From a phage: a stretch of 64,000 bases of DNA. The notes under the pieces are model-generated. The model saw nothing but the letters and a program-made list of their open reading frames with translations. It searched no databases and had not been told where the DNA came from. The position numbers and the translations under genes are program-made. Shown one piece after another: positions 1 to 64,000 of the stretch. The stretch lies in assembly GCA_024672315.1 (NCBI GenBank), contig GCA_024672315.1_4714.1; one strand, given 5' to 3'. Within the stretch, counting starts at the first letter, position 1. Every line of letters starts with the position of its first letter.

Positions 1-325
1 GAGTCAGCAATGCTTCGGAGGGCAGACCCAGAGCAATCGATGCGGATTCTTGCATATTACGAACTAATGCAACGTCACTGTAGTTAGCCGATTCGATAGT
101 CGGAGCAACATCAAAACTGATTTCCCGCAGTGCAGCAACAGCAGGGAAAGCACGATCAAGTGCATCTTCATGTTCGTCGATTGTCGCTAAACGTAATTCA
201 ACGCCATCAGCATCGATGACTTCAGCGGTCGGCTCCACAGCAAGCGCCTCAGCAACAATAGGATCTTTTTCAAACGCCTCAAGGCTGATATCGCCTTGGG
301 TCGCAAATAGCGGTATGTGTACCAT
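1..325 (-). CDS. hypothetical protein, N-terminal part only (gene runs off the left edge of the window)
   Basis: Minus-strand frame opening with ATG at ~323-325 (MVHIPLFATQGDISLEAFEKDPIVAEALAVEP...) with a GGAGA Shine-Dalgarno-like sequence about 7 nt upstream; absent from the ORF track because no stop lies in the window. Confidence 0.55.
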   Translation of the reverse strand, partial: MVHIPLFATQGDISLEAFEKDPIVAEALAVEPTAEVIDADGVELRLATIDEHEDALDRAFPAVAALREISFDVAPTIESANYSDVALVRNMQESASIALGLPSEALLT

Positions 326-365
326 GTGTTGTCTCCAGTAATGATTCAAAAGATAAACCTGAGCG

Positions 366-411
366 GCATAGAACCCTCTCCCAACCCGTCAGGGAAGGGA
401 GAGGGAATATG
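366..411. promoter_or_regulatory. conserved GC-rich intergenic stem-loop, family copy 1
   Basis: gcatagaa CCCTCTCCC aacccgtcagggaa GGGAGAGGG aatatg; 9-bp perfect stem; between two minus-strand genes; no U-tract on either strand. Confidence 0.8.
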
Positions 412-427
412 TCAGTTTATTAACTGA

Positions 428-1750
428 TTACTGCTGTGCTGCGTCAGCCGGTTTCTCAGCCGCTTGGCCGCCGTACTCTTTCAGCATTTTAGCAACGCCA
501 TCCAGGACAGCGTTACCTGCCTGAACACCGTATTTCATCAGACCAGTCTGCGGGTTCACGTAGCAGGAACGTGCGTCTTTCAGTGCAGACAGTACAGCTT
601 GAACACGCTGTTTTTCCTGAGCGGAAACTTCGCCTTTCTTAGACAGATCGGCTTCCATATCGTCACCGAATTTAACAGCGTCTTTGAAGCCCTGGGATTT
701 CTTACCGATGTTGCCTTTCAGCGCCAGCAGTTTGTCAGCCAGTACTTCAACACCGCTAACCGCACCAGCCAGCTGGTTCAGGGACAGGACGGTAGCTTCA
801 ACTTCTTTTGCTTCGCCGGAGCGTTCCCAGGTTACTTTACCATCATTGGCTTTGAAACCCCAACCTGCCGGGCCAGCAACGTCAGCAATCGCCGGAGCGT
901 TCAGTTTATCAGTGTATTCGGTGTGGGACTTAGATTTGACTAACTCAACGAATTTATCAGCACGATCGTCAGCAGCCTTCATTGCTTTCTCGAAGGTGTC
1001 AGCGATTTTGGTCGCGCCGGTAACCAGATCGTCGCCACCGATGTAGCCAGAAACGCCGCTACCCAGTTTAACTTTGGTATTTTTAGCAGCGCCTTTACGC
1101 TTGGCGATCATTTCTTTCAGTTTAGCAGCACGTGCTTTCAGTTTGGTTGCGCCGTCGAAGATACGATCCATGAACTTCACGAAGGTTTCCCAGGAAGTTT
1201 TCAGGAAGTTCTTGATGGTTGCCCACAGTTTCTGCCACCATTTTTGTTCTTCCAGGAAGATCATGTTGGTTGCATCGTAACGGGAAGCGGAACCACCGAA
1301 GCTTTCGAAGGACGGCATGGTTTCCGGCATTTTGAAACCGATAGTACCACACAGACGTTTCAGATTACGCATGTGTTCCTGAGCGGTTTGTGCAGACATA
1401 CCACCGTCTTTCAGGTAGCTTTCGGTTGCAACAACGGTTTCCGTCAGTTCATCCATGGCTTCGTCCATGGCTTCTGCGGTTTCGTCGTCTTTTGCAATTT
1501 CGATAACAACAGCATCAACCTGCTCGATATCACCACGAACTTCGATAGCCAGTTCGGTTTCAGCTGCGGTATCTTCAGCGATTTCAGCACGTTCGGTCAG
1601 TTCAGCTACAGCGTTTTCATCCGCTGCTGCAGCATCAGCTGCCGGTTCTGCTTCAACGGTTGCCGCTGCATCCGGATCGATCTCAGCAGCCAGTTGAACC
1701 AGCTGTGCGTTAGATGGATTTGCGACAAGACGATCAAAAATAGAAGGCAT
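428..1750 (-). CDS. hypothetical protein, strongly acidic Ala/Glu/Asp-rich (possible virion-internal or scaffold-like protein)
   Basis: 440-aa ORF; ATG with AAGGAA RBS; acidic low-complexity N-terminal half and Lys-rich helical-looking C-terminal half; plus-strand ORFs 464..1771 are antisense shadows. Confidence 0.8.
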   Translation of the reverse strand: MPSIFDRLVANPSNAQLVQLAAEIDPDAAATVEAEPAADAAAADENAVAELTERAEIAEDTAAETELAIEVRGDIEQVDAVVIEIAKDDETAEAMDEAMDELTETVVATESYLKDGGMSAQTAQEHMRNLKRLCGTIGFKMPETMPSFESFGGSASRYDATNMIFLEEQKWWQKLWATIKNFLKTSWETFVKFMDRIFDGATKLKARAAKLKEMIAKRKGAAKNTKVKLGSGVSGYIGGDDLVTGATKIADTFEKAMKAADDRADKFVELVKSKSHTEYTDKLNAPAIADVAGPAGWGFKANDGKVTWERSGEAKEVEATVLSLNQLAGAVSGVEVLADKLLALKGNIGKKSQGFKDAVKFGDDMEADLSKKGEVSAQEKQRVQAVLSALKDARSCYVNPQTGLMKYGVQAGNAVLDGVAKMLKEYGGQAAEKPADAAQQ

Positions 1751-1814
1751 AATTTGTTTCCTTTACAATAAATTACACATTAGCTAATGTGGCTTAAGTG
1801 AACCGTCAGCTCAC

Positions 1815-2345
1815 TTAAAAGCCCTTAAAACCCGGTGCCATAGGTTGCCCAAACACCGCATTCAAAGTACATATGATGTCCTGGATGCCATTGTCCCAAT
1901 GGAGCCAAGTACGCACCATCTCTTCGTCTGACAACGTGATATAACTCATAAGTTTACCGCTGCTTTCCAGACGTTGGTGTGAACTTAGCGACTGGCGATC
2001 TGACCAGTTATCAATCAATTGACCAGCAATCTGAACGTTCGTGTCTCGTCTACCCGTGTGAATGAACCGCAGCATGTCACGGATAAACTCCAGACTGGTG
2101 AAGTTCAGATTTGGGTTATGGCTGTTCATTTCCACCCAATCGGTGATGGGGTACATCAAACGATAAAGGGTAGAAAGAACCTGACGCTCATATTTCCAGT
2201 CATCGAGAGGAGTACCATCGACCAGACGCTGATACAAACTAACAACGTCCCGATCGTAGTTCTCCTGGCGTTTTACACCGTTAACCGGGAATCCGAAGAA
2301 CCCGGTACCGTATAGCGTTAAAGGGACGTCACGAAGTGCACTCAT
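1815..2345 (-). CDS. hypothetical protein
   Basis: 176-aa ORF; its ATG overlaps the stop of the upstream gene (ATGA at 2342-2345). Confidence 0.75.
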   Translation of the reverse strand: MSALRDVPLTLYGTGFFGFPVNGVKRQENYDRDVVSLYQRLVDGTPLDDWKYERQVLSTLYRLMYPITDWVEMNSHNPNLNFTSLEFIRDMLRFIHTGRRDTNVQIAGQLIDNWSDRQSLSSHQRLESSGKLMSYITLSDEEMVRTWLHWDNGIQDIICTLNAVFGQPMAPGFKGF

Positions 2346-3244
2346 ACAGCCGCCTCTTCTTTTCGTTTAATATCGTAACGAAGTTTCTTCAGTCGCTCTT
2401 CGTGATATTCGATCTGCTGCTGGATTTTTGGATCGTTGCCCGCATTCTGTTGCTTTTGCTTCAGCGACAAAATCCAATACTCCAACGCTTGGGCTTCTTC
2501 TTTGGCCGCTTGTAACGACGCTTCTTCACGTTCACTGCGCCAGATGCGATAACGATAAATAAGCGTGTTGGTCATTTGAGTGTCGGACCATGAGCCCATA
2601 CGCATCGGGTCAGTATTACCCGCGTTGTATAAGCCATTACCAACACCGTCTTCATCAGAAACCACAACATCCGGGATTTTATCCAACCCAGCAAGAATCT
2701 GTTGTTTCTGTCCACACAGCACCTCGGTGGCGATGGCGAAACCGTACATGTTGGCGGTCAGGTAAGCAATCTCGTTTTTGGTGAAGAACTCACCAAGTGC
2801 TTTATCACCACCCGGCATGCTTTCGCAGATGACCGTTGCACGAAGTAGCGTACGAGCGTAGCTAACGTAGAAGCCCAGGGATTCAACAAGACGTACCAGA
2901 GCGGCTTCTTTGAAACTTAGGCCGTCAGCAGCAACATCGATTTCCAGGTTTTTGTTAACACGTTTAACAATTTCTGGAATCAGGTCAACAGCATTGCGTA
3001 GCGCTAAGTGAACGTTTTCTACCCAGCTTCCAGAGCGAACGCGGGTTAAACGCTGGTGCAGATCCTTATCAGCAAGTTTCCATAAGGCGCTTTCTCCCTT
3101 TTGGAGAAGCGAAGCGGATGTCTCGTAGTAAGGAATCGCGGTGTTGTTGATTTCGTCACGGATTGATTCGAGTGCGTCAGCAACACCGGTGCGTTTAAAA
3201 AGCGGCTTCAAACCGCGAATGAATTCTTTAAAATCGATTGCCAT
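2342..3244 (-). CDS. hypothetical protein
   Basis: 300-aa ORF with AGGTG RBS-like sequence upstream of ATG. Confidence 0.8.
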   Translation of the reverse strand: MAIDFKEFIRGLKPLFKRTGVADALESIRDEINNTAIPYYETSASLLQKGESALWKLADKDLHQRLTRVRSGSWVENVHLALRNAVDLIPEIVKRVNKNLEIDVAADGLSFKEAALVRLVESLGFYVSYARTLLRATVICESMPGGDKALGEFFTKNEIAYLTANMYGFAIATEVLCGQKQQILAGLDKIPDVVVSDEDGVGNGLYNAGNTDPMRMGSWSDTQMTNTLIYRYRIWRSEREEASLQAAKEEAQALEYWILSLKQKQQNAGNDPKIQQQIEYHEERLKKLRYDIKRKEEAAV

Positions 3245-3283
3245 GAGTGAGCACCTATGCTATTTCGAAACAGGTTGCATGTA

Positions 3284-4390
3284 TTAACGAATCTGTGGGA
3301 CGTTTCCGGTACGGAGCGCCTGGAGGATCGTCAGAAGATCGGAACCCGAGGTTGACGAACTGTTGGATTTTTCCAGTTGCTTGAAGCTTACGGTGGTCCC
3401 TTGATCCAAGCTGTGGAAATAGAAGGTCACCATCTCTTCAGCTTCGTCGATGATGATCAACTGCATTGCGAGGGCTTCAGCCATGACTTTCTGACGTGTG
3501 GTATAGTCAGATAAACGACGTCCGATCTTACGCTCGATGGCTTCCTGGTTAGCCTTAGAGATGATATAGGTGGAGGCAATGGCTCCAGAAGAAGGGATCT
3601 TTGTGCTCGCTGCAGCTTTTGCGGCATTGATGCGCGCAGCATTAACAGCCTTACGGATACCCTCTTTATCCATGCGTGAGATTCGTTTGTGTTCACGAAC
3701 CAGATCGCTAAGCAGGATCATATCGCTCCAGAAAGACAGCTCACCTGCCATCATGCGATGCCAACGTGCTCGCCAGGTGTTCTGTGGGCCGCCAATCGCT
3801 AAAATCGACGCAAGCACTTCCGCTGGAGAGCTTGCGATACGCATGCTGATATTCAGCGGCATTTTCATCGTTGCTTGACCATCGGTCAGCGTCACGGTTA
3901 AGAACTTGCCGGTGACCGCGTTCGCATCTTTGTTCAGCAATTCGATCGCTGCGTCGCTGGCTCCAACATCGATGCTATTTTTTTGTTTCCCCTGCAGGTT
4001 GAATCCTTTGTCATCAAGGAAAACAAGGCTTTTGCTATCCGCACTTTCCAGCGCTAATTTAACAGCCTTATCCGTCAGGTTAGCGTTACGGTTTGGATTC
4101 ACACGACCCAGCGTTTTATCGACACTGATATTACCCACCTGCATGATGGTATTCAACGCCAGTAAATAGAACCCGGTATACATGTTTTCAGCGGTGCGCA
4201 TGCAGTTGCCTAACGCATTGCGTGCGTCGCTATAATACAACTCACGTTCGAAGATCAACGGCGCGATAACGCGTGAAGGTTGTGAGAGTTCAACCAGCGA
4301 ACCTGGCTGGATAAGTTTATTAACTTCGTAGACTTTAGCGATACCGGACGCAACAACGTTAACAGCGTCGGCAATTTCTGATGCTACCAT
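3284..4390 (-). CDS. hypothetical protein
   Basis: 368-aa ORF, first gene of a minus-strand block; divergent from the plus-strand gene starting at 4425. Confidence 0.8.
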   Translation of the reverse strand: MVASEIADAVNVVASGIAKVYEVNKLIQPGSLVELSQPSRVIAPLIFERELYYSDARNALGNCMRTAENMYTGFYLLALNTIMQVGNISVDKTLGRVNPNRNANLTDKAVKLALESADSKSLVFLDDKGFNLQGKQKNSIDVGASDAAIELLNKDANAVTGKFLTVTLTDGQATMKMPLNISMRIASSPAEVLASILAIGGPQNTWRARWHRMMAGELSFWSDMILLSDLVREHKRISRMDKEGIRKAVNAARINAAKAAASTKIPSSGAIASTYIISKANQEAIERKIGRRLSDYTTRQKVMAEALAMQLIIIDEAEEMVTFYFHSLDQGTTVSFKQLEKSNSSSTSGSDLLTILQALRTGNVPQIR

Positions 4391-4424
4391 ATTGAAATCC
4401 TTATTTACAAATAAAGGAAAGAAA

Positions 4425-5630
4425 ATGTCTAATTACTACGACCAAGCTATTCAAACCATTCAGGAGAATAATGCGTCGTTAACACCCGAAGCTGTGGAGG
4501 CAGCGGGCAATGCGGTGTTATTCACTGATTCGGATTGGGCAATAGCGCGGAAGAATATTCGTACCAGTGTCGGTCAAGGGACATACGAGGACAGTATCGC
4601 CAGACGGTATCGGAATGTGTCACCTATTCCGGGTAACAGTCCGATTCCGATTAACCGCGATCATGCCGGTATTACCTTCTTCACACGACCTAATTTACAT
4701 CTTACCGACGCGAACTTAAAACGAGATCGACGTTTGTGGTCGTTACGTACGGATAATCCTAACAGTATTCAGGCTGTTGTCCGTGACTACTTGGACCCTG
4801 TGGGTGCCAGAAAGCGGAACCATCGAGGACGTGCCATCGTCGATGAGCGCAATCCATTCATAAGTATACTGACGGACAACCTAACGGATATCAGCGGTTT
4901 CAATGACATGGAAATGCAGGTTTACCAGGGTAAACCGGGATTACGTCAAGAAACCGTTGTGATGGCTGACGGTTCGGTGGATATGTTTCAACCCTATAAC
5001 CTGAACGCGACATTCAAGAACATCATGGGTAACCCTATCATGTTCCTTCATTATATTTGGTTGATTTACATCGCAGGCGTGCATAATGGTGAACTGACGC
5101 CAAGCCCTCAGGCCATCATCGACAATGAAATGGATTATTGGACAAGATGTTATCGCATCATCCTGGATCCAACTGGGATGTATGTTCGTTATATCTTCGC
5201 ACCGACCGCGATGTTTCCCGTCGGGTTACCGATCGGTAATATGGCTAACTACAGCATCGATAAACCCTTCACGCAGGATAACGAACGTATCACTATCCCA
5301 TACCAAGCGGTTGGTAACAACGCATTCGATGAAATTCTGAAGGATGAATTCAATCGCCTTGTCCTGATGTTCTATTACGGTGAGAACGATACCCGTACGT
5401 TCCTTGAAGATGAGGAGTTGGTACCTATCTCACCCTACGAGCGTCGAATCATGTCGTATCGTGTCGATATGTATCCATTTATTCATCCGTTGACCTCAGA
5501 GCTTCTTTGGTTCGTACCCGCTGATGATTACAACGAATTCTATCTGGATCTTGAACCATCGGCGTTACCACCGGATACGTTCAGTCGCGATCTTGTCCGA
5601 ACCACCATTCCGCAAAATTACGAGGGATAA
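4425..5630 (+). CDS. hypothetical protein
   Basis: ORF track starts at TTG 4392; I prefer the first ATG (residue 12, MSNYYDQAIQ...) which has an AAGGAAAG RBS; only ~34 bp separates it from the divergent gene 3284..4390. Confidence 0.75.
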   Translation: MSNYYDQAIQTIQENNASLTPEAVEAAGNAVLFTDSDWAIARKNIRTSVGQGTYEDSIARRYRNVSPIPGNSPIPINRDHAGITFFTRPNLHLTDANLKRDRRLWSLRTDNPNSIQAVVRDYLDPVGARKRNHRGRAIVDERNPFISILTDNLTDISGFNDMEMQVYQGKPGLRQETVVMADGSVDMFQPYNLNATFKNIMGNPIMFLHYIWLIYIAGVHNGELTPSPQAIIDNEMDYWTRCYRIILDPTGMYVRYIFAPTAMFPVGLPIGNMANYSIDKPFTQDNERITIPYQAVGNNAFDEILKDEFNRLVLMFYYGENDTRTFLEDEELVPISPYERRIMSYRVDMYPFIHPLTSELLWFVPADDYNEFYLDLEPSALPPDTFSRDLVRTTIPQNYEG

Positions 5631-5633
5631 TAA

Positions 5634-8627
5634 ATGAGCGTAACCAACAAAGATCTTGCTGAACAGCTCAATCGCTATATGCTTTCACCTATTGAAATGC
5701 AGGCTGTTGCAAGCGATATGATCCGTTTGGCCTCTGATGGCGAGTTAACCCTGGTTGACCCCAGCTGTCCGTTTGTTTATCTGCTGGAGGTTGCAACGGC
5801 AACGGCTGCGAACCAGAACGCACGAGATGAGTCCCGTGTTCGCGAACTGTATCCGAAGCTTGCAACCAACTGGAGCCAGCTCTATCGTTGGATGTATGAT
5901 GAGTCGTACGTCGGACGTTTCGCAATGCCAGGTAAAACGGAAATCATTTATTCGTTAGGGTATCAGGAAATCCTCGATCGCGCTGTAGAAATTCCAAACA
6001 CCGCCACCTCCGATGATTTAAGCCGTTCTTACAGCCGTAAGTTAGTGATACCGCGTACGACGGCGTTTACGGTGGCCGGAATGGATTTCGGGTTGCATTA
6101 TCCCATCGAAATCCAGGTGCAAGCGCACGACCAGATCCGTGTCGTTTATAACACTGATAACATCAGCCCGCTGCAAACCTTGGAGAGTAACCAAGTTGAG
6201 TACGGGGTTGTTCGTGTAAAAGCGGGTAAAGTGTTGGTGATGCGTATCCCGCTGTTCCAGTTTAAAACGCTGGTAAAAGATGTGCCGTTTAACAGCGTTC
6301 ACGGGATGAACAGCAGCATTACCTTCGAAGATCAGTTTTACCATTGTCGTGCGTATATGTCGTCGGATAATGATACCTGGACGGAGATAGCGACAACACA
6401 CAGTCAGCAGATCTACGATCCGTTAACACCAACCATCGCGTTACAAGTGGAAGGGAACAAACTGAACTGGCGTGTTCCTGAAATTTATTTGTCTCAAGGC
6501 ACGATGGATAAAAGCACCATTCGGCTTGAGGTGTTGACGACGAAAGGGAAAATCAGTGTCGACCCGTCTGATTACGACGTGACCGATTGGAAAGATAACT
6601 ACATCGATTTGTCGCCAAAAGCCGAACAGAAATACAGTGCGCCGCTAAGCGCGTTCAACATTAAAGGGATTTATAGCGAAGGGGCATTGTCGGGTGGACG
6701 ATCTGCGTTAACGTTCGAGGAACAACGTGAACGCGTTATGGCAGGCGTGAACAAAACCAAGGTGCCAATCACAGGAACGCAGGTAGAGCTGGTACTTCAA
6801 GATGCGGGTTACGGGATGGTGACCACTATCGACAACGTAACCAATCGTTCGTTCCTGGCAACCCGAGATTTACCGCAATTGAGCGACAGCGTGCCGCAAG
6901 CCGGTTCGTTGATGGGGTCTTTCTATACGTCAGCCGCAGCATTGGTGAAAAGTAAGTTTGTCGCTGATAACGGTGATCGTATTACGATTAAACCGGATTG
7001 CTTGTATCGTGACAGTAACGGAAGCATCGCGCTGTTGTCAGACGATGAAATTGACCGTATTAATGCAGGCAACTCCGATGCGAAGTTGAACGCGGTAAAC
7101 AACGCCATGTTGTTTTACAGTCCGTTTCATTACGTATTAGACGCAACAAGCGATTTCGACATCCATGCTTATTACCTGGATGCCCCTAAGATCGGCACAC
7201 AAGCATTCCTCGACGCGAACGAGACAATCCCGTTAACCGCTATGGTGACCGGATACCGTCTGGATCGTATCGCTGAAGGATATCGTCTAAGCCTCATTGT
7301 AGAAGGTAACGACGCATGGAAGGCGCTCGACGATAAAAACGTGCATATCCAGCTGGGGTTCAATCCGCGGGGTGAGGGTGATTATGCGACGATGTTAGCA
7401 TCACCGACAACCGATGAACAAGGTCGTCGTTTGTTCACCTTCGATATCACCACGAATTATGATTTTACGCGAATCCTGGCCGATGATTCCACGGCGTATG
7501 AACCATATATCGCATTGACTTCGTTCTCGATGTATGAATCAACACCGCGGGATTATTGGGCATCGCTGCAGCAGTATTTGGAAATCTTCCATGTGGTGAC
7601 GGATTACGCACCGGAAGATGTCGACGGTATTTTACACAGTGCTTCCGATAATTACCTGGTTAAGAAACTCACGCTTCAAAATGGGTATTGTTTCTACCGT
7701 GAACGTCTCACCGCAACCTTTGGTTATGATCTGGACGGTCTTTGGATGCGCTCTCGTACGGTGGCCTCGGAGATTACGTATAAACGTTATACCGAGAACA
7801 TCCCGTGGGTGTATGATGAAGATATTCCAGCGACGGATGAGACCGGTTCGGTTATCATCGAGCAAGGTGATGATGGTACGTTGTCGGTTAAATATCTACA
7901 TCGTAAAGGTGACCCGAAATTAAACAGTGATGGAAGCCAAGCCTATCGTTATCTGAAAGGCGACATCATGAAAGATAATTACGGTAATCCGATCCCTGTC
8001 GATGAACGTGAAGTTCTGCGTAACCTGGACATGTTCTTTATTGATGCGTCGTATCTGCTAGCGAACGATACGGACGTGATTGACTATCGTAACACGATTC
8101 CTACTCAGCTTATTGAGTGGATTCAGAACGATATCAGCACGTTCAGGAATTTCTGTTATGAGGAAACAGAGATTTCACTGTATCCTAAGCAATCGCTGGG
8201 GTATGTGGATGTGATTGTGGAAAACGGATTGGAAACAACGCTTCCTGCTGCCTTATCGTTCAACGTGACGCTTTACTTACCAGCTAAGCAATACGCGGAT
8301 TTGGATCTACGTCAAGTCCTTCAAGCGATGGTATCGAAAGTCATCAACGAATGCTTAACGTCCCGTACGGTGGCTAAAGCAGAAATGATCGCGATGATTC
8401 GTGATGAGGGTGGTGATGACATCCTGAACGTTGAAATCGATGATTTTGGACCAGGTAAGAACCTCAGTGTTTATACCGCGAAGAACGATGGTGTTCGTTG
8501 TGCGGTGAAGAAAGAGCTTTATGTTAAAGCGGATGGTATCTTGTCCGTACGTGAAGCGATCGATGTAAGTTTTGTGAAACATGCACAAAGCAACAGTTCA
8601 GCGCTAGCGCAAGGCCTTCGTGTCTAA
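5634..8627 (+). CDS. hypothetical large protein (997 aa), probably structural
   Basis: Long ORF starting 4 nt after the previous stop with GAGGGA RBS; no catalytic motif recognised. Confidence 0.85.
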   Translation: MSVTNKDLAEQLNRYMLSPIEMQAVASDMIRLASDGELTLVDPSCPFVYLLEVATATAANQNARDESRVRELYPKLATNWSQLYRWMYDESYVGRFAMPGKTEIIYSLGYQEILDRAVEIPNTATSDDLSRSYSRKLVIPRTTAFTVAGMDFGLHYPIEIQVQAHDQIRVVYNTDNISPLQTLESNQVEYGVVRVKAGKVLVMRIPLFQFKTLVKDVPFNSVHGMNSSITFEDQFYHCRAYMSSDNDTWTEIATTHSQQIYDPLTPTIALQVEGNKLNWRVPEIYLSQGTMDKSTIRLEVLTTKGKISVDPSDYDVTDWKDNYIDLSPKAEQKYSAPLSAFNIKGIYSEGALSGGRSALTFEEQRERVMAGVNKTKVPITGTQVELVLQDAGYGMVTTIDNVTNRSFLATRDLPQLSDSVPQAGSLMGSFYTSAAALVKSKFVADNGDRITIKPDCLYRDSNGSIALLSDDEIDRINAGNSDAKLNAVNNAMLFYSPFHYVLDATSDFDIHAYYLDAPKIGTQAFLDANETIPLTAMVTGYRLDRIAEGYRLSLIVEGNDAWKALDDKNVHIQLGFNPRGEGDYATMLASPTTDEQGRRLFTFDITTNYDFTRILADDSTAYEPYIALTSFSMYESTPRDYWASLQQYLEIFHVVTDYAPEDVDGILHSASDNYLVKKLTLQNGYCFYRERLTATFGYDLDGLWMRSRTVASEITYKRYTENIPWVYDEDIPATDETGSVIIEQGDDGTLSVKYLHRKGDPKLNSDGSQAYRYLKGDIMKDNYGNPIPVDEREVLRNLDMFFIDASYLLANDTDVIDYRNTIPTQLIEWIQNDISTFRNFCYEETEISLYPKQSLGYVDVIVENGLETTLPAALSFNVTLYLPAKQYADLDLRQVLQAMVSKVINECLTSRTVAKAEMIAMIRDEGGDDILNVEIDDFGPGKNLSVYTAKNDGVRCAVKKELYVKADGILSVREAIDVSFVKHAQSNSSALAQGLRV

Positions 8628-8642
8628 AACAAAATAGCATGA

Positions 8643-8687
8643 GCATAACCCTCCTCCAACCCAACAGGGAAGGAGGAGGGAATATGC
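8643..8687. promoter_or_regulatory. conserved GC-rich intergenic stem-loop, family copy 2
   Basis: gcataa CCCTCCTCC aacccaacagggaa GGAGGAGGG aatatgc; between convergent genes 5634..8627 (+) and 8690..11476 (-). Confidence 0.8.
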
Positions 8688-8689
8688 TG

Positions 8690-11476
8690 TTATCTTACGT
8701 TATTGCTATTCTGCTGTTCGCTGAACCAACCGTACACCTTGAGATCGGTACCGTATTTCAATGCGATATACGCATTCAATGCAGCACAGAACAAAGACAC
8801 GAATGCCCATATCAGCGAAGGATCAACATCTTCCGTTACCACCGGGAGAGTATTATCCGGTTCCCACGATGGAGAACTGTCCATGAACGTCGTGTACCAT
8901 TCCCGCCGTTGTTCTTCAGTGGTAAAGTCGCTATGAGGTTCCAACGCTTCTTTTGCCAGACGTCGATATTCGAACACATACGTTGCGAAAGCCGATGAGT
9001 TACCAGATTCGCCTTCATAGTTCGGATCCACCGCACAACAGAGTTCTGTGGAATCTAACAAAGCAATCGCTTGTGTGATGCTGTCGGCAGTGCCTGCACC
9101 ATAGAGCTCGATAGACCGCGAAAGCTTTTCACAGAACGTATTTAACGCGGCAGGATTGGACACCTGAAGGTCAAGGCCTAATGTCCACGGATAGTTACTG
9201 AACACGCCCGTAAACCGCGGCAGGACACCCAACAGATGTTGTCCGATTACAGCACGGTTATAAACAGCCCGGTTATAGACTTGAAACGCAGCCTCCAAGG
9301 CTTGGTTATAATGACGACGAAGTTCGTCACGCGAGTTGCGGAATCTGTTTGCCGCAAGACTCGTGGCTGCGACGCTACAAACATCGTAATTGGTGGACGA
9401 GAGCACAGTTTCGTTAAGATCGAACGATTCCTGTTTCAACGATCCGCTAACCGCTGCTGCTTCGCTGTTTGCTTTATCGACAACTGTACTCAAAGCGTTG
9501 ATGTAACGCTTAGCCCGGACTTCCAGCCATTGTGCGATACCGAGAACATCCACAGCGGCTTTAGCAAGGTCACGTGCGTTCACGATTTCGTTCTTCAATG
9601 CCCCTAAACCTTTATTCTCAGGCGAAGAGGCTTGTTGACGAATCATGCTGTTCAACATGGTAAGCAGATTATCCAACTCATGTCCACTGACCTTGTTACG
9701 TGCATCGGTAACTGGTCCTTGCAGGAATTTACGACAACCATCGTTGTATCGAATCAGTTTGTCCACATCGATAGATTCGTTCGTGGATTCCTTGAACTGA
9801 TCCTTCAATTCTTCACGGTAGTCATGGATTTCACTTGCGAGATTATCGATAGTGATACCATCGTGTCCAAGAAGAACTTTATTGAAGTTACCTTTCTCGA
9901 ATGCAAGAGCAAGACCTTCACGAATCTTAGCGAGTTTATCCTGATCGAGTTCGCGACCGTTCGATAGCTCTTTCACTTCCGAGCTGATTAGTGCCGCAAC
10001 GTTACCCAGATTGTCGGTAACGCCTTTGAATGTTCCCGACCAGATCGTTCCTGCTTCAGCATATTTCGCAATGGTCTGAATACCGACGGTGTGCAGCGAC
10101 GCTAAACGTTTCTTCGTGCCTTCGGTAAGCAGAGCGTCTTTAGCTCGCGTAAGCTGGCTGTTATTCGCTTCCGCCTGCTGAATCGCCGCTTTCGCACTTC
10201 CATTACGCCAGCTCTTAACCAGCCAATCGACCAAACGTTTTAGGATGTTGACGGTGTATTCCATCGTCCGCCGTAACGTTTCCCACGCGCTTTCTGCGGT
10301 ATAGATGCCGTACCCTTCCTGCACGAGATCGGTACGTGTGTATCCGTCGGCCGCTTCGATTTCTTCTTGCGTTTTATCCCAAAGCTCTTCGCTACGAACA
10401 GCAGTAGCGGTTTCAGATACCGACATAACAAGCTCAGCAACAGCTTCAGCGTAAGTCAGTACGGTACGCACACATTGCACTAACATGCGCTGGTAAACGA
10501 TACGTGCGTTTTGCAGACGTGCGATAACCGCTAAATAACCGATGTTATCAAGATTTTCATCGGTTTGAGCAGATTCAACGCGTTCTAACAGTTGTTTAAC
10601 TAGCGCCGCTGTTTCTGGGTAATCGTTCACGACGTCACGCATGATTCGTGATGCGAAAACCGCAGTACCTAAAACGGTGAGAAGTGTTTTACCGTCCCAT
10701 TCTTTCGGTGCCGCTACCGATTCAGCAGGGATGAGATTTCCCGCTTGGTCGAAGTACGGCATAAGGACATTGATATCAGTCGACGGAACAGCAGTAATTG
10801 CGTTGTACTCTTCATCCACGCCATCGTTGCCAGACGGTTGTAATGCGAGCGCTTGTTCGAGGATTTTGCGGTCAACAGCGTAAAGCGCCGACAGAGCCTG
10901 TGTTACCGCAACCAGATCAACGATCGGCGACCAGAGCTGTGCGAGCTTACCTTCGTATTTCTGTACAGCGATAGCAAGGTCTTCTTTTACGTCTGGATGA
11001 TCGATCAAACCACCCAATGTTTCATGGATGGCAGAAAAACGTTCAGAATGCGCTTGAGTCAATGCGGTAAAATCGTCAACGTACGACGCATTTTCTTCAA
11101 GACGCGTAAGTTCCTGCTCCAGAAGATCTTTTACTTGCGTGGCGGATGCGTTTCTCAACTGTTCCCCGATAATCGCGATGGCTTTATCGACAACACGGCA
11201 GGCTTCATTGAAACCGGTCGTTGAAGGTAACTCGGTCCATAATGCCAGCGGCTTACCTTCCATTGCGTCAGGAAGGGAATATGACAGCATTGCTAGTTGT
11301 TGACGTGATACCTGTTTGTCACGATGTAATGTTTCTTTCAACGCCAGAAGCTCATCAAGACCCACGCTGCTAGGGATCGTGGGATGTGATACGGCGTTGA
11401 TATTTCCTGTCAATGACTCAAGAACCAATAAACCATTTTCAGCGGAAGATAACCCTGCTTTAAGGTATTTGTTCAT
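8690..11476 (-). CDS. hypothetical large alpha-helical protein (928 aa)
   Basis: Long ORF, helical/coiled-coil-like composition; convergent with 5634..8627; GGAG RBS sits directly 3' of a perfect 12-bp hairpin. Confidence 0.85.
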   Translation of the reverse strand: MNKYLKAGLSSAENGLLVLESLTGNINAVSHPTIPSSVGLDELLALKETLHRDKQVSRQQLAMLSYSLPDAMEGKPLALWTELPSTTGFNEACRVVDKAIAIIGEQLRNASATQVKDLLEQELTRLEENASYVDDFTALTQAHSERFSAIHETLGGLIDHPDVKEDLAIAVQKYEGKLAQLWSPIVDLVAVTQALSALYAVDRKILEQALALQPSGNDGVDEEYNAITAVPSTDINVLMPYFDQAGNLIPAESVAAPKEWDGKTLLTVLGTAVFASRIMRDVVNDYPETAALVKQLLERVESAQTDENLDNIGYLAVIARLQNARIVYQRMLVQCVRTVLTYAEAVAELVMSVSETATAVRSEELWDKTQEEIEAADGYTRTDLVQEGYGIYTAESAWETLRRTMEYTVNILKRLVDWLVKSWRNGSAKAAIQQAEANNSQLTRAKDALLTEGTKKRLASLHTVGIQTIAKYAEAGTIWSGTFKGVTDNLGNVAALISSEVKELSNGRELDQDKLAKIREGLALAFEKGNFNKVLLGHDGITIDNLASEIHDYREELKDQFKESTNESIDVDKLIRYNDGCRKFLQGPVTDARNKVSGHELDNLLTMLNSMIRQQASSPENKGLGALKNEIVNARDLAKAAVDVLGIAQWLEVRAKRYINALSTVVDKANSEAAAVSGSLKQESFDLNETVLSSTNYDVCSVAATSLAANRFRNSRDELRRHYNQALEAAFQVYNRAVYNRAVIGQHLLGVLPRFTGVFSNYPWTLGLDLQVSNPAALNTFCEKLSRSIELYGAGTADSITQAIALLDSTELCCAVDPNYEGESGNSSAFATYVFEYRRLAKEALEPHSDFTTEEQRREWYTTFMDSSPSWEPDNTLPVVTEDVDPSLIWAFVSLFCAALNAYIALKYGTDLKVYGWFSEQQNSNNVR

Positions 11477-11491
11477 AAAACACTCCGTTGA

Positions 11492-11522
11492 CCTAGGTGG
11501 AGGCCAATAACCTCCACCTAGG
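11492..11522. promoter_or_regulatory. perfect 12-bp-stem hairpin between the two ~930-aa genes
   Basis: CCTAGGTGGAGG ccaataa CCTCCACCTAGG; on the coding strand its 3' arm ends ~16 nt before the ATG of 8690..11476, directly 5' of the GGAG RBS. Confidence 0.8.
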
Positions 11523-11557
11523 GTTGAACAACGCGTACGGTTATACGGTACGCACGA

Positions 11558-14350
11558 TTACGCTAATTTACCGAAACCGGCTTTCTGTAGTTTCTCGTTG
11601 ATCAGTTTTGCTTCAGCGAAAACATAATCACGATACGCAGTGACTAATCCATCCACCCGTGAACGCAAGGCTTCTTCGAAGCTATACCACGCAGCGATTT
11701 CACGAATCTGTGCGTTGATATAATCAACGGTTGAGCGAAGCTCGGTTGCGTTTTCTTGCGGGATGGCTTTCACCTGGCGAGCAACGTCATTTAAACGACG
11801 GAACTGTGTTTCGATTTCTTTAAACTTACTGTCGGCAAGTTTGCTGAATTCGTCACCGGAACGGGTAAATAACAGATAGCTGTTGCCGTCAAGTGCGGTT
11901 GCTAACTGCTGAAGTACGTTGGTGTCCGGATACACAGGAGTACCGCTTTGCAGTACTTTCTCACCGAATTCCGCGAAGTCCTTCGGCGGTAAGTGTGCAG
12001 ACGTTGTTAACTCGTTGAAACGGAAAGTCAGCGAATTATCATACAGCATCCGGTACGCTTCCATACCCTGTTTCATAGTACCGGCCAGGTTAGCCAGACG
12101 CGGAGCAATCTCGCCTTCTTTAGCGCGTTTCTGGTCTTCTAACGCCCCTTCGAGTTCTTTACACTGGTCGTTCAGATACACGATACGATCGGGACGCAGA
12201 CGACGCATCTCACGAAGAATAGTATCCAGCTTACCTTCCTGGAAATAACCTAACGTTAATGACGTACACGCTTGCTGAAGACGATCGAACACCGGTAAGG
12301 TCACCATCTCCTTACGGATACCATCAACAATCGCAGAAACAGCCGAAAGTTTCTGTTCGGTGGTTAATGGAACGTCAGAGACCGACTTGCTGGGCGCACC
12401 AACAACGTTACGCATTGCGTCGGTATCCTCGGTTTTATCAACCTCTTTACGAACATGCTCATCAGGAACATAAACGTTCGCGTTACGTTTCGCCTGCTTG
12501 ATGGCGTCGTTGGCCGCTTTTTCGGTGGCTGCTACGCTATCAGCACGTTTCTTCAAGAGTTCAATAATCCAGAGCAACAGACGACGAATCGCAGTATAGG
12601 CCGTCGTGATGATGACACCGATAACAGCCATCTTCATGATACCGAACGATTCCATGGTCGGCTCTAATGCCTGGTCTGGCATATACCGTTCACGCAGTTC
12701 CAGATAGATCTGCTCATCTGGTTTGCTGATCTCACCACGATGCGAAGTCCGATAGATGGCTTCGTCAATCTCAACAAGATCTTTGCGTGCCTGACGATCG
12801 GATTCTGTTAAGTAAGCACAACCGGATACATCATCTTCGAAGCTTAAGAATTTGAAGAAGTCGCTGACATCGATCTTGATCTTCTTCGTTTCATTGTCAA
12901 CGTTAATGAAATCCGTTTTACGAGACTGCTGTTGAATCTTAATATCCTTTATCGGTTTAAGCGCTTTGTCTTTTAATGCCTGCATGATCTGTTTCCAGCT
13001 GGCATCGCGTTCAAGAACAAGGAAATAGTTCTTGAGTTCGAATGCGCGATAGCGGGCAACAAGTTGTTCTACCTGGACATGAGCGAGTTGTACGTCCATC
13101 AGCCAACGCGACAGCGCAGAAACCAAACGGCTATACGCAAGCAGCGTCTGGTACGTCAGCTTCATGTGTTTCTCGTAGAGCTCGATGTCTCCGCCCTGGA
13201 TGTCGGCTGTCGGGTTCATTTCCTTCGTTGCTTTGAAGACTTGTTCGGCTTCATTCAGCATCTGCTCGAACTTGACTTCATTGAACGCGTTGAATGGTTC
13301 GGCCAGTTCGTTCATCCGATCGTGCAGTTCGCGAACCCAAGCTTCTTTGTGATTACGAATGACCGCATCAGCGTGGAGTTCGGTTTGATGTTTCTGTACC
13401 CATTCTTCAATGATATCCGCAGCTGCAACAACGCCCGTGTTGTCAGAAATCAATGGAATGACGTTAGAGAGCGTACCCGCACATGCTGGTGTTTTCCAAT
13501 GATCGTTAAGCGTGTTGCGGAACGTAATGATGTCCGTCATAGACGTAGTGATATCGAGGAACGTGTTACCGTTACGACTCATGCTTGTGATGTTTGTGGC
13601 AAACGTCTTTTGTTGTTCTACAACGAATGGAATCAACGCCATCAACCAATCAGCAATACATTTTGCTTTTTCTTTCAGGTTTTTGTCGGCGATTTCTTTG
13701 AGATTAATTGCGCCGCCGTAACCTGCAAGTTCGTTATACACATCGTTCAAGGTCATCTGCGCGTCAAGCATTTCTTTGAAACGCGGATAATCTTCCCCTA
13801 ACGCATCGATGATATCCTGGATAACGTCGTCGGTTGTAGCGATAAATTTCTTCGTGTCGACTTTAGATTTCCAGATTATTTTCACCGCTTCTTTCATAAC
13901 GGTGAACATGATCTGCCAAATACGCTTAATAAGTTCCCAGACTTTCTTCGCACCATCGACAAACAGTTTAGAGACCTTGGCAACGAATCCTTCCTGCACC
14001 AATTCAACGCCGTTACGTGATGGGATTTCCGTGAAGAAAGCATCCGGCAGTTGTTTCGGGAATGCGTCACCAAGACGCATACGTAGTTCCGGTACATCAG
14101 CACGAGAAATACCGCGTGTTACTAATTGTTCGTGAAGACGAACGTTTTCTTCACCGGCAGCCACGAATTCGTCAACATCGAAGGAGACCATTGTTTCCTG
14201 ATCTTCGGTGGTAACGACGCTTGAACCATCGCTGGTCTGGATGTCCTCGTCAGGGAACGCCATGAGCATACCGTGACGCATTTCAACCACTCCGTAATCG
14301 GTTGCTAAACCGAATTCGTTGTGATCGGGGGTAATAACTGGAATACTCAT
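11558..14350 (-). CDS. hypothetical large alpha-helical protein (930 aa) with a hydrophobic segment; tape-measure- or ejection-protein-like composition
   Basis: Long ORF; hydrophobic stretch MAVIGVIITTAYTAIRRLLLWII; Lys/Glu-rich helical regions; assignment by composition only. Confidence 0.85.
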   Translation of the reverse strand: MSIPVITPDHNEFGLATDYGVVEMRHGMLMAFPDEDIQTSDGSSVVTTEDQETMVSFDVDEFVAAGEENVRLHEQLVTRGISRADVPELRMRLGDAFPKQLPDAFFTEIPSRNGVELVQEGFVAKVSKLFVDGAKKVWELIKRIWQIMFTVMKEAVKIIWKSKVDTKKFIATTDDVIQDIIDALGEDYPRFKEMLDAQMTLNDVYNELAGYGGAINLKEIADKNLKEKAKCIADWLMALIPFVVEQQKTFATNITSMSRNGNTFLDITTSMTDIITFRNTLNDHWKTPACAGTLSNVIPLISDNTGVVAAADIIEEWVQKHQTELHADAVIRNHKEAWVRELHDRMNELAEPFNAFNEVKFEQMLNEAEQVFKATKEMNPTADIQGGDIELYEKHMKLTYQTLLAYSRLVSALSRWLMDVQLAHVQVEQLVARYRAFELKNYFLVLERDASWKQIMQALKDKALKPIKDIKIQQQSRKTDFINVDNETKKIKIDVSDFFKFLSFEDDVSGCAYLTESDRQARKDLVEIDEAIYRTSHRGEISKPDEQIYLELRERYMPDQALEPTMESFGIMKMAVIGVIITTAYTAIRRLLLWIIELLKKRADSVAATEKAANDAIKQAKRNANVYVPDEHVRKEVDKTEDTDAMRNVVGAPSKSVSDVPLTTEQKLSAVSAIVDGIRKEMVTLPVFDRLQQACTSLTLGYFQEGKLDTILREMRRLRPDRIVYLNDQCKELEGALEDQKRAKEGEIAPRLANLAGTMKQGMEAYRMLYDNSLTFRFNELTTSAHLPPKDFAEFGEKVLQSGTPVYPDTNVLQQLATALDGNSYLLFTRSGDEFSKLADSKFKEIETQFRRLNDVARQVKAIPQENATELRSTVDYINAQIREIAAWYSFEEALRSRVDGLVTAYRDYVFAEAKLINEKLQKAGFGKLA

Positions 14351-14787
14351 GCATTCTCTCCTTGCAGTGCGTTAGCGAAAGCTGTTGCAAGTTGTGCAAC
14401 CAGTTTCGGATCGACGCCTTCGATAACGTCAGGAAGCCCTGCGGTTTCTTGGTCACGAACAGCAGCTGCTAATAACAGCATGGTTTCAGGTGCGGTCGGC
14501 TCATGCACCATGCGGTAACGCAGGCACCAGAAGTAGCGAGCAACGTCTAACGCATCAGCCAGCCCAATAACCAGTACCTTGTTCAGCTTATCCAACCCTT
14601 CACGGATTTTAGGGAGATGCTCGCGAACGAAAATGCTATCTGCGGTCAGATCTTCTTTTTCAGCGAATACCGGCATGCTGTAACCAGCAATGTAACCTGC
14701 GGCAATACTTAATGCGCGGGTCTGTTGTTCGGCCGGGAAATCACGAACCAGGTCTTTCAGCTGAACGGCGAAATCAGAAATATTCAT
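14347..14787 (-). CDS. hypothetical protein
   Basis: 146-aa ORF; stop overlaps the start of 11558..14350 (ATGA). Confidence 0.75.
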   Translation of the reverse strand: MNISDFAVQLKDLVRDFPAEQQTRALSIAAGYIAGYSMPVFAEKEDLTADSIFVREHLPKIREGLDKLNKVLVIGLADALDVARYFWCLRYRMVHEPTAPETMLLLAAAVRDQETAGLPDVIEGVDPKLVAQLATAFANALQGENA

Positions 14788-14819
14788 GTTAAATTCCTTT
14801 ATAGTAAAAATAGAAGAGA

Positions 14820-16130
14820 TTAGGCGATAATGGAATCAAGAGTCGCTGCGGTTTTGAACAGATCGCTGTTCATTGTAGAAGAAAGGGCTTGCTGAATTTC
14901 TTCCTGTTTAACCGCCTTACGAACCCCAGGACGAAGGGCGATAGTCACCATTTGCATGAACGTACGGTTGTTGTTCATTTCTTTCAGTGTATCATCGATT
15001 GTTTTAATCGTGTCTAGCGTAGTTGAACGGATATCGTTAGGGAGATCGCGATCTTTCAGGCGTATAATCAGATCCTGTTTGATCTTACGGAATCGTTCCA
15101 TATCGTTATCGTAAATGTTGTATGTTGGATCTAACCAAACTGCAAGCGCCATAGCGGCAACAAATATTGCCATACCGAGAATATTAACCGAGGTGAAACT
15201 GATTGCAATCAGAATAGCCACGGCGGCATCTTTAATGAAGGAGAGCCAGAACATCGTTTTGGACTTCATGGAGTCTTTGCTATAAAGCCGATACATTTTA
15301 GCAAGCCCGCTAACGAGATACTCCCCACCACCATGACGCGTAGCGAACTGATCAGCCATGAATTCGGAAGCAACGTCGGTATATCGTCCAGCGTTATTTA
15401 CATTTCGTAATTGCATCGCTTTGTTAGATACGTAAACCGTGTACCAGACACTACCATCGTCTGAATCACTGATTTTATTTACGTCGACGTTGGTATCCAG
15501 CGTTTTGTTTAACGCTTTAGCCAGTTCGATACGTTTTACCTTATCGGTTGTCCCCAACAGTTCACGCTGCACGGTCATGATTGAGGCTTCGACACGAACC
15601 GTTTCCGACAATGTTTCGAGGAAAGTAAATGCGTGCCCGATTTCATGCAGCATTATGGCTGCTTTTTCTTCCGGAAGAAAGGGTTCTGTCGCTGTTAGCA
15701 GTTCATACGTGATGGCAGAACGAATCTTCAACTCTTCAAAGATACCGTAAACACGACCTTTTTCTAAATCGACGTAACCGACAGGCACATCTTTAATCTT
15801 CTTAAGGAGTGCGACACCATCAGCACCGCGCATCCATAACCGATGATAGTCTGCCAGGATCGTGTTGTTTGTCGAAATATCCGGCGGGTACACGTAGGCA
15901 TTCATCTGGCCCATTTTCACGTCGACCGAGAATTCGATGTTCAACCCCGTATAGCGTTTAACCATCTCGGTTAAATGTCCGTCCTTGAAAACGTTTAAAA
16001 CATCTTTTTTATCCAGTCCCTGTTTGCTTCTGAAGAACTCGGTCATTTCCTTGAACAAGGAACCATCCTGAAACTTGATGGCCTCCATCGTTAATTCGTC
16101 ATGACCATACACGCGTTGTAGTAATGACAT
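14820..16130 (-). CDS. HExxH zinc-metallopeptidase-like membrane protein
   Basis: 436-aa ORF; HEIGH motif (..AAIMLHEIGHAFTFL..) and a C-terminal hydrophobic region (FWLSFIKDAAVAILIAISF..AIFVAAMALAVWL). Confidence 0.6.
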   Translation of the reverse strand: MSLLQRVYGHDELTMEAIKFQDGSLFKEMTEFFRSKQGLDKKDVLNVFKDGHLTEMVKRYTGLNIEFSVDVKMGQMNAYVYPPDISTNNTILADYHRLWMRGADGVALLKKIKDVPVGYVDLEKGRVYGIFEELKIRSAITYELLTATEPFLPEEKAAIMLHEIGHAFTFLETLSETVRVEASIMTVQRELLGTTDKVKRIELAKALNKTLDTNVDVNKISDSDDGSVWYTVYVSNKAMQLRNVNNAGRYTDVASEFMADQFATRHGGGEYLVSGLAKMYRLYSKDSMKSKTMFWLSFIKDAAVAILIAISFTSVNILGMAIFVAAMALAVWLDPTYNIYDNDMERFRKIKQDLIIRLKDRDLPNDIRSTTLDTIKTIDDTLKEMNNNRTFMQMVTIALRPGVRKAVKQEEIQQALSSTMNSDLFKTAATLDSIIA

Positions 16131-16141
16131 TGTACACTCTC

Positions 16142-16159
16142 TAAATTTACGTAAATTTA
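16142..16159. promoter_or_regulatory. 18-bp perfect palindrome (operator-like) in divergent intergenic region
   Basis: TAAATTTAC|GTAAATTTA; ~12 nt upstream of the ATG of the HExxH gene (14820..16130) and ~190 nt upstream of the divergent exonuclease gene. Confidence 0.6.
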
Positions 16160-16351
16160 AGGGCTAATGGATCGGCTGGCCGCACCAATCACAATGTGTC
16201 CGCTGCTATGCAACGGCATTCATAGAAATACCTTTTGACGGTAACATCACCGTTCATACCCCAAGCAATAAGAGTGGTCGGTTAAAAACAACAGAACGTG
16301 GGGATGATATAGAAAATCACCTTTTAACACTTATTACGAGTTTATCAAGCC

Positions 16352-17851
16352 ATGAGCGAACAAGAACGAAAACCTAAGAAGAAACTGCTCGGTATTCAAT
16401 GTCGACACATCAGTTATAACGAAGCGAACGATGGCAGCAAGAACGACCTCATGATCGCAAAAGAGATCATGTTCTTTGATGATAACACACAAGCGACGAA
16501 TCTTCGCTTCTTCGAGAATTACAAACGTCCGTTTTGGGTGACGGTAGAGAGTAAACGCAAGAACAAATATAAAAAGGAAAGCGAGAAGCTCTCGCACGTG
16601 CGTCGCTACGATGTCCGTCAAAGTGAACTGGTTGAAAAGATCAGTTCGGTGCTTTATAAAAGACGTGCTGATGATAACACCCGTCTACAGCAGCTTGCAC
16701 GGAGTCCATACCTCTATGGCACGGACGTTAGCGCCAGCTGTTATTTAAAAACTCAGTACAACACAAAATGGCCGGAATACGTCGATAAATTACCCGCTTC
16801 CATTGCCTGTTTCGATATCGAAACCGACGTTGTCCATGGACACGGTAAGATCGTCTGTATGTCTATTACAATGGGATACAATGCGATACTTTGCTATACC
16901 AAGGACTTCGTTGGTCATATTCCGAATGCCATTGAGAAAACCCATGAGAAGATTCGATATTACCTGGCCGAACGTCTGAACACCAAAGAAGATCCTCACG
17001 CGTTCGAAAAATATCAGTACGATGTGCGAATCGTAGAAAGTCCGGCACAAGCGGTCATCCAATGCATGCAGAAGGTTCACGAATGGCAGCCGGATTATCT
17101 CCTTGGCTGGAATATCGCGTTCGATATTCCGCGCATGCTCCAGGCACTGAACGAAGAAGGGTATCGTCCCGAGGATGTTTTCTCCGATCCTCGTGTACCA
17201 CCTAAATATCGCATTGCTCGCTGGGTACCACCGAAGACCGACAAGGTATCTGCTTCAGGGCGTAAAACCAACCTTACCCTTGAGCAAACCTGGCCGATGT
17301 TTTATACGATGGCTACGTATCAGGTTATGGATGCGATGTGTGGTTATAAGTTCGTTCGTTTAGGAAGACCGGATGAGGGACGCTATTCACTCGATGCGGT
17401 ATTAGAGCGAAATAAATGCCATACGAAATTAAAAGCAATTCCTGGTACAGAAGGGTTCACGGAGCTCGCCTGGCACGAAGAGATGCAAACGAACCATCAA
17501 ATCGACTACGGCGTATATAACCTTTGGGATAACCAGGGTATCGAGGCGTTGGACCAGAAAACAAAAGACTATTCGATGACCATCCCTATTCGTTTAGCGG
17601 CGTCGGATTTGAAAGATTTCAGTTCTAACCCTAAACGTATCTGCGATAAACTTTTCTTCGTTTATCTTAACCGTGGGGAAGTCATGGGATGCACCGCCGA
17701 CGACATGACCCAGGAAGAAGATAAGTGGGTTATCTCACGAACCGGACATATCGTCACATTGCCGTGCGATCTCATGGCGGACAACGGCATCCATCTCTTC
17801 TGGGATATGCCTAATTTAAGGAGCTATATTCGATTATTTGTTGCGGATTAA
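16352..17851 (+). CDS. DEDDy-type 3'-5' exonuclease protein resembling the proofreading domain of family-B DNA polymerases (no polymerase domain)
   Basis: 499 aa; Exo I-like FDIETD, Exo II-like WNIAFDIP, Exo III-like YNLWD in the right order; none of the polymerase motifs (DxxSLYPS, KxxxNSxYG, YGDTDS) in this ORF or downstream. Confidence 0.75.
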   Translation: MSEQERKPKKKLLGIQCRHISYNEANDGSKNDLMIAKEIMFFDDNTQATNLRFFENYKRPFWVTVESKRKNKYKKESEKLSHVRRYDVRQSELVEKISSVLYKRRADDNTRLQQLARSPYLYGTDVSASCYLKTQYNTKWPEYVDKLPASIACFDIETDVVHGHGKIVCMSITMGYNAILCYTKDFVGHIPNAIEKTHEKIRYYLAERLNTKEDPHAFEKYQYDVRIVESPAQAVIQCMQKVHEWQPDYLLGWNIAFDIPRMLQALNEEGYRPEDVFSDPRVPPKYRIARWVPPKTDKVSASGRKTNLTLEQTWPMFYTMATYQVMDAMCGYKFVRLGRPDEGRYSLDAVLERNKCHTKLKAIPGTEGFTELAWHEEMQTNHQIDYGVYNLWDNQGIEALDQKTKDYSMTIPIRLAASDLKDFSSNPKRICDKLFFVYLNRGEVMGCTADDMTQEEDKWVISRTGHIVTLPCDLMADNGIHLFWDMPNLRSYIRLFVAD

Positions 17852-17940
17852 CCTTCGTTCTGTAAAAGTTTACTTCATGTAAGAATTGTGTGCGGCATAA
17901 GAGAGGCCGATACATCTAGATATTACATGAGGTTTACGAG

Positions 17941-19131
17941 ATGGAAAAATCTATACATACTCAAACTGGAACTATTGACTATCGCGATTCAGCATATTTG
18001 CCGTACACAAATCATCGTTATCGTATATTTGAAGATGGCGAGTTGTACGACTATAAAGAAGATAGGGTCGTCCCTTACGAAGTTGTAGACGGTGTCCCTT
18101 ATGTTGAAATCGATTGGTATAGAGGCATTGGAAAATACGATCTCGGTATGATCATTCTCACCGTTCTTGAACGGGTTGCTTTACCAGATCACCTTTACGA
18201 TGAAATTGAATCGTTGTTTGTGGACGGAGATCCGACTAACTTTTCGTATAGCAATCACATCTACCGTTTCCGTAATGGGCCGTTAGAAGTTGAGGGATTC
18301 GAAGGTTATTGTTATATTCCGTTTGCATCTCGTTACGCGATAAATAAAGAAGGACATTGTATTAGTCTTCTTTCGTTGGATCCTATCACGTGGACGAAAA
18401 CGGTTCAGCAAGGCACACGTCTTGGCGGATACGCTTATCGTAAAGTGGTTCCTGATAGCGGGTTTACACCGCAGTTGTATCGTCACCGAGCTATCATGTT
18501 AGCGTTTACGAGATATGATGCTAACGTTGTGAACTTAACCGTAAATCATAAAAACGGAATTAAAGGTGACGATTGGTTTGACAACCTCGAATGGGCGACA
18601 TATGCCGAGAACAATCAACATGCTCGTATGGCAGGGTTGTGTATAGGTACGTCAAAACCTGTTTTGGTTTATGATTACCGTGCACGAATCGAACGTCGTT
18701 TTAATAGTATCGCAGAAGCGGAACGTGCTTATCCGTACGTACCGAAAGGACGTTTCAAATGGTGGGTAAACAATCCCCCGAAACGTATCCCAGAATGCGA
18801 TTTATACATCAAGTTTGCCACGGACAATACGCCTTGGCCAGAGTGGAAACTTGGAGAAGATCGTCGTGTCGAGGACACCGATGGTCGCGGTATTCTCGCT
18901 ATTAATAAAGAGACGAACGAACGACATGTGTTTCCATCAGTAACTGCTGCCGCAAATGCGTTAGGAATCTCCTGGATTACCGTAAGACGTCATTGCGATC
19001 GTCGTGCAGTACCTACGAAACAGCCTTGGTGTTTTCGTTATGCTGATGATATTGCCGCTATGCCCGATTTCGATGTTAGTAAATTAGTTCCTAAGAAGAA
19101 GCGTGTATTTAATGTTCCATTAGAACGATAA
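17941..19131 (+). CDS. HNH homing endonuclease
   Basis: 396 aa; HNH signature VNHKNGIKGDDWFDNLEWATYAENNQHA; GAGG RBS; immediately downstream of the exonuclease gene. Confidence 0.8.
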   Translation: MEKSIHTQTGTIDYRDSAYLPYTNHRYRIFEDGELYDYKEDRVVPYEVVDGVPYVEIDWYRGIGKYDLGMIILTVLERVALPDHLYDEIESLFVDGDPTNFSYSNHIYRFRNGPLEVEGFEGYCYIPFASRYAINKEGHCISLLSLDPITWTKTVQQGTRLGGYAYRKVVPDSGFTPQLYRHRAIMLAFTRYDANVVNLTVNHKNGIKGDDWFDNLEWATYAENNQHARMAGLCIGTSKPVLVYDYRARIERRFNSIAEAERAYPYVPKGRFKWWVNNPPKRIPECDLYIKFATDNTPWPEWKLGEDRRVEDTDGRGILAINKETNERHVFPSVTAAANALGISWITVRRHCDRRAVPTKQPWCFRYADDIAAMPDFDVSKLVPKKKRVFNVPLER

Positions 19132-19134
19132 CAG

Positions 19135-19649
19135 GTCCCCCTACTTGTAATGAGTGGGTGAACTCTCTTTAATTGCTGGAAACCTTTAATGCCCCTCCAC
19201 ACCACAACGCAATCCGAAAGGGTAAACGTGATGGTTGTCGAAAGACAGAAAAAAGTTGGAGGGGATTACCTATGTTGCAATAAAAGCCACCGCTTTCTTG
19301 GATAACGAAAGATGACGGTGGTACTAAGGGTAGAAGATAGAAATAAGGTAACCGTAGCAGCGAAGACCCTACGGACTGTCGTGACCGACTCGATGAGTTG
19401 GCGTGGTTAACACGGACAGGCTACGGGTAACGTTCAACGACCATCCGGTTGCGCGGAGTAGGAGAATTAGGATGTTCTCCGAAAAGGGAGAAGTCGGTCG
19501 AGGTGTTGTAGAAACACCGTTGGGTTTGCTAACGCGAATATAAGACAGGCTAAGATATGGTCTATTTTTCGTTGTGTTCATGTATAGAAATTACTGAACC
19601 ATCGTAAGAGCTCGATATATCTTCAAGCTATCCAAATGGGCAGATCCTG
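19135..19649. other. ORF-poor, stem-loop-rich region downstream of the HNH gene (candidate structured RNA or intron remnant)
   Basis: ~0.5 kb with no convincing ORF on either strand; nested hairpin CCACCG ctttc ttggataac gaaag atga CGGTGG (~19287..19320); no tRNA-like T-arm seen. Confidence 0.3.
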
Positions 19650-19865
19650 TTGAATCTATCCAGAGCATGTGTTTTTCGTGAGCTCTCGCGCATTGAGGGC
19701 GTCTCTGACTATCAATTCAGGAAGTTAGGTATCAACTTTATTACCGGAGGTAAAACGAACGCTGTAGACTTCTGTAGAATCGTTTATAAAGCACCGTCGA
19801 TGTTTGAACTTTTAGAACATTTCGATGCGACGCGCCCAAAAGAGGAAGCGCGGACCATCGAATGA
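19650..19865 (+). CDS. hypothetical small protein (doubtful)
   Basis: 71-aa ORF at the end of an ORF-poor region; weak RBS; could be non-coding. Confidence 0.2.
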   Translation: MNLSRACVFRELSRIEGVSDYQFRKLGINFITGGKTNAVDFCRIVYKAPSMFELLEHFDATRPKEEARTIE

Positions 19866-19910
19866 ATCAAGTATGTTGATCCTCGTTTAACAAAAAGAAA
19901 ACGCATGCGA

Positions 19911-19957
19911 AGCCCCTCCCCCTGGCGGAAGCCGGAGGGAGGGGTGAGGTTTATGCG
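19911..19957. promoter_or_regulatory. GC-rich intergenic stem-loop (related family)
   Basis: CCCCTCCC cctggcggaagccgga GGGAGGGG tgaggtttatgcg; 8-bp outer stem with inner GGC/GCC stem and GGAA loop; between the ORF-poor region and minus gene 19951..20436. Confidence 0.7.
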
Positions 19958-20436
19958 CGTTCGTTGCCAACCGTTACTTTGTAGTCAGCGTCGGTTAAGA
20001 AAATAGACAGGAATCCATGTTCTTTGCAAATCTGACTAAGGATGTCAGCAATGATTTCGTTGATCATCGGTTTGTTTGCAAGGGCATAGATGTACCCGGG
20101 TGTAAAAGAAAGTGCATGATTGATCATAGGCTCATGAGAAGCCAAGATAAGGATCACGTGATGCTTCCCATCGTCGGTAACGACCGCTTGCGTAGACACG
20201 AAGAAATCAGTGAAGCAGCAGCGATCACAGGCTTTAGGTATATACAAATCACCCAGAGCTTCGTCGCGTGCTTTTATGTGTGTTTCAGGGGTGATGCTGC
20301 TAAGTTGATCTTCAGCGAGATCCAAGACATCCTCAATCGTTTTAAGAATAGCGTTGCGGAAATCCTCGCGGTAGAATGGGATGATATCACGATCGTTCAT
20401 GTAATCGCCGGATTCGATAGTAAAGTTGATGTTCAT
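19951..20436 (-). CDS. hypothetical protein
   Basis: 161-aa acidic ORF with AGGAG RBS; preferred over the overlapping plus-strand ORF 20017..20439 by strand context and RBS. Confidence 0.7.
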   Translation of the reverse strand: MNINFTIESGDYMNDRDIIPFYREDFRNAILKTIEDVLDLAEDQLSSITPETHIKARDEALGDLYIPKACDRCCFTDFFVSTQAVVTDDGKHHVILILASHEPMINHALSFTPGYIYALANKPMINEIIADILSQICKEHGFLSIFLTDADYKVTVGNERA

Positions 20437-20546
20437 TGAATGCTCCTAGTGGTTATGTCGATTGATTGACGTGTTAATTTATGTTTGATGAGGTATACTT
20501 GAAACTACAAATAAGGCTCTTGGCGTTGCTGTTATGGTTCAGTTCT

Positions 20547-20999
20547 TTATCCCTTGTTGGATTCGTCAATATACTTGGTGTCGTAAGACAAATGCTGAAT
20601 TAATTTTCTAGGTCTGATGAATATACGACATGTGATAAACACATCAGGATCGTATTGTTCCACGCAACGTCCGAAGGCTCGTTTTGCGGACTGACGCATC
20701 AAGGTTAATTCCTGATCGTTCATCTCATCATCAAATTCGATGTGTATCGTGATTTTATCGGGAAATAAATAGATAGAGTAGTCGCTACCGATATCACCGT
20801 CGTCAAAACGATAATCGTTGTGGTAATGGTGGAGTTTACCTTCGTGTATCGTCTGGTACCACCCGACGATACTATCAAGACCCATACCCAGGCGTCCGAA
20901 TGCCTGATTAATAATATCTTCGACGATGGATGCGGGTGTGGGACCATTGAATAGACGATCTAAGCGCTTTTTCATCGATTTGTCGGTTTTCATGTTCAT
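20547..20999 (-). CDS. hypothetical protein
   Basis: 150-aa ORF with AGGAAAAG RBS. Confidence 0.7.
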   Translation of the reverse strand: MNMKTDKSMKKRLDRLFNGPTPASIVEDIINQAFGRLGMGLDSIVGWYQTIHEGKLHHYHNDYRFDDGDIGSDYSIYLFPDKITIHIEFDDEMNDQELTLMRQSAKRAFGRCVEQYDPDVFITCRIFIRPRKLIQHLSYDTKYIDESNKG

Positions 21000-21027
21000 T
21001 GTTTCTTTTCCTGTGTAGTCGGTATAC

Positions 21028-21067
21028 AGCCCTTCCCCGGCCTTGATGGCTAGGGAAGGGGCTATGC
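21028..21067. promoter_or_regulatory. GC-rich intergenic stem-loop (related family)
   Basis: AGCCCTTCCCC ggccttgatggcta GGGAAGGGGCT atgc; imperfect ~11-bp stem; between minus genes 20547..20999 and 21075..21473. Confidence 0.65.
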
Positions 21068-21074
21068 TACGTTG

Positions 21075-21473
21075 TTATGCTTCGCAATCAGCTGAAGGCG
21101 TCGCGCCTTTCTTACCAGCGATACGCCAAATCCGACACGCTGGGTAATGGTTAACCTCTAGAGAGCAAGGAATGTTATATTTCTCTTCCAGCGCATAAAG
21201 ACATTTCGTTAGCTGCTCCAGCGCGTTCTCGTCGTGTCGTAACGCGTGGTGGCCTAATCGATGTTGGTCGTTCTTTATATACGCCTCGAAGAGAACATGT
21301 TGGCGATGTACGCTGACGTTTACAGCCTCGAGTATAGCTTGGTCGAGCATACGACTAAAGCACATCAACGAGTCAGATACGTTTTCTCGCTTAACCAGAT
21401 CGATCATGGTGGGAATATACGAATGGTCGATGTTATCGATGACCGCTTTAGCGACGGAATCAGCAACGTTCAT
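21075..21473 (-). CDS. hypothetical protein, paralog of 21510..21905
   Basis: ORF track starts at 21503; ATG at residue 11 (MNVADSVAKAVIDNIDH...) aligns with the N-terminus of the neighbouring paralog (MSIVESIVKAVNDNIDH...); shared C-terminal EEKYNIP(C/F)SLEVN. Confidence 0.7.
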   Translation of the reverse strand: MNVADSVAKAVIDNIDHSYIPTMIDLVKRENVSDSLMCFSRMLDQAILEAVNVSVHRQHVLFEAYIKNDQHRLGHHALRHDENALEQLTKCLYALEEKYNIPCSLEVNHYPACRIWRIAGKKGATPSADCEA

Positions 21474-21509
21474 CTTTTTAATCCCTAGTTTGTTATTGAT
21501 CACGTATAT

Positions 21510-21905
21510 TTACTCTTTGACGTCAGTTGTCGTTTCGACATGCTTCTCACTACTGACGTACCAGAGCAGGTACGTTGGGAAAAGATTGACCTCTAAGCTA
21601 AATGGGATATTGTATTTCTCTTCCATTTTACAGAGATGTTCTTTAAGTAAATTTCTCGCGTCTCTGTCACCACGAACAGAGTGCCAGTCTAGTTCTTTGT
21701 TCTCCTTTACCAGGACCTCTACGATGATACGTTGCTCGTGAACCTCGGTTTTCACAGTGAAAAGTAAATCGCTGCTATCAAAACGGGTAAAACGAATGTA
21801 TGAACCAGGTGTTTTTTCTTGTTTGATAATATCGATCATGGTAGAAATGCGCGGATGATCGATGTTGTCGTTAACAGCTTTAACGATGGATTCTACAATG
21901 CTCAT
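21510..21905 (-). CDS. hypothetical protein, paralog of 21075..21473
   Basis: 131-aa ORF; clear similarity to the adjacent gene. Confidence 0.75.
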   Translation of the reverse strand: MSIVESIVKAVNDNIDHPRISTMIDIIKQEKTPGSYIRFTRFDSSDLLFTVKTEVHEQRIIVEVLVKENKELDWHSVRGDRDARNLLKEHLCKMEEKYNIPFSLEVNLFPTYLLWYVSSEKHVETTTDVKE

Positions 21906-21938
21906 TTTTTTATCCTTAATGTTATCGATTTGTAAATA

Positions 21939-22706
21939 TTACTTATTTTTGCTTTCTTTATAGACAGTTGTTACCCACGATGGGAAAGCCGGATGGAAAC
22001 AGAGCGTGAACGTAACTGTCGTATCGTATTTAAACGCACAGTTCACTAACCGGGTATCGAACGTTTTCCTTAGACCATCATCATCGTTATCGATGACAGC
22101 CATATCTCTTAATATCCCAAGCACGTTAACGCCGTCGAGTGTCTGGGTTACAACAAGTCGTCGTAATGGCCCGCATGTATAGTTACGTACAAATCCTTTC
22201 TTCGGGTCCGATACCCTGTTTAACGCATCGTGATTTTTGATGAATTCATCGGCGATCCAATAGATTTGTTCCCTTGCTTTATCGGGATCGTATTCTGCTA
22301 ATAGTTCCTTCGTGTCGAACGTTATCACGTTATTATCATTCGATTCAGAAGGGAAACATAAAACTAAACGAACAGGGTATTCGTATTGATCTGTTCTTGT
22401 TTCGAAAGCATTAGCTAAACACGGCTTGTATGCCTTTGCGTCGACATTGTCCAAACATGGATGCAATAATGCGTGAATAACGGCACCATCGTCAGTTAAA
22501 CCGAATTCCAGAAATTGTACCCTATCAGTATCCGCTACGGTTTTCTGAAGATACGCTTTACCGTTTACGATATCGGTATCCCACATATCGTCGTTTAACG
22601 ATTCTTCAAACTTATCGAATATATGGTTTACGAGATTGACGAGTTCATCAATACGGCACTGTTGGTTGAATTCGATTAATCGCTGAACTTTATCTTTGAT
22701 AGACAT
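21939..22706 (-). CDS. hypothetical protein
   Basis: 255-aa ORF; contains an EYDPD segment like the small paralog family downstream. Confidence 0.75.
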   Translation of the reverse strand: MSIKDKVQRLIEFNQQCRIDELVNLVNHIFDKFEESLNDDMWDTDIVNGKAYLQKTVADTDRVQFLEFGLTDDGAVIHALLHPCLDNVDAKAYKPCLANAFETRTDQYEYPVRLVLCFPSESNDNNVITFDTKELLAEYDPDKAREQIYWIADEFIKNHDALNRVSDPKKGFVRNYTCGPLRRLVVTQTLDGVNVLGILRDMAVIDNDDDGLRKTFDTRLVNCAFKYDTTVTFTLCFHPAFPSWVTTVYKESKNK

Positions 22707-22708
22707 GA

Positions 22709-23167
22709 TTACCCCTTAGCTCCTTCTTCGTCTGGAGAGTATTCCATCGTGTAGAATTCATAACCGTCGGAAAACTTGAGTGTTAATGTAATAGGGAAAT
22801 CGCACGGCATAGCTGATTTCGTAAATGCGTTATTAGCAACATCCGCCAACCGACGTATAGCATCAACCCCGCTGACGCTGAATGGTAGTTGTATGTTGAT
22901 AAGGATACGATGCTTGTAAACATAGAAAACAACGGTACTGTCAAGATAAACGCTATGAAACGGTATTGTTGGGATGCGTTCCACGATGGTAAAATACGTG
23001 CCGTCATTATCGCTATGTCCCATCGACCAAATATCGGATTTACGTAGATTTTGTTTGAGGGATTCGATACTTCGAGTGACGGTCTCAGCAACAGGCGTGA
23101 CGTAAGTGTCTCTATGCGAGTCGAAAAGTTCGTTGACGTTAGATTCGAATGAATACATTGTTGCCAT
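22709..23167 (-). CDS. hypothetical small acidic protein, paralog family member
   Basis: 152 aa; shares QLPFSV(S/N)G ... (F/L)T(M/L)EY(S/E)PD with 23167..23628. Confidence 0.75.
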   Translation of the reverse strand: MATMYSFESNVNELFDSHRDTYVTPVAETVTRSIESLKQNLRKSDIWSMGHSDNDGTYFTIVERIPTIPFHSVYLDSTVVFYVYKHRILINIQLPFSVSGVDAIRRLADVANNAFTKSAMPCDFPITLTLKFSDGYEFYTMEYSPDEEGAKG

Positions 23168-23628
23168 TATTCTACCTCTTTCTTCATCTTCATCGGAACA
23201 GAGAGTGCTGTTATCTCTGTTCCATTATCCGGTTCATACTCCAATGTAACGAGATTGCAGCCATCCGATAATTCATAATCGATCGCTAGGGGGAACGAGA
23301 TACCGTGCGACTTTATGCATTTACCAAATGTCTCGTTGGCTGTATACATTAGAAGTTGCTTTGCGGCAAGCCCGTTTACGCTGAAAGGTAATTGTGCTGT
23401 CGCAGCGATACGATTATTGTAAACTCTGATATCGGTGATATCTACAATCGTAGCATTGCCGTGTTGTGTTGTTGGAACGGATAGGTTGTAGAAGTAAGGT
23501 TCGGAGTCGGAATCGGACTCATTAAATAATTCCCAGCATCCGTCCTCCTGCAATCTTACCTCGAGTATTTCAAAGCTTTTAATTATCGATTCTACCAGCT
23601 GCTCACCGTAAGAATCCCACGTCGTCAT
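23167..23628 (-). CDS. hypothetical small acidic protein, paralog family member
   Basis: 153 aa; paralog of 22709..23167; stop and start overlap by 1 nt (TAATG). Confidence 0.75.
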   Translation of the reverse strand: MTTWDSYGEQLVESIIKSFEILEVRLQEDGCWELFNESDSDSEPYFYNLSVPTTQHGNATIVDITDIRVYNNRIAATAQLPFSVNGLAAKQLLMYTANETFGKCIKSHGISFPLAIDYELSDGCNLVTLEYEPDNGTEITALSVPMKMKKEVE

Positions 23629-23699
23629 TTTTTAACACCTTCGACACCTTTTAACCGATACGTGTCCCACCTAACAAGGGACACGATATCGTCGATTAA

Positions 23700-24194
23700 T
23701 TACTCTTCTGTGTTTTCATTGTCAGGATCGTAGTGGAATTCGAACAGCCCTGAACCGTCGTGTCCGTTGATTGTTAGTATAACTGGCATATCGAATCCTC
23801 GGACGCGCGAATGAAAACACTGTGCTAATTTTAGTTTGGCGTATGCCGCTATTTCATTGACGGCAATACACGACTCACCTGTTATACTCAGTATAACGTC
23901 GATACTAACAATGTTGTCGTGCAACGCAAAACGCCAGCGATCGATACGATTATTATCTTTAGCAGCTGTCTCGTTTACGAGATAGACTTTATCGTCAACC
24001 GACAAAGCAGGTCTCCAGCAACTGTTGTTCCTTAAATTCGCCTCGAATCGCAGCATCGTTGTGTCGATAATATCCCAACATGCAACTAGTACGGTATTGG
24101 GCACTAAATTGAGAAGAGCTGATACCCTATCCTTTATTTTAAGTGCTTCCGCAGGACGCCCGCAAATACCATGCATTTCAACTTTCTTATCCAT
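23700..24194 (-). CDS. hypothetical small acidic protein, probable paralog family member
   Basis: ORF track starts at GTG 24200; ATG at residue 3 has GAGGTG RBS; C-terminal ..FEFHYDPDNE resembles the family. Confidence 0.7.
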   Translation of the reverse strand: MDKKVEMHGICGRPAEALKIKDRVSALLNLVPNTVLVACWDIIDTTMLRFEANLRNNSCWRPALSVDDKVYLVNETAAKDNNRIDRWRFALHDNIVSIDVILSITGESCIAVNEIAAYAKLKLAQCFHSRVRGFDMPVILTINGHDGSGLFEFHYDPDNENTEE

Positions 24195-24237
24195 ATTCAC
24201 CTCTTTTTTAATCTAAATGTTAGTTGGGATAGGGCGA

Positions 24238-24840
24238 TCACATGCTTTCTAACATATCGATGATCATGGAACCCATACCGAAACTCGGTCTCTCGCCGAT
24301 GTACTCAGCAAGCTGACGATGAACGTCTTTTGGATTTCCTTCTTCACCATCAGCATCGATGTAGACCGAAAAAGAAAATGAATCGGAATCCACACTGATA
24401 ACCAGACGGCGTTCATTGCGTTCCTTAAGTGTATCGACAATAGCTGCTTTCAGTATTGCGATCGCATTCATCGCGTGCATGATATCTCCATCGGGTTTCG
24501 GCAGATCGATCTTTTCTTTCAGGTCGATATTGATGTTGGTTACAATTGGGTTGAGGTCGACCTTGACATAATCGTTGGGATACATGCGAATAATCGCACG
24601 ATCGATATCTGAACCGTAAAAGTCAACACGTGGCTTTAACACCTCTTTGTTTGGATCCATGTTTTCATCCATCCCTGCCTGCAAGAAACGTTCGACGTTA
24701 TCCAGTTCACGATAGACTGACGCTTCGATTTCTTTCAGATAGTTGGCTGCGGTTTCATGTTCTTTACGTAGCTCGTCTTTAAGGAGCTGTACTGTGGTTT
24801 CACTGGAACGAATGCTGTTCGCGAATTGGGTAATTGACAT
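24238..24840 (-). CDS. hypothetical protein
   Basis: ORF track starts at TTG 24870; first ATG (residue 11, MSITQFANSIR...) has AAGGAA RBS. Confidence 0.7.
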   Translation of the reverse strand: MSITQFANSIRSSETTVQLLKDELRKEHETAANYLKEIEASVYRELDNVERFLQAGMDENMDPNKEVLKPRVDFYGSDIDRAIIRMYPNDYVKVDLNPIVTNINIDLKEKIDLPKPDGDIMHAMNAIAILKAAIVDTLKERNERRLVISVDSDSFSFSVYIDADGEEGNPKDVHRQLAEYIGERPSFGMGSMIIDMLESM

Positions 24841-24888
24841 ATCGAATTCCTTAAATTCTCTTGGGTTCAATTAATGATGAAAAGCTGT

Positions 24889-24915
24889 AAAAAAAGAGGT
24901 GGGGCGAACCCCACC
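24889..24915 (-). terminator. rho-independent terminator candidate
   Basis: Hairpin GGTGGGG cgaa CCCCACC; on the minus strand it is followed by a T7 run (plus-strand aaaaaaag just upstream); directly downstream of 24941..25366. Confidence 0.7.
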
Positions 24916-24940
24916 AAAACGTCAGACACACGCAGGAAAA

Positions 24941-25366
24941 TTAATTCAGTGATGCATATAAGGCATAACGACTGTAGATCTCAACCGCCGGTCCGTTATG
25001 TGTTAACAGACCGTCTCGGCCGTAATACTGGAAAAATGAATAACGTTTGTCGAAGTGATAAACAAAAGCAATGTCTTTGCCGTCAAAACCCATGACGCGC
25101 GGCCTGTTTTTATCTAGCAACGCTTTGACTTTTAACAGTGTTGCCGCACGCGCTTTAACGTTAGGGATTAATCCATCACAATCGATATAAACCGTGTAAC
25201 CTGTTTCAGATGTTGCGACGGTTGTATTGCGATTGACGCGAAAGATTTTTGTTTTGTACGTATCATCTTCAAGAATTGGGTTTTGTTTTTCGTATTTTCG
25301 TTTACGTAGAAATTCTACAACGGTGATATAGTTAGCGGTAATATGCCCGGTTATAGCTTGTAACAT
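24941..25366 (-). CDS. hypothetical protein
   Basis: 141-aa ORF; preceded by the conserved ~110-bp upstream block also found before 51588..51905. Confidence 0.7.
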   Translation of the reverse strand: MLQAITGHITANYITVVEFLRKRKYEKQNPILEDDTYKTKIFRVNRNTTVATSETGYTVYIDCDGLIPNVKARAATLLKVKALLDKNRPRVMGFDGKDIAFVYHFDKRYSFFQYYGRDGLLTHNGPAVEIYSRYALYASLN

Positions 25367-25500
25367 CTTGACATCCTTTTATATTGGATTGATTGCAATT
25401 GTCTTAAATAGATGATAAGATATTTTGCTCTTATCACTAAGGTAATGCTTACGCGTCGCGTTCATGATGCATGGCATCATGAAGGTAATATAGTCGTGAA
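25364..25500 (-). promoter_or_regulatory. conserved upstream regulatory block, copy A (5' region of 24941..25366)
   Basis: Coding-strand sequence ..TTTCACGACTATATTACCTT..(spacer)..GCAATCAATCCAATATAAAAGGATGTCAAG-ATG; near-identical blocks precede 51588..51905; copy A carries an extra 8-bp-stem palindrome (CATGATGC atg GCATCATG). Confidence 0.7.
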
Positions 25501-25530
25501 ATAAACTGCGTTAACACGAAATAAAAACAG

Positions 25531-25589
25531 CATAGAAACCTCCTCCCCCATCCTTCAAGAGGACGGTGGGAAGAGGGAGAGATTAAATG
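25531..25589. promoter_or_regulatory. GC-rich intergenic stem-loop (related family, imperfect)
   Basis: catagaaa CCTCCTCCCCCATCC ttcaaga GGACGGTGGGAAGAGGGAGAG attaaatg; same catagaa(a) left flank as copy 1; downstream of 25583..25984. Confidence 0.55.
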
Positions 25590-25984
25590 TCGTGGACGGC
25601 AACGCCGTTTAACCAACAATACAGCTTAACGCGACAGGAATACCGCTTCGTTGCAGCAACCATTTCATCGCGTAAACGCTGGTAGATTTCATCCTGGTGT
25701 TCACGATCAATGGGGTAATCAGCCCAACATTCGATCATGACGTCACCATTCGTCAGAATCGTCGTACGCATCCTGTCCTGGATACGGCGGTCTTTCCCGG
25801 CATTAGGGAAATACATTCCTTCGGTACGAATAAGGTCGCCGCAGGGCATGACTAACCATTCGTTCGTTTTGCCGGTATTCTTATAATCCATTACGGCTTG
25901 CATTGCGGTGTCAACGCTAAAAGAAACATAATTCCAAACGGATGTCCAACGATAGATTGCGGGTTGTTCGAGTGTTTCGTTCAT
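25583..25984 (-). CDS. hypothetical protein
   Basis: 133-aa ORF with AGGAAAAG RBS. Confidence 0.7.
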   Translation of the reverse strand: MNETLEQPAIYRWTSVWNYVSFSVDTAMQAVMDYKNTGKTNEWLVMPCGDLIRTEGMYFPNAGKDRRIQDRMRTTILTNGDVMIECWADYPIDREHQDEIYQRLRDEMVAATKRYSCRVKLYCWLNGVAVHDI

Positions 25985-26030
25985 GGAGTGCTTTTCCTAT
26001 TTTTATTTTCTGCACAGGATAAATTCAACG

Positions 26031-26076
26031 GCATAAAGCCCTTCCCTGCCCTTATATGGGGCGGGAAGAGTTTATG
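26031..26076. promoter_or_regulatory. GC-rich intergenic stem-loop (related family)
   Basis: gcataaag CCCTTCCCTGCCC ttatat GGGGCGGGAAGAG tttatg; stem with two bulges; TATG-like flank on both strands. Confidence 0.65.
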
Positions 26077-26197
26077 ACCGCAATGAGAATCTCTCACGAC
26101 AAGCTCACGACGATTATCGCATCACCCCGCGAGTGAGGGAGATCAGGATCACCTCCTACGTCGTAACGACAGCAATCCCGTTACGTCGCTTTAGACG

Positions 26198-26824
26198 TTA
26201 TGCAAAGCGACGCATGTAACCTGCCAGATAGTTACGCGTATCGAAGTAGGCAATTTCAGGAATTGCGATATTAAGGTCGATAGCGCGGATTTCAACTTGG
26301 CGACGGCTTTCATCATAGATCGCATCCATCAGACGCAGTACTGTCAGGAAAGCCATGCGGGTATGGTAGTCCAGCGGCATGTTGTCGATACCGCGATACA
26401 GATAACGGTTTGCATTAAATGCCCCTTCGCTGTTATCTTTCCAGATCTTCAGAATATCAGCAAAGGCGGTGCGGAAAACCTCAGGATTATCCACATCCAG
26501 TAACGCACGGAAAGCAGACATTAAAGACCGCTGATGACGGATCAACGACTGCGGTGTTTGCGGCATGGTCGGACCCATTTCTTCCGCGTATTTCTGGAAC
26601 GGGGCAACCAGGGTTGCGGCACGAGAAGCCACGATAGAAACAGCTGGCGATTCTTTCGCCGCTGGTTTCGCAGGCTTTTCTTCAACAACGGTTTCCTTCT
26701 TCTCAACAGCGACCGTTTCCGGCTGTGCTACAACATCACTAACCGGAGCATCTGCAACGGTGGTTTCTACCGCAGTAATCTCCTCGTCCATTTTTGCAGA
26801 ACGTTGGTCTTTATTCTTGCTCAT
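26198..26824 (-). CDS. hypothetical protein
   Basis: 208-aa ORF, acidic low-complexity N-terminus; directly downstream of the RNAP beta-prime-like gene. Confidence 0.7.
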   Translation of the reverse strand: MSKNKDQRSAKMDEEITAVETTVADAPVSDVVAQPETVAVEKKETVVEEKPAKPAAKESPAVSIVASRAATLVAPFQKYAEEMGPTMPQTPQSLIRHQRSLMSAFRALLDVDNPEVFRTAFADILKIWKDNSEGAFNANRYLYRGIDNMPLDYHTRMAFLTVLRLMDAIYDESRRQVEIRAIDLNIAIPEIAYFDTRNYLAGYMRRFA

Positions 26825-26849
26825 GTTTATTTCCTTTTGTTTAACAAGG

Positions 26850-28151
26850 TTAACTAATATAAAGTTCAGGATCGTAAGGCGCTAACGATACACTGGCGTT
26901 ATGCATTGCTTTCATCATAGTGTTCATGAAAACGTTGTTTACACCGGTGATCTCTGCCCCGATCGCATCTGGGGTTGGAGCCATCGCGTTACCGCAACAG
27001 GTAGCACAGTATTCCAATGGGCCTGCTTTACAACGTTGAGGATCACGTAACTTGATGGTTTGTCCTTCCAAGGAAGCGAGTAATTCAGCATCGATAAGTT
27101 TAAGAGCCGCGCCGTCGATCATGTAACGGCCGACAAGCAGCTTATCTTTGATGTGGTCGCGGTTTACCGTGAAAAGAATATGCTCGTGGGTACCGCAGTC
27201 GTCCATCGTGATTTTAAGGTTCTGTGTCGCACGTTGTGATTCTTTCGCCGTCTGTCCAGCTAAAGCGGTCAACGCACCACGTGAGAACGAACCGGCACGT
27301 GCACTGTTGTTGTACTCCGCCCAATGGTCGACACGCATCCCTTCGGCCAGGCTGTGTGTGATAACGTTACGTTTACCGGGGTCAACGAAGTCGGCTTCAA
27401 CCCCCATCATGATGTGCGTTTTCTTTCGAGTATTACCGAAACTCTTGCCTGGGTTAATATAGAACCCTTCCGACTCATCGCCCTTAAAGGATTCCTTATC
27501 CATTTTGGTTAGCGTGGCTTCGAGTTTGATCAGTTCTTCAGGCGTGAACTTACCTTCCTCTTGTAAGCGCGCCAACTCTTTATCACGATAGGCAATAATA
27601 TCATCATCGACCGTTAACGCTTTATCACTCATTGACGGGACAATTAAACGGTTGATAGCGGTTAATGCGCTGATATTGTTGGTGAATTTCTTCACTTCGC
27701 TTGCGTACAACGGACCAATAGGACGTTCATTAGGATCGGGTATTCCCTCTTCGGGATCGTCCGCTACGCGTGGCGCAATCAGTGACTCCAGTGTGCCGCT
27801 GGTCAACCGTCCTGCCTGATATTCAATCTGAATACCGAAAGCATCATAAAGGACGTACATATTGAACAACGCTTCACCGAAGGTTGTGGTGGTTGTGTTC
27901 TTAACCGACGGTAAATCGCCAGGTGCGAGCTCCAACGGCTCCCAGAAACTCAACAAGGGTTTTGTTGGCTCGGTTTCCCATTGGTGTTCTTCACCGTCGA
28001 TGGTAACCGTAACGACGTTACCTTGACGACGTAATTTAGGCTGATACTTCTCAGCGCCGCCTTCCGTAAAAGCAAATGCGTCGTTAATCCATTCAAGATA
28101 TCGGTAGTGCCCTTCACGCATCGCGTAAAGGAAATATTCACGAGGTGTCAT
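26850..28151 (-). CDS. multisubunit RNA polymerase beta-prime-like subunit, middle fragment (bridge helix through Zn-binding segment)
   Basis: 433 aa; ..EGMRVDHWAEYNNSARAGSFSRGALTALAGQTAKESQRATQNL.., TMDDCGTHEH and RCKAGPLEYCATCCGNAM...DAIG...MMKAMHN align by eye with E. coli beta-prime ..[36 protein letters not shown].., TEDDCGTHEG and SCDTDFGVCAHCYG...EAIG...LTMRTFH (recalled from memory); the NADFDGD catalytic motif is absent, so the subunit is split. Confidence 0.75.
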   Translation of the reverse strand: MTPREYFLYAMREGHYRYLEWINDAFAFTEGGAEKYQPKLRRQGNVVTVTIDGEEHQWETEPTKPLLSFWEPLELAPGDLPSVKNTTTTTFGEALFNMYVLYDAFGIQIEYQAGRLTSGTLESLIAPRVADDPEEGIPDPNERPIGPLYASEVKKFTNNISALTAINRLIVPSMSDKALTVDDDIIAYRDKELARLQEEGKFTPEELIKLEATLTKMDKESFKGDESEGFYINPGKSFGNTRKKTHIMMGVEADFVDPGKRNVITHSLAEGMRVDHWAEYNNSARAGSFSRGALTALAGQTAKESQRATQNLKITMDDCGTHEHILFTVNRDHIKDKLLVGRYMIDGAALKLIDAELLASLEGQTIKLRDPQRCKAGPLEYCATCCGNAMAPTPDAIGAEITGVNNVFMNTMMKAMHNASVSLAPYDPELYIS

Positions 28152-28164
28152 GTAACAACTCCTT

Positions 28165-29037
28165 TTAAACCCGGGTCAGGTCACCGTGACGTGAAACGAA
28201 CTCTGATAACGCTCGGGTTGCTTCTTTGGATTCTTCAGCCATCGGGAAGTTTGCGGTAATAAGTTCTCGTAAGACAGGGACGAGTTCGTTATCTTCGAGA
28301 TCGGAAGCTAAAGCGAATGCGATCAGTTCTTGGGTGTATGCATACGGTTGCTGACGTAATGTAGTAAGCTGATCCCGACACTGCGCCATCAGCAGGTCCA
28401 GTGGAACCGCTATCGTACCCCCTTCATCAATATACTGGCTGAACACCGGTGGGAACGCATCACTGATGACACGAATACGTCGACGGATGCGATCAGGAAT
28501 CTGGATGTTTTCCTCGTCGACTACGTTCTCGCTGTCTTTCTCCAGCTTCTTGGTCAGCACCTGCTGAATGCGTGGAAGCAAGCTTGAATGCACGAAACTG
28601 ATTAATGGGGTTACATTCGCAGCATCGACGCCGTAAATGTGTCGCGTACATTCTGCTAACGCTTCAGCTGCGGTGTAGTCTTCATCTTCAACGATAGCGA
28701 GTAGAAAAGCGGTATCGTCGTGTGTTTCCAGGTCTAATAACGTAGACGCCAGCGCGTGAAGATATTTCAGGCTATCCAGAGATAGTTGCCCTTCGTTAAT
28801 TCGGATCCCGAAGGCAAGCAATTGTTGTTTATAAAGTTCGATACATCCGTTTGTTAAAATGATATCTAATTCGTTTAAATCGTATTGTTCCCCAGCACCC
28901 GACAACATCGTACTGCAGAACGTTTCCAGTTGTTCACATTTAAAATCTTGGTATAAACGATGCATGCAGTGCTGTAACAGCGTACGCCTTGTTTCAGGGA
29001 TCTTACCTTCTAACAAAGCCAAGACGGAATCAATCAT
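28165..29037 (-). CDS. hypothetical protein
   Basis: ORF track starts at GTG 29043; ATG at residue 3 has GGAG RBS; divergent from the plus-strand block starting at 29134. Confidence 0.7.
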   Translation of the reverse strand: MIDSVLALLEGKIPETRRTLLQHCMHRLYQDFKCEQLETFCSTMLSGAGEQYDLNELDIILTNGCIELYKQQLLAFGIRINEGQLSLDSLKYLHALASTLLDLETHDDTAFLLAIVEDEDYTAAEALAECTRHIYGVDAANVTPLISFVHSSLLPRIQQVLTKKLEKDSENVVDEENIQIPDRIRRRIRVISDAFPPVFSQYIDEGGTIAVPLDLLMAQCRDQLTTLRQQPYAYTQELIAFALASDLEDNELVPVLRELITANFPMAEESKEATRALSEFVSRHGDLTRV

Positions 29038-29133
29038 ATCCACTCCGATGCGGTAAATGTCTACTAGCTCTCATAATCTATTGAAGAAACTACCGGCTTA
29101 CGCCAACTTAGATTAATCAGGAGTAACCATCCC

Positions 29134-29607
29134 ATGCCAGTTTCATCCAAACCAAGAAAAAAATCCGTAGGAAACCCTAAAGCTCAGGAAACAACAGCAA
29201 TTCGTTGGGACGAGTTACGCGAACCTATCGAAAACTGCGAATTGTTATTAGGCACCCTGGGTGCGGCTATTTACCAAGCGACGCAGCCCTGTCGTTTACG
29301 ATTAACCCAAAACAAACGTGATGAGTTCGTTGCGTTATCAACAAGTACGAATAAAGATCTGACCGAACTTCAAACCGAGTTGACGACGATCAAGAACTCC
29401 ATCACACCGATGTACGGTAAAGAAGTTGATGAACAAAGTATTCTGTTACAGTACAACTACGGGATGTCGTTAATGAACATCCTGGAACGCGCATCCGATA
29501 TTCTGCGTCCTGACGTTGCACGCCTGAGCCAACTGCGTGTTGAAGGGATGGAGAACCAGATCCGATTCGCTAACAGTGTTAAATCTCAAGGAGCCACCGA
29601 AGCATGA
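29134..29607 (+). CDS. hypothetical protein
   Basis: 157-aa ORF with AGGAG RBS; stop overlaps next start (ATGA at 29604-29607). Confidence 0.7.
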   Translation: MPVSSKPRKKSVGNPKAQETTAIRWDELREPIENCELLLGTLGAAIYQATQPCRLRLTQNKRDEFVALSTSTNKDLTELQTELTTIKNSITPMYGKEVDEQSILLQYNYGMSLMNILERASDILRPDVARLSQLRVEGMENQIRFANSVKSQGATEA

Positions 29608-31289
29608 GCGAACAAGAAAAAGAAGTCGTGACGAATCAGGAAGCCGTTGAGCGTTCAGAGTCGTCCGCTGAAACAACGATTCCGGCAAGTTCCGATCCTG
29701 TTGGTTCCGCACAGCAGGAAAGTAAAGACGAAGTAAACACTACTAAAGAAGATGTAGTGGCTCCAGAAGCAACCCGTGAAGAAGAACCGTCACATCCGCC
29801 GTTGGTCGATTTCTCGAAGGCAACGATACGTTTCCAATGCGAAGACATTCGTCCTAAGAGTCCGAAGAAAACAAAACGCCAGCCGCTGGTGTTACCGCTG
29901 TATTCTCCGCGTGTACAGACAACGTATTACCGGGAATACATCAACGAAGCAATGGATACCGTACAAGCCATTGTCGCTCAACGCGGTAAACCGACAGACG
30001 AACAGTTTGATAAATTCAGTAAAGCGGTGGTGCAATCGGTTGCTGATGGTCAATACCATCCGCGTGGTCCAGCTCACGATCGCGCGTTGGAACGTAAGGG
30101 CAGTCAGTGGACTAACGTACCCGTAGACTCATCGGGTGTTGGTCGCGTTATTCCAGGCATTCCGCAACCGAACCATATTCCTGATGATGTCGAAGCGCCG
30201 CTGACAGGAACCGATGCGATCTATTTTGCTATCCGTAATACGAAATCAGGCGCACCTGCGGTAATGCCGTTATGGCATAGCGGTATTAAGCTGCAGTTCA
30301 ATCCGCCGTCAAATGAACGTGTTGCTATTATGCACGAACGTATTGCACGCGATAAAATCCTGGGTGGACGTGATAGCACCGGTTTCCTGTTTTCGGCAAC
30401 CTCGATTATCACCATGAAGCATGCTATCGAATTAGCATTAGAATGCTGTTACATGGCCAACGTACCGAACCTGGATATCCAGCGTTTGAAAGACATTATT
30501 CCGGTTACCGATGTTCCGGCGTTGTTGTTGAACGTGCTGGTAACCATGTACCCGTACGGATATCCTTACGTACAGACCTGCTATCAGAATCCAGAAACCT
30601 GCGACTATCGTGTCGAAGATACCGTAAGCTTTGCGAAACTCTATCAAGTTGACAACAGCGCAATTACCAAACGTATGCGACAGATCATGACCGAAGGTCC
30701 GGTCATGACCGATGAACTTTTGCGTGAGTATGCAAACGAGCTGGGTGAAACGAACTCCCGTACGCTGGATCTGTCCGACAACGGTTCTGTTATCATTGAA
30801 CTCGAAGTACCGAAGATCTCACGACAAATCGCCATGGGTGAACGTTGGTTAAGCGATACGCTGGAAGATCTGCGTGATATTCTATCGCGTCCGTCAATGA
30901 CCGAAGAAGAACGTGATCGTGTTATTCGTGAACGTCAGTTCTATAGCTGGATGCGTCAGTATGATGCGTGGATCAAATCTATGCATGTATCGGTAAACGG
31001 TACTATGCGTCGTGTAAGCGATGCAGATACGGCAACGGTATTAGCGCAGCTGTCTCGTGACAGCGACCTTCGTGAACGTTATATCGATGGGTTGATGCAA
31101 TTCATCGGTGATTCGACGATTGCGCTCGCAGCAATGCCTGCCTGGAAATGTCCGAAATGTAATGCCGATATTGCTGACAATCTGCGTGACCAGAAATACT
31201 ACGATCTGATTGCTTTGGATGTACCCCAGCTTTTTTTTACCCTAAACTCCGTCCAATCTCTTCAGGAGGGGATGGACGCGGTATTCTAA
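29604..31289 (+). CDS. hypothetical protein (561 aa), acidic N-terminus
   Basis: Long ORF; contains a T8 run at 31231..31238 forming a T_TTT_TTT heptamer in the zero frame 17 codons before its stop. Confidence 0.8.
   Translation: MSEQEKEVVTNQEAVERSESSAETTIPASSDPVGSAQQESKDEVNTTKEDVVAPEATREEEPSHPPLVDFSKATIRFQCEDIRPKSPKKTKRQPLVLPLYSPRVQTTYYREYINEAMDTVQAIVAQRGKPTDEQFDKFSKAVVQSVADGQYHPRGPAHDRALERKGSQWTNVPVDSSGVGRVIPGIPQPNHIPDDVEAPLTGTDAIYFAIRNTKSGAPAVMPLWHSGIKLQFNPPSNERVAIMHERIARDKILGGRDSTGFLFSATSIITMKHAIELALECCYMANVPNLDIQRLKDIIPVTDVPALLLNVLVTMYPYGYPYVQTCYQNPETCDYRVEDTVSFAKLYQVDNSAITKRMRQIMTEGPVMTDELLREYANELGETNSRTLDLSDNGSVIIELEVPKISRQIAMGERWLSDTLEDLRDILSRPSMTEEERDRVIRERQFYSWMRQYDAWIKSMHVSVNGTMRRVSDADTATVLAQLSRDSDLRERYIDGLMQFIGDSTIALAAMPAWKCPKCNADIADNLRDQKYYDLIALDVPQLFFTLNSVQSLQEGMDAVF
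31232..31238 (+). other. candidate -1 ribosomal frameshift slippery heptamer
   Basis: T_TTT_TTT in the zero frame of 29604..31289 (codons CTT TTT TTT at 31230-31238); -1 frame is open from 31190 to 31711. Confidence 0.35.
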
Positions 31290-31351
31290 TCGATCCGCGA
31301 TACGGGTTACACGACGGACAACTTGTTCGTAATGATGAAAAAATCTGGGAA

Positions 31352-31711
31352 TTGCTGTTAGCGCGTAAAGGCGACGGTGGCATGAAACTGAACATCGAAA
31401 TGGGTATTGCGTACGACACCATGTTTGGCTTGTACGACCGTGTTAACGAATGGACACCGTTGAAATGGGTTGCTCAGCATCCCGCTGAAGATCCCTGGGA
31501 CAGATTAGGGATTAAACCCTTAATCGAGGATTATGTTCGATTCGGTATTAAAGAGTTCATGACGCTGGATGCGTTTTTAAAAGCACCGTATCCTTACGCG
31601 CAAACGGTACTCAAAATCGCACAAGACGAACTGCGGAAACGTAGTGCGGTACTGGACGACGATGAGGACAAGTTACGACGAGAAGAAGAACGTTTACGAA
31701 ACGGAAAATAA
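31352..31711 (+). CDS. hypothetical protein; may be expressed as a -1 frameshift extension of 29604..31289
   Basis: ORF track start is TTG with no SD; the frame is open back to 31190 and is the -1 frame of the upstream gene; first ATG (31379) has only a weak, tightly spaced RBS. Confidence 0.45.
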   Translation: MLLARKGDGGMKLNIEMGIAYDTMFGLYDRVNEWTPLKWVAQHPAEDPWDRLGIKPLIEDYVRFGIKEFMTLDAFLKAPYPYAQTVLKIAQDELRKRSAVLDDDEDKLRREEERLRNGK

Positions 31712-31712
31712 A

Positions 31713-32222
31713 ATGGCGAGATTTACCAGTTTGATTGGGTTGGATATTTGGGAAACACCGGCTGACGTTCGGGTTATTCCTGTTAACACCGTCGGTGTGA
31801 TGGGACGTGGTCTTGCTAAGCAGGCAGCCGATCGTGTGCCCGGTCTTCTTGAAGCGTACCGTAAGCAATGTCAAGATGGGTTTAAGGTGGGCGAAGTCGT
31901 GTCATATCAGCATGGCGAGAACGATCAGCTCACCTACGTGTTGTTTCCATCAAAATCGGATTGGCGCGAAAAAACACGACGTGAGTATATCGTTAATGGT
32001 TTACTGGCGTTAAAAGCGTGGTTATTGGAGCTTCAGTTCGAAAGAGACGGCTTCTCATATCGGCGTCCGGCTGAACCGCTGATCGTTGCAATTCCTCCGG
32101 TTGGTTCTGGCTGCGGTAATATCGGCTACGGACAATCCGAAACAATCCAGCCTCAATGGGTACGCGCACAAATCAAACAGTATCTTGCCACCGTGCCAAA
32201 CGTTCATTTCTACTTGTTCTAA
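31713..32222 (+). CDS. macro domain protein (ADP-ribose binding/processing-like)
   Basis: ORF track starts at 31644 inside the previous gene; ATG at 31713 lies 2 nt after the upstream stop; motifs VIPVNTVGVMGRGLAKQ and IVAIPPVGSGCGNIGYG match the two glycine-rich macro-domain loops. Confidence 0.7.
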   Translation: MARFTSLIGLDIWETPADVRVIPVNTVGVMGRGLAKQAADRVPGLLEAYRKQCQDGFKVGEVVSYQHGENDQLTYVLFPSKSDWREKTRREYIVNGLLALKAWLLELQFERDGFSYRRPAEPLIVAIPPVGSGCGNIGYGQSETIQPQWVRAQIKQYLATVPNVHFYLF

Positions 32223-32232
32223 TGTAAAGGTA

Positions 32233-32277
32233 ACATAGCCCTCTCCCTTCCCTTACGGGTTGGGAGAGGGCTTATGC
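32233..32277. promoter_or_regulatory. conserved GC-rich intergenic stem-loop, family copy 3 (inverted orientation)
   Basis: acatag CCCTCTCCC ttcccttacgggtt GGGAGAGGG cttatgc; near-identical to the reverse complement of copy 1; between convergent macro-domain gene and 32288..32662. Confidence 0.8.
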
Positions 32278-32287
32278 TGTTATGTTA

Positions 32288-32662
32288 TTAATGTTCGTTC
32301 CAGATGGCATCTTCCGGTGGAACAATAGGATCTTTCTTCGGCATTGATGGCACTTCATGACGATGCTTACGGAACTGCCTATCAATAACCTCACGAAGCC
32401 GGTACGCGTCAACCCACGTTGATTTATTGAACAGCTCCAATGTCACAGTTAATCGTGTTCTCGACATTGAATAGCTTTTCTTTGCAATCAAATTGGGATA
32501 ATTCAGTTGAGCGAACCACGCACGTATTTGTGCTTCGGTAAAAGCGATGCTGTAATAACTAAGTTTACCGTCATTAAAATCGTGCGCGTGGGTGTAACGT
32601 CCAGCGTAACGCCAGACAAGATGCACATTCAGATCGATCCATGGTGGGGTGGTATCAGCCAT
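32288..32662 (-). CDS. hypothetical protein
   Basis: 124-aa ORF with GAGGG RBS; last gene of the tail-module block. Confidence 0.7.
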   Translation of the reverse strand: MADTTPPWIDLNVHLVWRYAGRYTHAHDFNDGKLSYYSIAFTEAQIRAWFAQLNYPNLIAKKSYSMSRTRLTVTLELFNKSTWVDAYRLREVIDRQFRKHRHEVPSMPKKDPIVPPEDAIWNEH

Positions 32663-32671
32663 GTGTTACCC

Positions 32672-33241
32672 TCAACGATTCTTCATCACTTTACCCAGGC
32701 TTTCGATATTATCCCAAAAGCGATTTTTACTTGGCGCATCGCCGACGATAACCGACATCAAATCACGACGTTCGCGACTGATGATGCCTTGTGATTTCCA
32801 GATCACCATCGTCCAGCAAGCAGCCAGAACGAACAGATGGTTAATGCTCGGTTTGGTTTGTGCGACGAACGCAAGCCATGCCCAGATACCGGTATATACC
32901 AACGTCACTAAAAAGAGAGAGATTGTTGCAACGACGACAACGAAGTTTTGGACAGCGGGCTGATTAGCCTTATCATGAATAGCGGTAAGATCAGGAAGAT
33001 TACCTTCAACTGAACTCGTTTCATCGATTTCCAATTCTTCGATTTCTTTTCGTGTGTCAGGAGCTAATCCAGCATCATCGAGATAGTTTTTTAACCGCTG
33101 AATACTTAATCGTTGACCGACAGGAATGTTGATGTTGTCGTAACTATTAAGCGCATCGACCAGTGAGCGCCCGTCAACGAGAACCAAGCTCGCAGTACCC
33201 ATCGTTTGCGGTTTTATTTTGTAAAGGTCTTTTACTTTCAT
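32672..33241 (-). CDS. hypothetical membrane protein
   Basis: 189 aa; two central hydrophobic helices (FVVVVATISLFLVTLVYTGIWAWLAFVA, LFVLAACWTMVIW); GGAGGTG RBS. Confidence 0.7.
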   Translation of the reverse strand: MKVKDLYKIKPQTMGTASLVLVDGRSLVDALNSYDNINIPVGQRLSIQRLKNYLDDAGLAPDTRKEIEELEIDETSSVEGNLPDLTAIHDKANQPAVQNFVVVVATISLFLVTLVYTGIWAWLAFVAQTKPSINHLFVLAACWTMVIWKSQGIISRERRDLMSVIVGDAPSKNRFWDNIESLGKVMKNR

Positions 33242-33262
33242 CTAGACACCACCTCCAACGTG

Positions 33263-35875
33263 TTAAGCGTCCGGCGTAAAATCAAAAGGAATGTCCGTAC
33301 GAATGATATCATAACGTTTTCCGAGGAAATAAAACTCTTCGGGAACCTGGCCTGGAATGATGCTATCACCGATGAACTGCGGATACGCCCAGATGTACTG
33401 AGTGAGTCCTTCGAACATATCCAGGTTATTTGCGTGGTTACCCATGATACGTTTCCAGAGTTCGCGTTTATACGGCGTTTTAACATCGAACCCATAAAGC
33501 GGTGCAAGATCTTCACCAGGAACAAATCCCAGGTAATAGTGGATCTGACTAACCGGGAAACCAAGCGTATCTCGCGGAATGGTGATCGCTTGCTCAGCCT
33601 TGGTGACATGCGTCTCAATAATCCAGTCATAGCACTCCGAATAGAACCGATCGAATTTCTCTGGATTATACCATGCTTTGGGAAGATTGAGTTTCTCCGT
33701 GAACGCATTCGACATGATCGTCGGTAAGAACGGAAGAATACCGGTTTTGATCTGCGTGTATTTCGATTTTACCCGGTTAACGAGATTCCAGCAACTGTAT
33801 CCTAATTGGTCGTTACAAAACTCAACGTAGAGATCGTAGTCACCGCCGGATAATGGGTTGTTGATGTCACCGATGTCTGCGGCATATTTGTTGGGATATC
33901 GGTTATTGAAAGCCAGTTTGGTTTGGTAATCGTAGATACACGGTTTGTTGTTCGCTGTATTGATCCACCACCAAGGTTCACCTACCTGCACACAAATGTC
34001 CTGGACATGAGGGTAGATGATATCAGCAAATGCGGTTAACACATCCCCTAACCACGCCATCGCCTGTTGGTTACACGGAGACAACAACCAAGACGGTGGC
34101 GTATATCCGGTTGCTGCGATGTTTCCTTCCCAATCCTGCTGCGCCCATTCGAACGGGCATGCGGTACTCATCAATTCGTAACTTAAACTGATAGTGACAG
34201 AGAAATGGTGTTTTGCAGCATATGCAGCGAAAGCTTCATGCCACGCGATACAGGGCGGATTTAATACATCCGTGGTGTTCACCAGTAACTTACCCGCACT
34301 TGGTGTCCAGACAGTATCGTAGAAATGCGACATGCCAACATAATGCACTAATTCATCCTGATATCCCGCATAAACCAGGTTCTCAAATACACGCTCCGGC
34401 GTGATGTTGTAATGGTCATCATAAGCGGTTATCGCACGAAGTTCGTGTGGCGTACAGTGGTGGCGATTAACCGTCATTTCCTGATACACCCCATCGATAG
34501 GAAGAATCTCGATGGTTAAGCCGAGGTCGATCGGTGTTTCCAGATAGGTCGTTTCAGTCGCATCTTCCTTATAATGTCGAGAACTCATGCTGAACATCAA
34601 CGACGTTACCGATTCGAGTTCGATAGGTTCGTCAGCATAGAACCCCGCCATTGCGTCGTTGAAATCGATCGTTACGATTGCGCTTCTACCGTCTTCAGAG
34701 ACATCTGTCGCATATCGGGTTAATGAGATATACTGACGGCTATCGTCTTTGTGTACAACGGTTAAAACCGGCGGGTGTTCGGTATCTGCAAAGTTACGCT
34801 GATCGCCAGTAAACGTGATCTTCGCTTTAAAGATCAAACCAAGCAACGACGTCATGGGATCATACGCAATACAGCCGTGATCCAGCGTATCCGTTGTCCG
34901 CCATTCTATCCCGACCAACCCGTTAGCGGTATGGCATCGCATATACGCATTAAGTACCATGTCTTCACTGACAACCGCGAAGTTCTCTGTTGACTGACCG
35001 TTGATAATCCAATACATCGGCTGCCAGAGGTTACGCGTACCTTTTGCGTAGCGGTAGGTTGGTGCGCCTTTAGGGTTGCCGTTATTGAGATGGAATACGG
35101 CAGTACCTTGATAATGGTCGTTCGTATTAATCGGAACACTGTAAGCATCACCGAGGTCCGTACGTTCCACCTTCGTGATTGTTGCGTTTTCAAATAACCT
35201 ACGTAGCGCGGGTAAACCGATATCTTCAGGCGCGTTTTCTCGACGAATCGCATCCGCGATGCGGTGGGCTAAGGCGGGGTAAATGACTTCACCCTGTTGT
35301 AGGTTTGCAAGACCTACAAAGCGATCGGGGCCGATACCAGCAATCAATAACTCGACACCACCCTTCGTTCTATCGTCGTTAAGATATTTCAGTCCGGTAA
35401 GGTCAAGATGCTGAATAAGCGACAACAGGTTGTAATTACGGTTCTCAACAGTTAGTACAAGATCGCCCGCCCAAACCAAACTTCCCTCATCCGCTGTTAC
35501 TTTAACGGATTGTCGGCCTGTTGTAGACGTTGTTGTCGTTTTATTTAATTGTCCTTGTAGGAAGTCGGTTGCGAGGTCAAAGGCAATACCGTAACGGTCA
35601 GCGACCGCTTGCATGATTTCACGTAACTGGGTATCTTCTTCAATGATAATCTTGACAGGTATTCCCAAGAACGCTTTAGCAAGGTCTCGTTTAACCAACG
35701 AGACGAATACGGATTTGTAGTATCGGCTTCCATCTTTCCCTTTAAAAAGAATGGAGGTTGTTTCGGGTGCCGATAGAACACGTGCAAATACAACATCGTC
35801 GGAAGTAAGAGAAAGTCCGTTTTTCTCGTTGACCAATCTTAGTATTTCATTTTGCGCGGTTTCATGTAACTTCAT
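33263..35875 (-). CDS. putative receptor-binding / tail-associated protein (870 aa) with shared N-terminal module
   Basis: N-terminal ~100 aa (..VFVSLVKRDLAKAFLGIPVKIIIEE..YGIAFDLATDF) is paralogous to the N-termini of 41064..41591 and 45408..46238; sits in the tail-fibre cluster. Confidence 0.6.
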   Translation of the reverse strand: MKLHETAQNEILRLVNEKNGLSLTSDDVVFARVLSAPETTSILFKGKDGSRYYKSVFVSLVKRDLAKAFLGIPVKIIIEEDTQLREIMQAVADRYGIAFDLATDFLQGQLNKTTTTSTTGRQSVKVTADEGSLVWAGDLVLTVENRNYNLLSLIQHLDLTGLKYLNDDRTKGGVELLIAGIGPDRFVGLANLQQGEVIYPALAHRIADAIRRENAPEDIGLPALRRLFENATITKVERTDLGDAYSVPINTNDHYQGTAVFHLNNGNPKGAPTYRYAKGTRNLWQPMYWIINGQSTENFAVVSEDMVLNAYMRCHTANGLVGIEWRTTDTLDHGCIAYDPMTSLLGLIFKAKITFTGDQRNFADTEHPPVLTVVHKDDSRQYISLTRYATDVSEDGRSAIVTIDFNDAMAGFYADEPIELESVTSLMFSMSSRHYKEDATETTYLETPIDLGLTIEILPIDGVYQEMTVNRHHCTPHELRAITAYDDHYNITPERVFENLVYAGYQDELVHYVGMSHFYDTVWTPSAGKLLVNTTDVLNPPCIAWHEAFAAYAAKHHFSVTISLSYELMSTACPFEWAQQDWEGNIAATGYTPPSWLLSPCNQQAMAWLGDVLTAFADIIYPHVQDICVQVGEPWWWINTANNKPCIYDYQTKLAFNNRYPNKYAADIGDINNPLSGGDYDLYVEFCNDQLGYSCWNLVNRVKSKYTQIKTGILPFLPTIMSNAFTEKLNLPKAWYNPEKFDRFYSECYDWIIETHVTKAEQAITIPRDTLGFPVSQIHYYLGFVPGEDLAPLYGFDVKTPYKRELWKRIMGNHANNLDMFEGLTQYIWAYPQFIGDSIIPGQVPEEFYFLGKRYDIIRTDIPFDFTPDA

Positions 35876-35897
35876 TAAAAACCTCAGCCCTTTAGAA

Positions 35898-36539
35898 TTA
35901 GATGTACTGCTTACCGCCCACGAAGGAAGTTAACCAGTTCCCGCTGACGAGTTGTGATACCCAGCCTGGAACGGCTCTACCATTCTGGCTCATGATGTTA
36001 CCACACCAACCAGGGAATCCGGGACGGATGTAATAGAAAGTTAAATTGTAGAGATGACAGTTCCATACCGCAACGTTATGTTTACCAGAAACCGCTTTAA
36101 AGACAAACGCGACAGGTAAAGGAGACGATAACAATTCGGTCACAGGGACGGCTGACCAGTTCGCATTCGCGTTCCACGGCTGCCAGGTATGACTACGCGA
36201 GTCGCAATATACGTTACCGTTGTTACCGCGCCCACCCGCATGCCACCACAGCGACGGACTCATGTTCTTAAGTGAGGTAAATTGTTGCGGTGGAATATTA
36301 GGAATAATAACAGGGTTGGTACCTTGTCCATGTTTCTTTTCTTTTGCGTTCACATACCCGCTTATCGATTCGAGGTATTTGGTACCAGGATAATTGTTCT
36401 GGACTTGTGTCGCAATATCACGAACGTCGAACGTCCAGCAGATCATGGTGTTATAGTAAGCGTCGGTGTTATCGTGCCATGAGTTACCATCTTGTAAACG
36501 TGCGCCGCTATTCGGTGTTTTATCTGTACTTATAGCCAT
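35898..36539 (-). CDS. hypothetical protein
   Basis: 213-aa ORF, Trp/Asn/Gly-rich; AGGA RBS. Confidence 0.7.
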   Translation of the reverse strand: MAISTDKTPNSGARLQDGNSWHDNTDAYYNTMICWTFDVRDIATQVQNNYPGTKYLESISGYVNAKEKKHGQGTNPVIIPNIPPQQFTSLKNMSPSLWWHAGGRGNNGNVYCDSRSHTWQPWNANANWSAVPVTELLSSPLPVAFVFKAVSGKHNVAVWNCHLYNLTFYYIRPGFPGWCGNIMSQNGRAVPGWVSQLVSGNWLTSFVGGKQYI

Positions 36540-36671
36540 GGTCTTGTCCTATACGTTGGTGGTTGAGGTGACGGATATCGGATGCGTGCTGGACGTGAAC
36601 CCTATAGTTCACGCTATCGCCATTTTCTACCTCGTTTCTATTCTCAAAAAGGAAATTTCATACGATGACGC

Positions 36672-36712
36672 CATAGCAGCTCCTCCTTCCCTGACGGGTT
36701 GGAGGAGCATAC
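36672..36712. promoter_or_regulatory. conserved GC-rich intergenic stem-loop, family copy 4
   Basis: catagca GCTCCTCC ttccctgacgggtt GGAGGAGC atac; loop identical to the reverse complement of copy 1's loop; between lipoprotein gene and 35898..36539. Confidence 0.8.
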
Positions 36713-36716
36713 TTAA

Positions 36717-37223
36717 TTACTTACTGATAACCTCAACGGAGTTGGGATCAGCGATCAATGCACGGTCGGTAGAACAATTGAAGAAGACCATCCCAACACC
36801 ATCGCCGTTCGAGTTCAGGGTTGAACTTGCGTAAGACAATGTTGGTTTGTTCATGCGGTAGAAGCGTTCGCTGGTTGCGGTATTGAACCCCAGGTCAACG
36901 TAGTCTTTCACCGTGGTATACAACTGGGTGGACTCGAAAACGGTTACCGGAGAGTCAACGGTAAACTGACTGCCTTCATCCACAACCAGAACTTTATCGT
37001 TCCAGATTTCAGTGGTTGAGAACTTCGGTTTCCAATGTTCGAATTCCTGGGTTGCGCCCCAGCAAGAATACACAGCGAGATTGCTGTTCTTCTCAACAGG
37101 TTTCAAACCCACCAGTTGCGTCAGGTCTTTATCCAGGTTCGGTAAACCTTCCAGCGTAGCACACCCACCCAGAGAAAGCACCATCAACATACCAAGAACG
37201 ATCGCGCAAAGTTTCTTCATCAT
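36717..37223 (-). CDS. putative lipoprotein
   Basis: 168 aa; N-terminus MMKKLCAIVLGMLMVLSLGGCATLEG = basic n-region, hydrophobic h-region and lipobox-like LGGC; AAGGAA RBS; immediately downstream of the tail-fibre gene. Confidence 0.7.
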   Translation of the reverse strand: MMKKLCAIVLGMLMVLSLGGCATLEGLPNLDKDLTQLVGLKPVEKNSNLAVYSCWGATQEFEHWKPKFSTTEIWNDKVLVVDEGSQFTVDSPVTVFESTQLYTTVKDYVDLGFNTATSERFYRMNKPTLSYASSTLNSNGDGVGMVFFNCSTDRALIADPNSVEVISK

Positions 37224-37277
37224 CGGATTTCCTTATGTGTTAACGGAAGTGATTTCCATAAGAATAATCGTCCGATG

Positions 37278-40200
37278 TTAATATCCCTGGTTTGTAGCTC
37301 CTGCTGTACCTGCGAACTTCAGCCATTGCCCTTCCGGCGACAATGCGCTCCGATAATGATACACTACAATCATATTTGTCAAACCGCTATAATCTGCTTT
37401 ATGTTGCGTAGTAATACGTATCGTATAATCCAACCCGTTAGGGAAGTTGAATACTTCAATGATCGTACCGGCGAGCTGGAGAGCACCGAACCCGGTGATT
37501 GTTCCTGTGCTTCCGGCGTTCATGCCCATCGCATCGCCGAATCCAATCCAGTAGCGTTTCCGAAACGCACCTTCGCTTTTCAGATAGTTGATGAAGTCAC
37601 TAAACGACATGTTCATACCACCAGATGAAAGCGTGGATGTTTTAATCGCCATGTTAGGGATATCGCTACTGGATGCTTTATATCCTAATTTCGTATCGAT
37701 TTCTGACTTCGTATACGTAGACAGATCCGCCGCAGTTAACGTGATATTCGCCGAACCATCGAACGCTTTCCCGTTGATCGTACGCGCAGTCCGCAACTTC
37801 GTTGCCGTTGCTGCGTTTCCTGAAGTATTCTGATTACCAGCGGTGTTGACACCTGGTAGGTTAATATTAGCGCTGCCGTCAAAAGACACTCCGCCTATTG
37901 TCCGGGCCGTCTTTAACTTGGTCGCTGTCGCCGCATTTCCTGTGGTATCTTGGTTACCTGTGGTATTAACACCAGGTAAGTTGATGTTTGCTGTACCGTT
38001 GAATGATACCCCACCTATCGTTCTTGCCGTTTGAAGCCTTGTCGCTGAAGCGGCATTACCCGTCGTGTTTTGGTTACCTGTTGCATTCACACCCGGGATA
38101 CTATCCTTAGATGTGTAAATCTGTGCCCATTCCGACCATTTCGCATCGGTTGTATCGCGACGTGAACGTAAATAAGCTGGAGCGTGCGCGCCCGAGGTAC
38201 CCGACCATCCAATGAGGATTTCACCTTCACCAACCGATGAAGCACCTTTAAGATGAACAATGTTACCGTAGGCTGTAGGGTATCCGTTATTGTACACTTC
38301 ATACATCTGAATACCCGTATTGCTGCCCTGGGTCGCATTAGCTAAAGCGGTGACCCGTCCCTTGGAAGCGAGCACGTTAATGCTAAAGCTAATATCAGTT
38401 GTACCGTCAAAGGCGACCCCATTAATCCTCCGCGCCGTTTGGAGTTTCGTGGCAGTAGCCGCATTACCAGAGGTACTCTGATTACCCGCTTTGTTCACAC
38501 CCGGTAAATCAATGTTGGCGGTCCCATCAAAGGACACACCCCCTATGGTTCTCGCCGTCCGAAGTTTTGTTGCTGAACCAGCGTTTCCGGAAGTGCTTTG
38601 ATTCCCCGACGCGTTGACACCCGGTAGGTTAATGCTCGCAGAACCATCAAAAGAAACTCCGCCGATCGTGATCGGTGTTTGCAGCTTCGTGGCTGTCGCA
38701 GCATTACCCGTCGTATTCTGATTGCCAACCGCATTAACGCCTGGTAATGCGATATCGGCCGTACCATCGAACGCAACACCACCGATTTTACGGGCGGTCT
38801 GTAGCTTGGTCGCTGTCGCCGCGTTGCCGCTGGTATTTTGCGTGCCCGCTTCATTTACGCCTGGTAAATCAATGTTCGCAGTACCGTCAAAAGAAACACC
38901 CCCGATGGTTCTCGCGGTCTGCAACTTCGTTGCACTTCCTGCGTTTCCGCTGGTGCTTTGATTTCCCGCTGCATTAACACCTGGTAGACTGATGCTGGCT
39001 GAACCATCGAAACTCACACCACCGATCGTAACAGCGGTTTTCAATTTCGTGGCGGTTGCTGCGTTACCGGTTGTATTTTGGTTGCCTGTCGCATTCACGC
39101 CAGGTAATGCAATATCCGCTGTTCCGTCAAAGGCAACGCCACCGATTTTACGTGCAGTTTGTAGCTTGGTTGCACTAGCAGCGTTACCGCTGGTATTCTG
39201 GGTGCCCGCTTTGTTAACACCGGGGAGATCGATGTTAGCAGAACCATCGAAGCTGACGCCACCTATCGTTCTTGCGGTAGCGAGTTTAGCTGCTGTGGCT
39301 GCATTATTACCCACTTTCAGCCAATCATCCCATGGACCATCCTGGCCGTTCCATGATGCCGTTAAACTACGTACGTAAATATTGCCGGTACGTACAGTGT
39401 AACGTTGCGTTCCACCGAATTGCCCGGTTGGGAGCACTTCAATGTAACCTGCGGCGTTTGCTTCAGGGAAATTGTGGGCGATGTCCGCGTTCGTTGTTAC
39501 TGGTTTAGACCAAATACCCACAGACGCTTCGACTGGGCCGAAGGTATTCAGATTTGCGTCTATCGCCATAGCGCCATTAAATTTCAGGTATGTCTCTGAC
39601 GATAACCCGATCGTTTTAGCAAACGCAGCTTTATCTACGATATCACTACCGTTATTCCCTGCTTGCAACGCCGTCTTAGCTGCCTTTATGGTTTCGGTCA
39701 ATCCAAGATACTGTAAGATCGCATCAACGCTTCCTTTGTTTAGCAGATTCAGACCTGTTGACGTTACGTTAGTTAGTCCGATTTGGTTCCGTCCAGTAAA
39801 ATAAGGGAGTTTATTCGCTTCTGTTGTTAGGTTAGACCACGCAGTCAACAACGCGTTCAAAGGCTGTTTACCCGCCAACGCATTGGTTACTGTCGTTGCG
39901 AAATTAGGATCGTTCCCTAAAGCTTGAGCCAGCTCATTAAGCGTATTTAGCGCTTCTGGAGACGAGTCGATCAGCGATGCGATAGCGCGCATCACAAATT
40001 CCGTGTTGGCAATCTGTCGACTGCTATCGTTCTCTGCAGCCGTAGGCGCTGCCGGGATACCGGTGAACACGGGGCTATTAAGATCTGCCTTGAGCGCGAT
40101 GAGACGTTTAAGTGCGTCGACATCGACTTTCAGGTTTTCCCACCCGATGAGAGAACCACCACTGCTGGCATGATAACGGTTATACCAGAAGTCACCGTTA

Positions 40201-41057
40201 ATGCCTAAAAAGAATATTCCCTTCTCTTCGTTTTGTGGGCCAGAACTGTTCCGTGACGAGCTGATGTAATTGATTTCAATAAGACCGGTAAACGTCACTC
40301 CTGGAATTATTTTATTGTCTCCAGCTGACTGTGATACCTGGTAAATCCCCGGGGTTGCGGCTTTAACCCATGTTAAGAATTCTGTTACTCCAGCGGTGCC
40401 GCTAAAATTCTTAACGTCGGTAAGTATTGCCCCATAACCGAACATACCGGGTAGAGCCACTCGTCCGCTGGTACGATCACGAATATCTGTTGCAACAACA
40501 GGCAATTGTTTACGAACGGCATTAACCGCTTTAGGTGTAGCCGATTTTGTCTCGTCGTCGCTATCGGTTGCATTACTTAGAATAGTTAAACCGCGCGTAG
40601 CAGTCGTTGCATCAGGAAGAAATGCGTTATCCAACACCTTAAGCTGTACTGCACTCGTATTACTAACAACGACATGCACTTGACAGTTAAGAACGCTGGT
40701 TGCGCCTTCGGCAGGCGTAGGCTTATATCTTTCTGGTGCACTGCAGACGGCAATCAGAACACCTTGGTCATCATACAGACCGATCTCACGTACCCAGAAC
40801 CCACCTTGACCAGCAGGAATAATACCCTCAACGATAATCCTGGTTGTGCTGTCACCATCCGCATGGATATTAGAAACTTCCCCACGATAAACTTCGTGAA
40901 CAAGCGCTGTTTGGCTGGCGGTCGGAGTTGGGATCGAGCCGTTACCATCACCAACGGCAAAGTGTGTGATTTTTAGTTTCTCACCGTCGGGAAGTAACGC
41001 GGCGGTGATACGTTCTGCTCCTTTATCGGTAACTACCGTTATATATGCTGTACTCAT
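37278..41057 (-). CDS. tail fibre protein
   Basis: 1259 aa; N-terminus (..FAVGDGNGSIP..ALVHEVYRG..GGFWVREIGLYDDQGVLIAV..YKPTPAEG..ATPKAVNAV) matches the conserved N-terminal domain of P2 gpH-type tail fibres (from memory); about ten tandem 40-aa repeats of type ATKLQTARTIGGVSFDGSANIDLPGVN..GNQNTSGNA. Confidence 0.9.
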   Translation of the reverse strand: MSTAYITVVTDKGAERITAALLPDGEKLKITHFAVGDGNGSIPTPTASQTALVHEVYRGEVSNIHADGDSTTRIIVEGIIPAGQGGFWVREIGLYDDQGVLIAVCSAPERYKPTPAEGATSVLNCQVHVVVSNTSAVQLKVLDNAFLPDATTATRGLTILSNATDSDDETKSATPKAVNAVRKQLPVVATDIRDRTSGRVALPGMFGYGAILTDVKNFSGTAGVTEFLTWVKAATPGIYQVSQSAGDNKIIPGVTFTGLIEINYISSSRNSSGPQNEEKGIFFLGINGDFWYNRYHASSGGSLIGWENLKVDVDALKRLIALKADLNSPVFTGIPAAPTAAENDSSRQIANTEFVMRAIASLIDSSPEALNTLNELAQALGNDPNFATTVTNALAGKQPLNALLTAWSNLTTEANKLPYFTGRNQIGLTNVTSTGLNLLNKGSVDAILQYLGLTETIKAAKTALQAGNNGSDIVDKAAFAKTIGLSSETYLKFNGAMAIDANLNTFGPVEASVGIWSKPVTTNADIAHNFPEANAAGYIEVLPTGQFGGTQRYTVRTGNIYVRSLTASWNGQDGPWDDWLKVGNNAATAAKLATARTIGGVSFDGSANIDLPGVNKAGTQNTSGNAASATKLQTARKIGGVAFDGTADIALPGVNATGNQNTTGNAATATKLKTAVTIGGVSFDGSASISLPGVNAAGNQSTSGNAGSATKLQTARTIGGVSFDGTANIDLPGVNEAGTQNTSGNAATATKLQTARKIGGVAFDGTADIALPGVNAVGNQNTTGNAATATKLQTPITIGGVSFDGSASINLPGVNASGNQSTSGNAGSATKLRTARTIGGVSFDGTANIDLPGVNKAGNQSTSGNAATATKLQTARRINGVAFDGTTDISFSINVLASKGRVTALANATQGSNTGIQMYEVYNNGYPTAYGNIVHLKGASSVGEGEILIGWSGTSGAHAPAYLRSRRDTTDAKWSEWAQIYTSKDSIPGVNATGNQNTTGNAASATRLQTARTIGGVSFNGTANINLPGVNTTGNQDTTGNAATATKLKTARTIGGVSFDGSANINLPGVNTAGNQNTSGNAATATKLRTARTINGKAFDGSANITLTAADLSTYTKSEIDTKLGYKASSSDIPNMAIKTSTLSSGGMNMSFSDFINYLKSEGAFRKRYWIGFGDAMGMNAGSTGTITGFGALQLAGTIIEVFNFPNGLDYTIRITTQHKADYSGLTNMIVVYHYRSALSPEGQWLKFAGTAGATNQGY
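37740..39300 (-). repeat. in-frame tandem repeats (~120 bp / 40 aa, about 10 copies in two blocks) inside the tail-fibre gene
   Basis: Repeating peptide ATKLQTARTIGGVSFDGSANIDLPGVNxxGNQNTSGNA; DNA periodicity visible (same motif recurs 120 nt apart, e.g. near 38404, 38524, 38644, 38764, 38884); blocks of ~7.5 and ~2.5 copies separated by a ~285-bp non-repeat insert (~38100..38380). Confidence 0.85.
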
Positions 41058-41063
41058 GTTGTT

Positions 41064-41591
41064 TTATCCTGGATAAATAGTGATGATATCACCAATGACG
41101 GTTGTGGCACCGGCGTAAAGATGAGCCGGAGATACATCGTGTTGGTTTGTCACAGTAAGATCCAATCGACCACGCCAAACCATGGAGGTATTCGCGATGG
41201 GGATAGAAATCTTTTTGGATATATCGTCACGAAAATCAATAACAGTGGCAAGGGTAACTGCATCAAAATCAACGTCGGGATCAAAGACGAACCCGTATTG
41301 ATCTGAAATCGCCCGAATAATCGCATGTATAGTTGTTGTCTCAACGGACTCTAAAACGATTTTTACCGGTATTCCTAAAAATGCCTTCGCGATATCGCGT
41401 CGAGCGTAAACGATAAAACTTTCACCGCACCACTTTGTTCCTTCATTTGCTGTGACGATCACTTTTGCCCTGTTAGCACCAGAACTCCCATCCAAGGTTA
41501 ATGTAAGATCGGAGCTGCTGAACACGCTACCGTTACGTTGGTTTATCAACGTAATCAGTTCGTCTTTCCATGGCGGGTAAAGTGAACGCAT
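41064..41591 (-). CDS. hypothetical protein with the shared N-terminal module (short paralog)
   Basis: 175 aa; ..FIVYARRDIAKAFLGIPVKIVLE..YGFVFDPDVDFD aligns with the N-terminus of 33263..35875. Confidence 0.7.
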   Translation of the reverse strand: MRSLYPPWKDELITLINQRNGSVFSSSDLTLTLDGSSGANRAKVIVTANEGTKWCGESFIVYARRDIAKAFLGIPVKIVLESVETTTIHAIIRAISDQYGFVFDPDVDFDAVTLATVIDFRDDISKKISIPIANTSMVWRGRLDLTVTNQHDVSPAHLYAGATTVIGDIITIYPG

Positions 41592-41697
41592 AAGCGCAAC
41601 CCTCCTCCAACAGTCAAATTAAATTGTAAAACTCCTCGAGATCAGAGTGCGATTCGAGGTAAACGTAAACAGTCCAGACGACCGCATAAAATTCCGC

Positions 41698-41755
41698 GCA
41701 TATTGCCCCTCTATCTCGCTTTGTCGAGATAGAGGGGAGGATAATACGATTATGC
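41698..41755. promoter_or_regulatory. GC-rich intergenic stem-loop (related family)
   Basis: gcatattg CCCCTCTATCTCG ctttgt CGAGATAGAGGGG aggataatacgattatgc; perfect 13-bp stem; a second perfect hairpin (ATGGGGCGG taa CCGCCCCAT, ~41774..41794) sits directly after the stop of 41798..45394. Confidence 0.8.
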
Positions 41756-41797
41756 TGCCGCACTCCAAAGTTCATGGGGCGGTAACCGCCCCATCGG

Positions 41798-44700
41798 TTA
41801 AATGGTTGGTTTTACATCACGTAATAAGGCAATATAATAGCCTAATCCTCGGAGGATCTCCCCACTCCAGAAACCAAAATACATTCCGTCTCTGCCGAGA
41901 TTAGCGCTATCTGGTGCAGGACTCCACCCACCATTCATTACGTCGTCAACAGTGTAATGGTTGATGTAGTTCTCAACGATTTCGTTATAAGCATTAACCG
42001 CAACAGAATAGCCTTTATCGTTGGGATGTCCGTACAACATTGCTAACGACGCACCCGCCAACCATAATCCCGCCATGTGACCAGTAAAGTCATTAGGGAT
42101 AAAAGCAGGGGGTTTATCCATCGGAAAATCCGTAGGGGATTGATAAGCGTTTTCCTGTTGATACGTAAACAAGAAATCGATCCAATGACTGATGTAAGTG
42201 GTTAATTTCTCAGGGACAGCCAAACCATGATCAAGCAGTCCAGCATAAAGCCTCACCGCTGAGAAGAAAGCCCTCGGCTGATAACCGGACCATGCCGTCT
42301 GATCGCCGAAGTGGTACATCGTAAAATCGTTAACTTTTGATCCGCTTGGCGCATCCCAACGATCCCACACGTACGCACTTGCCCCTGGCCCTAAAACCCC
42401 GAATTTCTGATAATACCACTGTTGTGAGTCATACCAGAAATTCACAACGTTCTGAATCATGAGGTCACGTCGTTCAGTCGGTACTTCCATATCCAGGAAG
42501 ACCCATGGATGTTGGTAGCCGGGATAAGGCTGACCACGCCAACTGTCGAACGTCGGTGCGTTAGGGATATAGTTGTTCGAGAACGGAATAATACCAGGAG
42601 TATAAGGCAGTGGGTCAAGACGTTGGTTGACAATCGTGCAATCGCCAACACGTAATGTTCCCTCTGCCTCAAAGGTTGCTTTTAACGTAAACAACATGGT
42701 ATATCCGTCATCCGTGGTGTAAGTTGACGGTGGATTGTTGATGGCGTAAAGCTTAAATACCCCTTCAGCGATATCGCTGTCGTCAGGCAAGAACAGAATT
42801 TCAGTTGAGCCATCGCCCCACACAGGTGCAGAAGGTTTAGGGTCAGTATCAGCGTGGCCCGGTTGATACCCTGAAAGCGTCCATCCGTTCACCGAAAGCG
42901 TCAACGTATTTCTTGCCGTGGTGGCCGGTAGCATATACCACCATCGCCAACCATTTGCATCTTCTACACGAACGTTGTAGTCAATCGACGCGAAATAACT
43001 GACCTGTCTTACGATCTGTTTTGCTGTTGGATTGAATTCAAATTGCCCGCCTGCTGCAGTAAGCTGCGCTTTTAGGAACAACCCATCCCAGGAATCTTCC
43101 ACCGCTTCGCTGAATTCTGTTGTGATGGCGACATCATCTTTCCAGCCGACTTTATCAGCCGATATCAACACAGAACCTGTAACAACATCACCGGTTGGTG
43201 TTGAAGCTTCATCAACCGCATCGGCAGGAATCAACGAGCCTATTTTGAAATCCCATTCTTTCGGTTCAGCGCTGGAAGGTAGTACCAGTTTGTACGTTTT
43301 GGCGTTCGCTTCGGTTTTGTCCAAAGAAAGCGATAATGAGATCTCAACCGGAATTGCAACACCTGCTGTATCTTTACCTCCGCAGGTTACACGAAGAATT
43401 GAATCACGATTGACGCGGAACGGAATGGCCTGCTGCTCAAGGTAAATTTGTGCTGAAGATGCTTGAATCACGATCCAGCCATCGGTATCACGCGTGATTG
43501 TAAACGGTGCTTTCGATGGGTATGTATACGTGTAAGCGATACCGTCGGTGTCGTAACGATCGGTTCCTTTTACCTGACGGAAGAACTTATCATTGGCGTC
43601 GATACGGGTATATTCTTCAATCGTAAACAACGATGCCTTGTACGCTTTCTGATAACGCTCCTGCTGCGTTAAACGGTATAAGGTGTAGGCTGCTTCACAA
43701 AACCACTGTTCAGCGTCTGACGCGTTTCCCATGTAGTCTCTGGTGACCGGCACCTGGATCGGTCGGTTATGCTGACATTCGTTCGTTTTGATAAGGTATC
43801 CGCCATATTCAACAGGAACACGGGGTGCCCATGCAACCAAGTAAGAACCGTTGACGGATTTATCTTTGAGTACGATAGTACCTACTTCATCGTCAGTACA
43901 CGCTTCAAGATCGTCTCCGTCAGCACTTACGTAACGTTTTGTGCGTAACGCAACTTTCTCGATAGGGAACACCGTACCCTTTGTATCCCAGTCAATTGTC
44001 CCATCATCATTGGTTTTGAACACATCCGCGTTCAAATTCTGCCAGCCGAGTTTACCCTCATAGACCTGAACAACAAGATCCATGTATTCCCCGAACGTTG
44101 GCGCACCGTGTGTTATTTTTCCGATACCGTTGGTGAATGTAACCGCTGTGTCATGGAAACCGCCATGTGTTGGGTAATCGTCTTTTGCAAGAGGATAATG
44201 GGCCAACACAGGTTGTTTACCATTAACAATCCAGTTAGCGATCCAGCGTGCTGGTGTATCCGGTGGTTCAAGGCCTGCATAGAACGCATTTATATACGCA
44301 TCGAACGATGCCTCCGCTAATGTGAGATAATGCGCTTTAAGCTTGGTATCATCCGTTGTATGACTGAATATACCCGCACCCAGAATTAACAACGACTGTC
44401 CTTCTGTTGTTGCGTCACCGTCCGGTTGTGCTTCTTGTCGTGTTGCTGCAATGAAATGACGGTTGTTTACCATGACTCCGCTTTCATTTAACACGTAATG
44501 ATCGGTTTCTGGATCGGTAAACGTTCCTGTGTTTCGGGTTAAGAATCTTGCATGACCATAACCAACGAAATTAACCGGCGACGCCGTAAGCACCCATTTA
44601 CCGATAAGTTGAGCGACGTCATTATAACGCTCCGATGCGGTGATTTGTTTCACGTACCAATCTTTACGGTTAAATGTCCAGAGCAGGAAGTAATAGGTTG

Positions 44701-45394
44701 TATTGATTTCCATCACTGGGAACGTCGGCGTTAACGGCTCCAGCGTTAAGTAGTTGCTCCAATCAATCTGTCCACCAACCACCGATGGGGTAATCTCTAA
44801 TAACTGACACCATTCATAACGGTTCGGTACACTACCGGACGTTGTTGGTAAAGGTAACTTGTATACGCCAGTACGATTCAGATCGAACGCTTTTCTAGCC
44901 GATCCTAAATCAACATAAATACTCGATGATGCGCTTGCATCAGATGCCTCCAAAGCACCTAGCGTTGACCGATACATTGAGATGAACAACGTATCTTTCC
45001 AGTAAGGGTTATCCTCGGTTGGTTCTAAAGCGATTTGTGCGGAGATGCTGTTCCATGTCCCTAACTGGTATGCTGCATTTAAAGATTCTTCCGTGAAATA
45101 ACTTTCCGCAATCGCCAGATGGAACTGTTCATTCAATAACGCGAGTGCACTGCGACCGGTAACATCCTCGTTACCGGTTTCTTTTTTCATGATCGCGCCG
45201 AACGGAAACAGTGTCGCGAATGACCGTTTTGGTTTATTAACCGTAACCGTCCCCGTGTATTTTCCAACACCATCAAGTTTTTGACTATCGCCAACAGCAG
45301 TGACTGCGATACCATCAACCGGGATATCTGTTTTATTTAGTATATTGAGTTGGTCAACCAGATCCTGCTTATCGTCAGGTAAGAATGTCGCCAT
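41798..45394 (-). CDS. large tail-associated protein (1198 aa), possible tail spike/fibre
   Basis: Long ORF in the tail-fibre cluster with AAGGTGGAG RBS; Trp/Tyr/Gly-rich C-terminal part; no motif recognised, call rests on position. Confidence 0.55.
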   Translation of the reverse strand: MATFLPDDKQDLVDQLNILNKTDIPVDGIAVTAVGDSQKLDGVGKYTGTVTVNKPKRSFATLFPFGAIMKKETGNEDVTGRSALALLNEQFHLAIAESYFTEESLNAAYQLGTWNSISAQIALEPTEDNPYWKDTLFISMYRSTLGALEASDASASSSIYVDLGSARKAFDLNRTGVYKLPLPTTSGSVPNRYEWCQLLEITPSVVGGQIDWSNYLTLEPLTPTFPVMEINTTYYFLLWTFNRKDWYVKQITASERYNDVAQLIGKWVLTASPVNFVGYGHARFLTRNTGTFTDPETDHYVLNESGVMVNNRHFIAATRQEAQPDGDATTEGQSLLILGAGIFSHTTDDTKLKAHYLTLAEASFDAYINAFYAGLEPPDTPARWIANWIVNGKQPVLAHYPLAKDDYPTHGGFHDTAVTFTNGIGKITHGAPTFGEYMDLVVQVYEGKLGWQNLNADVFKTNDDGTIDWDTKGTVFPIEKVALRTKRYVSADGDDLEACTDDEVGTIVLKDKSVNGSYLVAWAPRVPVEYGGYLIKTNECQHNRPIQVPVTRDYMGNASDAEQWFCEAAYTLYRLTQQERYQKAYKASLFTIEEYTRIDANDKFFRQVKGTDRYDTDGIAYTYTYPSKAPFTITRDTDGWIVIQASSAQIYLEQQAIPFRVNRDSILRVTCGGKDTAGVAIPVEISLSLSLDKTEANAKTYKLVLPSSAEPKEWDFKIGSLIPADAVDEASTPTGDVVTGSVLISADKVGWKDDVAITTEFSEAVEDSWDGLFLKAQLTAAGGQFEFNPTAKQIVRQVSYFASIDYNVRVEDANGWRWWYMLPATTARNTLTLSVNGWTLSGYQPGHADTDPKPSAPVWGDGSTEILFLPDDSDIAEGVFKLYAINNPPSTYTTDDGYTMLFTLKATFEAEGTLRVGDCTIVNQRLDPLPYTPGIIPFSNNYIPNAPTFDSWRGQPYPGYQHPWVFLDMEVPTERRDLMIQNVVNFWYDSQQWYYQKFGVLGPGASAYVWDRWDAPSGSKVNDFTMYHFGDQTAWSGYQPRAFFSAVRLYAGLLDHGLAVPEKLTTYISHWIDFLFTYQQENAYQSPTDFPMDKPPAFIPNDFTGHMAGLWLAGASLAMLYGHPNDKGYSVAVNAYNEIVENYINHYTVDDVMNGGWSPAPDSANLGRDGMYFGFWSGEILRGLGYYIALLRDVKPTI

Positions 45395-45407
45395 TATTTA
45401 CTCCACC

Positions 45408-46238
45408 TTAATCGTAACTAAAATAAAGTTTGCTGCTGACGCCGCTATCGGAATGAGGTTTTAACACCAGAACAGAGCTTCCGAACGACGGAAGTATTGG
45501 AACATTTAAATCGTTTGCGTCGGCAACTTTTCCATTATAAACGACACTGGCTGTTGTGATGAGTTCCCAAGCCGAGGCATAACTCATTGAAATCAGCGAT
45601 GAGGCTAAACGGAATGCGTTGTATCCTTCGGGAGTATCTCCAACCGACATCGAACGTATCGCATCTTGCGGCGGTAAATTTAGCTTGATGCCGTATGTAC
45701 TGAATGTGTGGAAATCCCCTTGTTTACTATCTTCTGGATAATACGAGGTTAGTGGTTCTCGTACCGTAAACAGTTCGCTAATATCGGCACTTACATCTTT
45801 TCGTGCGAGGAATTGAAACGTACCGTACCACGATGCTGACGCGTCAGAAAGAACGGGAACAGATATGGTTTTCTCGCCGCTTTCAAATTTAACCTGTGAC
45901 GCTAACGCTGAAGAATCAAAGATCGTTAAATCGATCTTCAACCCATACTTCTTAAACAGCTGCGTTAAGCAGTCTGCTGTCGTCGTCTTATCAGCAACGA
46001 CAATAAAAGGTTGGTGTTTGATAAAGAGCTTATTAATATCGCGACGTTGAAGATAAACCTGTACGGGGTCTTCGACGTAGTAAACCGATTGTGGTGTGGG
46101 GGCTATAGAAAGGCGTAACCGACCTGATGCACCATACCAGGCTGGCGTTAACGTAATGTCTGACAGAGACAGCGGATGCTGGAGATAAGCGTTTATTTTA
46201 GATAACGCTTCTTCCTGCCACGATGCTTCAGGATACAT
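45408..46238 (-). CDS. hypothetical protein with the shared N-terminal module
   Basis: 276 aa; ..VQVYLQRRDINKLFIKHQPFIVV..YGLKIDLTIFD resembles the N-terminal module of 33263..35875 and 41064..41591. Confidence 0.7.
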   Translation of the reverse strand: MYPEASWQEEALSKINAYLQHPLSLSDITLTPAWYGASGRLRLSIAPTPQSVYYVEDPVQVYLQRRDINKLFIKHQPFIVVADKTTTADCLTQLFKKYGLKIDLTIFDSSALASQVKFESGEKTISVPVLSDASASWYGTFQFLARKDVSADISELFTVREPLTSYYPEDSKQGDFHTFSTYGIKLNLPPQDAIRSMSVGDTPEGYNAFRLASSLISMSYASAWELITTASVVYNGKVADANDLNVPILPSFGSSVLVLKPHSDSGVSSKLYFSYD

Positions 46239-46296
46239 ACTGACCTCATAGATGATCGTTGATAGGAAAGAAACCTAATTCATACCATGGGAACCT

Positions 46297-46351
46297 CAAA
46301 AAAAAACGAAAAATAGGAAAACGGTGTTCATCCCTAAAAAGGATGAACACC
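46297..46351 (-). terminator. rho-independent terminator candidate
   Basis: Perfect 11-bp hairpin GGTGTTCATCC ctaaaaa GGATGAACACC followed on the minus strand by GTTTTCCTATTTTTCGTTTTTTTTT; directly downstream of 46373..46948. Confidence 0.75.
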
Positions 46352-46372
46352 GTGTACCGTTATATCGAACGA

Positions 46373-46948
46373 TTAGTAAGGAATCAGATCGTTAAGCTTT
46401 TCTTCTTCAATGACAAAGAAGTTGTTCTGGTCGTCTAAATCTGTTAACAGGACTTGTCCGACAGTAAAGCAAGTGCCGCCCTTCTTAGGCATCCATACCG
46501 GCTCATTCGTTACCTTATCGGGATACCATTTGAAACGATTGGTGTCTAAGAAGAACGCTGCTTTGTTCGCTTTATCGGTTGAACGATAGCTAACCAATGC
46601 AGGCCACTCAATCCAGGTGTTTGTGCACGGCACATGTAAAGGATACCATGCGCGCCAGCGTTTGCCTGGCCTGTTAGGATCAACCCAATACTCGGCAGTC
46701 AATACAGCATCTTTATAATGTTTCTGCATTAACATTTCGAGCACAAGCTCATTGCCTTTAGACGCATCTAAAGTCACTTCCGTCATATAAAGCGATTTAG
46801 GTAATTCAGACTGTTTTGCGGGTGTTACAACACCGGTAACCAACGGTCTGCTCGGTTTACGTTTCTGTTCTTTCCGACGTGTGTAAAAGAATAGTCCGAT
46901 AGATACAGCAACAAGGATAATAAACAACACTACCTTAATCCAATTCAT
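46373..46948 (-). CDS. hypothetical membrane-anchored protein
   Basis: 191 aa; N-terminal helix WIKVVLFIILVAVSIGLFFY followed by RRKEQKRK; stop followed by a hairpin plus T-run terminator. Confidence 0.7.
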   Translation of the reverse strand: MNWIKVVLFIILVAVSIGLFFYTRRKEQKRKPSRPLVTGVVTPAKQSELPKSLYMTEVTLDASKGNELVLEMLMQKHYKDAVLTAEYWVDPNRPGKRWRAWYPLHVPCTNTWIEWPALVSYRSTDKANKAAFFLDTNRFKWYPDKVTNEPVWMPKKGGTCFTVGQVLLTDLDDQNNFFVIEEEKLNDLIPY

Positions 46949-47694
46949 TCGTCAATATCTCCTTCTACAAACAGAGTCAATTTGATTTCAGGATCATAGA
47001 ACATGGTAATCACATCATCTTGCTCTACTGAACGCTGTGCTGTCCATATTAACTGTTCATCCCGAATATCAAATTTATGTCGTTCGTCACTCACCACAGC
47101 TTCCGCATCAACGTAATGGTAAACATCACCGAGAGGATTCTCAATCCAGCCGCGTACCATCAAACGTTCTTTTTGTTTACGTGTAAAGAAGCGATAAGGA
47201 TCTTCGCATGTGCGCCATACGTCCCCGTTCTCGTTAACCAGTTCATCATAAACTTTAGAGAGTTCGTCAGGTACCGGAATCAAAATGTTATCTTGATAGT
47301 TCGACCAGAAACGACGTACATCTTGGATCAACTCGTCGCCCGGGAGTTTAGTCGCTATGTTACTATAATCGATTTCAACAGTATCGATATCAAGACGGGT
47401 AAACGGAAGAGCGTCTAGGTTTCCCACCATGACCTCGATACCATCATGATGGACACGAATCCATCCGTCGAACCATCTGTACCCATCAGCTTGATATAAC
47501 GTTGTGTGATAAGTGACGACGTTAATATCCTCGAACGATTCTAATAAGGCTTTAGCGGCTAAAAGCGGCGAAAAGTTCTTCGATTGTCCTGGTTTACGTA
47601 TTTCTTCTTTGATGAACAATTTACCAAGCGTCGGGTGTTCAACAACAAAACCACAGGAAAGCATGATGCTTCCTTGATAACGTGCTTCTTGCAT
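46945..47694 (-). CDS. hypothetical protein
   Basis: ORF track starts at TTG 47712; ATG at residue 7 has GAGGAA RBS; stop overlaps downstream start (ATGA). Confidence 0.7.
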   Translation of the reverse strand: MQEARYQGSIMLSCGFVVEHPTLGKLFIKEEIRKPGQSKNFSPLLAAKALLESFEDINVVTYHTTLYQADGYRWFDGWIRVHHDGIEVMVGNLDALPFTRLDIDTVEIDYSNIATKLPGDELIQDVRRFWSNYQDNILIPVPDELSKVYDELVNENGDVWRTCEDPYRFFTRKQKERLMVRGWIENPLGDVYHYVDAEAVVSDERHKFDIRDEQLIWTAQRSVEQDDVITMFYDPEIKLTLFVEGDIDE

Positions 47695-47771
47695 TTTCCA
47701 TTCCTCAAACAAAAGATTGTCTTTTACGCGACATGATTACTAATACACAGGTTACTGAATTTCTGTAAAAG

Positions 47772-48272
47772 TTAATGTTTGTTCTTTACGAACTCTACCG
47801 CTTCCAGAATAGCAGCGTTTAATCGTTGACCGCGTTCCTCCATTGTCCCGCCATCGCGATGTTTGAAATTAACCGAGTGGATATCCCAAGCCCAGTAATG
47901 TGTCTCCGGCGTGTCGTCTTCTTTGGTGGGATCGCTCAATCTGTTAACCCCGATTCGCCAAATATAATCAGCGGGTTGTCGTCGTAAGCATTCACCTATA
48001 GCGTCTATATAAGACAACCCTTCGGTCGTCACAGCGACGATAACGTGCGGATGCTTACGAACAACCTTTGTGCTTGTTTTCCCATCAACGACCACTTTAC
48101 GGGTTACATTATCGTGTCCTTCGCATGACCACATCGGTGCAATACCAGGCGCATCTAACAACGCCTGGCACGCGGGTAATATTCCGGGTTCAATGACTCC
48201 TTCCTTGATAGCCATCCATGCACGTTCTTTGAATATCGCTAATTGTTCTTCGCTGACAACAAAAGAAAACAT
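47772..48272 (-). CDS. hypothetical protein
   Basis: ORF track starts at GTG 48302; ATG at residue 11 (MFSFVVSEEQ...) has AAGGAG RBS. Confidence 0.7.
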   Translation of the reverse strand: MFSFVVSEEQLAIFKERAWMAIKEGVIEPGILPACQALLDAPGIAPMWSCEGHDNVTRKVVVDGKTSTKVVRKHPHVIVAVTTEGLSYIDAIGECLRRQPADYIWRIGVNRLSDPTKEDDTPETHYWAWDIHSVNFKHRDGGTMEERGQRLNAAILEAVEFVKNKH

Positions 48273-48344
48273 AATTACTCCTTTCTGGTTCTTCCCCTCC
48301 ACAGCCTCAGGAAGAGAAGAACCGTTTGCTAAGTTGCTAAGTAA

Positions 48345-48602
48345 TTAAAATGCGTTGATTGGGTTGTTCAGCGCTTTATCGCGGATTTGAATCGCCGCCA
48401 ACATCGCTTTCTGGTACGAATCGTAAGCATCAACAGAAACCGTCATATCAACCAATTTCTCTAATACGGATTCAGCCGCTTTTACACGAACGCGGAACTT
48501 GGTGATGGCGTTATCTTTGTTACGGTAAACCGTGATATGGTGCAGCGGCTGAACGTTAGTTTTATTTGTTTTAACGGATTTAGTTGCTTTGATCGTTTTC
48601 AT
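48345..48602 (-). CDS. hypothetical protein
   Basis: 85-aa basic ORF with AAGGAA RBS. Confidence 0.65.
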   Translation of the reverse strand: MKTIKATKSVKTNKTNVQPLHHITVYRNKDNAITKFRVRVKAAESVLEKLVDMTVSVDAYDSYQKAMLAAIQIRDKALNNPINAF

Positions 48603-48649
48603 GATGATTTCCTTCTTTATTAGGATGATTACATTTAGTCAGTTTAACA

Positions 48650-48686
48650 GCATAAACCCTTCCTGCGTAATGCAGGAAGGGCATAC
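48650..48686. promoter_or_regulatory. GC-rich intergenic stem-loop (related family)
   Basis: gcataaa CCCTTCCTGC gtaat GCAGGAAGGG catac; perfect 10-bp stem; on the coding (minus) strand it is followed by TTTATGC, ~45 nt, AAGGAA RBS and the ATG of 48345..48602. Confidence 0.8.
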
Positions 48687-48695
48687 GGATTTGTT

Positions 48696-49193
48696 TTACG
48701 TGTGACGTCGTTTACCAAAGAAAATGTGACTGTCTACCACGGTGATATTGGTAGCATGTTTTCTGAAATGTTTAGGGCGAAGATGTTTCGCGTTAAAGAA
48801 TACGGCTCCTCGTGTTGGGTCGGCTTTATGGTAAGCCGCAATGTCAGTATAACGTAATGTTGCGACCTCTCGCGCTATTGCTCTTGCTCGCTCAAAAGCA
48901 GCATGATCGCGTATGATAATACGCCTTTGTTTTGTCCAGGGGAATTGACCTCTTTGCAGTACGACGTCTTTGACGTTCGTAGGGAATCGGTAGTCCATAG
49001 ATCGATTATGTATTAAAAACGCCACGGAGTATTGCCCTTTTACAGATTCGCCTCTGGCTTCCATATACACAGCGCATGCGACGATCTCTTTCCGGCAATC
49101 GATTCTAGGTCCTGCGTTCACTGATGCTTGACTGAACGGTGTGATAAGCAACATAACAAGCCCTAAAATCAACGTGTGTAAAATACCTTGCAT
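48696..49193 (-). CDS. secreted cell-wall hydrolase, SleB/CwlJ-like (candidate endolysin)
   Basis: 165 aa; signal-peptide-like N-terminus MQGILHTLILGLVMLLITPFSQASV; catalytic-domain pattern ..AVYMEARGESVKGQYSVAFLIHNRS..FP..V..QRGQFPW.. and ..GAVFFN.. typical of that family. Confidence 0.75.
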   Translation of the reverse strand: MQGILHTLILGLVMLLITPFSQASVNAGPRIDCRKEIVACAVYMEARGESVKGQYSVAFLIHNRSMDYRFPTNVKDVVLQRGQFPWTKQRRIIIRDHAAFERARAIAREVATLRYTDIAAYHKADPTRGAVFFNAKHLRPKHFRKHATNITVVDSHIFFGKRRHT

Positions 49194-49445
49194 CTTAATA
49201 ACCTCACGATAAGGTGCTGTCCACTGGCGTCTTGATAACGCATCCCATCATCGGGTTGTTCTATTCAGCGGGCAGCAGGTTAGCGTCAGATGTTTGCCCG
49301 ACATCCACGACAGAAATAAGCGGTACTGAAATTACGGTCTCCTCTGGTTTGGCAATAAACATAACGTTGGATAACAGAACCCATTTCCCGCATCCAACGC
49401 GGTAAAGGTGTACATCGTTTGAATTCATATAGTTTCTCAAAGATG

Positions 49446-49757
49446 TTAACCTCTACCGTCAAGCCATAGGTTGTATTTATCCCGAACATACGGATCGCGA
49501 TAAATACGTCGATAGACTTGATGTGGTATAAACTCGCAATGTACGAGTTCGTCGCTTAATTTATGACGTCGCTCCATACCGTTGTGTATACGACGTATCT
49601 CCCGGATATTAAAGGTTGTTTTATTCAAGAGAATAGACATAATGGCGGATCGATGATCCAGATTAAAGATCGCCATCACGCTTCGTATCTCACGTAAAAC
49701 AACTTCTCTATCGACAAGGATGCGATTAGTTAACTTAAGATTCTCCGTGATACCCAT
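49446..49757 (-). CDS. hypothetical protein
   Basis: ORF track starts at 49814; ATG at residue 20 (MGITENL...) has GAGGA RBS and reduces overlap with the upstream gene to ~23 nt. Confidence 0.55.
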   Translation of the reverse strand: MGITENLKLTNRILVDREVVLREIRSVMAIFNLDHRSAIMSILLNKTTFNIREIRRIHNGMERRHKLSDELVHCEFIPHQVYRRIYRDPYVRDKYNLWLDGRG

Positions 49758-50106
49758 AACCTTCATCCTCGACACGTCGACACATCGGTAAAAATAAACA
49801 CCAGCTTGTTGCACTGAGGATCGCTGTTGCGATGATATTTGCGATATCGCTCAGTCGAGCATCGACCTGCCACATAACAAGCATAAAAAGAACGTACGCG
49901 AACCCATACACAACAAACCGTTTGATGTTACGCGTCGACCATGTACAAATATACAAAAGGGGAAGCTGCCCTATAACACAAACGATGGTTCGGATAACGT
50001 AATAAACGCGTTCCGTCGTTGTTTCAAAATCGATATTCGCTGCAGAAATCCCAATCATTATAAAAGTGAAAATGAAATAGATTTTTGCGTATGTCTTTAA
50101 ACTCAT
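49735..50106 (-). CDS. hypothetical multi-pass membrane protein
   Basis: 123 aa; three to four hydrophobic helices. Confidence 0.6.
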   Translation of the reverse strand: MSLKTYAKIYFIFTFIMIGISAANIDFETTTERVYYVIRTIVCVIGQLPLLYICTWSTRNIKRFVVYGFAYVLFMLVMWQVDARLSDIANIIATAILSATSWCLFLPMCRRVEDEGYGYHGES

Positions 50107-50122
50107 GGTTTTTCCCGATCGT

Positions 50123-50317
50123 TTATTTGTGTTTTCCTACATTCCTCAACAAGGTAACGATAACGAATACCGCTATCATCAAGAAGACGAACCATAACCC
50201 TACGTTAATTCGGGCAGCAGGTTCATCGACCATGAAGAACATCATCCCACAAAACCCAATGACCATCCATGCTAGAACCATCCCCGTTAATCCCCGTAGT
50301 AGCATATGTCCCATCAT
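50123..50317 (-). CDS. small two-helix membrane protein (holin-like topology)
   Basis: ORF track starts at TTG 50356; ATG pair at residue 14 (MMGHMLL...) has AAGGAG RBS; two hydrophobic helices and basic C-terminus. Confidence 0.6.
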   Translation of the reverse strand: MMGHMLLRGLTGMVLAWMVIGFCGMMFFMVDEPAARINVGLWFVFLMIAVFVIVTLLRNVGKHK

Positions 50318-50327
50318 GAACTCCTTC

Positions 50328-50498
50328 TTACTTTTTCTGATAAAGCGATGATTCAAATTTTAGAAACATCACTAATGCGAATGCGAGTAATAACGCACGT
50401 ACCCACATACCTCCTTGATAACTGTTGTACAACATAAAGACCAGAGCGATGCCGCCCATATGCAGGCGGCACTTATCGAACAGTGTTGGTTTATACAT
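50328..50498 (-). CDS. hypothetical small membrane protein (not in ORF track; coordinates approximate)
   Basis: Hand-translated ~56 aa (MYKPTLFDKCRLHMGGIALVFMLYNSYQGGMWVRALLLAFALVMFLKFESSLYQKK); ATG overlaps the stop of 50491..50718 (ATGTATAA); no clear SD. Confidence 0.3.
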   Translation of the reverse strand: MYKPTLFDKCRLHMGGIALVFMLYNSYQGGMWVRALLLAFALVMFLKFESSLYQKK

Positions 50499-50718
50499 AA
50501 GTGATTAAACGTTGAATGATTTTTACTTTGCCTTTACCTGGACCTTTCTTGCGGCGATTCAACAGACGGATACGGGTTCGAGTTACAACGTCGCCGTCAT
50601 AATCAGCCTGGAACTGTGATAAAAAAGCAGGCTGTATCGGATCGACACCAGGATTGCTATAGAAAGGATTGAGACCTAAAAGAGGGTTAACTGGAATCAT
50701 CGCATTGTCCTTACTCAA
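50491..50718 (-). CDS. hypothetical protein
   Basis: 75-aa ORF abutting the stop of 50719..51069. Confidence 0.55.
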   Translation of the reverse strand: MSKDNAMIPVNPLLGLNPFYSNPGVDPIQPAFLSQFQADYDGDVVTRTRIRLLNRRKKGPGKGKVKIIQRLITYV

Positions 50719-51069
50719 TTATTTACCCAGATAGAGGTATTCACCACCCTGAACAACACCGGTTGCTGGATCAACAAGTATACGAACCCGTGCGTAGGTC
50801 TTGAAAGAGGGGTTGAAAACTTCGAAGTCTGCCACTTTCAATTTCACGCTGGGGTTGGTAGGGTTCTTAACTCCGGGAAGTTCTTTCGGGGTACCGAAAT
50901 CAACACCACATTCTTCAAGGTCTGCTGGCGTCATGCTCTCCATGGCCATGTAGATTGCTTTTGCTTTATCGTAAACCTCTGGGCTATCCAGCAATCCAGC
51001 CTGTGCTGAACCGACAACACTACCGAACAGAATAGCAACAGCAACAAACAATTTAGTTAACGTTTTCAT
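50719..51069 (-). CDS. hypothetical secreted protein
   Basis: 116 aa; signal-peptide-like MKTLTKLFVAVAILFGSVVGSAQA. Confidence 0.7.
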   Translation of the reverse strand: MKTLTKLFVAVAILFGSVVGSAQAGLLDSPEVYDKAKAIYMAMESMTPADLEECGVDFGTPKELPGVKNPTNPSVKLKVADFEVFNPSFKTYARVRILVDPATGVVQGGEYLYLGK

Positions 51070-51105
51070 GATATTTTCCTCGAAAGTAAAATGTTACAAT
51101 ACCTA

Positions 51106-51528
51106 TTAACGTACGGCCGCTACGCTGTTAGCGCATGCCTGAATATCATCGGTATTTACGATGATGGTTTCGTTAAACGCACGAATACGCGCACGACGTG
51201 CTTCTTTAAGGCTGGCGATTGCGCTAGTAGCTTGATCTGTATTCGCAAGGCTAATAACCGGGATCAAACGCATGTCAGGACTGCAGATATTCAATGCTTG
51301 GTATACACGTCCATTGATTCCTACGGTATCAGACATCGGATAGTGCGCACGGCATTGAAATTGACCCATGACAACAAGCGAACGATCGGAGATACCAATC
51401 TGATAACGACCGTCTTCGCTGTAGGCGTAACAGTTATTCCCACGAGCCATCCAGTTAGCCTGTGCTTGCGTGCTAACAAAAGCCAGAGTGGTGACGATAG
51501 CGAATACGATATTTTTGAACAGTTTCAT
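51106..51528 (-). CDS. hypothetical secreted protein
   Basis: ORF track starts at 51573; ATG at residue 16 (MKLFKNIVFAIVTTLAFVSTQAQA, signal-peptide-like) has GAGGA RBS. Confidence 0.7.
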   Translation of the reverse strand: MKLFKNIVFAIVTTLAFVSTQAQANWMARGNNCYAYSEDGRYQIGISDRSLVVMGQFQCRAHYPMSDTVGINGRVYQALNICSPDMRLIPVISLANTDQATSAIASLKEARRARIRAFNETIIVNTDDIQACANSVAAVR

Positions 51529-51587
51529 GATAAAGATCCTCGTTGAAATAAAATCGGTATAAAGGCCCCCCATTTAGGGGGACCTGA

Positions 51588-51905
51588 TTAGTTTGCGCGT
51601 AAGAAACGACCCAGAACCGTTACGATTGGAAACAGCCCTGTAACAGTATCATCGCCCGAAAACATCATCATTGTTCCGTTAACGGTGATGAAACGGATGT
51701 CTGTTGCGGACCCATCGATAGCGACAAAACGCATCGAGTTCGGTGGAAGGTCCTCAACCACTTCCACGAGATACTCGCGATTGTCAAAGGCTTCTTTAAC
51801 ACGACGCATGAAACGAATCAATGTTCCTTCCGCGTCGGCTTCCAAATGACCTAAGATATCGCGATTATTACGAATAGCAAATACAGCCATTTTAAACATA
51901 CACAT
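51588..51905 (-). CDS. hypothetical protein
   Basis: 105-aa ORF; preceded by the same conserved upstream block as 24941..25366. Confidence 0.65.
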   Translation of the reverse strand: MCMFKMAVFAIRNNRDILGHLEADAEGTLIRFMRRVKEAFDNREYLVEVVEDLPPNSMRFVAIDGSATDIRFITVNGTMMMFSGDDTVTGLFPIVTVLGRFLRAN

Positions 51906-52010
51906 CTTGACATCCTTTTATATCGGATTGATTGCTAATAATTCAAGGTGAAGCTGATTACTGCATTGCTTCACCTAAGTAATATAGCCGTGAAAATTAA
52001 TGTATTAACC
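51903..52010 (-). promoter_or_regulatory. conserved upstream regulatory block, copy B (5' region of 51588..51905)
   Basis: Coding-strand ..TTTCACGGCTATATTACTTA..(spacer)..GCAATCAATCCGATATAAAAGGATGTCAAG-ATG; identical to copy A over ~33 nt at the start codon and ~20 nt in the distal block. Confidence 0.7.
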
Positions 52011-52013
52011 TAT

Positions 52014-52970
52014 TCACGCTTTTGCTAAGTAGGGTTGGATCTCATTAATCCGTTTAACCACAACTTCAGGGAAAAGTTTGAGTATTTCATCAGGTGGTAT
52101 TGAACCTTCTGTCCAACGATAGCGTTCAACCATCTCGATGCGCGGACTCCCTCCGACGTCAGCGATACGAAAGATACAGGCGATGCCTAAATCGAAACAT
52201 ACGCTGTAAATATCTTCCGTACCTCCTTTATCAGCAAGTATTTTCGCAAAATGCTCGTTATCGGGAAGAATGGCTAAATTACGGATACACCAAACATTAT
52301 TCCCCATTTCTTCAAGTTTTGGGTAGGTTAAAGTGTGCCCGTATTGCGTTAACCATCGATGATTTTCGAGGTAGAAGTCCTTATCCCCTGGCCGATAACC
52401 CAGTATCACTCCCGTGTAGAAGAAATTGGGCATATCAAGCAGTTCTTGCACTGTCGGGCCGGTATGCTCCCAAAGACAGATTTGTTTACGGTCTATATCG
52501 TAATCTGTGACGTTACTCACCTCCCAACTTATCGTAAGTTCATCGGCAACGTGCCAACCTAAAGCGTGTTCGCCGCCAAGCAGATTAACAATGGTTGACA
52601 CTTCATACTTGTCAAATACGCCTAAATTACGCGGTGGTTGCATCGTACGTAATGGCTCCCACAACACACTGTAATCATAGAGCAAATGGCGACATAAACT
52701 TTTTGTTAGGGGCGTCTGTTCAGTGAACAGGGGAAGAATCACCGTATCCAATAACGGGCGTAACGGATGATCGTTCGGTGGTAACGGGGTAGCCAGCCGA
52801 CCTCCTTCTTTGGGGTAATCGAGACCAAACCCGTAACGCTCCGAAATGAGTGCAATCAGCACTTTTGCTACGCGGTTACGTAGTATGCGATGGATATCAT
52901 CACTGTAACTGAATTTCGGTTTATTACCGCAAACGAAGGTGAAGTATCTGGGCGTTAGCACAGCCATCAT
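52014..52970 (-). CDS. hypothetical protein
   Basis: 318-aa ORF; no motif recognised. Confidence 0.75.
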   Translation of the reverse strand: MMAVLTPRYFTFVCGNKPKFSYSDDIHRILRNRVAKVLIALISERYGFGLDYPKEGGRLATPLPPNDHPLRPLLDTVILPLFTEQTPLTKSLCRHLLYDYSVLWEPLRTMQPPRNLGVFDKYEVSTIVNLLGGEHALGWHVADELTISWEVSNVTDYDIDRKQICLWEHTGPTVQELLDMPNFFYTGVILGYRPGDKDFYLENHRWLTQYGHTLTYPKLEEMGNNVWCIRNLAILPDNEHFAKILADKGGTEDIYSVCFDLGIACIFRIADVGGSPRIEMVERYRWTEGSIPPDEILKLFPEVVVKRINEIQPYLAKA

Positions 52971-52977
52971 CTTTCCC

Positions 52978-53424
52978 TCAATCTAAATAGTACGTGATGG
53001 ATAGGTCTTTTCCATCGAATACAATATCCGTGCAGTCGTGAATGGTCGGTAATACCATTTTTGCTGCTATTGGGACGTATGCCTGCAGTTCCATGAAGTT
53101 ATTCATGCGGAACGCACGACGTACCATCAGCGGTGTTAGCGTAAACGTTACGCTGACGTTACCGCTTGGAAGCAGGTGCATTATCGCATGTCCGTGATCG
53201 CACCAGCAATGGTTTTCGATCCATCCGGTGTAAATCAGAATGTCTTTATCTTCGTCGTAATAAGCAATGCCGGTCTGCTTTAGATGACTAGTGAATCGAG
53301 AGGCTTGCTCGTAGCCTGCACGCAACATTCGAGCAACCAGTCGAGTATTGTTAGCGATTCGATTCTGTTCGTTGGTTTTTGTGGTTTTGAAAATTTCGAT
53401 ACGTTCTGCTTTTGTAATTTGCAT
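52978..53424 (-). CDS. hypothetical protein
   Basis: 148-aa ORF; Cys/His cluster HCWCDHGH. Confidence 0.7.
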   Translation of the reverse strand: MQITKAERIEIFKTTKTNEQNRIANNTRLVARMLRAGYEQASRFTSHLKQTGIAYYDEDKDILIYTGWIENHCWCDHGHAIMHLLPSGNVSVTFTLTPLMVRRAFRMNNFMELQAYVPIAAKMVLPTIHDCTDIVFDGKDLSITYYLD

Positions 53425-53502
53425 GATTACTGTCCTTTTGAAATATGTTTAGATAAGGAGGATTTACCCGGTATTAAAAGTTATTTGGTGTATGTAATGT
53501 TT

Positions 53503-54102
53503 TTACTTAGGTTCCAGTATTGGTCCGAACAACCAGAATGTCAGACGCTGGTAAACCTGTTCGATGACTGCAGCTTCTGTTTGCTCTTCTAGTGCTTTCC
53601 CTTTCTTATGTTGTATTTCTGGCGGGATGTCGCCGTTGTAAACATACCCTGTTGAGAAGTCCCACGCCAACCGTTTACCGAAAGTGGGTAAGAACACCTC
53701 TTCGAATCGGAACGCTTTCGAATTCCAATGAAGCAGCTGATCGGATTCAACATGTAAGGCTTTATTACGTTTGCTTGGCGTGTTTCCGAAGTACTGAACG
53801 ATAGCTGATTTCATAACCCGATCGGCGAAGTCTTTGGCTTCGGCCTCATCGAGGGGAGGCAGACGATGTGATAGATTCAGCTTGCGTTGTTCAACATCAA
53901 TCTTACGCATCGCTTTAATCAAATCACCAGGAACGATTTTACCCTTATGGCCTTCCTGTCGGTGTACGAAACACCCCTGGAATAGCACGCAAAGTTCTTG
54001 AGGTGCGCTACTTTCCATTCGCCCATAAGCAACAATCACCGATCGACGACGATCAATAACTTCGCGGATAAACCGCGGCTCAGTAATACTCACCACTGTC
54101 AT
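53503..54102 (-). CDS. hypothetical protein
   Basis: 199-aa ORF. Confidence 0.7.
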   Translation of the reverse strand: MTVVSITEPRFIREVIDRRRSVIVAYGRMESSAPQELCVLFQGCFVHRQEGHKGKIVPGDLIKAMRKIDVEQRKLNLSHRLPPLDEAEAKDFADRVMKSAIVQYFGNTPSKRNKALHVESDQLLHWNSKAFRFEEVFLPTFGKRLAWDFSTGYVYNGDIPPEIQHKKGKALEEQTEAAVIEQVYQRLTFWLFGPILEPK

Positions 54103-54146
54103 TTAAAGCCCTCTTTATCTTTTTCCATTTCTCTTTACATAACCAC

Positions 54147-54851
54147 TTAAGACGTTGCCATCTTACCTTCCAGAGACTTCTTCGGTAAACCATGGATAAC
54201 TCCTTCCGGGGTTAAGAACACACAGTCTGGATTCTGCGTTCGTGAACGGTCGTCTGGACTGTTCAACGAAAACAGCAATGCAGAAATACCTTTTGTCCGA
54301 TTTAACGTTGCGACGATCACATCAAGCTGCCGTAGCGCATCCGATACTGTTCGATGTGGAACGATTCGCGACTGTTTGAAGCTGGCTAACCGCCAAGTCT
54401 CGAACAAACAACGCAGTTTAAACACGTCGGACGGAATAGCTGTAGATCCCTGTTCGATAACCTCAACCCGATCCGCTTCAGGATAACCTACAGCAACCGC
54501 ACTAAAGTGTTTTACCCCATTATGAAAATCATCGATAGACGCTTCAGCGTATTTACATACCGTGCCAGAAACGACCATCACTTTTGCTAAACCGCGATAA
54601 TTGATCGTTAACGGAATACGAAATACGCGTAAAGCATGTTCCGGATTTAATGAGACGTCATTCACTTTCGCAGATACCAGCGCACCTCGTTCATATCGAG
54701 CTTTGAACGGCAGCCCATTATAAACGGGATTGATCACAACGCCCCCTGGGGAGGCGTTAGCGTTAAGATGGGTGTTAAGCCAATCGGATACTTCCTGTCT
54801 GCTGGTTACGATTAACATAAAACGGTCCTCCATTTCTTTTCCTTCATTCAT
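54147..54851 (-). CDS. hypothetical protein
   Basis: ORF track starts at 54872; ATG at residue 8 has GGAAGA RBS and overlaps the methyltransferase stop by ~8 nt. Confidence 0.65.
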   Translation of the reverse strand: MNEGKEMEDRFMLIVTSRQEVSDWLNTHLNANASPGGVVINPVYNGLPFKARYERGALVSAKVNDVSLNPEHALRVFRIPLTINYRGLAKVMVVSGTVCKYAEASIDDFHNGVKHFSAVAVGYPEADRVEVIEQGSTAIPSDVFKLRCLFETWRLASFKQSRIVPHRTVSDALRQLDVIVATLNRTKGISALLFSLNSPDDRSRTQNPDCVFLTPEGVIHGLPKKSLEGKMATS

Positions 54852-55494
54852 GGCGCATATCTTCCAAATCATCCTTTTGTTTTGTAAATTCTGATTGCTT
54901 GCGATAAACCTCCCATGAGTCGTATATACCGTAAAAGTTCAAATGGCGTGCATTTAAGTTCACAGTAAATTCTTCCACAGAGGCAAAATCCGAACGAAGC
55001 ATCGAATGGAAGGTGTCATCTCCAGTGCAGCCTCCGTATCCTTCACCCTGATAGACCAAAAGCTGGTGAGGTTGGATACGTGCGGCAACCAATGCAGCTT
55101 GTGGTTCGTCGTAAGGTGGCCATGACAGTAGAATAACGTCGTACTGTGAAAGATCGATGTTTGTGTAGTCGGCTTGCTGAATGTCCTCGATAAACGGGTG
55201 GGGATGTAATTCCGTATCGTAAGCGGTAATATCCTCAACACCGAGTTTACGTAACACGTAAGTCAGGTAACCTGTCCCACAACCCAGGTCAGCGACGCGT
55301 CGCCCGTAACAGATGCTCGCTAACTGGAGCGCGGTATCCATGGTTAACAATGACCACCCGATGCGCTGGGTATATTCTTCACGCACGATCCATTGTTGAT
55401 GGTGCGTCATTGGTTCTAAGATAGCAGCAAGCTGCTGGTACGGCAACGGCATTTTGGTTTCGCCTTGCGTGACTAATGCAATAACGTCGTTCAT
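54844..55494 (-). CDS. class I SAM-dependent methyltransferase (substrate unknown)
   Basis: 216 aa; motif I VADLGCGTGYLTYVL; a downstream ..LLSWPPYDEP.. resembles but does not exactly match the (D/N/S)PPY motif of amino-methyltransferases. Confidence 0.7.
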   Translation of the reverse strand: MNDVIALVTQGETKMPLPYQQLAAILEPMTHHQQWIVREEYTQRIGWSLLTMDTALQLASICYGRRVADLGCGTGYLTYVLRKLGVEDITAYDTELHPHPFIEDIQQADYTNIDLSQYDVILLSWPPYDEPQAALVAARIQPHQLLVYQGEGYGGCTGDDTFHSMLRSDFASVEEFTVNLNARHLNFYGIYDSWEVYRKQSEFTKQKDDLEDMRHE

Positions 55495-55512
55495 TTTGTT
55501 TCCTTTTTATCG

Positions 55513-55544
55513 GCATAAGCCCTCCCATGCCGGGAGGGTACAAT
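55513..55544. promoter_or_regulatory. GC-rich intergenic stem-loop (related family)
   Basis: gcataag CCCTCCC atgcc GGGAGGG tacaat; on the coding strand followed by TTATGCC, A-rich leader with AAGGAAAC RBS and the methyltransferase ATG. Confidence 0.75.
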
Positions 55545-55636
55545 TATTCATTTATGTGGGTAAAGGTGTGGATCGGCAGCCGTTGAGGCGATAACGCAAT
55601 AGAACGGCCGTTCATTAATAACTACTGTTTTGATGC

Positions 55637-56143
55637 TCATGCTAAAATTCCCTCATTACCTAACAGTCGATTACGATGACGTCGGTACATTTGACAAAGT
55701 GTTGTGATTTGATAATGTTTGTTGTAGCGTACCTCGATACGTTTTTGCACCTCTTTCCATGGAAGTTTATCGTATTGTCGATAACGATGGATTTCATTTA
55801 ACATACGAAGACGAGTAGGATCGGTGTTCTTTATCGTCGTGAGCTTCACGCGTTGATATCCACGCTGTAGTCCCGATTCGGAATACGTGACATCAAACTC
55901 ATCCTGAATGATGGTGATGATCTCCCGCCACCGACGGTTCTCGCCATCACGTAAATGGACAACCCGCGATAAGATATCGTTCCGATTACGATGACTCAGT
56001 TTGATGTTAAGCATTGAAGCAATCGCGCTAATTGCTCTCTGACTCCGTCCTAACGCTTCACCGATTTCTTTCGATGTCATGACGCCCGCGTTTCGGCGTA
56101 TGAATGCGATTTCGGTTGTTGTGTATTCTTTACCTACTGCCAT
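55637..56143 (-). CDS. Myb/SANT-like HTH-repeat protein, paralog 1 of 6
   Basis: 168 aa; HTH-like repeats (TEIAFIRRNAGVMTSKEIGEALGRSQRAISAIASMLNI) shared with the five upstream genes. Confidence 0.7.
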   Translation of the reverse strand: MAVGKEYTTTEIAFIRRNAGVMTSKEIGEALGRSQRAISAIASMLNIKLSHRNRNDILSRVVHLRDGENRRWREIITIIQDEFDVTYSESGLQRGYQRVKLTTIKNTDPTRLRMLNEIHRYRQYDKLPWKEVQKRIEVRYNKHYQITTLCQMYRRHRNRLLGNEGILA

Positions 56144-56607
56144 TTCTTACCACGTGTGTTATAATAGTAACGCTGACAAAGATGTGTGTGACGATACTCC
56201 CGTTTGAACTCGACGCTGATAATGCGAGCAACTTCTCTCCAGTTAACCCCTTCACGTCGAAGTGCTGTAATACGGTCTGAAATTCTGCACCATTCATCCG
56301 GGTCGTATCGTCGTAGCTTGAGTCGTCGTATTACGGAGGCGACGCTCGCTCTCGATCGGCCAAGATGATTTGACAGCTGTTTGACCGAGTATCTGTGGAT
56401 ATTGTCGCGAATATAGGAAATCTCGTTGTCCGTATATGCCTCATTGGTTCTCGACGAAGGGAACAGCATATACAGCTTATTCTTAATCGCGCTTTCTGTG
56501 CGTTGAAATACAGCAGCCAGCTCACTAACCGGTGGTCTGGGTATCCGGTCCGCGTAATCCTCGAGGCGTGAGAGTTCCTCATCTGTCCAGCGATGGTACT
56601 TGCGCAT
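56134..56607 (-). CDS. Myb/SANT-like HTH-repeat protein, paralog 2 of 6
   Basis: ORF track starts at 56709; ATG at residue 35 (MRKYHRWTDEELSRL...) has AAGGAG RBS; contains ..IRDNIHRYSVKQLSNHLGRSRASVASVIRRL.. Confidence 0.7.
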   Translation of the reverse strand: MRKYHRWTDEELSRLEDYADRIPRPPVSELAAVFQRTESAIKNKLYMLFPSSRTNEAYTDNEISYIRDNIHRYSVKQLSNHLGRSRASVASVIRRLKLRRYDPDEWCRISDRITALRREGVNWREVARIISVEFKREYRHTHLCQRYYYNTRGKKWQ

Positions 56608-57082
56608 GGGCAACTCCTTTGTTTTTCGTGTAGTAACACCAACGTTGATACAACGCATGTTTATTCGTTGTAATCCCAAATTTAACAACAACGTCGTAGG
56701 TAATAACATCCCAATTTTGGGTGACGTTAAGTCGTTCCGCGATAAACGCGATAATCGCTTCCCGTTCTTGCTTGGTTAGCGCACGACGAATTCCATTAAG
56801 CCGTATAAACTGACGAACCGAGTCATACGAACGGTTTAAATCGTACGCAATCTCCCGCAGCGATTTTTGTCTGATTACCGACTTGATGTACGCACGTTCT
56901 TCTTCCGTATACGGCCGATGCTTTTGACGTTGACGTATTCCTAAGCGTCCCAGACGCGCGTCGACGCTGGCGCGTGTTCGTCCTGTCCGTTGCGCGATTT
57001 CATCAATCGTCATCGACGTGTTCAAATACAGATGCGTAACATCTTTCAGCTCGTCGTCACGCCACGGTTGAGATCGTCCCAT
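56579..57082 (-). CDS. Myb/SANT-like HTH-repeat protein, paralog 3 of 6
   Basis: 167 aa; W-x2-(D/E)EL ... IDEIAQRTGRTRASVDARLGRL, then ..SLREIAYDLNRSYDSVRQ..; GAGGGA RBS; start overlaps upstream stop by ~26 nt. Confidence 0.7.
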   Translation of the reverse strand: MGRSQPWRDDELKDVTHLYLNTSMTIDEIAQRTGRTRASVDARLGRLGIRQRQKHRPYTEEERAYIKSVIRQKSLREIAYDLNRSYDSVRQFIRLNGIRRALTKQEREAIIAFIAERLNVTQNWDVITYDVVVKFGITTNKHALYQRWCYYTKNKGVAHAQVPSLDR

Positions 57083-57560
57083 CTTGTATCCCTCTTTTCT
57101 TTCTATGATGCCACCAACGCTGATAGACAGCCTGCTTCGTACGTGTTATACCGAAATGCGCATTAACCCGTTCAGCAATGTGGTGCCAATCCTGCGTTTC
57201 TTCCAACAATGTATCAACGAAGGCTATGAAGATCTTAGTATCAGCCTCGCTTAACCGCTTGAAACCATGACGATGTGCTATCGTTCTGATACTGTTTGGA
57301 TCCCTGTTTAAATCGCGCGCGAGCTGTTTATAACTTTTGTGTTTGCAGTGCACTCTGATGTATTCCAACTCATCGACACTGAAACGTTTATGCGGTTTAC
57401 GACGTTCAACATTTAAGTATATCAACCTCGATTTAATTGCACCGTACGTTGTTTCCATGATTTCTGCGATTTCACGGATTTTTAATTTCGGGTGACGATA
57501 GTACAATTCCAGCAACTGTTCATCATCCTTACGATTCCATCGTCGTACTGGAGGTTTCAC
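57057..57560 (-). CDS. Myb/SANT-like HTH-repeat protein, paralog 4 of 6
   Basis: 167 aa, GTG start with AGGAG RBS; three repeats (W..KDDEQLLELYYR..IREIAEIMETTYGAIKSRL; ..SYKQLARDLNRDPNSIRT..; ..WHHIAERVNAHFGITRTKQAVYQRW). Confidence 0.7.
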   Translation of the reverse strand: MKPPVRRWNRKDDEQLLELYYRHPKLKIREIAEIMETTYGAIKSRLIYLNVERRKPHKRFSVDELEYIRVHCKHKSYKQLARDLNRDPNSIRTIAHRHGFKRLSEADTKIFIAFVDTLLEETQDWHHIAERVNAHFGITRTKQAVYQRWWHHRKKRGIQDGTISTVA

Positions 57561-57573
57561 AACGAGATTTCTC

Positions 57574-58041
57574 CTATTCTACGCGTTTTAATGCTTGAGT
57601 GTAGTAGAGGCTATGAACACCGCTTAACGTGTAATGGGTGTTAAATTCGTTATTGATGATATTCCGTATTCTCTCCCAGGTGTTATTCTCTTTTCTAAGC
57701 GTATGTATTCGATAATAAATCATCTCTCGACGTTGCGCTTTGCATGCAACAATACCGTAACGGTAGCAGAGTTTAGCGATTGCGTCCACGCTACGGTTGA
57801 ACATCGCTGCAGCTTCTTTTACGCTATGCGTCTTAAGATAATCGGCTAACATCACGCGTTCTTCGAAACAGCAATAGCGGTGACGCGACATGAGTTTCCA
57901 GCGCTTGCGATTACGGTTAATTCGACCTTGAACAGAGCCTTCTGTTCGGTCAAGCCGTGCCGCAATCTCTTGCATCGGGATACCGTTTCGGTACAGGGTA
58001 ATCAATATCGCGTCTTCTTCGGGTGTCCAGTCCTTGACCAT
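57574..58041 (-). CDS. Myb/SANT-like HTH-repeat protein, paralog 5 of 6
   Basis: 155 aa; WTPEEDAILITLYRNGIPMQEIAARLDRTEGSVQGRINRNRKRW is a near-canonical Myb-type repeat. Confidence 0.7.
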   Translation of the reverse strand: MVKDWTPEEDAILITLYRNGIPMQEIAARLDRTEGSVQGRINRNRKRWKLMSRHRYCCFEERVMLADYLKTHSVKEAAAMFNRSVDAIAKLCYRYGIVACKAQRREMIYYRIHTLRKENNTWERIRNIINNEFNTHYTLSGVHSLYYTQALKRVE

Positions 58042-58053
58042 AGTGCCACCCCA

Positions 58054-60789
<2,736 letters not shown>

Positions 60790-60824
60790 GATGGGAGGGA
60801 CACAGGCAATACGCTTTTATTTCG

Positions 60825-61433
60825 TCACGACTTCACGACGCATTCGACTTCGTCGTTCATATAAGCTTCGTATAACGACAGCACTTCCTTCATTTTAATT
60901 TCAGGTAACGCGACGGAACGAATCGCTTTCAGGATATTCCGTGTTTGATGGTGTTTAACCTTCGCTTCACGGGATTTACAGAATTGACGGATACAGGTAT
61001 TAACCTTACCCCCTTCAGCACGTTCGAGGGCGACATGCAGTTTCAGGTCAAGTAATACTTCTGTGAGTTCCTGGGTGGCAGGATCGTTACGAATAAGCCG
61101 CACCGTCCGTTCATCTGGATTCAGCATCTCGAGGAACTGAAGCTTGATCTGTTCAGGTACGGGTTTCGTGTTCATCATGATGGCATCAAGCTGTTCCTTA
61201 ACACCCGGCTCATTAAACACGTAACGTTCGATGCTTACGACGTGTTCTTTTCCTGACTCGCCATAAACCGCCATCGCACGATAGTCATCAAACAGCACGG
61301 CATACAACAAATCCTGTTCCGGTCCGATGGTACCATCGATGAGCTTCGGCGCGTGCTTCTTCAGGAAGCCATAGCGAACAGCTTCATCCGGCATGAGCGT
61401 CCACGCATTAACGGGTTGCTTTACGAGTTCCAT
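60825..61433 (-). CDS. hypothetical protein
   Basis: ORF track starts at 61457; ATG at residue 9 (MELVKQPVNAW...) has GAGGTG RBS. Confidence 0.7.
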   Translation of the reverse strand: MELVKQPVNAWTLMPDEAVRYGFLKKHAPKLIDGTIGPEQDLLYAVLFDDYRAMAVYGESGKEHVVSIERYVFNEPGVKEQLDAIMMNTKPVPEQIKLQFLEMLNPDERTVRLIRNDPATQELTEVLLDLKLHVALERAEGGKVNTCIRQFCKSREAKVKHHQTRNILKAIRSVALPEIKMKEVLSLYEAYMNDEVECVVKS

Positions 61434-61701
61434 GTAACACCTCATCAAGATTATCACTTACACCTGGCGGTACCACGATACCGGTACGAATCACGGCAGC
61501 AACTTCCTGCATGCCTTTACCCTTCAACGCATAGGTTTCATGTACCGTATTACGTCGCGTCGTTAACCCAACAAATTTACATACAACCATGTTGTTTTCT
61601 GAAAGGTAAGCGGTGTCGAGTTCACCATGCAACAATTCTTTCTCTTTGGTATCAATACCCAATAACGCAATTTGATAAGCTGAAAGTTTCCAATAGCGCA
61701 T
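61408..61701 (-). CDS. hypothetical protein
   Basis: ORF track starts at 61728; ATG at residue 10 (MRYWKLSAYQ...) has GGGTG RBS; overlaps downstream gene start by ~26 nt. Confidence 0.55.
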   Translation of the reverse strand: MRYWKLSAYQIALLGIDTKEKELLHGELDTAYLSENNMVVCKFVGLTTRRNTVHETYALKGKGMQEVAAVIRTGIVVPPGVSDNLDEVLHGTRKATR

Positions 61702-61717
61702 GTTATCACCCAAACTG

Positions 61718-62134
61718 TTAAGAAGCATCCTGTTTAATGTTGATGAGTATTTCCGTTCGAACCGAATTAGTCAGCACAGCACGCATACGTTCAAGCATCA
61801 TCGGGTTATCCGTAACCACCACATCGGCGTAACACAACGGATGGCTTTCGAATGCTTCGGTGTCACTTACTAACAGAACACCCATCACATTTACGTATTG
61901 CGGTATGCGTCCACGGATGCGTTGCCACATGTCTTGAGTAAGGTCTTCGTTTTCTAATGCGACCACGATAACAGGGCTGATATTTACCGGGAAACGCGGA
62001 TGCACCGTGCGGCGAAAGGTTACCCAGCTTTCGACGTGGGATAATGCAAGTTCGAGAGAACAGCACTTTGGAGAAATCTGTATGTTTATTTGCTGAATCA
62101 ATGAAAGGGGGTTTTGTACAGTCGCTTCAGCCAT
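61718..62134 (-). CDS. hypothetical protein
   Basis: 138-aa ORF abutting the stop of 62135..63112. Confidence 0.7.
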   Translation of the reverse strand: MAEATVQNPLSLIQQINIQISPKCCSLELALSHVESWVTFRRTVHPRFPVNISPVIVVALENEDLTQDMWQRIRGRIPQYVNVMGVLLVSDTEAFESHPLCYADVVVTDNPMMLERMRAVLTNSVRTEILINIKQDAS

Positions 62135-63112
62135 TTACTTTTTCCTGAAAATTAATGTCGGTAAGCCGTTTCTTACAGCATAATACAACACTAAGAGGTT
62201 AATCTTGCCAGCGGATACCGTAAGCATTTTACGACGACGTGGTAAACTAACCGGTACGGTAGATGCCATCGTTGCGCTGTTCTTGAACGTTTGGGAATAA
62301 CGTCGCAGCGACGCTTCACCTAACAATGGAAGGAACAGATCCTCGGTAAGAATATCATCGCAGATATACGTAATCGCAAGTAACGGCGGATTCCATTCGT
62401 TCAGGAACTCGAAAATCTCGTTTGCGATACCCATCGCGTTATTGGGAAGCGGAACCTCACGAACGTATTTCTGATTGCCTTTATCCAACAGGATTCTTGA
62501 CATACAGTAGTCGTGGATTATACCCGCAACGTCATCCGCTGTTTCTGCGTTCTGCATCAACGCTCGTGCTTCTTCCCAGGTCAGTTGACGTTTTGTTTCG
62601 TAGTAGGTTGGTTTCAAAACCGCGTAAAAATCGTGGATTAAGCGACCAACATCCCCACGGGTTTTCTCCGCCAACGCGATCGCGTACGCTTTCTTCTCCG
62701 CATCCGTTAAGATCTGATTACGCCACAGCTCGTATTCGTCTAACAGCTCGGTGTATTTGGCTGTCCATTCAGAGGAAAGATAATAACCAATACTGTCAAT
62801 CAATGCGTGCGTTAAAACACCCAGACGCTCGCGTCTTGGATCGACCGACGGCTCATAGACAAAAGGTAGCTTCGGTTTTTCAAAGCCGCTGGCTACGACG
62901 GTATCTGAAAAAGCGTTAGCGAAAACACCCATCGGTTTCCATGACGTAAGGAGATCCTGATACAGCATTGGATGAACGTTATTAATCGCTGTGAGTTTAT
63001 CATCGAAAAGACTCACGCTTGGATGTTCGGCATTCGCAAGCTCAAAATAAATTCTTTCGAGCAACGCCTTTACCGCATCGCGTGTCTTATCGATTGGGCC
63101 AACAGAAGCCAT
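62135..63112 (-). CDS. hypothetical protein
   Basis: 325-aa ORF; plus-strand ORF 62422..62919 is its antisense shadow. Confidence 0.75.
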   Translation of the reverse strand: MASVGPIDKTRDAVKALLERIYFELANAEHPSVSLFDDKLTAINNVHPMLYQDLLTSWKPMGVFANAFSDTVVASGFEKPKLPFVYEPSVDPRRERLGVLTHALIDSIGYYLSSEWTAKYTELLDEYELWRNQILTDAEKKAYAIALAEKTRGDVGRLIHDFYAVLKPTYYETKRQLTWEEARALMQNAETADDVAGIIHDYCMSRILLDKGNQKYVREVPLPNNAMGIANEIFEFLNEWNPPLLAITYICDDILTEDLFLPLLGEASLRRYSQTFKNSATMASTVPVSLPRRRKMLTVSAGKINLLVLYYAVRNGLPTLIFRKK

Positions 63113-63126
63113 GTAAATTATCCTCG

Positions 63127-63393
63127 TTAAAAAGTACCCATGATCGATAGGGCAATATGGTCTTTATTCGCACGCGCTTGTAACGACATATCAAGACCGC
63201 TTTTCTTAATATGCCAACGTGCCACCAGTTCCGGTTGGTCAACGGAATACAGCCCTTCTCGATGTTGATTCAACCATTTAGCAATTGGATGCAATTTATC
63301 AGGATCGACCACACCCAATTCCAACCCACCGGGTGTTAATGGTTTAGAATAAAAGTCAAGTGCGTTCCGTAAAAAGTCATCCTCGATGCTCAT
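63127..63393 (-). CDS. hypothetical protein
   Basis: 88-aa ORF; ATG overlaps the stop of a small upstream ORF (ATGA). Confidence 0.65.
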   Translation of the reverse strand: MSIEDDFLRNALDFYSKPLTPGGLELGVVDPDKLHPIAKWLNQHREGLYSVDQPELVARWHIKKSGLDMSLQARANKDHIALSIMGTF

Positions 63394-63506
63394 CGTAGCA
63401 TACCTACCATGCCAATTACGGCAAACAGTACGCCGACGGCGCTATACGCAAGCAGCGCTTTAGCAACCCAAGATTTTATTTCCGTAAGCTCGTCATTATT
63501 CACCAT
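63390..63506 (-). CDS. hypothetical small membrane protein (not in ORF track; coordinates approximate)
   Basis: Hand-translated 38 aa (MVNNDELTEIKSWVAKALLAYSAVGVLFAVIGMVGMLR) with GAGGTG RBS 5 nt upstream of ATG; single hydrophobic helix. Confidence 0.35.
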   Translation of the reverse strand: MVNNDELTEIKSWVAKALLAYSAVGVLFAVIGMVGMLR

Positions 63507-63556
63507 GTTTCACCTCGTTCGGTTATTGTCTGATCTCATACCTTTACCTAAGCGTA

Positions 63557-63579
63557 TCCCCCGTCATTAAGACGGGGTG
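63557..63579. promoter_or_regulatory. GC-rich hairpin immediately 3' of gene 63584..63958
   Basis: CCCCGTC attaa GACGGGG; no U-tract. Confidence 0.6.
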
Positions 63580-63583
63580 CTTA

Positions 63584-63958
63584 TCACCAGAGACGATTAC
63601 CTTCCTCATCCCACCAAGCAATCGCTTGTGTCGACTCGAATGCATTAGGGCGTAACGTCATGCCCTTGTGGTCAACGATTAACCGCAACTCAGTACCGAA
63701 CCACTCAATCGAGATAAACAAACCCTTCCGAATGATTGCTTGATAACCTGATAGCCGGTCAAAGAGTCGTTGAAAGATTTCATCATGCTCACACGACACT
63801 AATGCTTCTGAATAGCGTCGCATCGATTTTGCATCGCTAGGTAAGCGTGTTTTACAGTCCCACCATAACACAGCGTACATCAATGCGGCATTACGCAATC
63901 GTAACGATTGAACTGGCGTTAGCTGCCGTCCTTCAACATCATCGATAATAACGTACAT
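63584..63958 (-). CDS. hypothetical protein
   Basis: 124-aa ORF; stop followed immediately by a GC-rich hairpin (63557..63579). Confidence 0.7.
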   Translation of the reverse strand: MYVIIDDVEGRQLTPVQSLRLRNAALMYAVLWWDCKTRLPSDAKSMRRYSEALVSCEHDEIFQRLFDRLSGYQAIIRKGLFISIEWFGTELRLIVDHKGMTLRPNAFESTQAIAWWDEEGNRLW

Positions 63959-64000
63959 TGCGTCTTATTCCGCGTTTGTTTCCTTAACATGGACACATTC

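Follow-up and report, generated by a model that had tools for sequence, protein, structure and literature searches.

A family of GC-rich intergenic hairpins in the 64,000-nt stretch of phage DNA analyzed here (the window) is probably the Goslar-lineage version of a conserved transcription terminator of the phiKZ type, a reading to which we give a probability of roughly 80% and in which termination is inferred from the homology of the signals. It is a known kind of signal, here built with a two-tier hairpin specific to the lineage, and the TATG downstream of the hairpin acts like a component of the stop signal and not demonstrably as a promoter. The window is collinear with, and ~94% identical to, vB_EcoM_Goslar, which identifies it as DNA of a Goslar-like nucleus-forming E. 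coli jumbo phage.

A preliminary description of the window had listed 11 such hairpins, all of which we recovered at the given positions, together with a degenerate twelfth member at 63559-63577 that was absent from the first list (Table 1). At all 11 sites and at 63559, a GC-rich stem joins a pyrimidine-rich 5' arm (CCYCCCC-like) to a purine-rich 3' arm (GGGRRGG-like). Folding on the transcribed strand is stable (dG -24 to -34 kcal/mol, z -3.3 to -7.6), the exception being the short element at 55513 (-14.6 kcal/mol, z -1.8). Loops span 5-20 nt, and the main subfamily carries a 14-nt insert composed of an internal loop, a 3-bp stem, and a tetraloop; the four copies said to share a 14-nt loop (366, 8643, 32233, and 36672) indeed do so (AACCCGTCAGGGAA, AACCCAACAGGGAA, TTCCCTTACGGGTT, and TTCCCTGACGGGTT), each with an inner CCC/GGG mini-stem and a tetraloop. 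An unbiased scan of the window for hairpins having an arm rich in either pyrimidines or purines returned 16, 12 of them intergenic. Counting 32233 as well, which narrowly failed the purity filter, the 7.5% of the window that is noncoding holds 13 of the 17 pyrimidine-arm hairpins (p = 4e-12), while first-order Markov controls gave 0-5 such hairpins per window. Across the whole Goslar genome, 43 of 55 hairpins with such arms fall inside the 9.6% of noncoding DNA (p = 2e-33). Equal frequency in coding DNA, which the preliminary description had named as evidence against its reading, is thus not what we observed: the hairpins are strongly intergenic. Several of them carry the label putative terminator in the Goslar GenBank record. 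No Rfam family matched anywhere in the window at the gathering threshold, and a consensus terminator scan of positions 1-20000 flagged no family member.

Table 1. Members of the hairpin family in the window, with predicted type. Sites carry the start positions of the first list, the last one that of its hairpin; a dot marks convergent junctions; TATG positions run 5' to 3' on the strand given.
Site	Interval	Strand	Predicted type	Hairpin	Neighboring genes	Tail and TATG	Next ATG	Related genomes
366	360..412	-	class-I terminator, co-directional	two-tier, 374-405: CCCTCTCCC/UU/CCC-UGAC-GGG/UU/GGGAGAGGG; dG -27.8 kcal/mol, z -5.0	22 nt past stop of 428-1750	TTC-TATG-CCG; 370-367 (-)	~42 nt after G	kept in 4 genomes; loop flipped in contig B
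8643	8640..8692	.	bidirectional terminator, convergent junction	8649-8680; z -6.6 and -7.6	5634-8627 (+); 8690-11476 (-)	8683-8686 (+); 8647-8644 (-)		variation confined to tetraloop
19911	19908..19960	.	terminator, convergent junction	19913-19944 (CCCCTCCCCC...GGAGGGAGGGG); z -3.3	19951-20436 (-) ends 6 nt from hairpin; short ORF (+) ends 19865	19952-19955 (+ only)		100% identity in Goslar
21028	21022..21068	-		21030-21060; z -4.8	14 nt past stop of 21075-21503	sense-strand tail CUGUAUAC, without TATG; 21063-21066 (+)		Goslar counterpart TATATG
25531	25525..25582	-	class-I terminator	25539-25576; z -3.3	6 nt past stop of 25583-25984	UUUC-TATG-CUGUUUUU; 25534-25531 (-)	165 nt to next gene start, early-promoter-like motif between	missing in contigs B and C
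26031	26026..26076	-	class-I terminator	26039-26070; z -4.6		CUU-TATG-CCGUUG; 26035-26032 (-)	~48 nt after G	contig C: changes that improve pairing
32233	32228..32282	.	bidirectional terminator, convergent junction	two-tier, 32237-32272; z -7.1 both strands	31644-32222 (+); 32288-32662 (-)	32273-32276 (+); 32237-32234 (-)		2 compensated stem pairs, inner loop flipped; labeled "putative transcriptional terminator" in Goslar record
36672	36666..36714	-	class-I terminator	two-tier, 36679-36708; z -4.8	8 nt past stop of 36717-37223	UGC-TATG-GCG; 36675-36672 (-)		
41698	41693..41743	-	class-I terminator	13 bp, 41706-41737; z -5.3		CAA-TATG-CGCGG; 41702-41699 (-)		loop is exact reverse complement of Goslar's; arm mismatches of Goslar ortholog form G-U pairs on sense strand only
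48650	48645..48688	-	class-I terminator	48657-48681; z -7.0	14 nt past stop of 48696-49193	UU-TATG-CUGUUA; 48654-48651 (-)	49 nt after G	
55513	55508..55545	-	short class-I terminator	55520-55538, CCCUCCC-GGCAU-GGGAGGG, form most like phiKZ; z -1.8, weakest of set		CU-TATG-CCGAUA; 55517-55514 (-)	20 nt after G	
63559	63550..63583	-	additional degenerate member	63559-63577 (CCCCGUC-UUAAU-GACGGGG); z -4.3	6 nt past a stop	GATACG (TACG)		Goslar ATATGC (TATG)

The hairpins sit close behind stop codons, at a median distance of 14 nt (25 nt or less in 30 of 39 cases, and about 6-22 nt at most sites in the window), and their spacing to the following start codon varies widely. Past the stem, the Goslar genome shows a tail with the consensus (T)TATG-C-Y-G-T-T, in which the gap between stem and TATG is 1-4 nt in 35 of 46 cases and TAT continues with G in 43 of 59 tails (73%, versus a background of 16.5%); the same TTTATGCYGT tail is also found on stems of unrelated sequence. 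At co-directional sites of the Goslar census, a TATG stands behind the hairpin in 17 of 26 cases on the sense strand and in 5 of 26 on the antisense strand, and at convergent sites it does so on 19 of 30 sides, against a background of 2.4%. The convergent window junctions at 8643 and 32233 have TATG on both strands, and that at 19911 on one strand only. The robust flank pattern is one-sided, with TATG within 8 nt downstream on the gene-ending strand at 10 of the 11 sites; the exception is 21028, where the sense-strand tail reads GTATAC. The earlier statement that nine of the eleven hairpins have CATAG/CATAA on one side and (T)TATG(C) on the other was an over-count: the two flanks occur together within 10 nt at no more than four to five sites (366, 8643, 26031, 32233, and, marginally, 41698), and the right-hand AAATG of 25531 shares bases with the upstream gene's stop codon and does not count as a flank motif. 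At 21 of 26 co-directional sites the sense-strand RNA is the more stable one (Wilcoxon p = 0.003), owing to G-U pairs. It also holds that most copies have no U-tract, with 2-5 T within the first 8 nt past the stem and 5 only at 25531 and 48650, so that it is not evident how a classical U-tract mechanism could operate. Placement, strand logic, and sense-RNA stability together argue for a phage-type, largely U-tract-less terminator that would be bidirectional where genes converge.

Signals of this kind have been mapped in related phages. ONT-cappable-seq of phiKZ located 133 termination sites, 61 of which carry the motif 5'-BCCYCCCCHWWDGGGRRGGBYTTATKYYGT-3' (Putzeys et al. 2024, PMC10914365). 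In phage 201phi2-1, motif A (n = 59) resembles the phiKZ motif, 15 termination sites are bidirectional, and all eight terminators tested showed activity in a terminator trap in vivo (PMC11512511). The elements in the window match the phiKZ motif at the sequence level, both in their GC-rich stem, whose 5' arm is rich in pyrimidines and whose 3' arm is rich in purines, and in the (T)TATG-Y-Y-G-T tail 1-4 nt past it, and they share its intergenic position just past stop codons. When the same census was run on 100 kb of phiKZ, the mapped terminators were recovered, with GCATA...TATG on both sides at convergent junctions, as in the GCATA/TATGC flanks seen here. The stems of 201phi2-1 motifs A and A/B are extended by a second flanking motif, which by its description is comparable to the CAUA/UAUG stem extension here. 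There are also differences: the present host is E. coli and the genus Goslarvirus, stems measure 9-13 bp and not 7 bp as in phiKZ, the G after TAT is far more fixed than the phiKZ K (G or T), and an experimental 3'-end map exists for phiKZ, the Goslar lineage being compared by sequence. The 4-nt loop (HWWD) of phiKZ is not found, and the dominant subfamily instead has a 2x2 internal loop (A.A or U.U) below a CCC/GGG stem and tetraloop. This 14-nt loop, set against the simple tetraloop of phiKZ, speaks against the terminator reading, as do the low T count of the tails, the missing sense-side TATG at 21028, and its one-sided occurrence at convergent 19911. The two-tier form does retain a tetraloop at its apex, and the 14-nt insert is a lineage-specific hairpin variation. 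Bacterial intrinsic (Rho-independent) terminators likewise place a stable GC-rich hairpin soon past the stop codon, in which a palindrome serves both strands at convergent ends; in contrast to them, the tails here contain no unbroken stretch of five or more U, their T residues being interrupted by A and G/C, the level expected of a U-tract (5 U or more within 8 nt) is reached at two sites only, and arms and tail are conserved in sequence and not just in structure.

On the terminator reading, a phage RNA polymerase would read beyond the stop codon, the nascent RNA would fold into the very stable hairpin, pyrimidine-rich arm first and purine-rich arm second, and the transcript would end in the short, moderately U-rich tail (U)UAUGCYGU starting 1-4 nt past the stem. 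With a stem that is almost perfectly palindromic, either strand of the DNA yields a pyrimidine-arm-first hairpin, and a tail on both sides (GCATA...TATGC) would give a bidirectional terminator at convergent gene ends. By analogy with the relatives, RNA 3' ends probably form at these hairpins, and the responding polymerase may be the nvRNAP and/or the vRNAP.

The preliminary description had proposed a phage-specific terminator/promoter or RNA-processing unit. In a combined terminator/promoter, the hairpin would stop the upstream transcript and the adjoining TATG, as a late promoter of the nvRNAP, would restart transcription with its G at +1, so that each unit would insulate as well as restart. 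Late promoters of the phiKZ nvRNAP do read 5'-TATG-3' with G at +1, and this TATG lies on the non-template strand, where it is read by a pocket of GP123 (PMC4666361, PMC12809450). Goslar encodes homologs of GP123 (tblastn E = 4e-53; gene outside the window) and of the polymerase subunit GP55, and the RNAP-like gene at 26850-28151 in the window matches neither. Seven of the 14 TATG-contact residues of GP123 are identical in Goslar, including F151, which stacks on G+1, and two more are conservative aromatic swaps; compared with 29% overall identity, this conservation of the pocket is only suggestive (p = 0.08). The order hairpin, TATG, leader, RBS, and ATG on the coding strand was confirmed at seven of the eight co-directional window sites, with 20-165 nt between TATG and the next start codon. 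Moreover, selected 201phi2-1 terminators are >99% efficient, so that downstream genes would need start sites of their own. However, TATG is equally frequent at convergent junctions (19/30 sides versus 17/26), where it could only give antisense RNA, and, unlike in phiKZ late promoters, which are unconserved downstream of TATG, it is locked to the hairpin at a fixed spacing and continues into a conserved CYGTT extension that is a feature of the terminator motif. Nor is TATG enriched in the 20 divergent, promoter-containing intergenic regions of Goslar (11/40 sides versus ~29% expected), and no hairpin lies upstream of the model promoter P119L. The terminator half of the proposed unit is therefore well supported, by the match to the phiKZ and 201phi2-1 motifs and the post-stop position, whereas the convergent TATG, the fixed spacing, the divergent regions, and P119L leave the promoter half unsupported. 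A dual stop-and-restart role is compatible with the terminator reading, and we hold it as a tentative option with the odds somewhat against it.

Alternatively, polymerases might read through, and the hairpin might block 3'-5' exonucleases or mark a cleavage site, thereby setting mRNA ends. Very stable hairpins at gene 3' ends with a preference for the sense strand would suit such a role, as would the tails without U-tract, and in the ONT data on phiKZ and 201phi2-1 termination and stalling of 3' exonucleases at a stable hairpin are not fully separable by 3'-end sequencing alone. Yet the eight 201phi2-1 terminators, drawn from across motif classes, reduced reporter expression in the terminator trap, which amounts to a read-through assay, and a pure stabilizer would have no need of a sequence-specific tail at fixed spacing, present on both strands at convergent junctions. 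Stems of 9 bp + 3 bp are, in addition, too short for typical RNase III substrates, which counts against processing. We consider this explanation unlikely.

Comparison between genomes supports a conserved RNA structure. The two-tier form is present in 35 near-identical 32-nt copies (18 distinct) in four genomes, with 12 of 12 positions perfectly paired; C-G to T-A switches are seen at three positions, and there are only three stem variants. Orthologs display compensated changes as well as loop inversions with the structure kept, and in four elements the loops are exact reverse complements between close genomes while the stems are unchanged. Such "flip-flop" inversions of hairpin loops between short inverted repeats are well known in chloroplast noncoding DNA; here they occur in putative phage terminators, and loop inversion is a by-product of palindromic stems and not a function. 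A selfish or neutral palindromic repeat family (REP/MITE-like), spread via recombination or gene conversion and without a role in transcription, could likewise produce many near-identical copies with few stem variants, inverted loops, the presence/absence polymorphism at 25531, an exact match between the window copy at 32233 and a Goslar copy at 49776 that is not its ortholog, and an exact form confined to Goslar-like genomes. Placement regardless of gene ends and transcription direction is, however, contradicted by the short stop-codon distance, by a tail whose orientation tracks transcription, and by the G-U asymmetry in favor of sense RNA; moreover, arms of the same composition and the same tail recur in phiKZ, a very distant phage in which 3' ends were mapped at them, and the same tail sits on unrelated stems. 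This origin therefore appears very improbable. Still more remote is a cruciform in the DNA itself that would serve as a signal in replication, recombination, or packaging. Palindromes that are perfect and, at some sites, symmetrically flanked would fit it, and the loop inversions show that the arms contact each other as DNA at least from time to time, but a cruciform is strand-symmetric, whereas mismatches are systematically G-U-pairable only in sense-strand RNA and the tail is strand-specific at co-directional sites, and the tight coupling to stop codons would be left unexplained.

The window also contains hairpins of other classes, namely two true T-tract terminators (24898-24915 and 46321-46353), which form a separate class, and a compensated hairpin at 11492.

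Escherichia phage vB_EcoM_Goslar (Chimalliviridae, 237 kb) shares 94% identity with a 12-kb stretch of the window, and its 63.3-127.7 kb segment is collinear with the entire window. Since the sequence is identical neither to Goslar nor to two Goslar-like metagenomic genomes of IMG/VR (contigs B and C), we regard the window as a fourth member of the Goslar-like lineage, with a coding fraction of ~92.5% and the minus strand predominating. All eleven intergenic hairpins of the preliminary description (named here by their first position: 366, 8643, 19911, 21028, 25531, 26031, 32233, 36672, 41698, 48650 and 55513) were found as described. Folding of the transcribed strand gave one dominant hairpin per site of -24 to -34 kcal/mol (55513 excepted), and comparison with dinucleotide-shuffled sequences put the z-scores between -3.3 and -7.6; the short hairpin at 55513 is the only weak one (z -1.8). 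A motif-free scan for hairpins with an arm of ≥85% pyrimidine or purine (Y/R-arm hairpins) returned 16 hits in the window, including 12 in intergenic DNA, and picked up one extra, degenerate family member. When 32233, which narrowly failed the purity filter, is added, 13 of 17 hairpins fall within the 7.5% of the DNA that is non-coding (p = 4e-12); Markov-chain controls yielded 0-5 hairpins per window in the same scan. The 14-nt “loops” said to be shared by four copies are also real, and are themselves structured: a 2x2 internal loop (A.A or U.U) is followed by a CCC/GGG stem and a tetraloop, which together with the outer Y/R stem make up a two-tier form.

Less of the proposed flanking symmetry survived, as CATA(A/G) and TATG both lie within 10 nt of the hairpin at just 4-5 sites, so that the earlier figure of nine was an over-count. 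A one-sided rule describes the sites better: at 10 of 11, TATG occurs ≤8 nt past the hairpin on a strand whose gene ends there. Read 5' to 3' on the transcribed strand, the order is stop codon, hairpin, 0-4 nt, TATG (mostly TATGCYG) and the next start codon, with a gap of 6-22 nt between stop codon and hairpin at most window sites (the exceptions being 60, 98 and 127 nt) and of 20-165 nt between TATG and the next start codon. The GCATA...TATGC symmetry arises because TATG is present on both strands at two sites between convergent genes (see the table).

The same scan applied to the complete Goslar genome detected 55 Y/R-arm hairpins, 43 of which are located in the 9.6% of non-coding DNA (p = 2e-33). 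Alignment of the Goslar tails, i.e., the bases just 3' of the hairpin, on TATG showed that the next bases are C (18/30), Y (27/30) and G (20/30), followed by T and T, and unrelated stems such as GAGCCTGTCC-TTCG-GGGCAGGCTC carry an identical TTTATGCYGT tail; the tail is the invariant part of the element. TATG starts 1-4 nt past the stem in 35 of 46 instances, and the base after TAT is G in 43 of 59 tails, compared with 16.5% genome-wide. Hairpins follow the stop codon at a median distance of 14 nt (≤25 nt in 30/39), while the distance to the next start codon ranges from a few to hundreds of nucleotides. Of 26 co-directional junctions, 17 have a post-hairpin TATG on the sense strand and 5 have one on the antisense strand; convergent junctions carry it on 19 of 30 sides, and the background is 2.4%. 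TATG thus tracks incoming transcription and not the presence of a downstream gene. At 21 of 26 co-directional sites, the RNA of the sense strand folds more stably than its antisense counterpart, with a difference of up to 11 kcal/mol (Wilcoxon p = 0.003), because the stem imperfections are of the T/G type and permit G-U pairing on one strand only, and at convergent sites the two strands are roughly equal in stability. Given this strand asymmetry of G-U pairs, we reject the reading of the elements as DNA cruciforms.

The stem shows covariation. Using a search pattern for the two-tier form that did not impose complementarity, we retrieved 35 copies (18 distinct) from the four genomes, with perfect pairing at 12 of 12 positions; both C-G and T-A pairs occur at stem positions 3, 6 and 7, with zero mismatches, and the internal loop is invariably AA/AA or TT/TT. 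Comparison of orthologs revealed two compensated pairs each at 32233 and 11492 (an additional hairpin, described below), other substitutions being mostly confined to the apical loops. At 366, the sense-side TATG is retained in all four genomes, and the antisense-side TATG is missing in contig B.

Signals of this kind have been mapped experimentally in Pseudomonas phages. ONT-cappable-seq of phiKZ identified 133 termination sites, 61 of which share the motif 5'-BCCYCCCCHWWDGGGRRGGBYTTATKYYGT-3', a stem-loop followed by a TTAT region, and six terminators between convergent genes are bidirectional (PMC10914365). The main terminator motif of 201phi2-1 (n=59) is similar, 15 termination sites of this phage are bidirectional, and eight of its terminators were functional in vivo in a terminator trap assay (PMC11512511). 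The window elements agree with the phiKZ motif in arm composition and tail, the tail consensus being TATGCYGTT in Goslar versus TTATKYYGT in phiKZ. As a positive control, our scan of 100 kb of phiKZ returned hairpins of the published type (e.g., GCCTCCC-TTCG-GGGAGGC followed by tttatgttgtt), and the convergent phiKZ junctions gp23/24.1, gp51/52, gp125/126 and gp129/130 carry GCATA...TATG on both sides. Given this homology to mapped terminators and the internal evidence from the window and Goslar, the best explanation for the elements is a phage-type terminator whose hairpin and tail would form one composite signal, predicted to be bidirectional between convergent genes.

The preliminary description had envisaged a combined terminator/promoter unit, of which the terminator half is well supported by the phiKZ and 201phi2-1 motif match and the promoter half is not. 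The TATG late promoter that it named for phiKZ is real: the late promoters read by the non-virion RNA polymerase (nvRNAP) consist of 5'-TATG-3' with G as +1, the tetramer being necessary, yet not sufficient, for transcription (PMC4666361), and in a 2026 structure the β-like subunit GP123 binds the four non-template bases (PMC12809450). The idea that the tail TATG doubles as an nvRNAP promoter at co-directional junctions is attractive because the tail contains this exact tetramer and Goslar encodes clear homologs of the nvRNAP subunits GP123 (E = 4e-53) and GP55 (E = 4e-61). In the GP123 homolog, 7 of 14 TATG-contacting residues are identical, including F151, with two further conservative aromatic swaps at an overall identity of 29% (p = 0.08), a degree of conservation that is suggestive only. 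Such a dual role would also make sense if termination is efficient, as it is for selected 201phi2-1 terminators (>99%; PMC11512511). However, TATG is equally frequent at convergent junctions, its spacing to the stem is fixed, and the CYGTT extension is conserved, in contrast to the bases downstream of TATG in phiKZ late promoters (PMC4666361). In addition, the divergent, promoter-containing intergenic regions of Goslar (n=20) carry TATG on 11 of 40 sides versus ~29% expected, which is no enrichment, and a four-base motif carries too little information for this test. Finally, the model late promoter P119L has no hairpin upstream, which rules out the hairpin as an obligatory promoter part. All tests at hand argue that TATG is there for termination, and we put the dual role at somewhat below even odds.

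How a terminator might work with TATG in place of a U-tract invites a speculation that we consider rather unlikely, namely that the GP123 pocket also binds TATG on the non-template strand while the enzyme is elongating and makes it pause shortly after the hairpin. The pause would fall 5-7 nt beyond the hairpin, and at co-directional junctions the enzyme would be left poised on a start site, creating a stop-and-restart insulator. Multisubunit RNA polymerases share a general pause signature, Y(-1)G(+1), which the T-then-G step in the tail fits. If true, Chimalliviridae would use a single protein-DNA contact twice, in the TATG promoter, which is short and seems insufficient, and in the terminator that lacks a U-tract, and this contact would be conserved between Pseudomonas and E. 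coli phages.

The terminator assignment extends an experimentally defined Pseudomonas-phage signal to an E. coli chimallivirus lineage. Several copies already carry the label “putative transcriptional terminator” in the Goslar GenBank record, and our contribution is modest: the cross-genus conservation of the tail, and the overlap of terminator and promoter tetramer as a testable question. We found no statement in the accessible literature on the presence of the nvRNAP promoter tetramer in the terminator tail; a ChmC eCLIP paper on Goslar and PhiPA3 contains no motif or 3'-end information, and a transposon-mutagenesis preprint has no content on terminator sequences. Among 2.9 million IMG/VR contigs, only three, all Goslar-like, contain the two-tier 32-mer in its exact form, and no family reached its gathering threshold in an Rfam scan of the window, suggesting that this hairpin form is lineage-specific within an already known class. 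Arm composition and the TATGYYGT tail are both conserved among very distant genera, which argues for recognition by a shared phage transcription machinery and not for generic hairpin-plus-U-tract physics. The elements provide putative transcription-unit boundaries for Goslar-like genomes and candidate compact bidirectional terminators for E. coli.

Coordinates and details of the features discussed in the text
Feature	Position	Strand	Detail
Hairpin between convergent genes	8643		TATG past hairpin on both strands
Hairpin between convergent genes	32233		TATG past hairpin on both strands
Hairpin at convergent junction	19911		convergent if short plus-strand ORF ending 19865 is counted; TATG on plus strand only
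Degenerate family member	63559-63577
Loop inversion (366)	374-405		TTCCCTTACGGGTT in contig B (flipped); AACCCGT(C/G)AGGGAA in window, Goslar, contig C
Loop inversion (11492)	11492-11522	-	CCAATAA in window; TTATTGG in contig B
Loop inversion (32233)	32237-32272		inner loop flipped in window
Loop inversion (41698)	41706-41737		CTTTGT in window; ACAAAG in Goslar
Element of variable presence	25531-25589		in window and Goslar
Putative early promoter	25483-25493	-	CTATATTAC(C/T)T
Putative early promoter	51977-51987	-	CTATATTAC(C/T)T
T-tract hairpin	24898-24915	-	GGUGGGGUUCGCCCCACC-UCUUUUUUU
T-tract hairpin	46321-46353	-	ACGGUGUUCAUCC...-UUUUCCUAUUUUUCGUUUUUUUUU
Group I intron match (RF00028)	19067-19585	+	43.7 bits vs gathering score 50; E = 2.6e-9
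ORFs with the intron match	16352-17851, 17941-19131, 19650-19865
RNAP-like gene	26850-28151	-

Individual elements differ between close relatives. Four loops are exact reverse complements between the window, Goslar and contigs B and C on otherwise identical stems, and these flips are small inversions that arise through the palindromic arms. Gene conversion among copies is hinted at by the 32233 copy of the window, which is identical to the Goslar copy at 49776 although the two are not orthologous. Contigs B and C have unrelated sequence in place of the terminator-like element at 25531, indicating that single elements are gained or lost between close relatives. In Goslar, the annotated start codon of Goslar_00047 (L002:49770-49807) is the ATG within a post-hairpin TATG, 4 nt past the stem, so that either this small ORF is mis-called or the arrangement is leaderless. 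Another Goslar hairpin, at 15778, precedes 854 nt in which no gene is annotated (L002:14972-15825).

Hairpins of other kinds were also observed. The intergenic 12-bp hairpin at 11492, CCTAGGTGGAGG...CCTCCACCTAGG, has its two substitutions relative to Goslar (CCTAGGGGAAGG...CCTTCCCCTAGG) fully compensated; as it lacks a TATG tail and the start codon of gene 8690-11476 follows 15 nt downstream, it probably has another function, e.g., in the 5'-UTR or in control of terminator read-through. Two T-tract hairpins represent a second terminator class with a real T-tract, no pyrimidine-first arm and no TATG, and may be dedicated to another polymerase or expression class. Two intergenic copies of CTATATTAC(C/T)T are each followed by their own hairpin and a near-identical leader, GCAATCAATCC(A/G)ATATAAAAGGATGTCAAG, right before the start codon, and the same motif (TAAGTAATATAGCCGTGAAA on the opposite strand) is present in four divergent intergenic regions of Goslar. 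These copies are probably early promoters, given their likeness to TATATTAC, which we take to be the consensus core of the phiKZ early promoter read by the other phage RNA polymerase (vRNAP).

A full-length, sub-threshold group I intron match lies directly 3' of an HNH/NUMOD1 endonuclease ORF and downstream of a gene with a DNA-polymerase-exonuclease domain. In the Goslar record the corresponding 819-nt stretch is unannotated, introns being annotated only elsewhere, and the locus is probably an intron-interrupted gene with an unannotated group I intron. The Goslar ortholog of gene 26850-28151 is annotated as weakly similar to an RNAP β subunit; BLASTP found no similarity of the window gene product to GP123 or GP55, whose homologs are encoded elsewhere in the genome, so that it is perhaps part of the virion RNAP set or has diverged too far for detection.

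Follow-up and report, generated by a model that had tools for sequence, protein, structure and literature searches.

Little is known of what most of the dozens of proteins injected by nucleus-forming jumbo phages do, and the field has yet to learn how the membrane-bound early-infection (EPI) vesicle forms, stays closed and later empties its content into the phage nucleus. The locus described here raises the question of what a phage gene does when its product combines a putative zinc-peptidase motif with a strongly hydrophobic segment. It lies in a 64-kb stretch of DNA (the window), whose source phage is a Goslar-like chimallivirus, a giant E. coli phage. Nucleotide identity to Goslar is 93.8% over a 3-kb region, and the protein is 95.6% identical to Goslar gp067 at the amino acid level (19 substitutions). 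An earlier note on this DNA had picked out a 436-aa minus-strand reading frame with an HEIGH motif, read it as a metallopeptidase-like protein and considered it unusual among phage genes. The reading frame and the motif are there (Table 1), but within this lineage the gene is not unusual: the Chimalliviridae have it as core gene cg22 (Table S3, PMC10299810), and a profile search finds 3,631 representatives of 50%-identity clusters. Earlier annotations of the family say only virion, structural or head protein, and some GenBank records automatically label homologues as beta-barrel assembly-enhancing protease. A literature search found nothing relevant linking M48, metalloprotease or assembly-enhancing protease to jumbo phages or Chimalliviridae, and in two recent reviews on nucleus-forming jumbo phages neither a protease or peptidase nor a transmembrane protein is mentioned.

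The relationship to other phages is clear. The protein matches PHROG 2767 over residues 12-432 (E 1.2e-79), and tblastn matches include PhiKZ gp84 (E 3e-12, 94% of length), 201phi2-1 gp145 and SPN3US-type gp45. Homology to PhiKZ gp84, Goslar gp067 and RAY gp286 extends over the full length, and in these as well as in 201phi2-1 gp145, EL gp52 and SPN3US gp45 the propeptide is followed by the catalytic domain, then the hairpin and then the helical domain, as here. Two larger metagenomic proteins (P0181 and P0191) have the domain at their C-terminus, and no informative N-terminal Pfam domain was detected in them. JADA, the trigger of Avs5, proved to be another protein.

Is this protein an enzyme? 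Across all six-frame stretches that reach 100 aa or more (27,652 aa in total), HEIGH is the sole HExxH, and since about one is expected by chance, the motif is not significant alone; its weight comes from conservation. Among 144 homologues that share only ~27% identity, H162 is kept in 143 and E163 and H166 in all, and in a set of 194 sequences just one lacks HExxH. The earlier note would have given up its reading if there were no match to a metallopeptidase fold and homologues did not keep this motif; as they do keep it, that test does not refute the reading. A third zinc ligand, which it had proposed to look for, has a candidate downstream in E256, part of an E-x-x-A-D motif in which E256 and D260 are kept in 144/144 homologues. 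Most of the 194 sequences have a spacing of 94-95 residues between HExxH and E-x-x-A-D, and dN/dS is 0.07.

HExxH together with a downstream Glu in E-x-x-A-D as third ligand points to family M48, one of several that the earlier note had named. In alignments, the HEIGH region corresponds to H335-E336-x-x-H339 of ZMPSTE24 and E256 to E415 in the ZMPSTE24 stretch RRFEFQAD; the HExxH also aligns with those of HtpX and BepA, and E..AD is invariant in the E. coli M48 paralogues BepA, LoiP, YcaL and HtpX as well. The gathering threshold of the Pfam M48 family PF01435 is 20.3 bits, and the protein misses it with a score of 10.8 (E 0.45). Of 31 relatives, 20 match this family at E<=1 (best 2.5e-5), and one metagenomic relative reaches 19.0 bits. 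In hhalign, a profile comparison with the four E. coli paralogues gives a probability of 87% and an E of 3.9e-6 over 35 columns only, and with single HtpX or BepA sequences the probability is only 43-61%. No NCBIfam family was found for the protein, its relatives giving only weak HtpX matches (E ~0.05), and a Foldseek search of the full-length model against the PDB returned noise (best E 0.45). Among E. coli proteins, those nearest to it by profile and predicted fold include BepA, LoiP and YcaL, which are proteases of the envelope. Taken at the level of sequence, the protein looks like an M48-like zinc metalloprotease of the gluzincin group, a candidate enzyme with an active site that does not change throughout a very large and very divergent family.

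Table 1. Features of the candidate protease gene and its surroundings (positions in the 64-kb window)
Feature	Position	Strand	Remarks
Downstream gene 3, gp064 orthologue	8690..11476	-	virion protein
Downstream gene 2, gp065 orthologue (PhiKZ gp86 + extra domain)	11558..14350	-	vertex binding complex component
Downstream gene 1, gp066 orthologue (PhiKZ gp85)	14347..14787	-	inner-capsid vertex binding complex component
CDS, 436 aa, ATG to stop	14820..16130	-	orthologue of Goslar gp067, PhiKZ gp84, 201phi2-1 gp145, SPN3US gp45
C-terminal helical domain, residues 340-436	14823..15113	-	opens with Y-D-x4-R-x2-(R/K)-I-(R/K) motif (Y340, D341, R346)
Hydrophobic helical hairpin, residues 292-334 (TMFWLSFIKDAAVAILIAISFTSVNILGMAIFVAAMALAVWLD)	15129..15257	-	Kyte-Doolittle and AF2 helices
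Catalytic domain, residues 17-290	15261..16082	-	putative alpha/beta M48-like gluzincin fold
EFMAD (E256 to D260), residues 256-260	15351..15365	-	predicted third zinc ligand, M48 motif E-x-x-A-D
HEIGH (H162, E163, H166), residues 162-166	15633..15647	-	predicted two zinc-binding His and catalytic Glu, active-site helix
N-terminal propeptide, residues 1-16 (MSLLQRVYGHDELTME)	16083..16130	-	ends in prohead-protease site T-M-E16/A17
Divergent intergenic region, 221 bp	16131..16351	.	between protease gene and DNA-polymerase exonuclease gene
18-bp perfect palindrome TAAATTTACGTAAATTTA	16142..16159	.	11 nt upstream of ATG, immediately 5' of GAGAG ribosome-binding site
Divergent neighbour, gp068 orthologue	16352..17851	+	DNA polymerase exonuclease-domain protein (Goslar annotation)

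Compared with M48 enzymes (HtpX, BepA/YfgC, LoiP, YcaL, Ste24/ZMPSTE24, Oma1) and the related M56 family (BlaR1), the protein differs in more than its score below the Pfam threshold. Its second His and third ligand lie 90 residues apart, compared with 61 in E. coli BepA. In HtpX and Ste24 the transmembrane helices precede the catalytic domain or lie within it; here the hydrophobic hairpin follows that domain, and a further helical domain is added at the C-terminus. Unlike M48 enzymes, it would also be packaged in a virus capsid with the help of a cleavable targeting propeptide. Minigluzincins such as proabylysin, projannalysin and selecase are soluble and ~100 residues long, whereas the predicted domain here has ~270 residues with extra helices; proabylysin and projannalysin are zymogens, blocked by their own C-terminal tail.

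The evidence for packaging comes from the orthologues. The predicted propeptide ends in a site that follows the S/A/G-x-E motif of prohead proteases, here as T-M-E16/A17. Across the family, E16 in P1 is kept in 142 of 144 sequences and P3 is A, S, G or T in 135 of 140; P1' is A or S, and P4 is mostly L, I or V. Mass spectrometry data of Goslar virions contain a semi-tryptic peptide, AIKFQDGSLFKEMTEFFR, which was assigned to gp067 and starts at A17, and SPN3US gp45 is cut at ASE-20, in a column that aligns with the E16 site. In purified Goslar virions gp067 is found with 19 peptides (47% coverage), among them the HEIGH-region peptide AAIMLHEIGHAFTFLETLSETVR, and at 32-76 copies (~48, or about 50), in a table where proteins modelled at 55 copies are estimated at 51-124. 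SPN3US gp45 is present in virions and in tailless heads, and the records of the PhiKZ and 201phi2-1 orthologues annotate them as head or virion proteins. A protein of this family is not seen in the ordered capsid or vertex complex structures of Goslar and PhiKZ. For the protein of the window phage, the predicted packaging into the head and processing by the prohead protease are supported by its orthologues.

The C-terminal membrane segment of the earlier note stands in part. There is a hydrophobic segment of the membrane type, but it is internal and followed by a helical domain of about 100 residues. Kyte-Doolittle averages over 19-residue windows are at least 1.6 from residue 292 to 336, with a peak of 2.31, and the AF2 model places helices at 291-313 and 317-332. 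A hydrophobic segment is found at this position in 183 of 194 homologues. The longest uncharged run there has a median of 30 aa in the family (range 11-57), and the PhiKZ and 201phi2-1 orthologues have a shorter hydrophobic stretch of ~20 aa. Alternatively, the stretch might be buried within the capsid as an interface to another protein. The domain that follows it in the sequence is all-helical in the model; R346 of its opening motif is invariant, and Y340 and D341 are kept in more than 90% of sequences.

The position of the gene is conserved as well. It heads a block of four minus-strand genes, as the earlier note had it, and lies upstream of genes of the gp85/gp86 type. That gp066 is part of the vertex binding complex comes from a cryoEM preprint on Goslar and a paper on the capsid of PhiKZ. 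The gp065 and gp064 orthologues each have one TM-like segment (residues 570-588 and 886-907, respectively), and Goslar gp064 is present in virions at ~110 copies. The divergence from an exonuclease gene, also claimed before, holds with the gp068 orthologue, an assignment that comes from the Goslar annotation; Pfam gives no match for this reading frame at E<=0.001. The same pairing is found in 201phi2-1 (gp144/gp145) and SPN3US (gp44/gp45), in SPFM16 and in the metagenomic relatives L008 and L009. PhiKZ has an extra gene, gp83, in between. The gp84/gp145/gp45/gp067 group shares the exonuclease-gene pairing, followed by vertex-complex genes of the gp85/gp86 type.

Between close relatives, the protease gene is the most divergent of its neighbourhood, with 50% amino acid identity compared to 100%, 99% and 86% for its neighbours; the 50%-identical allele belongs to an otherwise near-identical relative from Salmonella samples. 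Such divergence in an otherwise conserved neighbourhood can be taken as a host-facing hint.

In PhiKZ, orf84 has no transposon insertions after selection compared to 9 unique sites in another table, which we take to be the unselected pool. Orf85-86 are also without insertions yet deletable, for which the authors blame polar effects, and because of this the result for orf84 is ambiguous. Core gene cg22 apparently confers fitness in PhiKZ.

The perfect palindrome that the earlier note saw just upstream of the gene is present. It is unique in the window, which has only four perfect palindromes of at least 16 bp, none of them longer than this one, and its sequence is unchanged in Goslar, L008 and L009; L008 keeps it although the spacer upstream has a 44-bp deletion and many substitutions. 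It was not found upstream of PhiKZ gp84, 201phi2-1 gp145 or SPN3US gp45. The intergenic region as a whole is 98% identical to that of Goslar, compared to 93.8% for the 3-kb region. No sigma-70-like promoter was found in the spacer, which is expected, as the phage has its own RNA polymerases. An Rfam search of the intergenic region gave no family, and the 111 nt that lead up to and span the start did not fold better as RNA than shuffled sequences (z -0.96), so that a structured leader is unsupported. An element common to PhiKZ and 201phi2-1 upstream of gp84 and gp145, CTTTATGATT, has a counterpart ~90 nt upstream in the window, TTTCTATGAAT. The window shows no enrichment of this type of motif (at most 2 mismatches allowed: 17 matches vs 25.5 expected), and TTTCTATGAAT was dropped as a promoter for this reason.

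What would a head-packaged protease with a hydrophobic hairpin do? To the reading that it is an M48-like zinc metalloprotease built into the head, ejected with the DNA and acting at the host inner membrane or the EPI vesicle membrane, we give even prospects. The short propeptide would act like a T4 capsid-targeting sequence, and the mature enzyme would sit inside the capsid, possibly near the vertex binding complex that is encoded downstream in the operon. It would leave the capsid together with the DNA; the hairpin may then insert into the host inner membrane or the EPI vesicle membrane, leaving both soluble domains on one face. There the enzyme would presumably cut unfolded or membrane-proximal polypeptides, like other M48 enzymes, and its substrates could come from the host, as proteins of the envelope or a membrane, or from the phage, as proteins injected alongside it. 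A narrower form of this reading is speculative, and we consider it improbable as it stands. In this form, gp067/gp84 would be a membrane-embedded protease of the EPI vesicle, injected with the genome and anchored by its hairpin, which cleaves co-injected inner-body proteins or host membrane proteins; this cleavage would be needed for the vesicle to form or stay stable, or for the genome to pass from it into the chimallin nucleus as that arises. If that were true, the divergence between the E. coli- and Salmonella-associated alleles would mean that the enzyme has adapted to substrates in the host membrane or evades a sensor of the host.

Parts of this scheme have precedents. The T4 internal proteins (IPs) and Alt carry a capsid targeting sequence of 10-20 residues that is removed by the prohead protease gp21, and the present protein is like them in being head-packaged with a short propeptide (16 aa here; family median 12) that ends at a prohead-protease site. 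The authors of the SPN3US work likewise compare gp45 to the capsid-targeted proteins of T4. The T4 proteins differ in that they lack a hydrophobic hairpin and do not belong to the metalloproteases, and their ejection is established, whereas here it is inferred. Another comparison is Pb2 of phage T5, a tail tape measure protein that has a metallopeptidase motif besides its hydrophobic segments and acts in a muralytic or fusogenic way. Both are virion proteins that join membrane-inserting segments (predicted in the present case) to a zinc-peptidase motif, but the present family consists of head proteins and is of the M48 type.

Rather than after ejection, the enzyme might work in the prohead, as a morphogenetic clean-up peptidase that degrades unfolded propeptide fragments after the serine prohead protease has acted and before DNA is packaged; the hairpin would then be a tether to the vertex complex, or one of the nascent prohead to a membrane. 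We regard this as rather unlikely, for all that fits it. M48 and minigluzincin active sites take only unfolded chains. In these phages the portal, the capsid protein and internal proteins lose long propeptides of 100-250 residues, and that of gp54 is further broken up. However, the known fragmentation sites match the motif of the serine protease, and no non-canonical cleavages have been reported. The gene is co-transcribed with the vertex-binding-complex genes gp066 and gp065, and ~48 copies are of the order of the 55 expected at one per non-portal vertex protomer, but the protein is absent from the ordered vertex complex of Goslar or PhiKZ and stays in mature virions at full mature length. 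The lack of transposon insertions in PhiKZ orf84 would agree with a role in assembly, whereas one would not expect a housekeeping enzyme of assembly to diverge more than any of its neighbours when the relatives compared are nearly identical.

A role in entry that begins outside the inner membrane appears doubtful. Here the protein would be a periplasmic or envelope factor, released early to cleave outer-membrane, lipoprotein or periplasmic host proteins and so clear the path of the DNA, comparable to BepA, LoiP and YcaL or as an analogue of T5 Pb2. The envelope proteases among its nearest E. coli relatives, the automatic annotation of some homologues as beta-barrel assembly-enhancing protease and the strongly different alleles of the E. 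coli-phage and Salmonella-sample relatives are in line with this, but SPN3US gp45 is in tailless heads and not in the tail, which implies an exit only after or with the DNA. We find it very unlikely that the protein is a purely structural internal head protein whose zincin motifs are a non-catalytic evolutionary relic. The existing annotations as structural or head protein agree with it, and protease activity is a prediction; relics, however, lose catalytic and zinc-binding residues of the kind that are invariant here in 144 sequences at ~27% identity, and neither a single loss of HExxH in 194 sequences nor the low dN/dS suggests such decay. The suggestion in the earlier note of a toxin-like effector, taken here as a protein free in the cell and not part of the virion, which cleaves a host or phage target, fits the metalloprotease motif and the membrane segment but is hardly credible for a protein whose orthologues are abundant in purified virions and heads, whose gene lies within a head-protein operon and whose conserved propeptide is cleaved by the prohead protease.

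A protease ejected from the head to act at a membrane would have consequences for how the early infection of these phages can be studied. With a core gene, tens of packaged copies, a predictable single-residue knockout (E163A) and a predicted membrane anchor, the protein would offer an enzymatic handle on the EPI vesicle problem. If it is a head-maturation peptidase instead, capsid maturation in giant phages would use two proteases of different classes, which would also be new. In the annotation of the family, the label of cg22 could change from virion structural protein to M48-like metallopeptidase, head-packaged.

The gene that heads a minus-strand block of four in this phage reads from ATG to stop and encodes a protein with HEIGH at residues 162–166 and a second motif, EFMAD, at residues 256–260. 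[quoted passage not shown] An earlier note, made from the sequence alone, took it for a metallopeptidase-like protein, and the HExxH motif behind that reading has held up well. It is present in 193 of 194 family sequences, and in 187 of these E-x-x-[AS]-D comes after it, at an almost constant distance of 94–95 residues. All of 144 homologues (mean column identity 27%) keep E163, G165, H166, E256, D260, R265 and R346, and 143 keep H162. E-x-x-A-D is the third-ligand motif of M48 and is invariant in E. coli BepA, LoiP, YcaL and HtpX. A search of PDB sequences with the family profile matched ZMPSTE24 (E 0.0018); the alignment takes in the HExxH helix and RRFEFQAD and places E256 of EFMAD, the candidate third zinc ligand, on the zinc ligand E415. 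Of 31 relatives, 20 match Pfam Peptidase_M48 (best E 2.5e-5), the window protein itself staying below threshold (10.8 bits versus 20.3). A profile-profile alignment to the four E. coli paralogues reached a probability of 87% (E 3.9e-6), confined to the edge strand and active-site helix. By every sequence criterion tested the protein is M48-like, but divergent, and it is predicted to be a zinc protease.

The same note called such a gene unusual among phages, which does not hold for this phage lineage. By tblastn the family occurs in 268 phage records, including PhiKZ gp84 (labelled "structural head protein"), 201phi2-1 gp145 (on record as a virion protein from mass spectrometry, with a noted resemblance to EL gp52) and SPN3US gp45. 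A family profile search of 1.84 billion cluster representatives returned 3,631 members at E<=1e-3, of which 1,799 reach E<=1e-30; with thousands of members, this is a very common gene of the phage lineage and no oddity. In the core-genome table of chimallin-encoding phages it is cg22 (Goslar gp067, PhiKZ gp084, RAY gp286), a "putative virion structural protein" that carries no mark of uniqueness to these phages (PMC10299810). It also belongs to PHROG 2767, a PHROG of unknown function. The best 150 family members nearly all have 410–480 residues and match over their whole length. Two longer proteins have the family domain at the C-terminus (P0181, 1237 aa, match 812–1229; P0191, 839 aa, match 409–836); no Pfam domain was found in their N-terminal parts, and either gene fusion or an artefact of gene calling may account for them. 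Both the family and its place in the virion are already known, and a few GenBank records automatically label homologues "beta-barrel assembly-enhancing protease". The searchable literature and two recent reviews do not take up its identity as an M48-like metalloprotease bearing a membrane-type hairpin.

In CsCl-purified Goslar virions, gp067 was detected with 19 peptides and 47% coverage (2026 Goslar structure preprint, supplementary table), and the HEIGH-containing peptide was observed. The label-free estimate in the same table is 32–76 copies per virion, about 48; gp065 and gp042, modelled at 55 copies per virion, are estimated there at 51–124. The main text of the preprint does not mention gp067, nor is it among the 28 modelled proteins, and PhiKZ gp84 does not appear in the text of two PhiKZ cryoEM papers. 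The SPN3US orthologue, gp45, belongs to the head proteins "of unknown function" and is found in virions and in tailless heads. [quoted passage not shown] The results and Table 2 of that paper give this propeptide 20 residues, while its discussion swaps 20 and 24 between gp45 and gp225; the gp45 sequence (MGHWQKHITSLADAKAVASE) confirms 20. The cleavage glutamate falls in the same alignment column as E16 of the window protein (T-M-E/A-I-K). In the set of 144 homologues the site has E at P1 in 142 sequences, A/S/G/T at P3 in 135 of 140, mostly L/I/V at P4 and A or S at P1', a motif that fits the published S/A/G-x-E (LSxE) specificity; the median propeptide length is 12 residues. In the Goslar virion peptide list, the semi-tryptic peptide AIKFQDGSLFKEMTEFFR, assigned to gp067, starts exactly at A17. 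No gp067 peptide across the E16/A17 site is among the Goslar peptides listed, which proves little. It is very probable that the protein is a packaged and processed M48-like metalloprotease.

Residues 292–336 score above 1.6 on the Kyte-Doolittle scale in 19-residue windows (peak 2.31), and the AlphaFold model has two helices there, 291–313 and 317–332. In 183 of the 194 family sequences a hydrophobic stretch follows the catalytic domain; the uncharged run has a median length of 30 aa. The membrane segment proposed in the earlier note is present as a hydrophobic segment, but it is internal and not C-terminal, since a helical domain of ~100 residues lies behind it. Family members differ in the number of hydrophobic residues (about 20 to about 57), and the full-length protein is predicted to form a single compact unit (pTM 0.77); the most economical topology is therefore a hairpin or re-entrant anchor that would keep the two domains on the same face. 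[quoted passage not shown] Since the gp065 and gp064 orthologues also have TM-like segments, this head operon encodes three proteins with such a segment among its four. At the position of the homing-endonuclease-type gene, two metagenomic relatives (L008 and L009) have an ORF of 368 aa whose HNH_3 match is weak or faint.

Features of the protease locus in window coordinates
Feature	Position	Strand	Remarks
gp064 orthologue	8690–11476	-	virion protein; one TM-like segment, residues 886–907, Kyte-Doolittle 2.05
gp065 orthologue	11558–14350	-	virion protein; one TM-like segment, residues 570–588, Kyte-Doolittle 1.68
Protease gene	14820–16130	-	436 aa; first gene of the block
Perfect 16-bp palindrome TTTCTTCCGGAAGAAA	15665–15680		inside protease gene, just upstream of HEIGH codons
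Spacer	16131–16351		221 bp
Perfect 18-bp palindrome TAAATTTACGTAAATTTA	16142–16159		11 nt 5' of protease ATG, just before GAGAG ribosome-binding site
Goslar gp068 orthologue	16352–17851	+	annotated DNA polymerase with exonuclease domain; divergent from protease gene
Perfect 16-bp palindrome GTTTCGATATCGAAAC	16809–16824		inside polymerase gene
NUMOD1/HNH_3 homing-endonuclease-type gene (Goslar gp069 orthologue)	17941–19131	+	directly after DNA-polymerase exonuclease gene

The coordinates confirm the palindrome, the position at the head of the block and the divergent exonuclease gene as first described. Only four perfect palindromes in the window measure 16 bp or more, and TAAATTTACGTAAATTTA exceeds the others in length; TTTCTTCCGGAAGAAA and GTTTCGATATCGAAAC are probably due to chance. 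The spacer is better conserved than the coding DNA on either side: it is 98% identical to Goslar, versus 93.8% for the region, and nearly identical in L009. In L008, although 44 bp of it are deleted and many positions substituted, the CCCTTAAATTTACGTAAATTTAGAGAGTGTA block with the palindrome is untouched, which suggests that the block is under constraint; one of the two intact blocks is AAGGTATTTCTATGAATGCCGTTGCA, the other the palindrome plus ribosome-binding site. Such constraint could come from a protein that binds the DNA as a dimer or from an element linked to translation. The spacer contains no sigma-70 promoter and no Rfam family, its RNA fold is not significant, and there is no equivalent palindrome 5' of the PhiKZ, 201phi2-1 and SPN3US orthologues. 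The Pseudomonas phages PhiKZ (locus L002, 5840–5940) and 201phi2-1 (locus L003, 5417–5640) have a common CTTTATGATT element about 25–35 nt upstream of the orthologue's start codon. A similar TTTCTATGAAT lies about 90 nt upstream of the window gene, a motif type that is not enriched in the window.

The protease gene varies between close relatives more than its surroundings. In L009, from contigs of Salmonella samples, the DNA-polymerase exonuclease protein is 100%, gp066 99.3% and gp065 85.9% identical to the window, and gp067 only 50%, falling to 24–40% over residues 26–150 and 28–36% in the hairpin region. Nucleotide identity is 97.8% over the polymerase gene, the spacer and the first ~34 codons of the protease gene; the spacer and the first 25 of these codons hardly differ at all. 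No nucleotide alignment is found across the catalytic domain and hairpin (L009 5103–6060 against window 16028 to 15080, codons ~35–350), and downstream identity is again 83%. By this comparison there is a mosaic break within the gene. In the gp065 orthologue, long runs of 100% identity to L009 are broken by blocks of 36–52% at residues ~151–175, 251–300 and 451–500, so the mosaicism reaches into a VBC gene. In L008, gp067 is again the most divergent gene (77.5% versus 88–98%). Between the window and Goslar dN/dS is 0.07, indicating purifying selection, with dN 4 to 28 times that of the neighbours, and the active-site residues are unchanged among the relatives compared. A constant frame around a catalytic body that is exchanged or evolves fast is met more typically in host-facing proteins than in assembly machinery, an argument that is only circumstantial. 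In PhiKZ, orf84 had no transposon insertions after selection versus 9 unique sites in the other insertion table, taken as the unselected pool. Since orf85-86 also lack insertions yet can be deleted, for which the authors invoke polar effects, essentiality of orf84 is suggested, not shown.

The propeptide would target the protease into the prohead core, and the enzyme would be kept inside the capsid, perhaps close to the vertex complex. It would then leave the capsid with the DNA; the virion RNA polymerase and inner-body proteins do so in these phages. The hairpin would next insert into the inner membrane or the membrane of the EPI vesicle of early infection. M48 enzymes such as HtpX, BepA, Ste24 and Oma1 characteristically act on unfolded or membrane-associated polypeptides, and for this reason the expected substrate would be a membrane-proximal protein of host or phage. 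We give even chances to this course as a whole, from packaging and ejection with the DNA to anchoring and membrane-proximal proteolysis, and slightly less than even chances to the membrane step after ejection. The main rival is a second protease that would clean up long excised propeptides inside the prohead; operon context and copy number would suit it, but allelic divergence, retention in the mature virion and the fact that no non-canonical cleavages are reported make it unlikely. A role in entry through the envelope sits poorly with the head location and is improbable, and a catalytically dead structural protein, against which the invariant active site speaks, is slightly less probable again. 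The free toxin-like effector of the earlier note is contradicted by the virion and head proteomics of the orthologues and deserves very little credence.

Compared with M48-type proteases, the protein of the window would be one re-fitted as capsid cargo. It offers a handle, testable at the level of a single residue, on the roles of injected proteins in nucleus-forming phages.

Follow-up and report, generated by a model that had tools for sequence, protein, structure and literature searches.

A probable mobile group I intron carrying an HNH endonuclease gene inside motif A of a phiKZ-type DNA polymerase subunit gene in a Goslar-like jumbo phage

A family-B DNA polymerase gene that appears to end after its proofreading domain, followed by an HNH endonuclease gene and a structured stretch free of open reading frames (ORFs), raises the question of whether the polymerase is divided into separate genes or whether one gene is interrupted by an intron. 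This arrangement occupies positions 16352-19865 of the 64,000-nucleotide stretch of phage DNA analysed here (the window), which shares 97.9 % identity with Escherichia phage Goslar and derives from a Goslar-like nucleus-forming jumbo phage. Our analysis indicates, with a probability of roughly 0.93, that the whole segment is a single gene, encoding the N-terminal/exonuclease subunit of a two-subunit phiKZ-type family-B DNA polymerase and interrupted by a mobile group I intron (Table 1). The intron is placed inside motif A, two codons ahead of the catalytic aspartate.

Table 1. Coordinates of the exons, the intron and its predicted elements in the window
Feature	Position	Strand	Evidence or remark
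Exon 1, DNA polymerase N-terminal/exonuclease subunit	16352-17848	+	499 codons, end ...RLFVAD, last base T17848
P1 5' strand, GGAU followed by U	17845-17849	+	pairs with guide GGUCC 19134-19138; pairing verified
Group I intron, 1762 nt	17849-19610	+	starts with in-frame UAA, ends G19610; boundary alignments, Rfam Intron_gpI
Bridging helix 5' strand (8-bp P1 extension), UCGUUCUG	17855-17862	+	pairs with UAGAACGA 19121-19128 across 1.26-kb insert
Leader hairpin, 11 bp (17872-17882 with 17923-17933)	17872-17933	+	pairs verified; folding -27 kcal/mol, z=-4.56
Gene for a 396-aa HNH homing endonuclease (I-HmuI-like, NUMOD1 domain)	17941-19131	+	in loop of P1; Pfam, PHROG 59
Bridging helix 3' strand (19121-19128), endonuclease stop UAA (19129-19131), guide GGUCC (19134-19138)	19121-19138	+	pairs verified
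P2 hairpin, CCUACU / AGUGGG	19140-19158	+	pairs verified; comparative table
P3 (19163-19170 with 19483-19490), encloses P4 to P7.2	19163-19490	+	Rfam alignment, pairs verified
P4	19174-19179 with 19352-19359	+	Rfam alignment, pairs verified
P5	19183-19186 with 19345-19348	+	160-nt extension with GNRA hairpins
P5a, in P5 extension	19192-19199 with 19257-19264	+	pairs verified
P6/P6a	19360-19433	+	Rfam alignment, pairs verified
P7 5' strand	19439-19443	+	Rfam alignment, pairs verified
P7.1 (UCCG/CGGA)	19444-19457	+	loop GUUGCG also in L013
P7.2	19461-19480	+	Rfam alignment, pairs verified
P8 domain, GUCGGUC / GACAGGC, one G-A mismatch, inner hairpin 19502-19518	19493-19550	+	Rfam alignment, pairs verified
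J8/7 AAGAUAU, P7 3' strand UGGUC (19558-19562), P9 hairpin (19576-19599), terminal G19610	19551-19610	+	Rfam alignment, pairs verified
Exon 2 (84 codons + stop), LDISSSYPNGQ..., polymerase motif A	19611-19865	+	PHROG 3011 positions 508-571

The ORF at 16352-17851 (+ strand, 499 aa) matched the 576-position profile PHROG 3011 ('DNA polymerase') and, weakly, Pfam DNA_pol_B_exo1. As the sequence-only reading that drew attention to the locus had noticed, the three proofreading motifs occur in order, with Exo I as DIETD (aa 155), Exo II as NIAFD (254) and Exo III as YNLWD (389), and the residues D155/E157, N254/D258 and Y389/D393 were invariant in 70 homologs. The predicted fold matches family-B polymerases (RB69, T4, Pol epsilon and Pol II) over their N-terminal and exonuclease regions, and the 44 nucleotide differences between this exon and that of Goslar change a single amino acid. 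The ORF was said to end about 55 aa past Exo III, but the distance from the Exo III aspartate is 106 aa. Its description as an exonuclease-only fragment applies to the unspliced reading, and no longer does once the second exon with motif A is counted.

No polymerase domain had been recognized downstream. However, exon 1 and a 71-aa ORF in the frame of exon 2 match consecutive stretches of PHROG 3011 (5-494, then 508-571). Motif A, sought as DxxSLYPS with the catalytic Asp, reads DLDISSSYPN here (D501-ISSSYPN), and D499, D501, Y506 and P507 were invariant in the 70 homologs. An HMM alignment placed exon 2 against RB69 residues 404-431, including D411 LTSLYPS...NISPET, which is collinear but weak alone (1.9 bits). 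AlphaFold gave low confidence for residues 465-583, with pLDDT <50 at 497-515; the sequence pattern, the collinearity and the invariance point to motif A. Exon 2 is under strict purifying selection, as it differs from Goslar by 10 silent and 0 replacement changes, and it carries no annotation in the Goslar record.

The intron boundaries were set by alignment with phiKZ gp082, which is uninterrupted across the junction (...HIADLDIVSTYPN...), and with two intron-less alleles of natural Goslar-like phages, L009 and L088. The predicted junction in the spliced RNA joins GCGGAU to CUCGAU (17848/19611) and gives the peptide LFVADLDISSSYPNGQILLNLSR; it is the sole junction that yields the conserved ADLD together with the U(-1) rule and the terminal-G rule. 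U17848 at the 5' exon end pairs with guide G19135, within GGAUU/GGUCC, and the intron's last base is G19610, all five complete related introns likewise ending in G. Exon ligation restores the conserved frame of 583 aa, collinear with the phiKZ, RP31 and Eowyn orthologs. The intron-less allele P0001/L009 has the same 583-aa length and the same junction and differs from the predicted product by 2 aa, and the more divergent L088 by 10 aa. Alleles of 583 aa and of 499 aa, many of each, fall in one cluster at 90 % identity. Among relatives lacking the HNH gene, with which a comparison had been suggested at the outset, the two intron-less alleles read through and a further one, L013, carries an ORF-less intron at the same site; presence and absence of the intron is a natural polymorphism.

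The structured, ORF-free region of about 500 bp reported earlier was recovered as 479 nt (19132-19610) that lie 3' of the endonuclease gene, hold the ribozyme core and show a modest folding excess (z=-2.35). In the suggested Rfam search for a group I intron, Intron_gpI (RF00028) matched 19067-19585 with 43.7 bits (E=2.3e-9 in a 1.9-kb scan) and was the only match in a scan of the whole window (E=7.6e-8). This score lies below the RF00028 gathering score of 50, and a search at the gathering threshold returned no match. The low score is explained by a P1 that spans a 1.27-kb insert and by large insertions in P5 and P8; the P1 and P2 that Rfam itself places are spurious, since the ORF lies between the strands of the real P1. 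The segments aligned to RF00028 include AAUUGC... (P4), GUUCAACGACCA (J6/7-P7) and AAGAUAUGGUC (J8/7-P7'). P1 comprises no more than 5 pairs, of which two are G-U, and P10 would be about 2 bp. Extra helices P7.1 and P7.2 between P7 and the 3' strand of P3 mark subgroup IA in the Michel-Westhof classification, and both are present in this intron.

Helices were compared in a hand-curated table of the window against four to six related introns (including L013, L010 and those of phages PhiPA3 and HPP-Temi); an automatic MAFFT/RNAalifold alignment put the 3' half of the window's intron in the wrong place. Complementarity was kept with differing sequences in the P1 extension, P2, P3, P4, P6a, P7, P7.1, P7.2, P8 and P9. 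Of the seven positions at which the core differs from Goslar, six are in the P8 domain, and the Goslar change C19480>U retains a G-U pair; overall, these differences avoid or preserve helices.

The HNH endonuclease gene described 3' of the polymerase fragment was confirmed by the NUMOD1 domain (29.5 bits against a cut-off of 22.8, aa 322-351) and by PHROG 59 (E=3e-18), with Pfam HNH_3 slightly below its cut-off (23.3 against 24.8 bits). A profile of the endonuclease family matched residues 11-112 of I-HmuI (1U3E) with E=1.9e-9, and the protein as a single-sequence query returned no match in the PDB. The pattern VNH..G...D...N.(E/S)W.T...NN.HA was invariant in five homologs, and the gene differs from that of Goslar by 15 nt and 1 aa. 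Its Shine-Dalgarno sequence, GAGG (17929-17932), is buried in the predicted leader hairpin.

Related introns, which interrupt the same gene, support this architecture. The ORF-less intron of L013 scored 79.7 bits with Rfam and shares the motif AACAGGUCC (19121-19138 region) with the window, and L010, L011 and L012 carry introns with homologous HNH genes at the same site. Their bridging helices differ in sequence, being AGUUGUUU/AAACAACU in L010, CCCUU/AAGGG in L011 and AUUGCA/UGCAAU in L012. The GGAU/GUCC P1 is common to the window, L010, PhiPA3 and HPP-Temi, and the last two gave Intron_gpI scores of 71.7 and 59.2 bits, respectively. The HPP-Temi intron corresponds to that of PhiPA3 with an HNH gene added in the P1 loop, which is the architecture seen in the window.

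One of the two readings first proposed put the catalytic half of the polymerase elsewhere in the genome. This holds for the phage family, in which the fingers/palm/thumb part is a separate and distant gene, but that division is unrelated to the junction studied here. Goslar gp244 matches PF20286 (E=2e-204) and has motifs B and C (KLDNNSLSG and LSDTDS) without motif A; a tblastn search found no gp244 homolog in the window (best E=7.9).

Two explanations had been put forward for the locus. The second, a group I intron with an intron HNH gene and a short exon, is the one upheld by the Rfam core, the splice-site rules, the intron-less alleles and the homologous introns. The first was a naturally split polymerase with a free-standing endonuclease at the junction. 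As a full rival this would be a permanently split gene, in which two cistrons are separated by an inserted HNH gene and their products reassemble without RNA splicing. T4-like phages offer precedents for endonuclease genes within split essential genes, including a split family-B polymerase (PMC2988022), and the present phage family already divides its polymerase and RNA polymerases among several polypeptides. However, we consider a split gene highly improbable here, as exon 2 lacks a start ahead of motif A and the gene is uninterrupted in intron-less relatives. The exon-2 frame opens at 19608, after a stop at 19605-19607, and contains no ATG, GTG or TTG before codon 14 (TTG19650), upstream of which motif A already lies. 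Goslar has CTC at this only candidate start, and three of the ten silent differences of exon 2 fall at or upstream of it, silent in the exon frame. Moreover, the two pieces are separated exactly by a group I core whose splice-site nucleotides are correct, and relatives carry ORF-less introns at the same site.

Less probable still is a decayed intron that has lost splicing, leaving the phage to manage with the 499-aa exonuclease-only protein. The subthreshold Rfam score, the short P1 and P10 and the G-A mismatch in P8 could be read in this way, but exon 2 is strictly conserved and holds invariant residues, and the core differences from Goslar spare or preserve helices. As the partner subunit has no motif A, an allele unable to splice should leave the phage with no functional replicative polymerase; yet the window's exact exon-1 protein (P0121) occurs on 139 contigs, and Goslar, a laboratory phage, is viable with the same interruption. 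We attach the least weight of all to an artefact in an unbroken polymerase gene, either a frameshift, which had been named as refuting the original call, or a misassembly, or to an intein in place of an intron. Beyond the truncated look of the ORF nothing speaks for an artefact, whereas the same 1762-nt insertion is collinear base for base in the independently sequenced Goslar, with differences that are almost all silent, and the 499-aa allele is found on many independent contigs. An intein was rejected, as the in-frame UAA (17849-17851) that opens the insert and an HNH ORF out of frame with the exons, behind a 92-nt untranslated leader, make protein splicing impossible.

With an interrupting group I intron as the preferred reading, we infer self-splicing of 17849-19610 from its sequence. 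The whole gene would be transcribed into one pre-mRNA, in which the 5' exon end GGAU would pair with the guide GGUCC 1.29 kb downstream, both being brought together by the 8-bp helix that closes the endonuclease-gene loop. The P3-P9 core of the ribozyme, which like subgroup IA introns of phages has P7.1/P7.2, would then catalyse splicing, initiated by guanosine, at U17848 and G19610 and join ...FVAD to LDISSSYPN... in a 583-aa protein that supplies motif A, with the active site completed by the separate fingers/palm/thumb subunit (a gp244 homolog encoded beyond the window). Without splicing, the RNA would be read to the UAA at the start of the intron, giving a 499-aa product without the motif-A residues D501, Y506 and P507.

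The putative I-HmuI-like endonuclease would presumably nick or cut intron-less alleles of co-infecting relatives, and repair would copy in the intron along with roughly 50 bp of the exon flanks, which would amount to homing. Intron-plus and intron-minus Goslar-like phages are ~96 % identical and co-circulate. In the flanks, from -33 to +20, a haplotype of silent differences is completely associated with intron presence (4 alleles), and the 54 bp spanning the insertion site are wholly recoded through silent changes, three serine codon-family switches among them. This may indicate that the target in intron-less phages resists the endonuclease, or that a foreign exon tract was co-converted when the intron arrived. 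Two sites, 6 nt apart, are used by one intron/endonuclease family, one after each Asp codon of motif A, and both offer NGAU to one guide, GUC(C). The two sites would fit reverse splicing via the ribozyme's guide sequence, and not the endonuclease alone. An ongoing intron/endonuclease conflict among Goslar-like E. coli and Salmonella phages, akin to that of PhiPA3 gp210 and phiKZ and including guide-led site-hopping, is a tentative and on balance doubtful extension of these data.

The closest known counterparts are the ORF-less intron of PhiPA3, between gp085 and gp084, and the intron of HPP-Temi, both in the same gene and the same motif A, although the database records of the two phages do not annotate these polymerase-gene introns as such. 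They share with the window the GGAU exon end followed by an in-frame UAA, the guide GUCC and a similar core with P7.1/P7.2, and HPP-Temi also has a homologous HNH gene (31.5 % identity) in the P1 loop. However, their insertion lies two codons (6 nt) downstream, between ADLD and I rather than between AD and LD, and in the window the P5 extension of the intron is much larger and the 3' tail shorter. The Bacillus phages SPO1, SP82 and Bastille have self-splicing introns of group I in DNA polymerase genes that encode the nicking HNH enzymes I-HmuI, I-HmuII and I-BasI, and here too a conserved region of the polymerase gene is interrupted by an HNH-encoding intron. Their polymerases are of family A, whereas that of the window is of family B; I-HmuI has 174 aa against 396 aa, and the endonuclease gene sits in another intron loop.

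The td, nrdB and nrdD introns of T4 (subgroup IA2; I-TevI, I-TevII and I-TevIII) are also phage group I introns in DNA-metabolism genes, but they occupy other genes, their ORFs sit in other loops, and I-TevI and I-TevII are GIY-YIG enzymes, unlike the HNH protein of the window. The ribosome-binding site of the T4 intron endonucleases is sequestered in an RNA hairpin (PMC2988022), a likeness to the burial predicted in the window. Within the same virus family, PhiPA3 gp210 has a group I intron and an HNH endonuclease beside the catalytic aspartates of the virion RNA polymerase, and this endonuclease gives an edge in competition with a relative lacking the intron (Birkholz et al. 2024, PMC11620839). 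An essential polymerase is interrupted near its catalytic aspartates in both cases, although the host gene there is an RNA polymerase and here a DNA polymerase; the Goslar record likewise annotates Intron_gpI and an HNH gene in an RNA polymerase gene. In Aeromonas phages 25 and 44RR, gene 43 is split (43A/43B) into a two-polypeptide family-B polymerase, with the endonuclease gene seg43(25) (PMC2988022); a further split-gene parallel is Aeh1 nrdA/mobE. The phiKZ-type polymerase is also made from two genes, but seg43(25) is free-standing and involves no splicing, whereas the interruption at 17849-19610 would be removed as RNA, and the true subunit split of the window's phage lies elsewhere in the genome. 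The intron with its HNH gene is an element of a familiar kind, represented here by a previously unannotated case that is polymorphic in nature.

Our analysis suggests, with a probability of about 93 %, that the N-terminal subunit of the split family-B polymerase is interrupted in motif A by a mobile group I intron whose P1 loop holds a gene for an I-HmuI-like endonuclease, and we infer that this intron (17849-19610) both splices and homes. The surrounding sequence (16000-20000) was found to match Escherichia phage vB_EcoM_Goslar, a nucleus-forming jumbo phage, at 97.9 % identity in a single collinear piece (NC_048170, 79338-83338), and the window spans roughly 63.7-127.7 kb of that genome. In the Goslar record exon 2 is unannotated, and the interval from gp069 to the next gene on the opposite strand is without any feature.

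Features of the interrupted polymerase gene and its surroundings, in window positions
Feature	Position	Strand	Remark
ORF, 928 aa	8690-11476		
ORF, 930 aa	11558-14350		
Exon 1	16352-17848	+	
Unspliced ORF	16352-17851	+	Goslar counterpart gp068 'DNA polymerase', 499 aa
5' splice-site strand of P1	17845-17849	+	GGAU/U (slash, splice site)
Bridging helix, 8 bp	17855-17862 with 19121-19128	+	UCGUUCUG with UAGAACGA; closes 1.26-kb loop
Shine-Dalgarno GAGG	17929-17932	+	
HNH endonuclease ORF	17941-19131	+	Goslar counterpart gp069 'NUMOD1 domain protein'
Rfam Intron_gpI match	19067-19585	+	
Structured ORF-free region	19132-19610	+	479 nt
Guide GGUCC	19134-19138	+	
Exon 2	19611-19865	+	
Small ORF in exon 2	19650-19865	+	
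Inverted repeat	~19912-19944		CCCCUCCC...GGGAGGGG
Eight consecutive ORFs	19951-24200	-	131-255 aa

The 499-aa ORF is real, with a match to PHROG 3011 'DNA polymerase' (profile positions 5-494 of 576) and a weak match to Pfam DNA_pol_B_exo1. It carries Exo I (DIETD, aa 155), Exo II (NIAFD, aa 254) and Exo III (YNLWD, aa 389) in the expected order, and their key residues are invariant across 70 homologs. The sequence-only reading had placed the end of this ORF ~55 aa past Exo III, where the actual distance is 106 aa, and had seen no polymerase domain downstream, a statement overturned by the small ORF in exon 2, which matched PHROG 3011 positions 508-571 (E=4e-13). The exon-2 frame is open upstream to 19608 and reads ELDISSSYPNGQILLNLS...; the phiKZ ortholog gp082 is uninterrupted and reads ...HIADLDIVSTYPNVSQILNIARET..., with RP31 and Eowyn alike. 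Exon 1 ends in ...FVAD, followed by TAA, and joining T17848 to C19611 gives ...FVAD-LDISSSYPN...; this junction is the only one that yields the conserved ADLD with the exon ending in U and the intron ending in G. Splicing is predicted to remove the intervening 1762 nt, giving the RNA junction ...UUGCGGAU/CUCGAUAUA... and the junction peptide LFVADLDISSSYPNGQILLNLSR in the spliced product.

Other explanations of the broken gene were weighed against this model. Separate translation of exon 2 from TTG19650 was excluded because that codon is CTC in Goslar. Comparison with Goslar revealed 10 nucleotide differences without amino-acid change in exon 2 (three of them at or upstream of TTG19650), 44 with one replacement in exon 1 and 15 with one replacement in the endonuclease gene. 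Searching a protein collection with the predicted 583-aa product returned a protein (P0001) of 583 aa that has two residue differences and is unbroken at the junction, encoded by an uninterrupted gene of 1752 nt on a 237-kb contig (L009), and a metagenomic contig (L088) supplied another intron-less allele, more divergent than the first. The exact 499-aa protein of the window occurs on 139 contigs and that of Goslar on 51, most of them from assemblies of E. coli and Salmonella isolates; 583-aa alleles in the same 90 % cluster occur on >100 contigs. Since both forms are found on many contigs, the interruption is a natural presence/absence polymorphism and not an artefact. The junction had no match in complete E. 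coli genomes, and the exact junction 30-mers had none in IMG/VR.

The remaining explanation, a naturally split polymerase with its catalytic half elsewhere and a free-standing homing endonuclease in the junction, proved half right. That the phiKZ-group polymerase is split had been reported before (PMC5105663; PMC7824862), and a homolog of Goslar gp244 lies outside the window (93 kb away in Goslar); the junction itself is very probably interrupted by an intron. Goslar gp244 matched PF20286 'divergent family B DNA polymerase' (E=2e-204); of the polymerase motifs it has B (KLDNNSLSG) and C (LSDTDS) and lacks A. Three stretches of RB69 gp43 align collinearly with the family profile of the interrupted subunit; the last of them, weak alone at 1.9 bits, places ...vaDLDvsssYPn...NIskET on RB69 404-431 (MSFDLTSLYPSIIRQVNISPET), that is, on motif A with the catalytic D411. 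Residues D499, D501, Y506 and P507 do not vary among 70 homologs. AlphaFold modelled the natural full-length allele confidently over residues 6-460; in fold the model matches RB69 gp43, T4 gp43, Pol epsilon and Pol II across their N-terminal and exonuclease portion, with E-values as low as 1e-12. Residues 465-583 of P0001, comprising the exon 1 tail and exon 2 with motif A, were not confidently modelled, which is consistent with a segment that may fold only against its partner subunit. Judged from the alignments, the intron lies two codons before the putative catalytic Asp of motif A, in the so-called exonuclease subunit, and the predicted unspliced product is without that residue. Since the 'exonuclease' subunit supplies motif A and its partner motifs B and C, the active site would be built from two polypeptides and replication would need RNA splicing. 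Transcription in these phages is confined to the phage nucleus, apart from translation (PMC12908238), and we infer that splicing also takes place there.

Furthermore, the structured region downstream of the HNH gene, noticed from the sequence alone, contains no ORF and folds somewhat better than shuffled sequences (z=-2.35). At Rfam gathering thresholds there was no match in the window; at E-value thresholds the scan proposed in the sequence-only reading did return a group I model, Intron_gpI, at 43.7 bits compared to a gathering score of 50 (E=2.3e-9 in a local scan and 7.6e-8 over the whole window, where it was the sole match). The score is held down by large insertions in P5 and P8 and by Rfam's assignment of P1/P2 to the 3' end of the HNH gene. 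The alignment runs through P3, J3/4-P4 (AAUUGCUGG), P5, P6, J6/7-P7 (GUUCAACGACCA) and a P7.1/P7.2 insertion, and continues with the P3 3' strand, P8, J8/7-P7' (AAGAUAUGGUC) and P9. Among related introns P2, P3, P4, P6a, P7, P7.1, P7.2, P8 and P9 remain complementary despite differing sequence (for example, P7 is GACCA with UGGUC or GACUA with UAGUC, and P7.1 is UCCG with CGGA or UGGG with CCCA), as compiled in a hand-curated table, automatic alignment of five mini-introns (MAFFT and RNAalifold) having gone wrong in the 3' half of the window intron. All seven introns open with an in-frame stop (UAA or UGA), and the five complete ones all have G as their last base. P7.1/P7.2 we take to be the hallmark of Michel and Westhof's subgroup IA, the home of the classical phage introns.

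Comparison with relatives, which had been proposed for phages lacking the HNH gene, yielded introns at the same site both with and without an HNH gene, as well as the uninterrupted orthologs of phiKZ (gp082), L009 and L088. The PhiPA3 ortholog is annotated as two ORFs (gp085 and gp084), and the ORF-less Intron_gpI between them (71.7 bits) has the P1 GGAU/UAA-AUA-UUAGUCC. The same intron is present in HPP-Temi (59.2 bits), where an HNH gene occupies the P1 loop, GGAU/UAAAUAU(ORF)UUAGUCC; apart from the Goslar protein, the phage collection contains no closer relative of the window endonuclease than the product of this gene (31.5 % identity). In the window the guide lies three bases past the endonuclease stop codon and pairs with the 5' splice site, and the bridging helix closes the loop that holds the gene. 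Three metagenomic introns at the identical site (L010, L011 and L012) have homologous HNH genes and bridging-helix equivalents of unrelated sequence: AGUUGUUU with AAACAACU, CCCUU with AAGGG, and AUUGCA with UGCAAU, respectively. An ORF-less intron at this site (L013, 79.7 bits) has the window's motif AACAGGUCC and, after it, P2 and P3. As an alternative to the long-range P1, a local one was considered, formed by GGAU and the GUUC at 17857-17860; it was dropped because the guide motif, P2 and P3 match L013 and because the bridging helices covary in L010-L012. L010 also has, besides the HNH gene in the P1 loop, a second ORF of 215 aa in the P5 region of its intron (6429-7076), for which no Pfam match is on record.

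The HNH gene was confirmed by matches to NUMOD1 (29.5 bits), HNH_3 (23.3 bits) and PHROG 59 (E=3e-18). Five endonucleases from introns at this site and at that of PhiPA3 and HPP-Temi, 6 nt downstream, are homologous over their full length at 27-30 % identity with an invariant HNH motif. The single endonuclease sequence found no match in the PDB by phmmer, and a profile of all five matched I-HmuI (PDB 1U3E, E=1.9e-9), the nicking enzyme encoded in the intron of the SPO1 DNA polymerase gene.

Intron presence was further associated with the flanking exon sequence. Of the 1752 exon positions, 71 differ between the window and L009; 28 of these differences, all silent and including three Ser codon-family switches, are crowded into 61 nt between -37 and +23 (window 17812-17868 joined to 19611-19633, versus L009 5461-5520), compared to ~2.5 % divergence elsewhere in the gene. 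The GC content of this tract is 33 % in intron-plus phages and 48 % in L009. L088 narrows the haplotype to -33 to +20, in complete association with intron presence in four genomes: both intron-plus genomes have one haplotype and both intron-minus genomes the other, which reads GAC/CTY for GAT/CTC and so has no U where splicing requires one. Such a trace would be expected from co-conversion in homing or from selection for resistance to the endonuclease. Polarizing it with a 67 %-identical intron-less relative (L014) gave a mixed result, the 5' flank being intron-minus-like and the 3' flank intron-plus-like. Homologs from phages and metagenomes (P0042-P0120; L005, L008 and L010-L013) are cut at three recurrent places, after ...AD (as in the window), after ...ADLD (the PhiPA3 type) and after ...DW(I/M), the third lying ~35 codons upstream, and the gene is therefore an insertion hot spot. 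The first two sites both offer NGAU to the guide GUC(C). The matches in phages Joad, D3 and AP1 end at query aa 449.

Avoidance of GAU at the motif A Asp codons, as an escape of intron-less alleles from ribozyme or endonuclease, was also considered. Of the uninterrupted IMG/VR alleles, 53 of 65 have GAC/GAC there, compared to 59 % GAC overall. However, this is not intron-specific and the hypothesis is unsupported, because the exo I and exo III Asp codons share the bias (82-92 % GAC at catalytic positions in L015-L087, against 57-59 % for all Asp); other conserved Asp positions in these loci show none. The bias appears to be codon choice at catalytic residues, unrelated to the intron.

Several observations concern the wider locus. 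Gapless collinearity with Goslar is lost left of ~14.8 kb, in or near the 930-aa ORF (region ~11558-14800), and neither this ORF nor its 928-aa neighbour had a PHROG match; base-by-base collinearity is lost at ~20.9 kb. In the minus-strand run several ORFs are visibly paralogous (e.g. 21075-21503 and 21510-21905, 22709-23167 and 23167-23628), and ORF sizes vary among the window, Goslar and L009. The G+C-rich inverted repeat between the convergent exon 2 and ORF 19951-20436 may be a bidirectional terminator; it was unflagged by a sigma-70 promoter and terminator scan, whose counts were at shuffle level, and Goslar-like phages use their own RNA polymerases. Hundreds of assemblies of E. coli and Salmonella isolates contained Goslar-like contigs of ~240 kb, their proteins filed as bacterial 'hypothetical proteins', which suggests that these phages persist in cultures in a carrier state or contaminate them; none was present in the complete RefSeq E. 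coli genomes.

In summary, the kind of element described here is well known and should surprise specialists only moderately; the main value lies in the correction of the gene model and in a natural pair of phages, one with and one without the intron, on which competition can be studied. The real product of Goslar gp068 would be 583 aa with catalytic motif A, which is relevant to purifying, modelling or knocking down the chimallivirus replisome. HNH-bearing introns are known from chimallivirus RNA polymerase genes (PMC11620839), and Goslar itself has an annotated Intron_gpI (NC_048170 169269-169645, outside the window) by the HNH gene gp186 and an RNA polymerase subunit gene; together with the polymerase intron, Goslar therefore has at least two group I introns, one of them annotated. 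In the 92-nt leader of the window endonuclease, the Shine-Dalgarno sequence is predicted to be enclosed in a hairpin of 11 bp (z=-4.56), the same device of ribosome-binding-site sequestration as in I-TevI, I-TevII, I-TevIII and mobE (PMC2988022). Interference competition driven by an endonuclease, demonstrated to date only for PhiPA3 and phiKZ, can be readily tested in E. coli with the Goslar-like phages that have or lack the intron.
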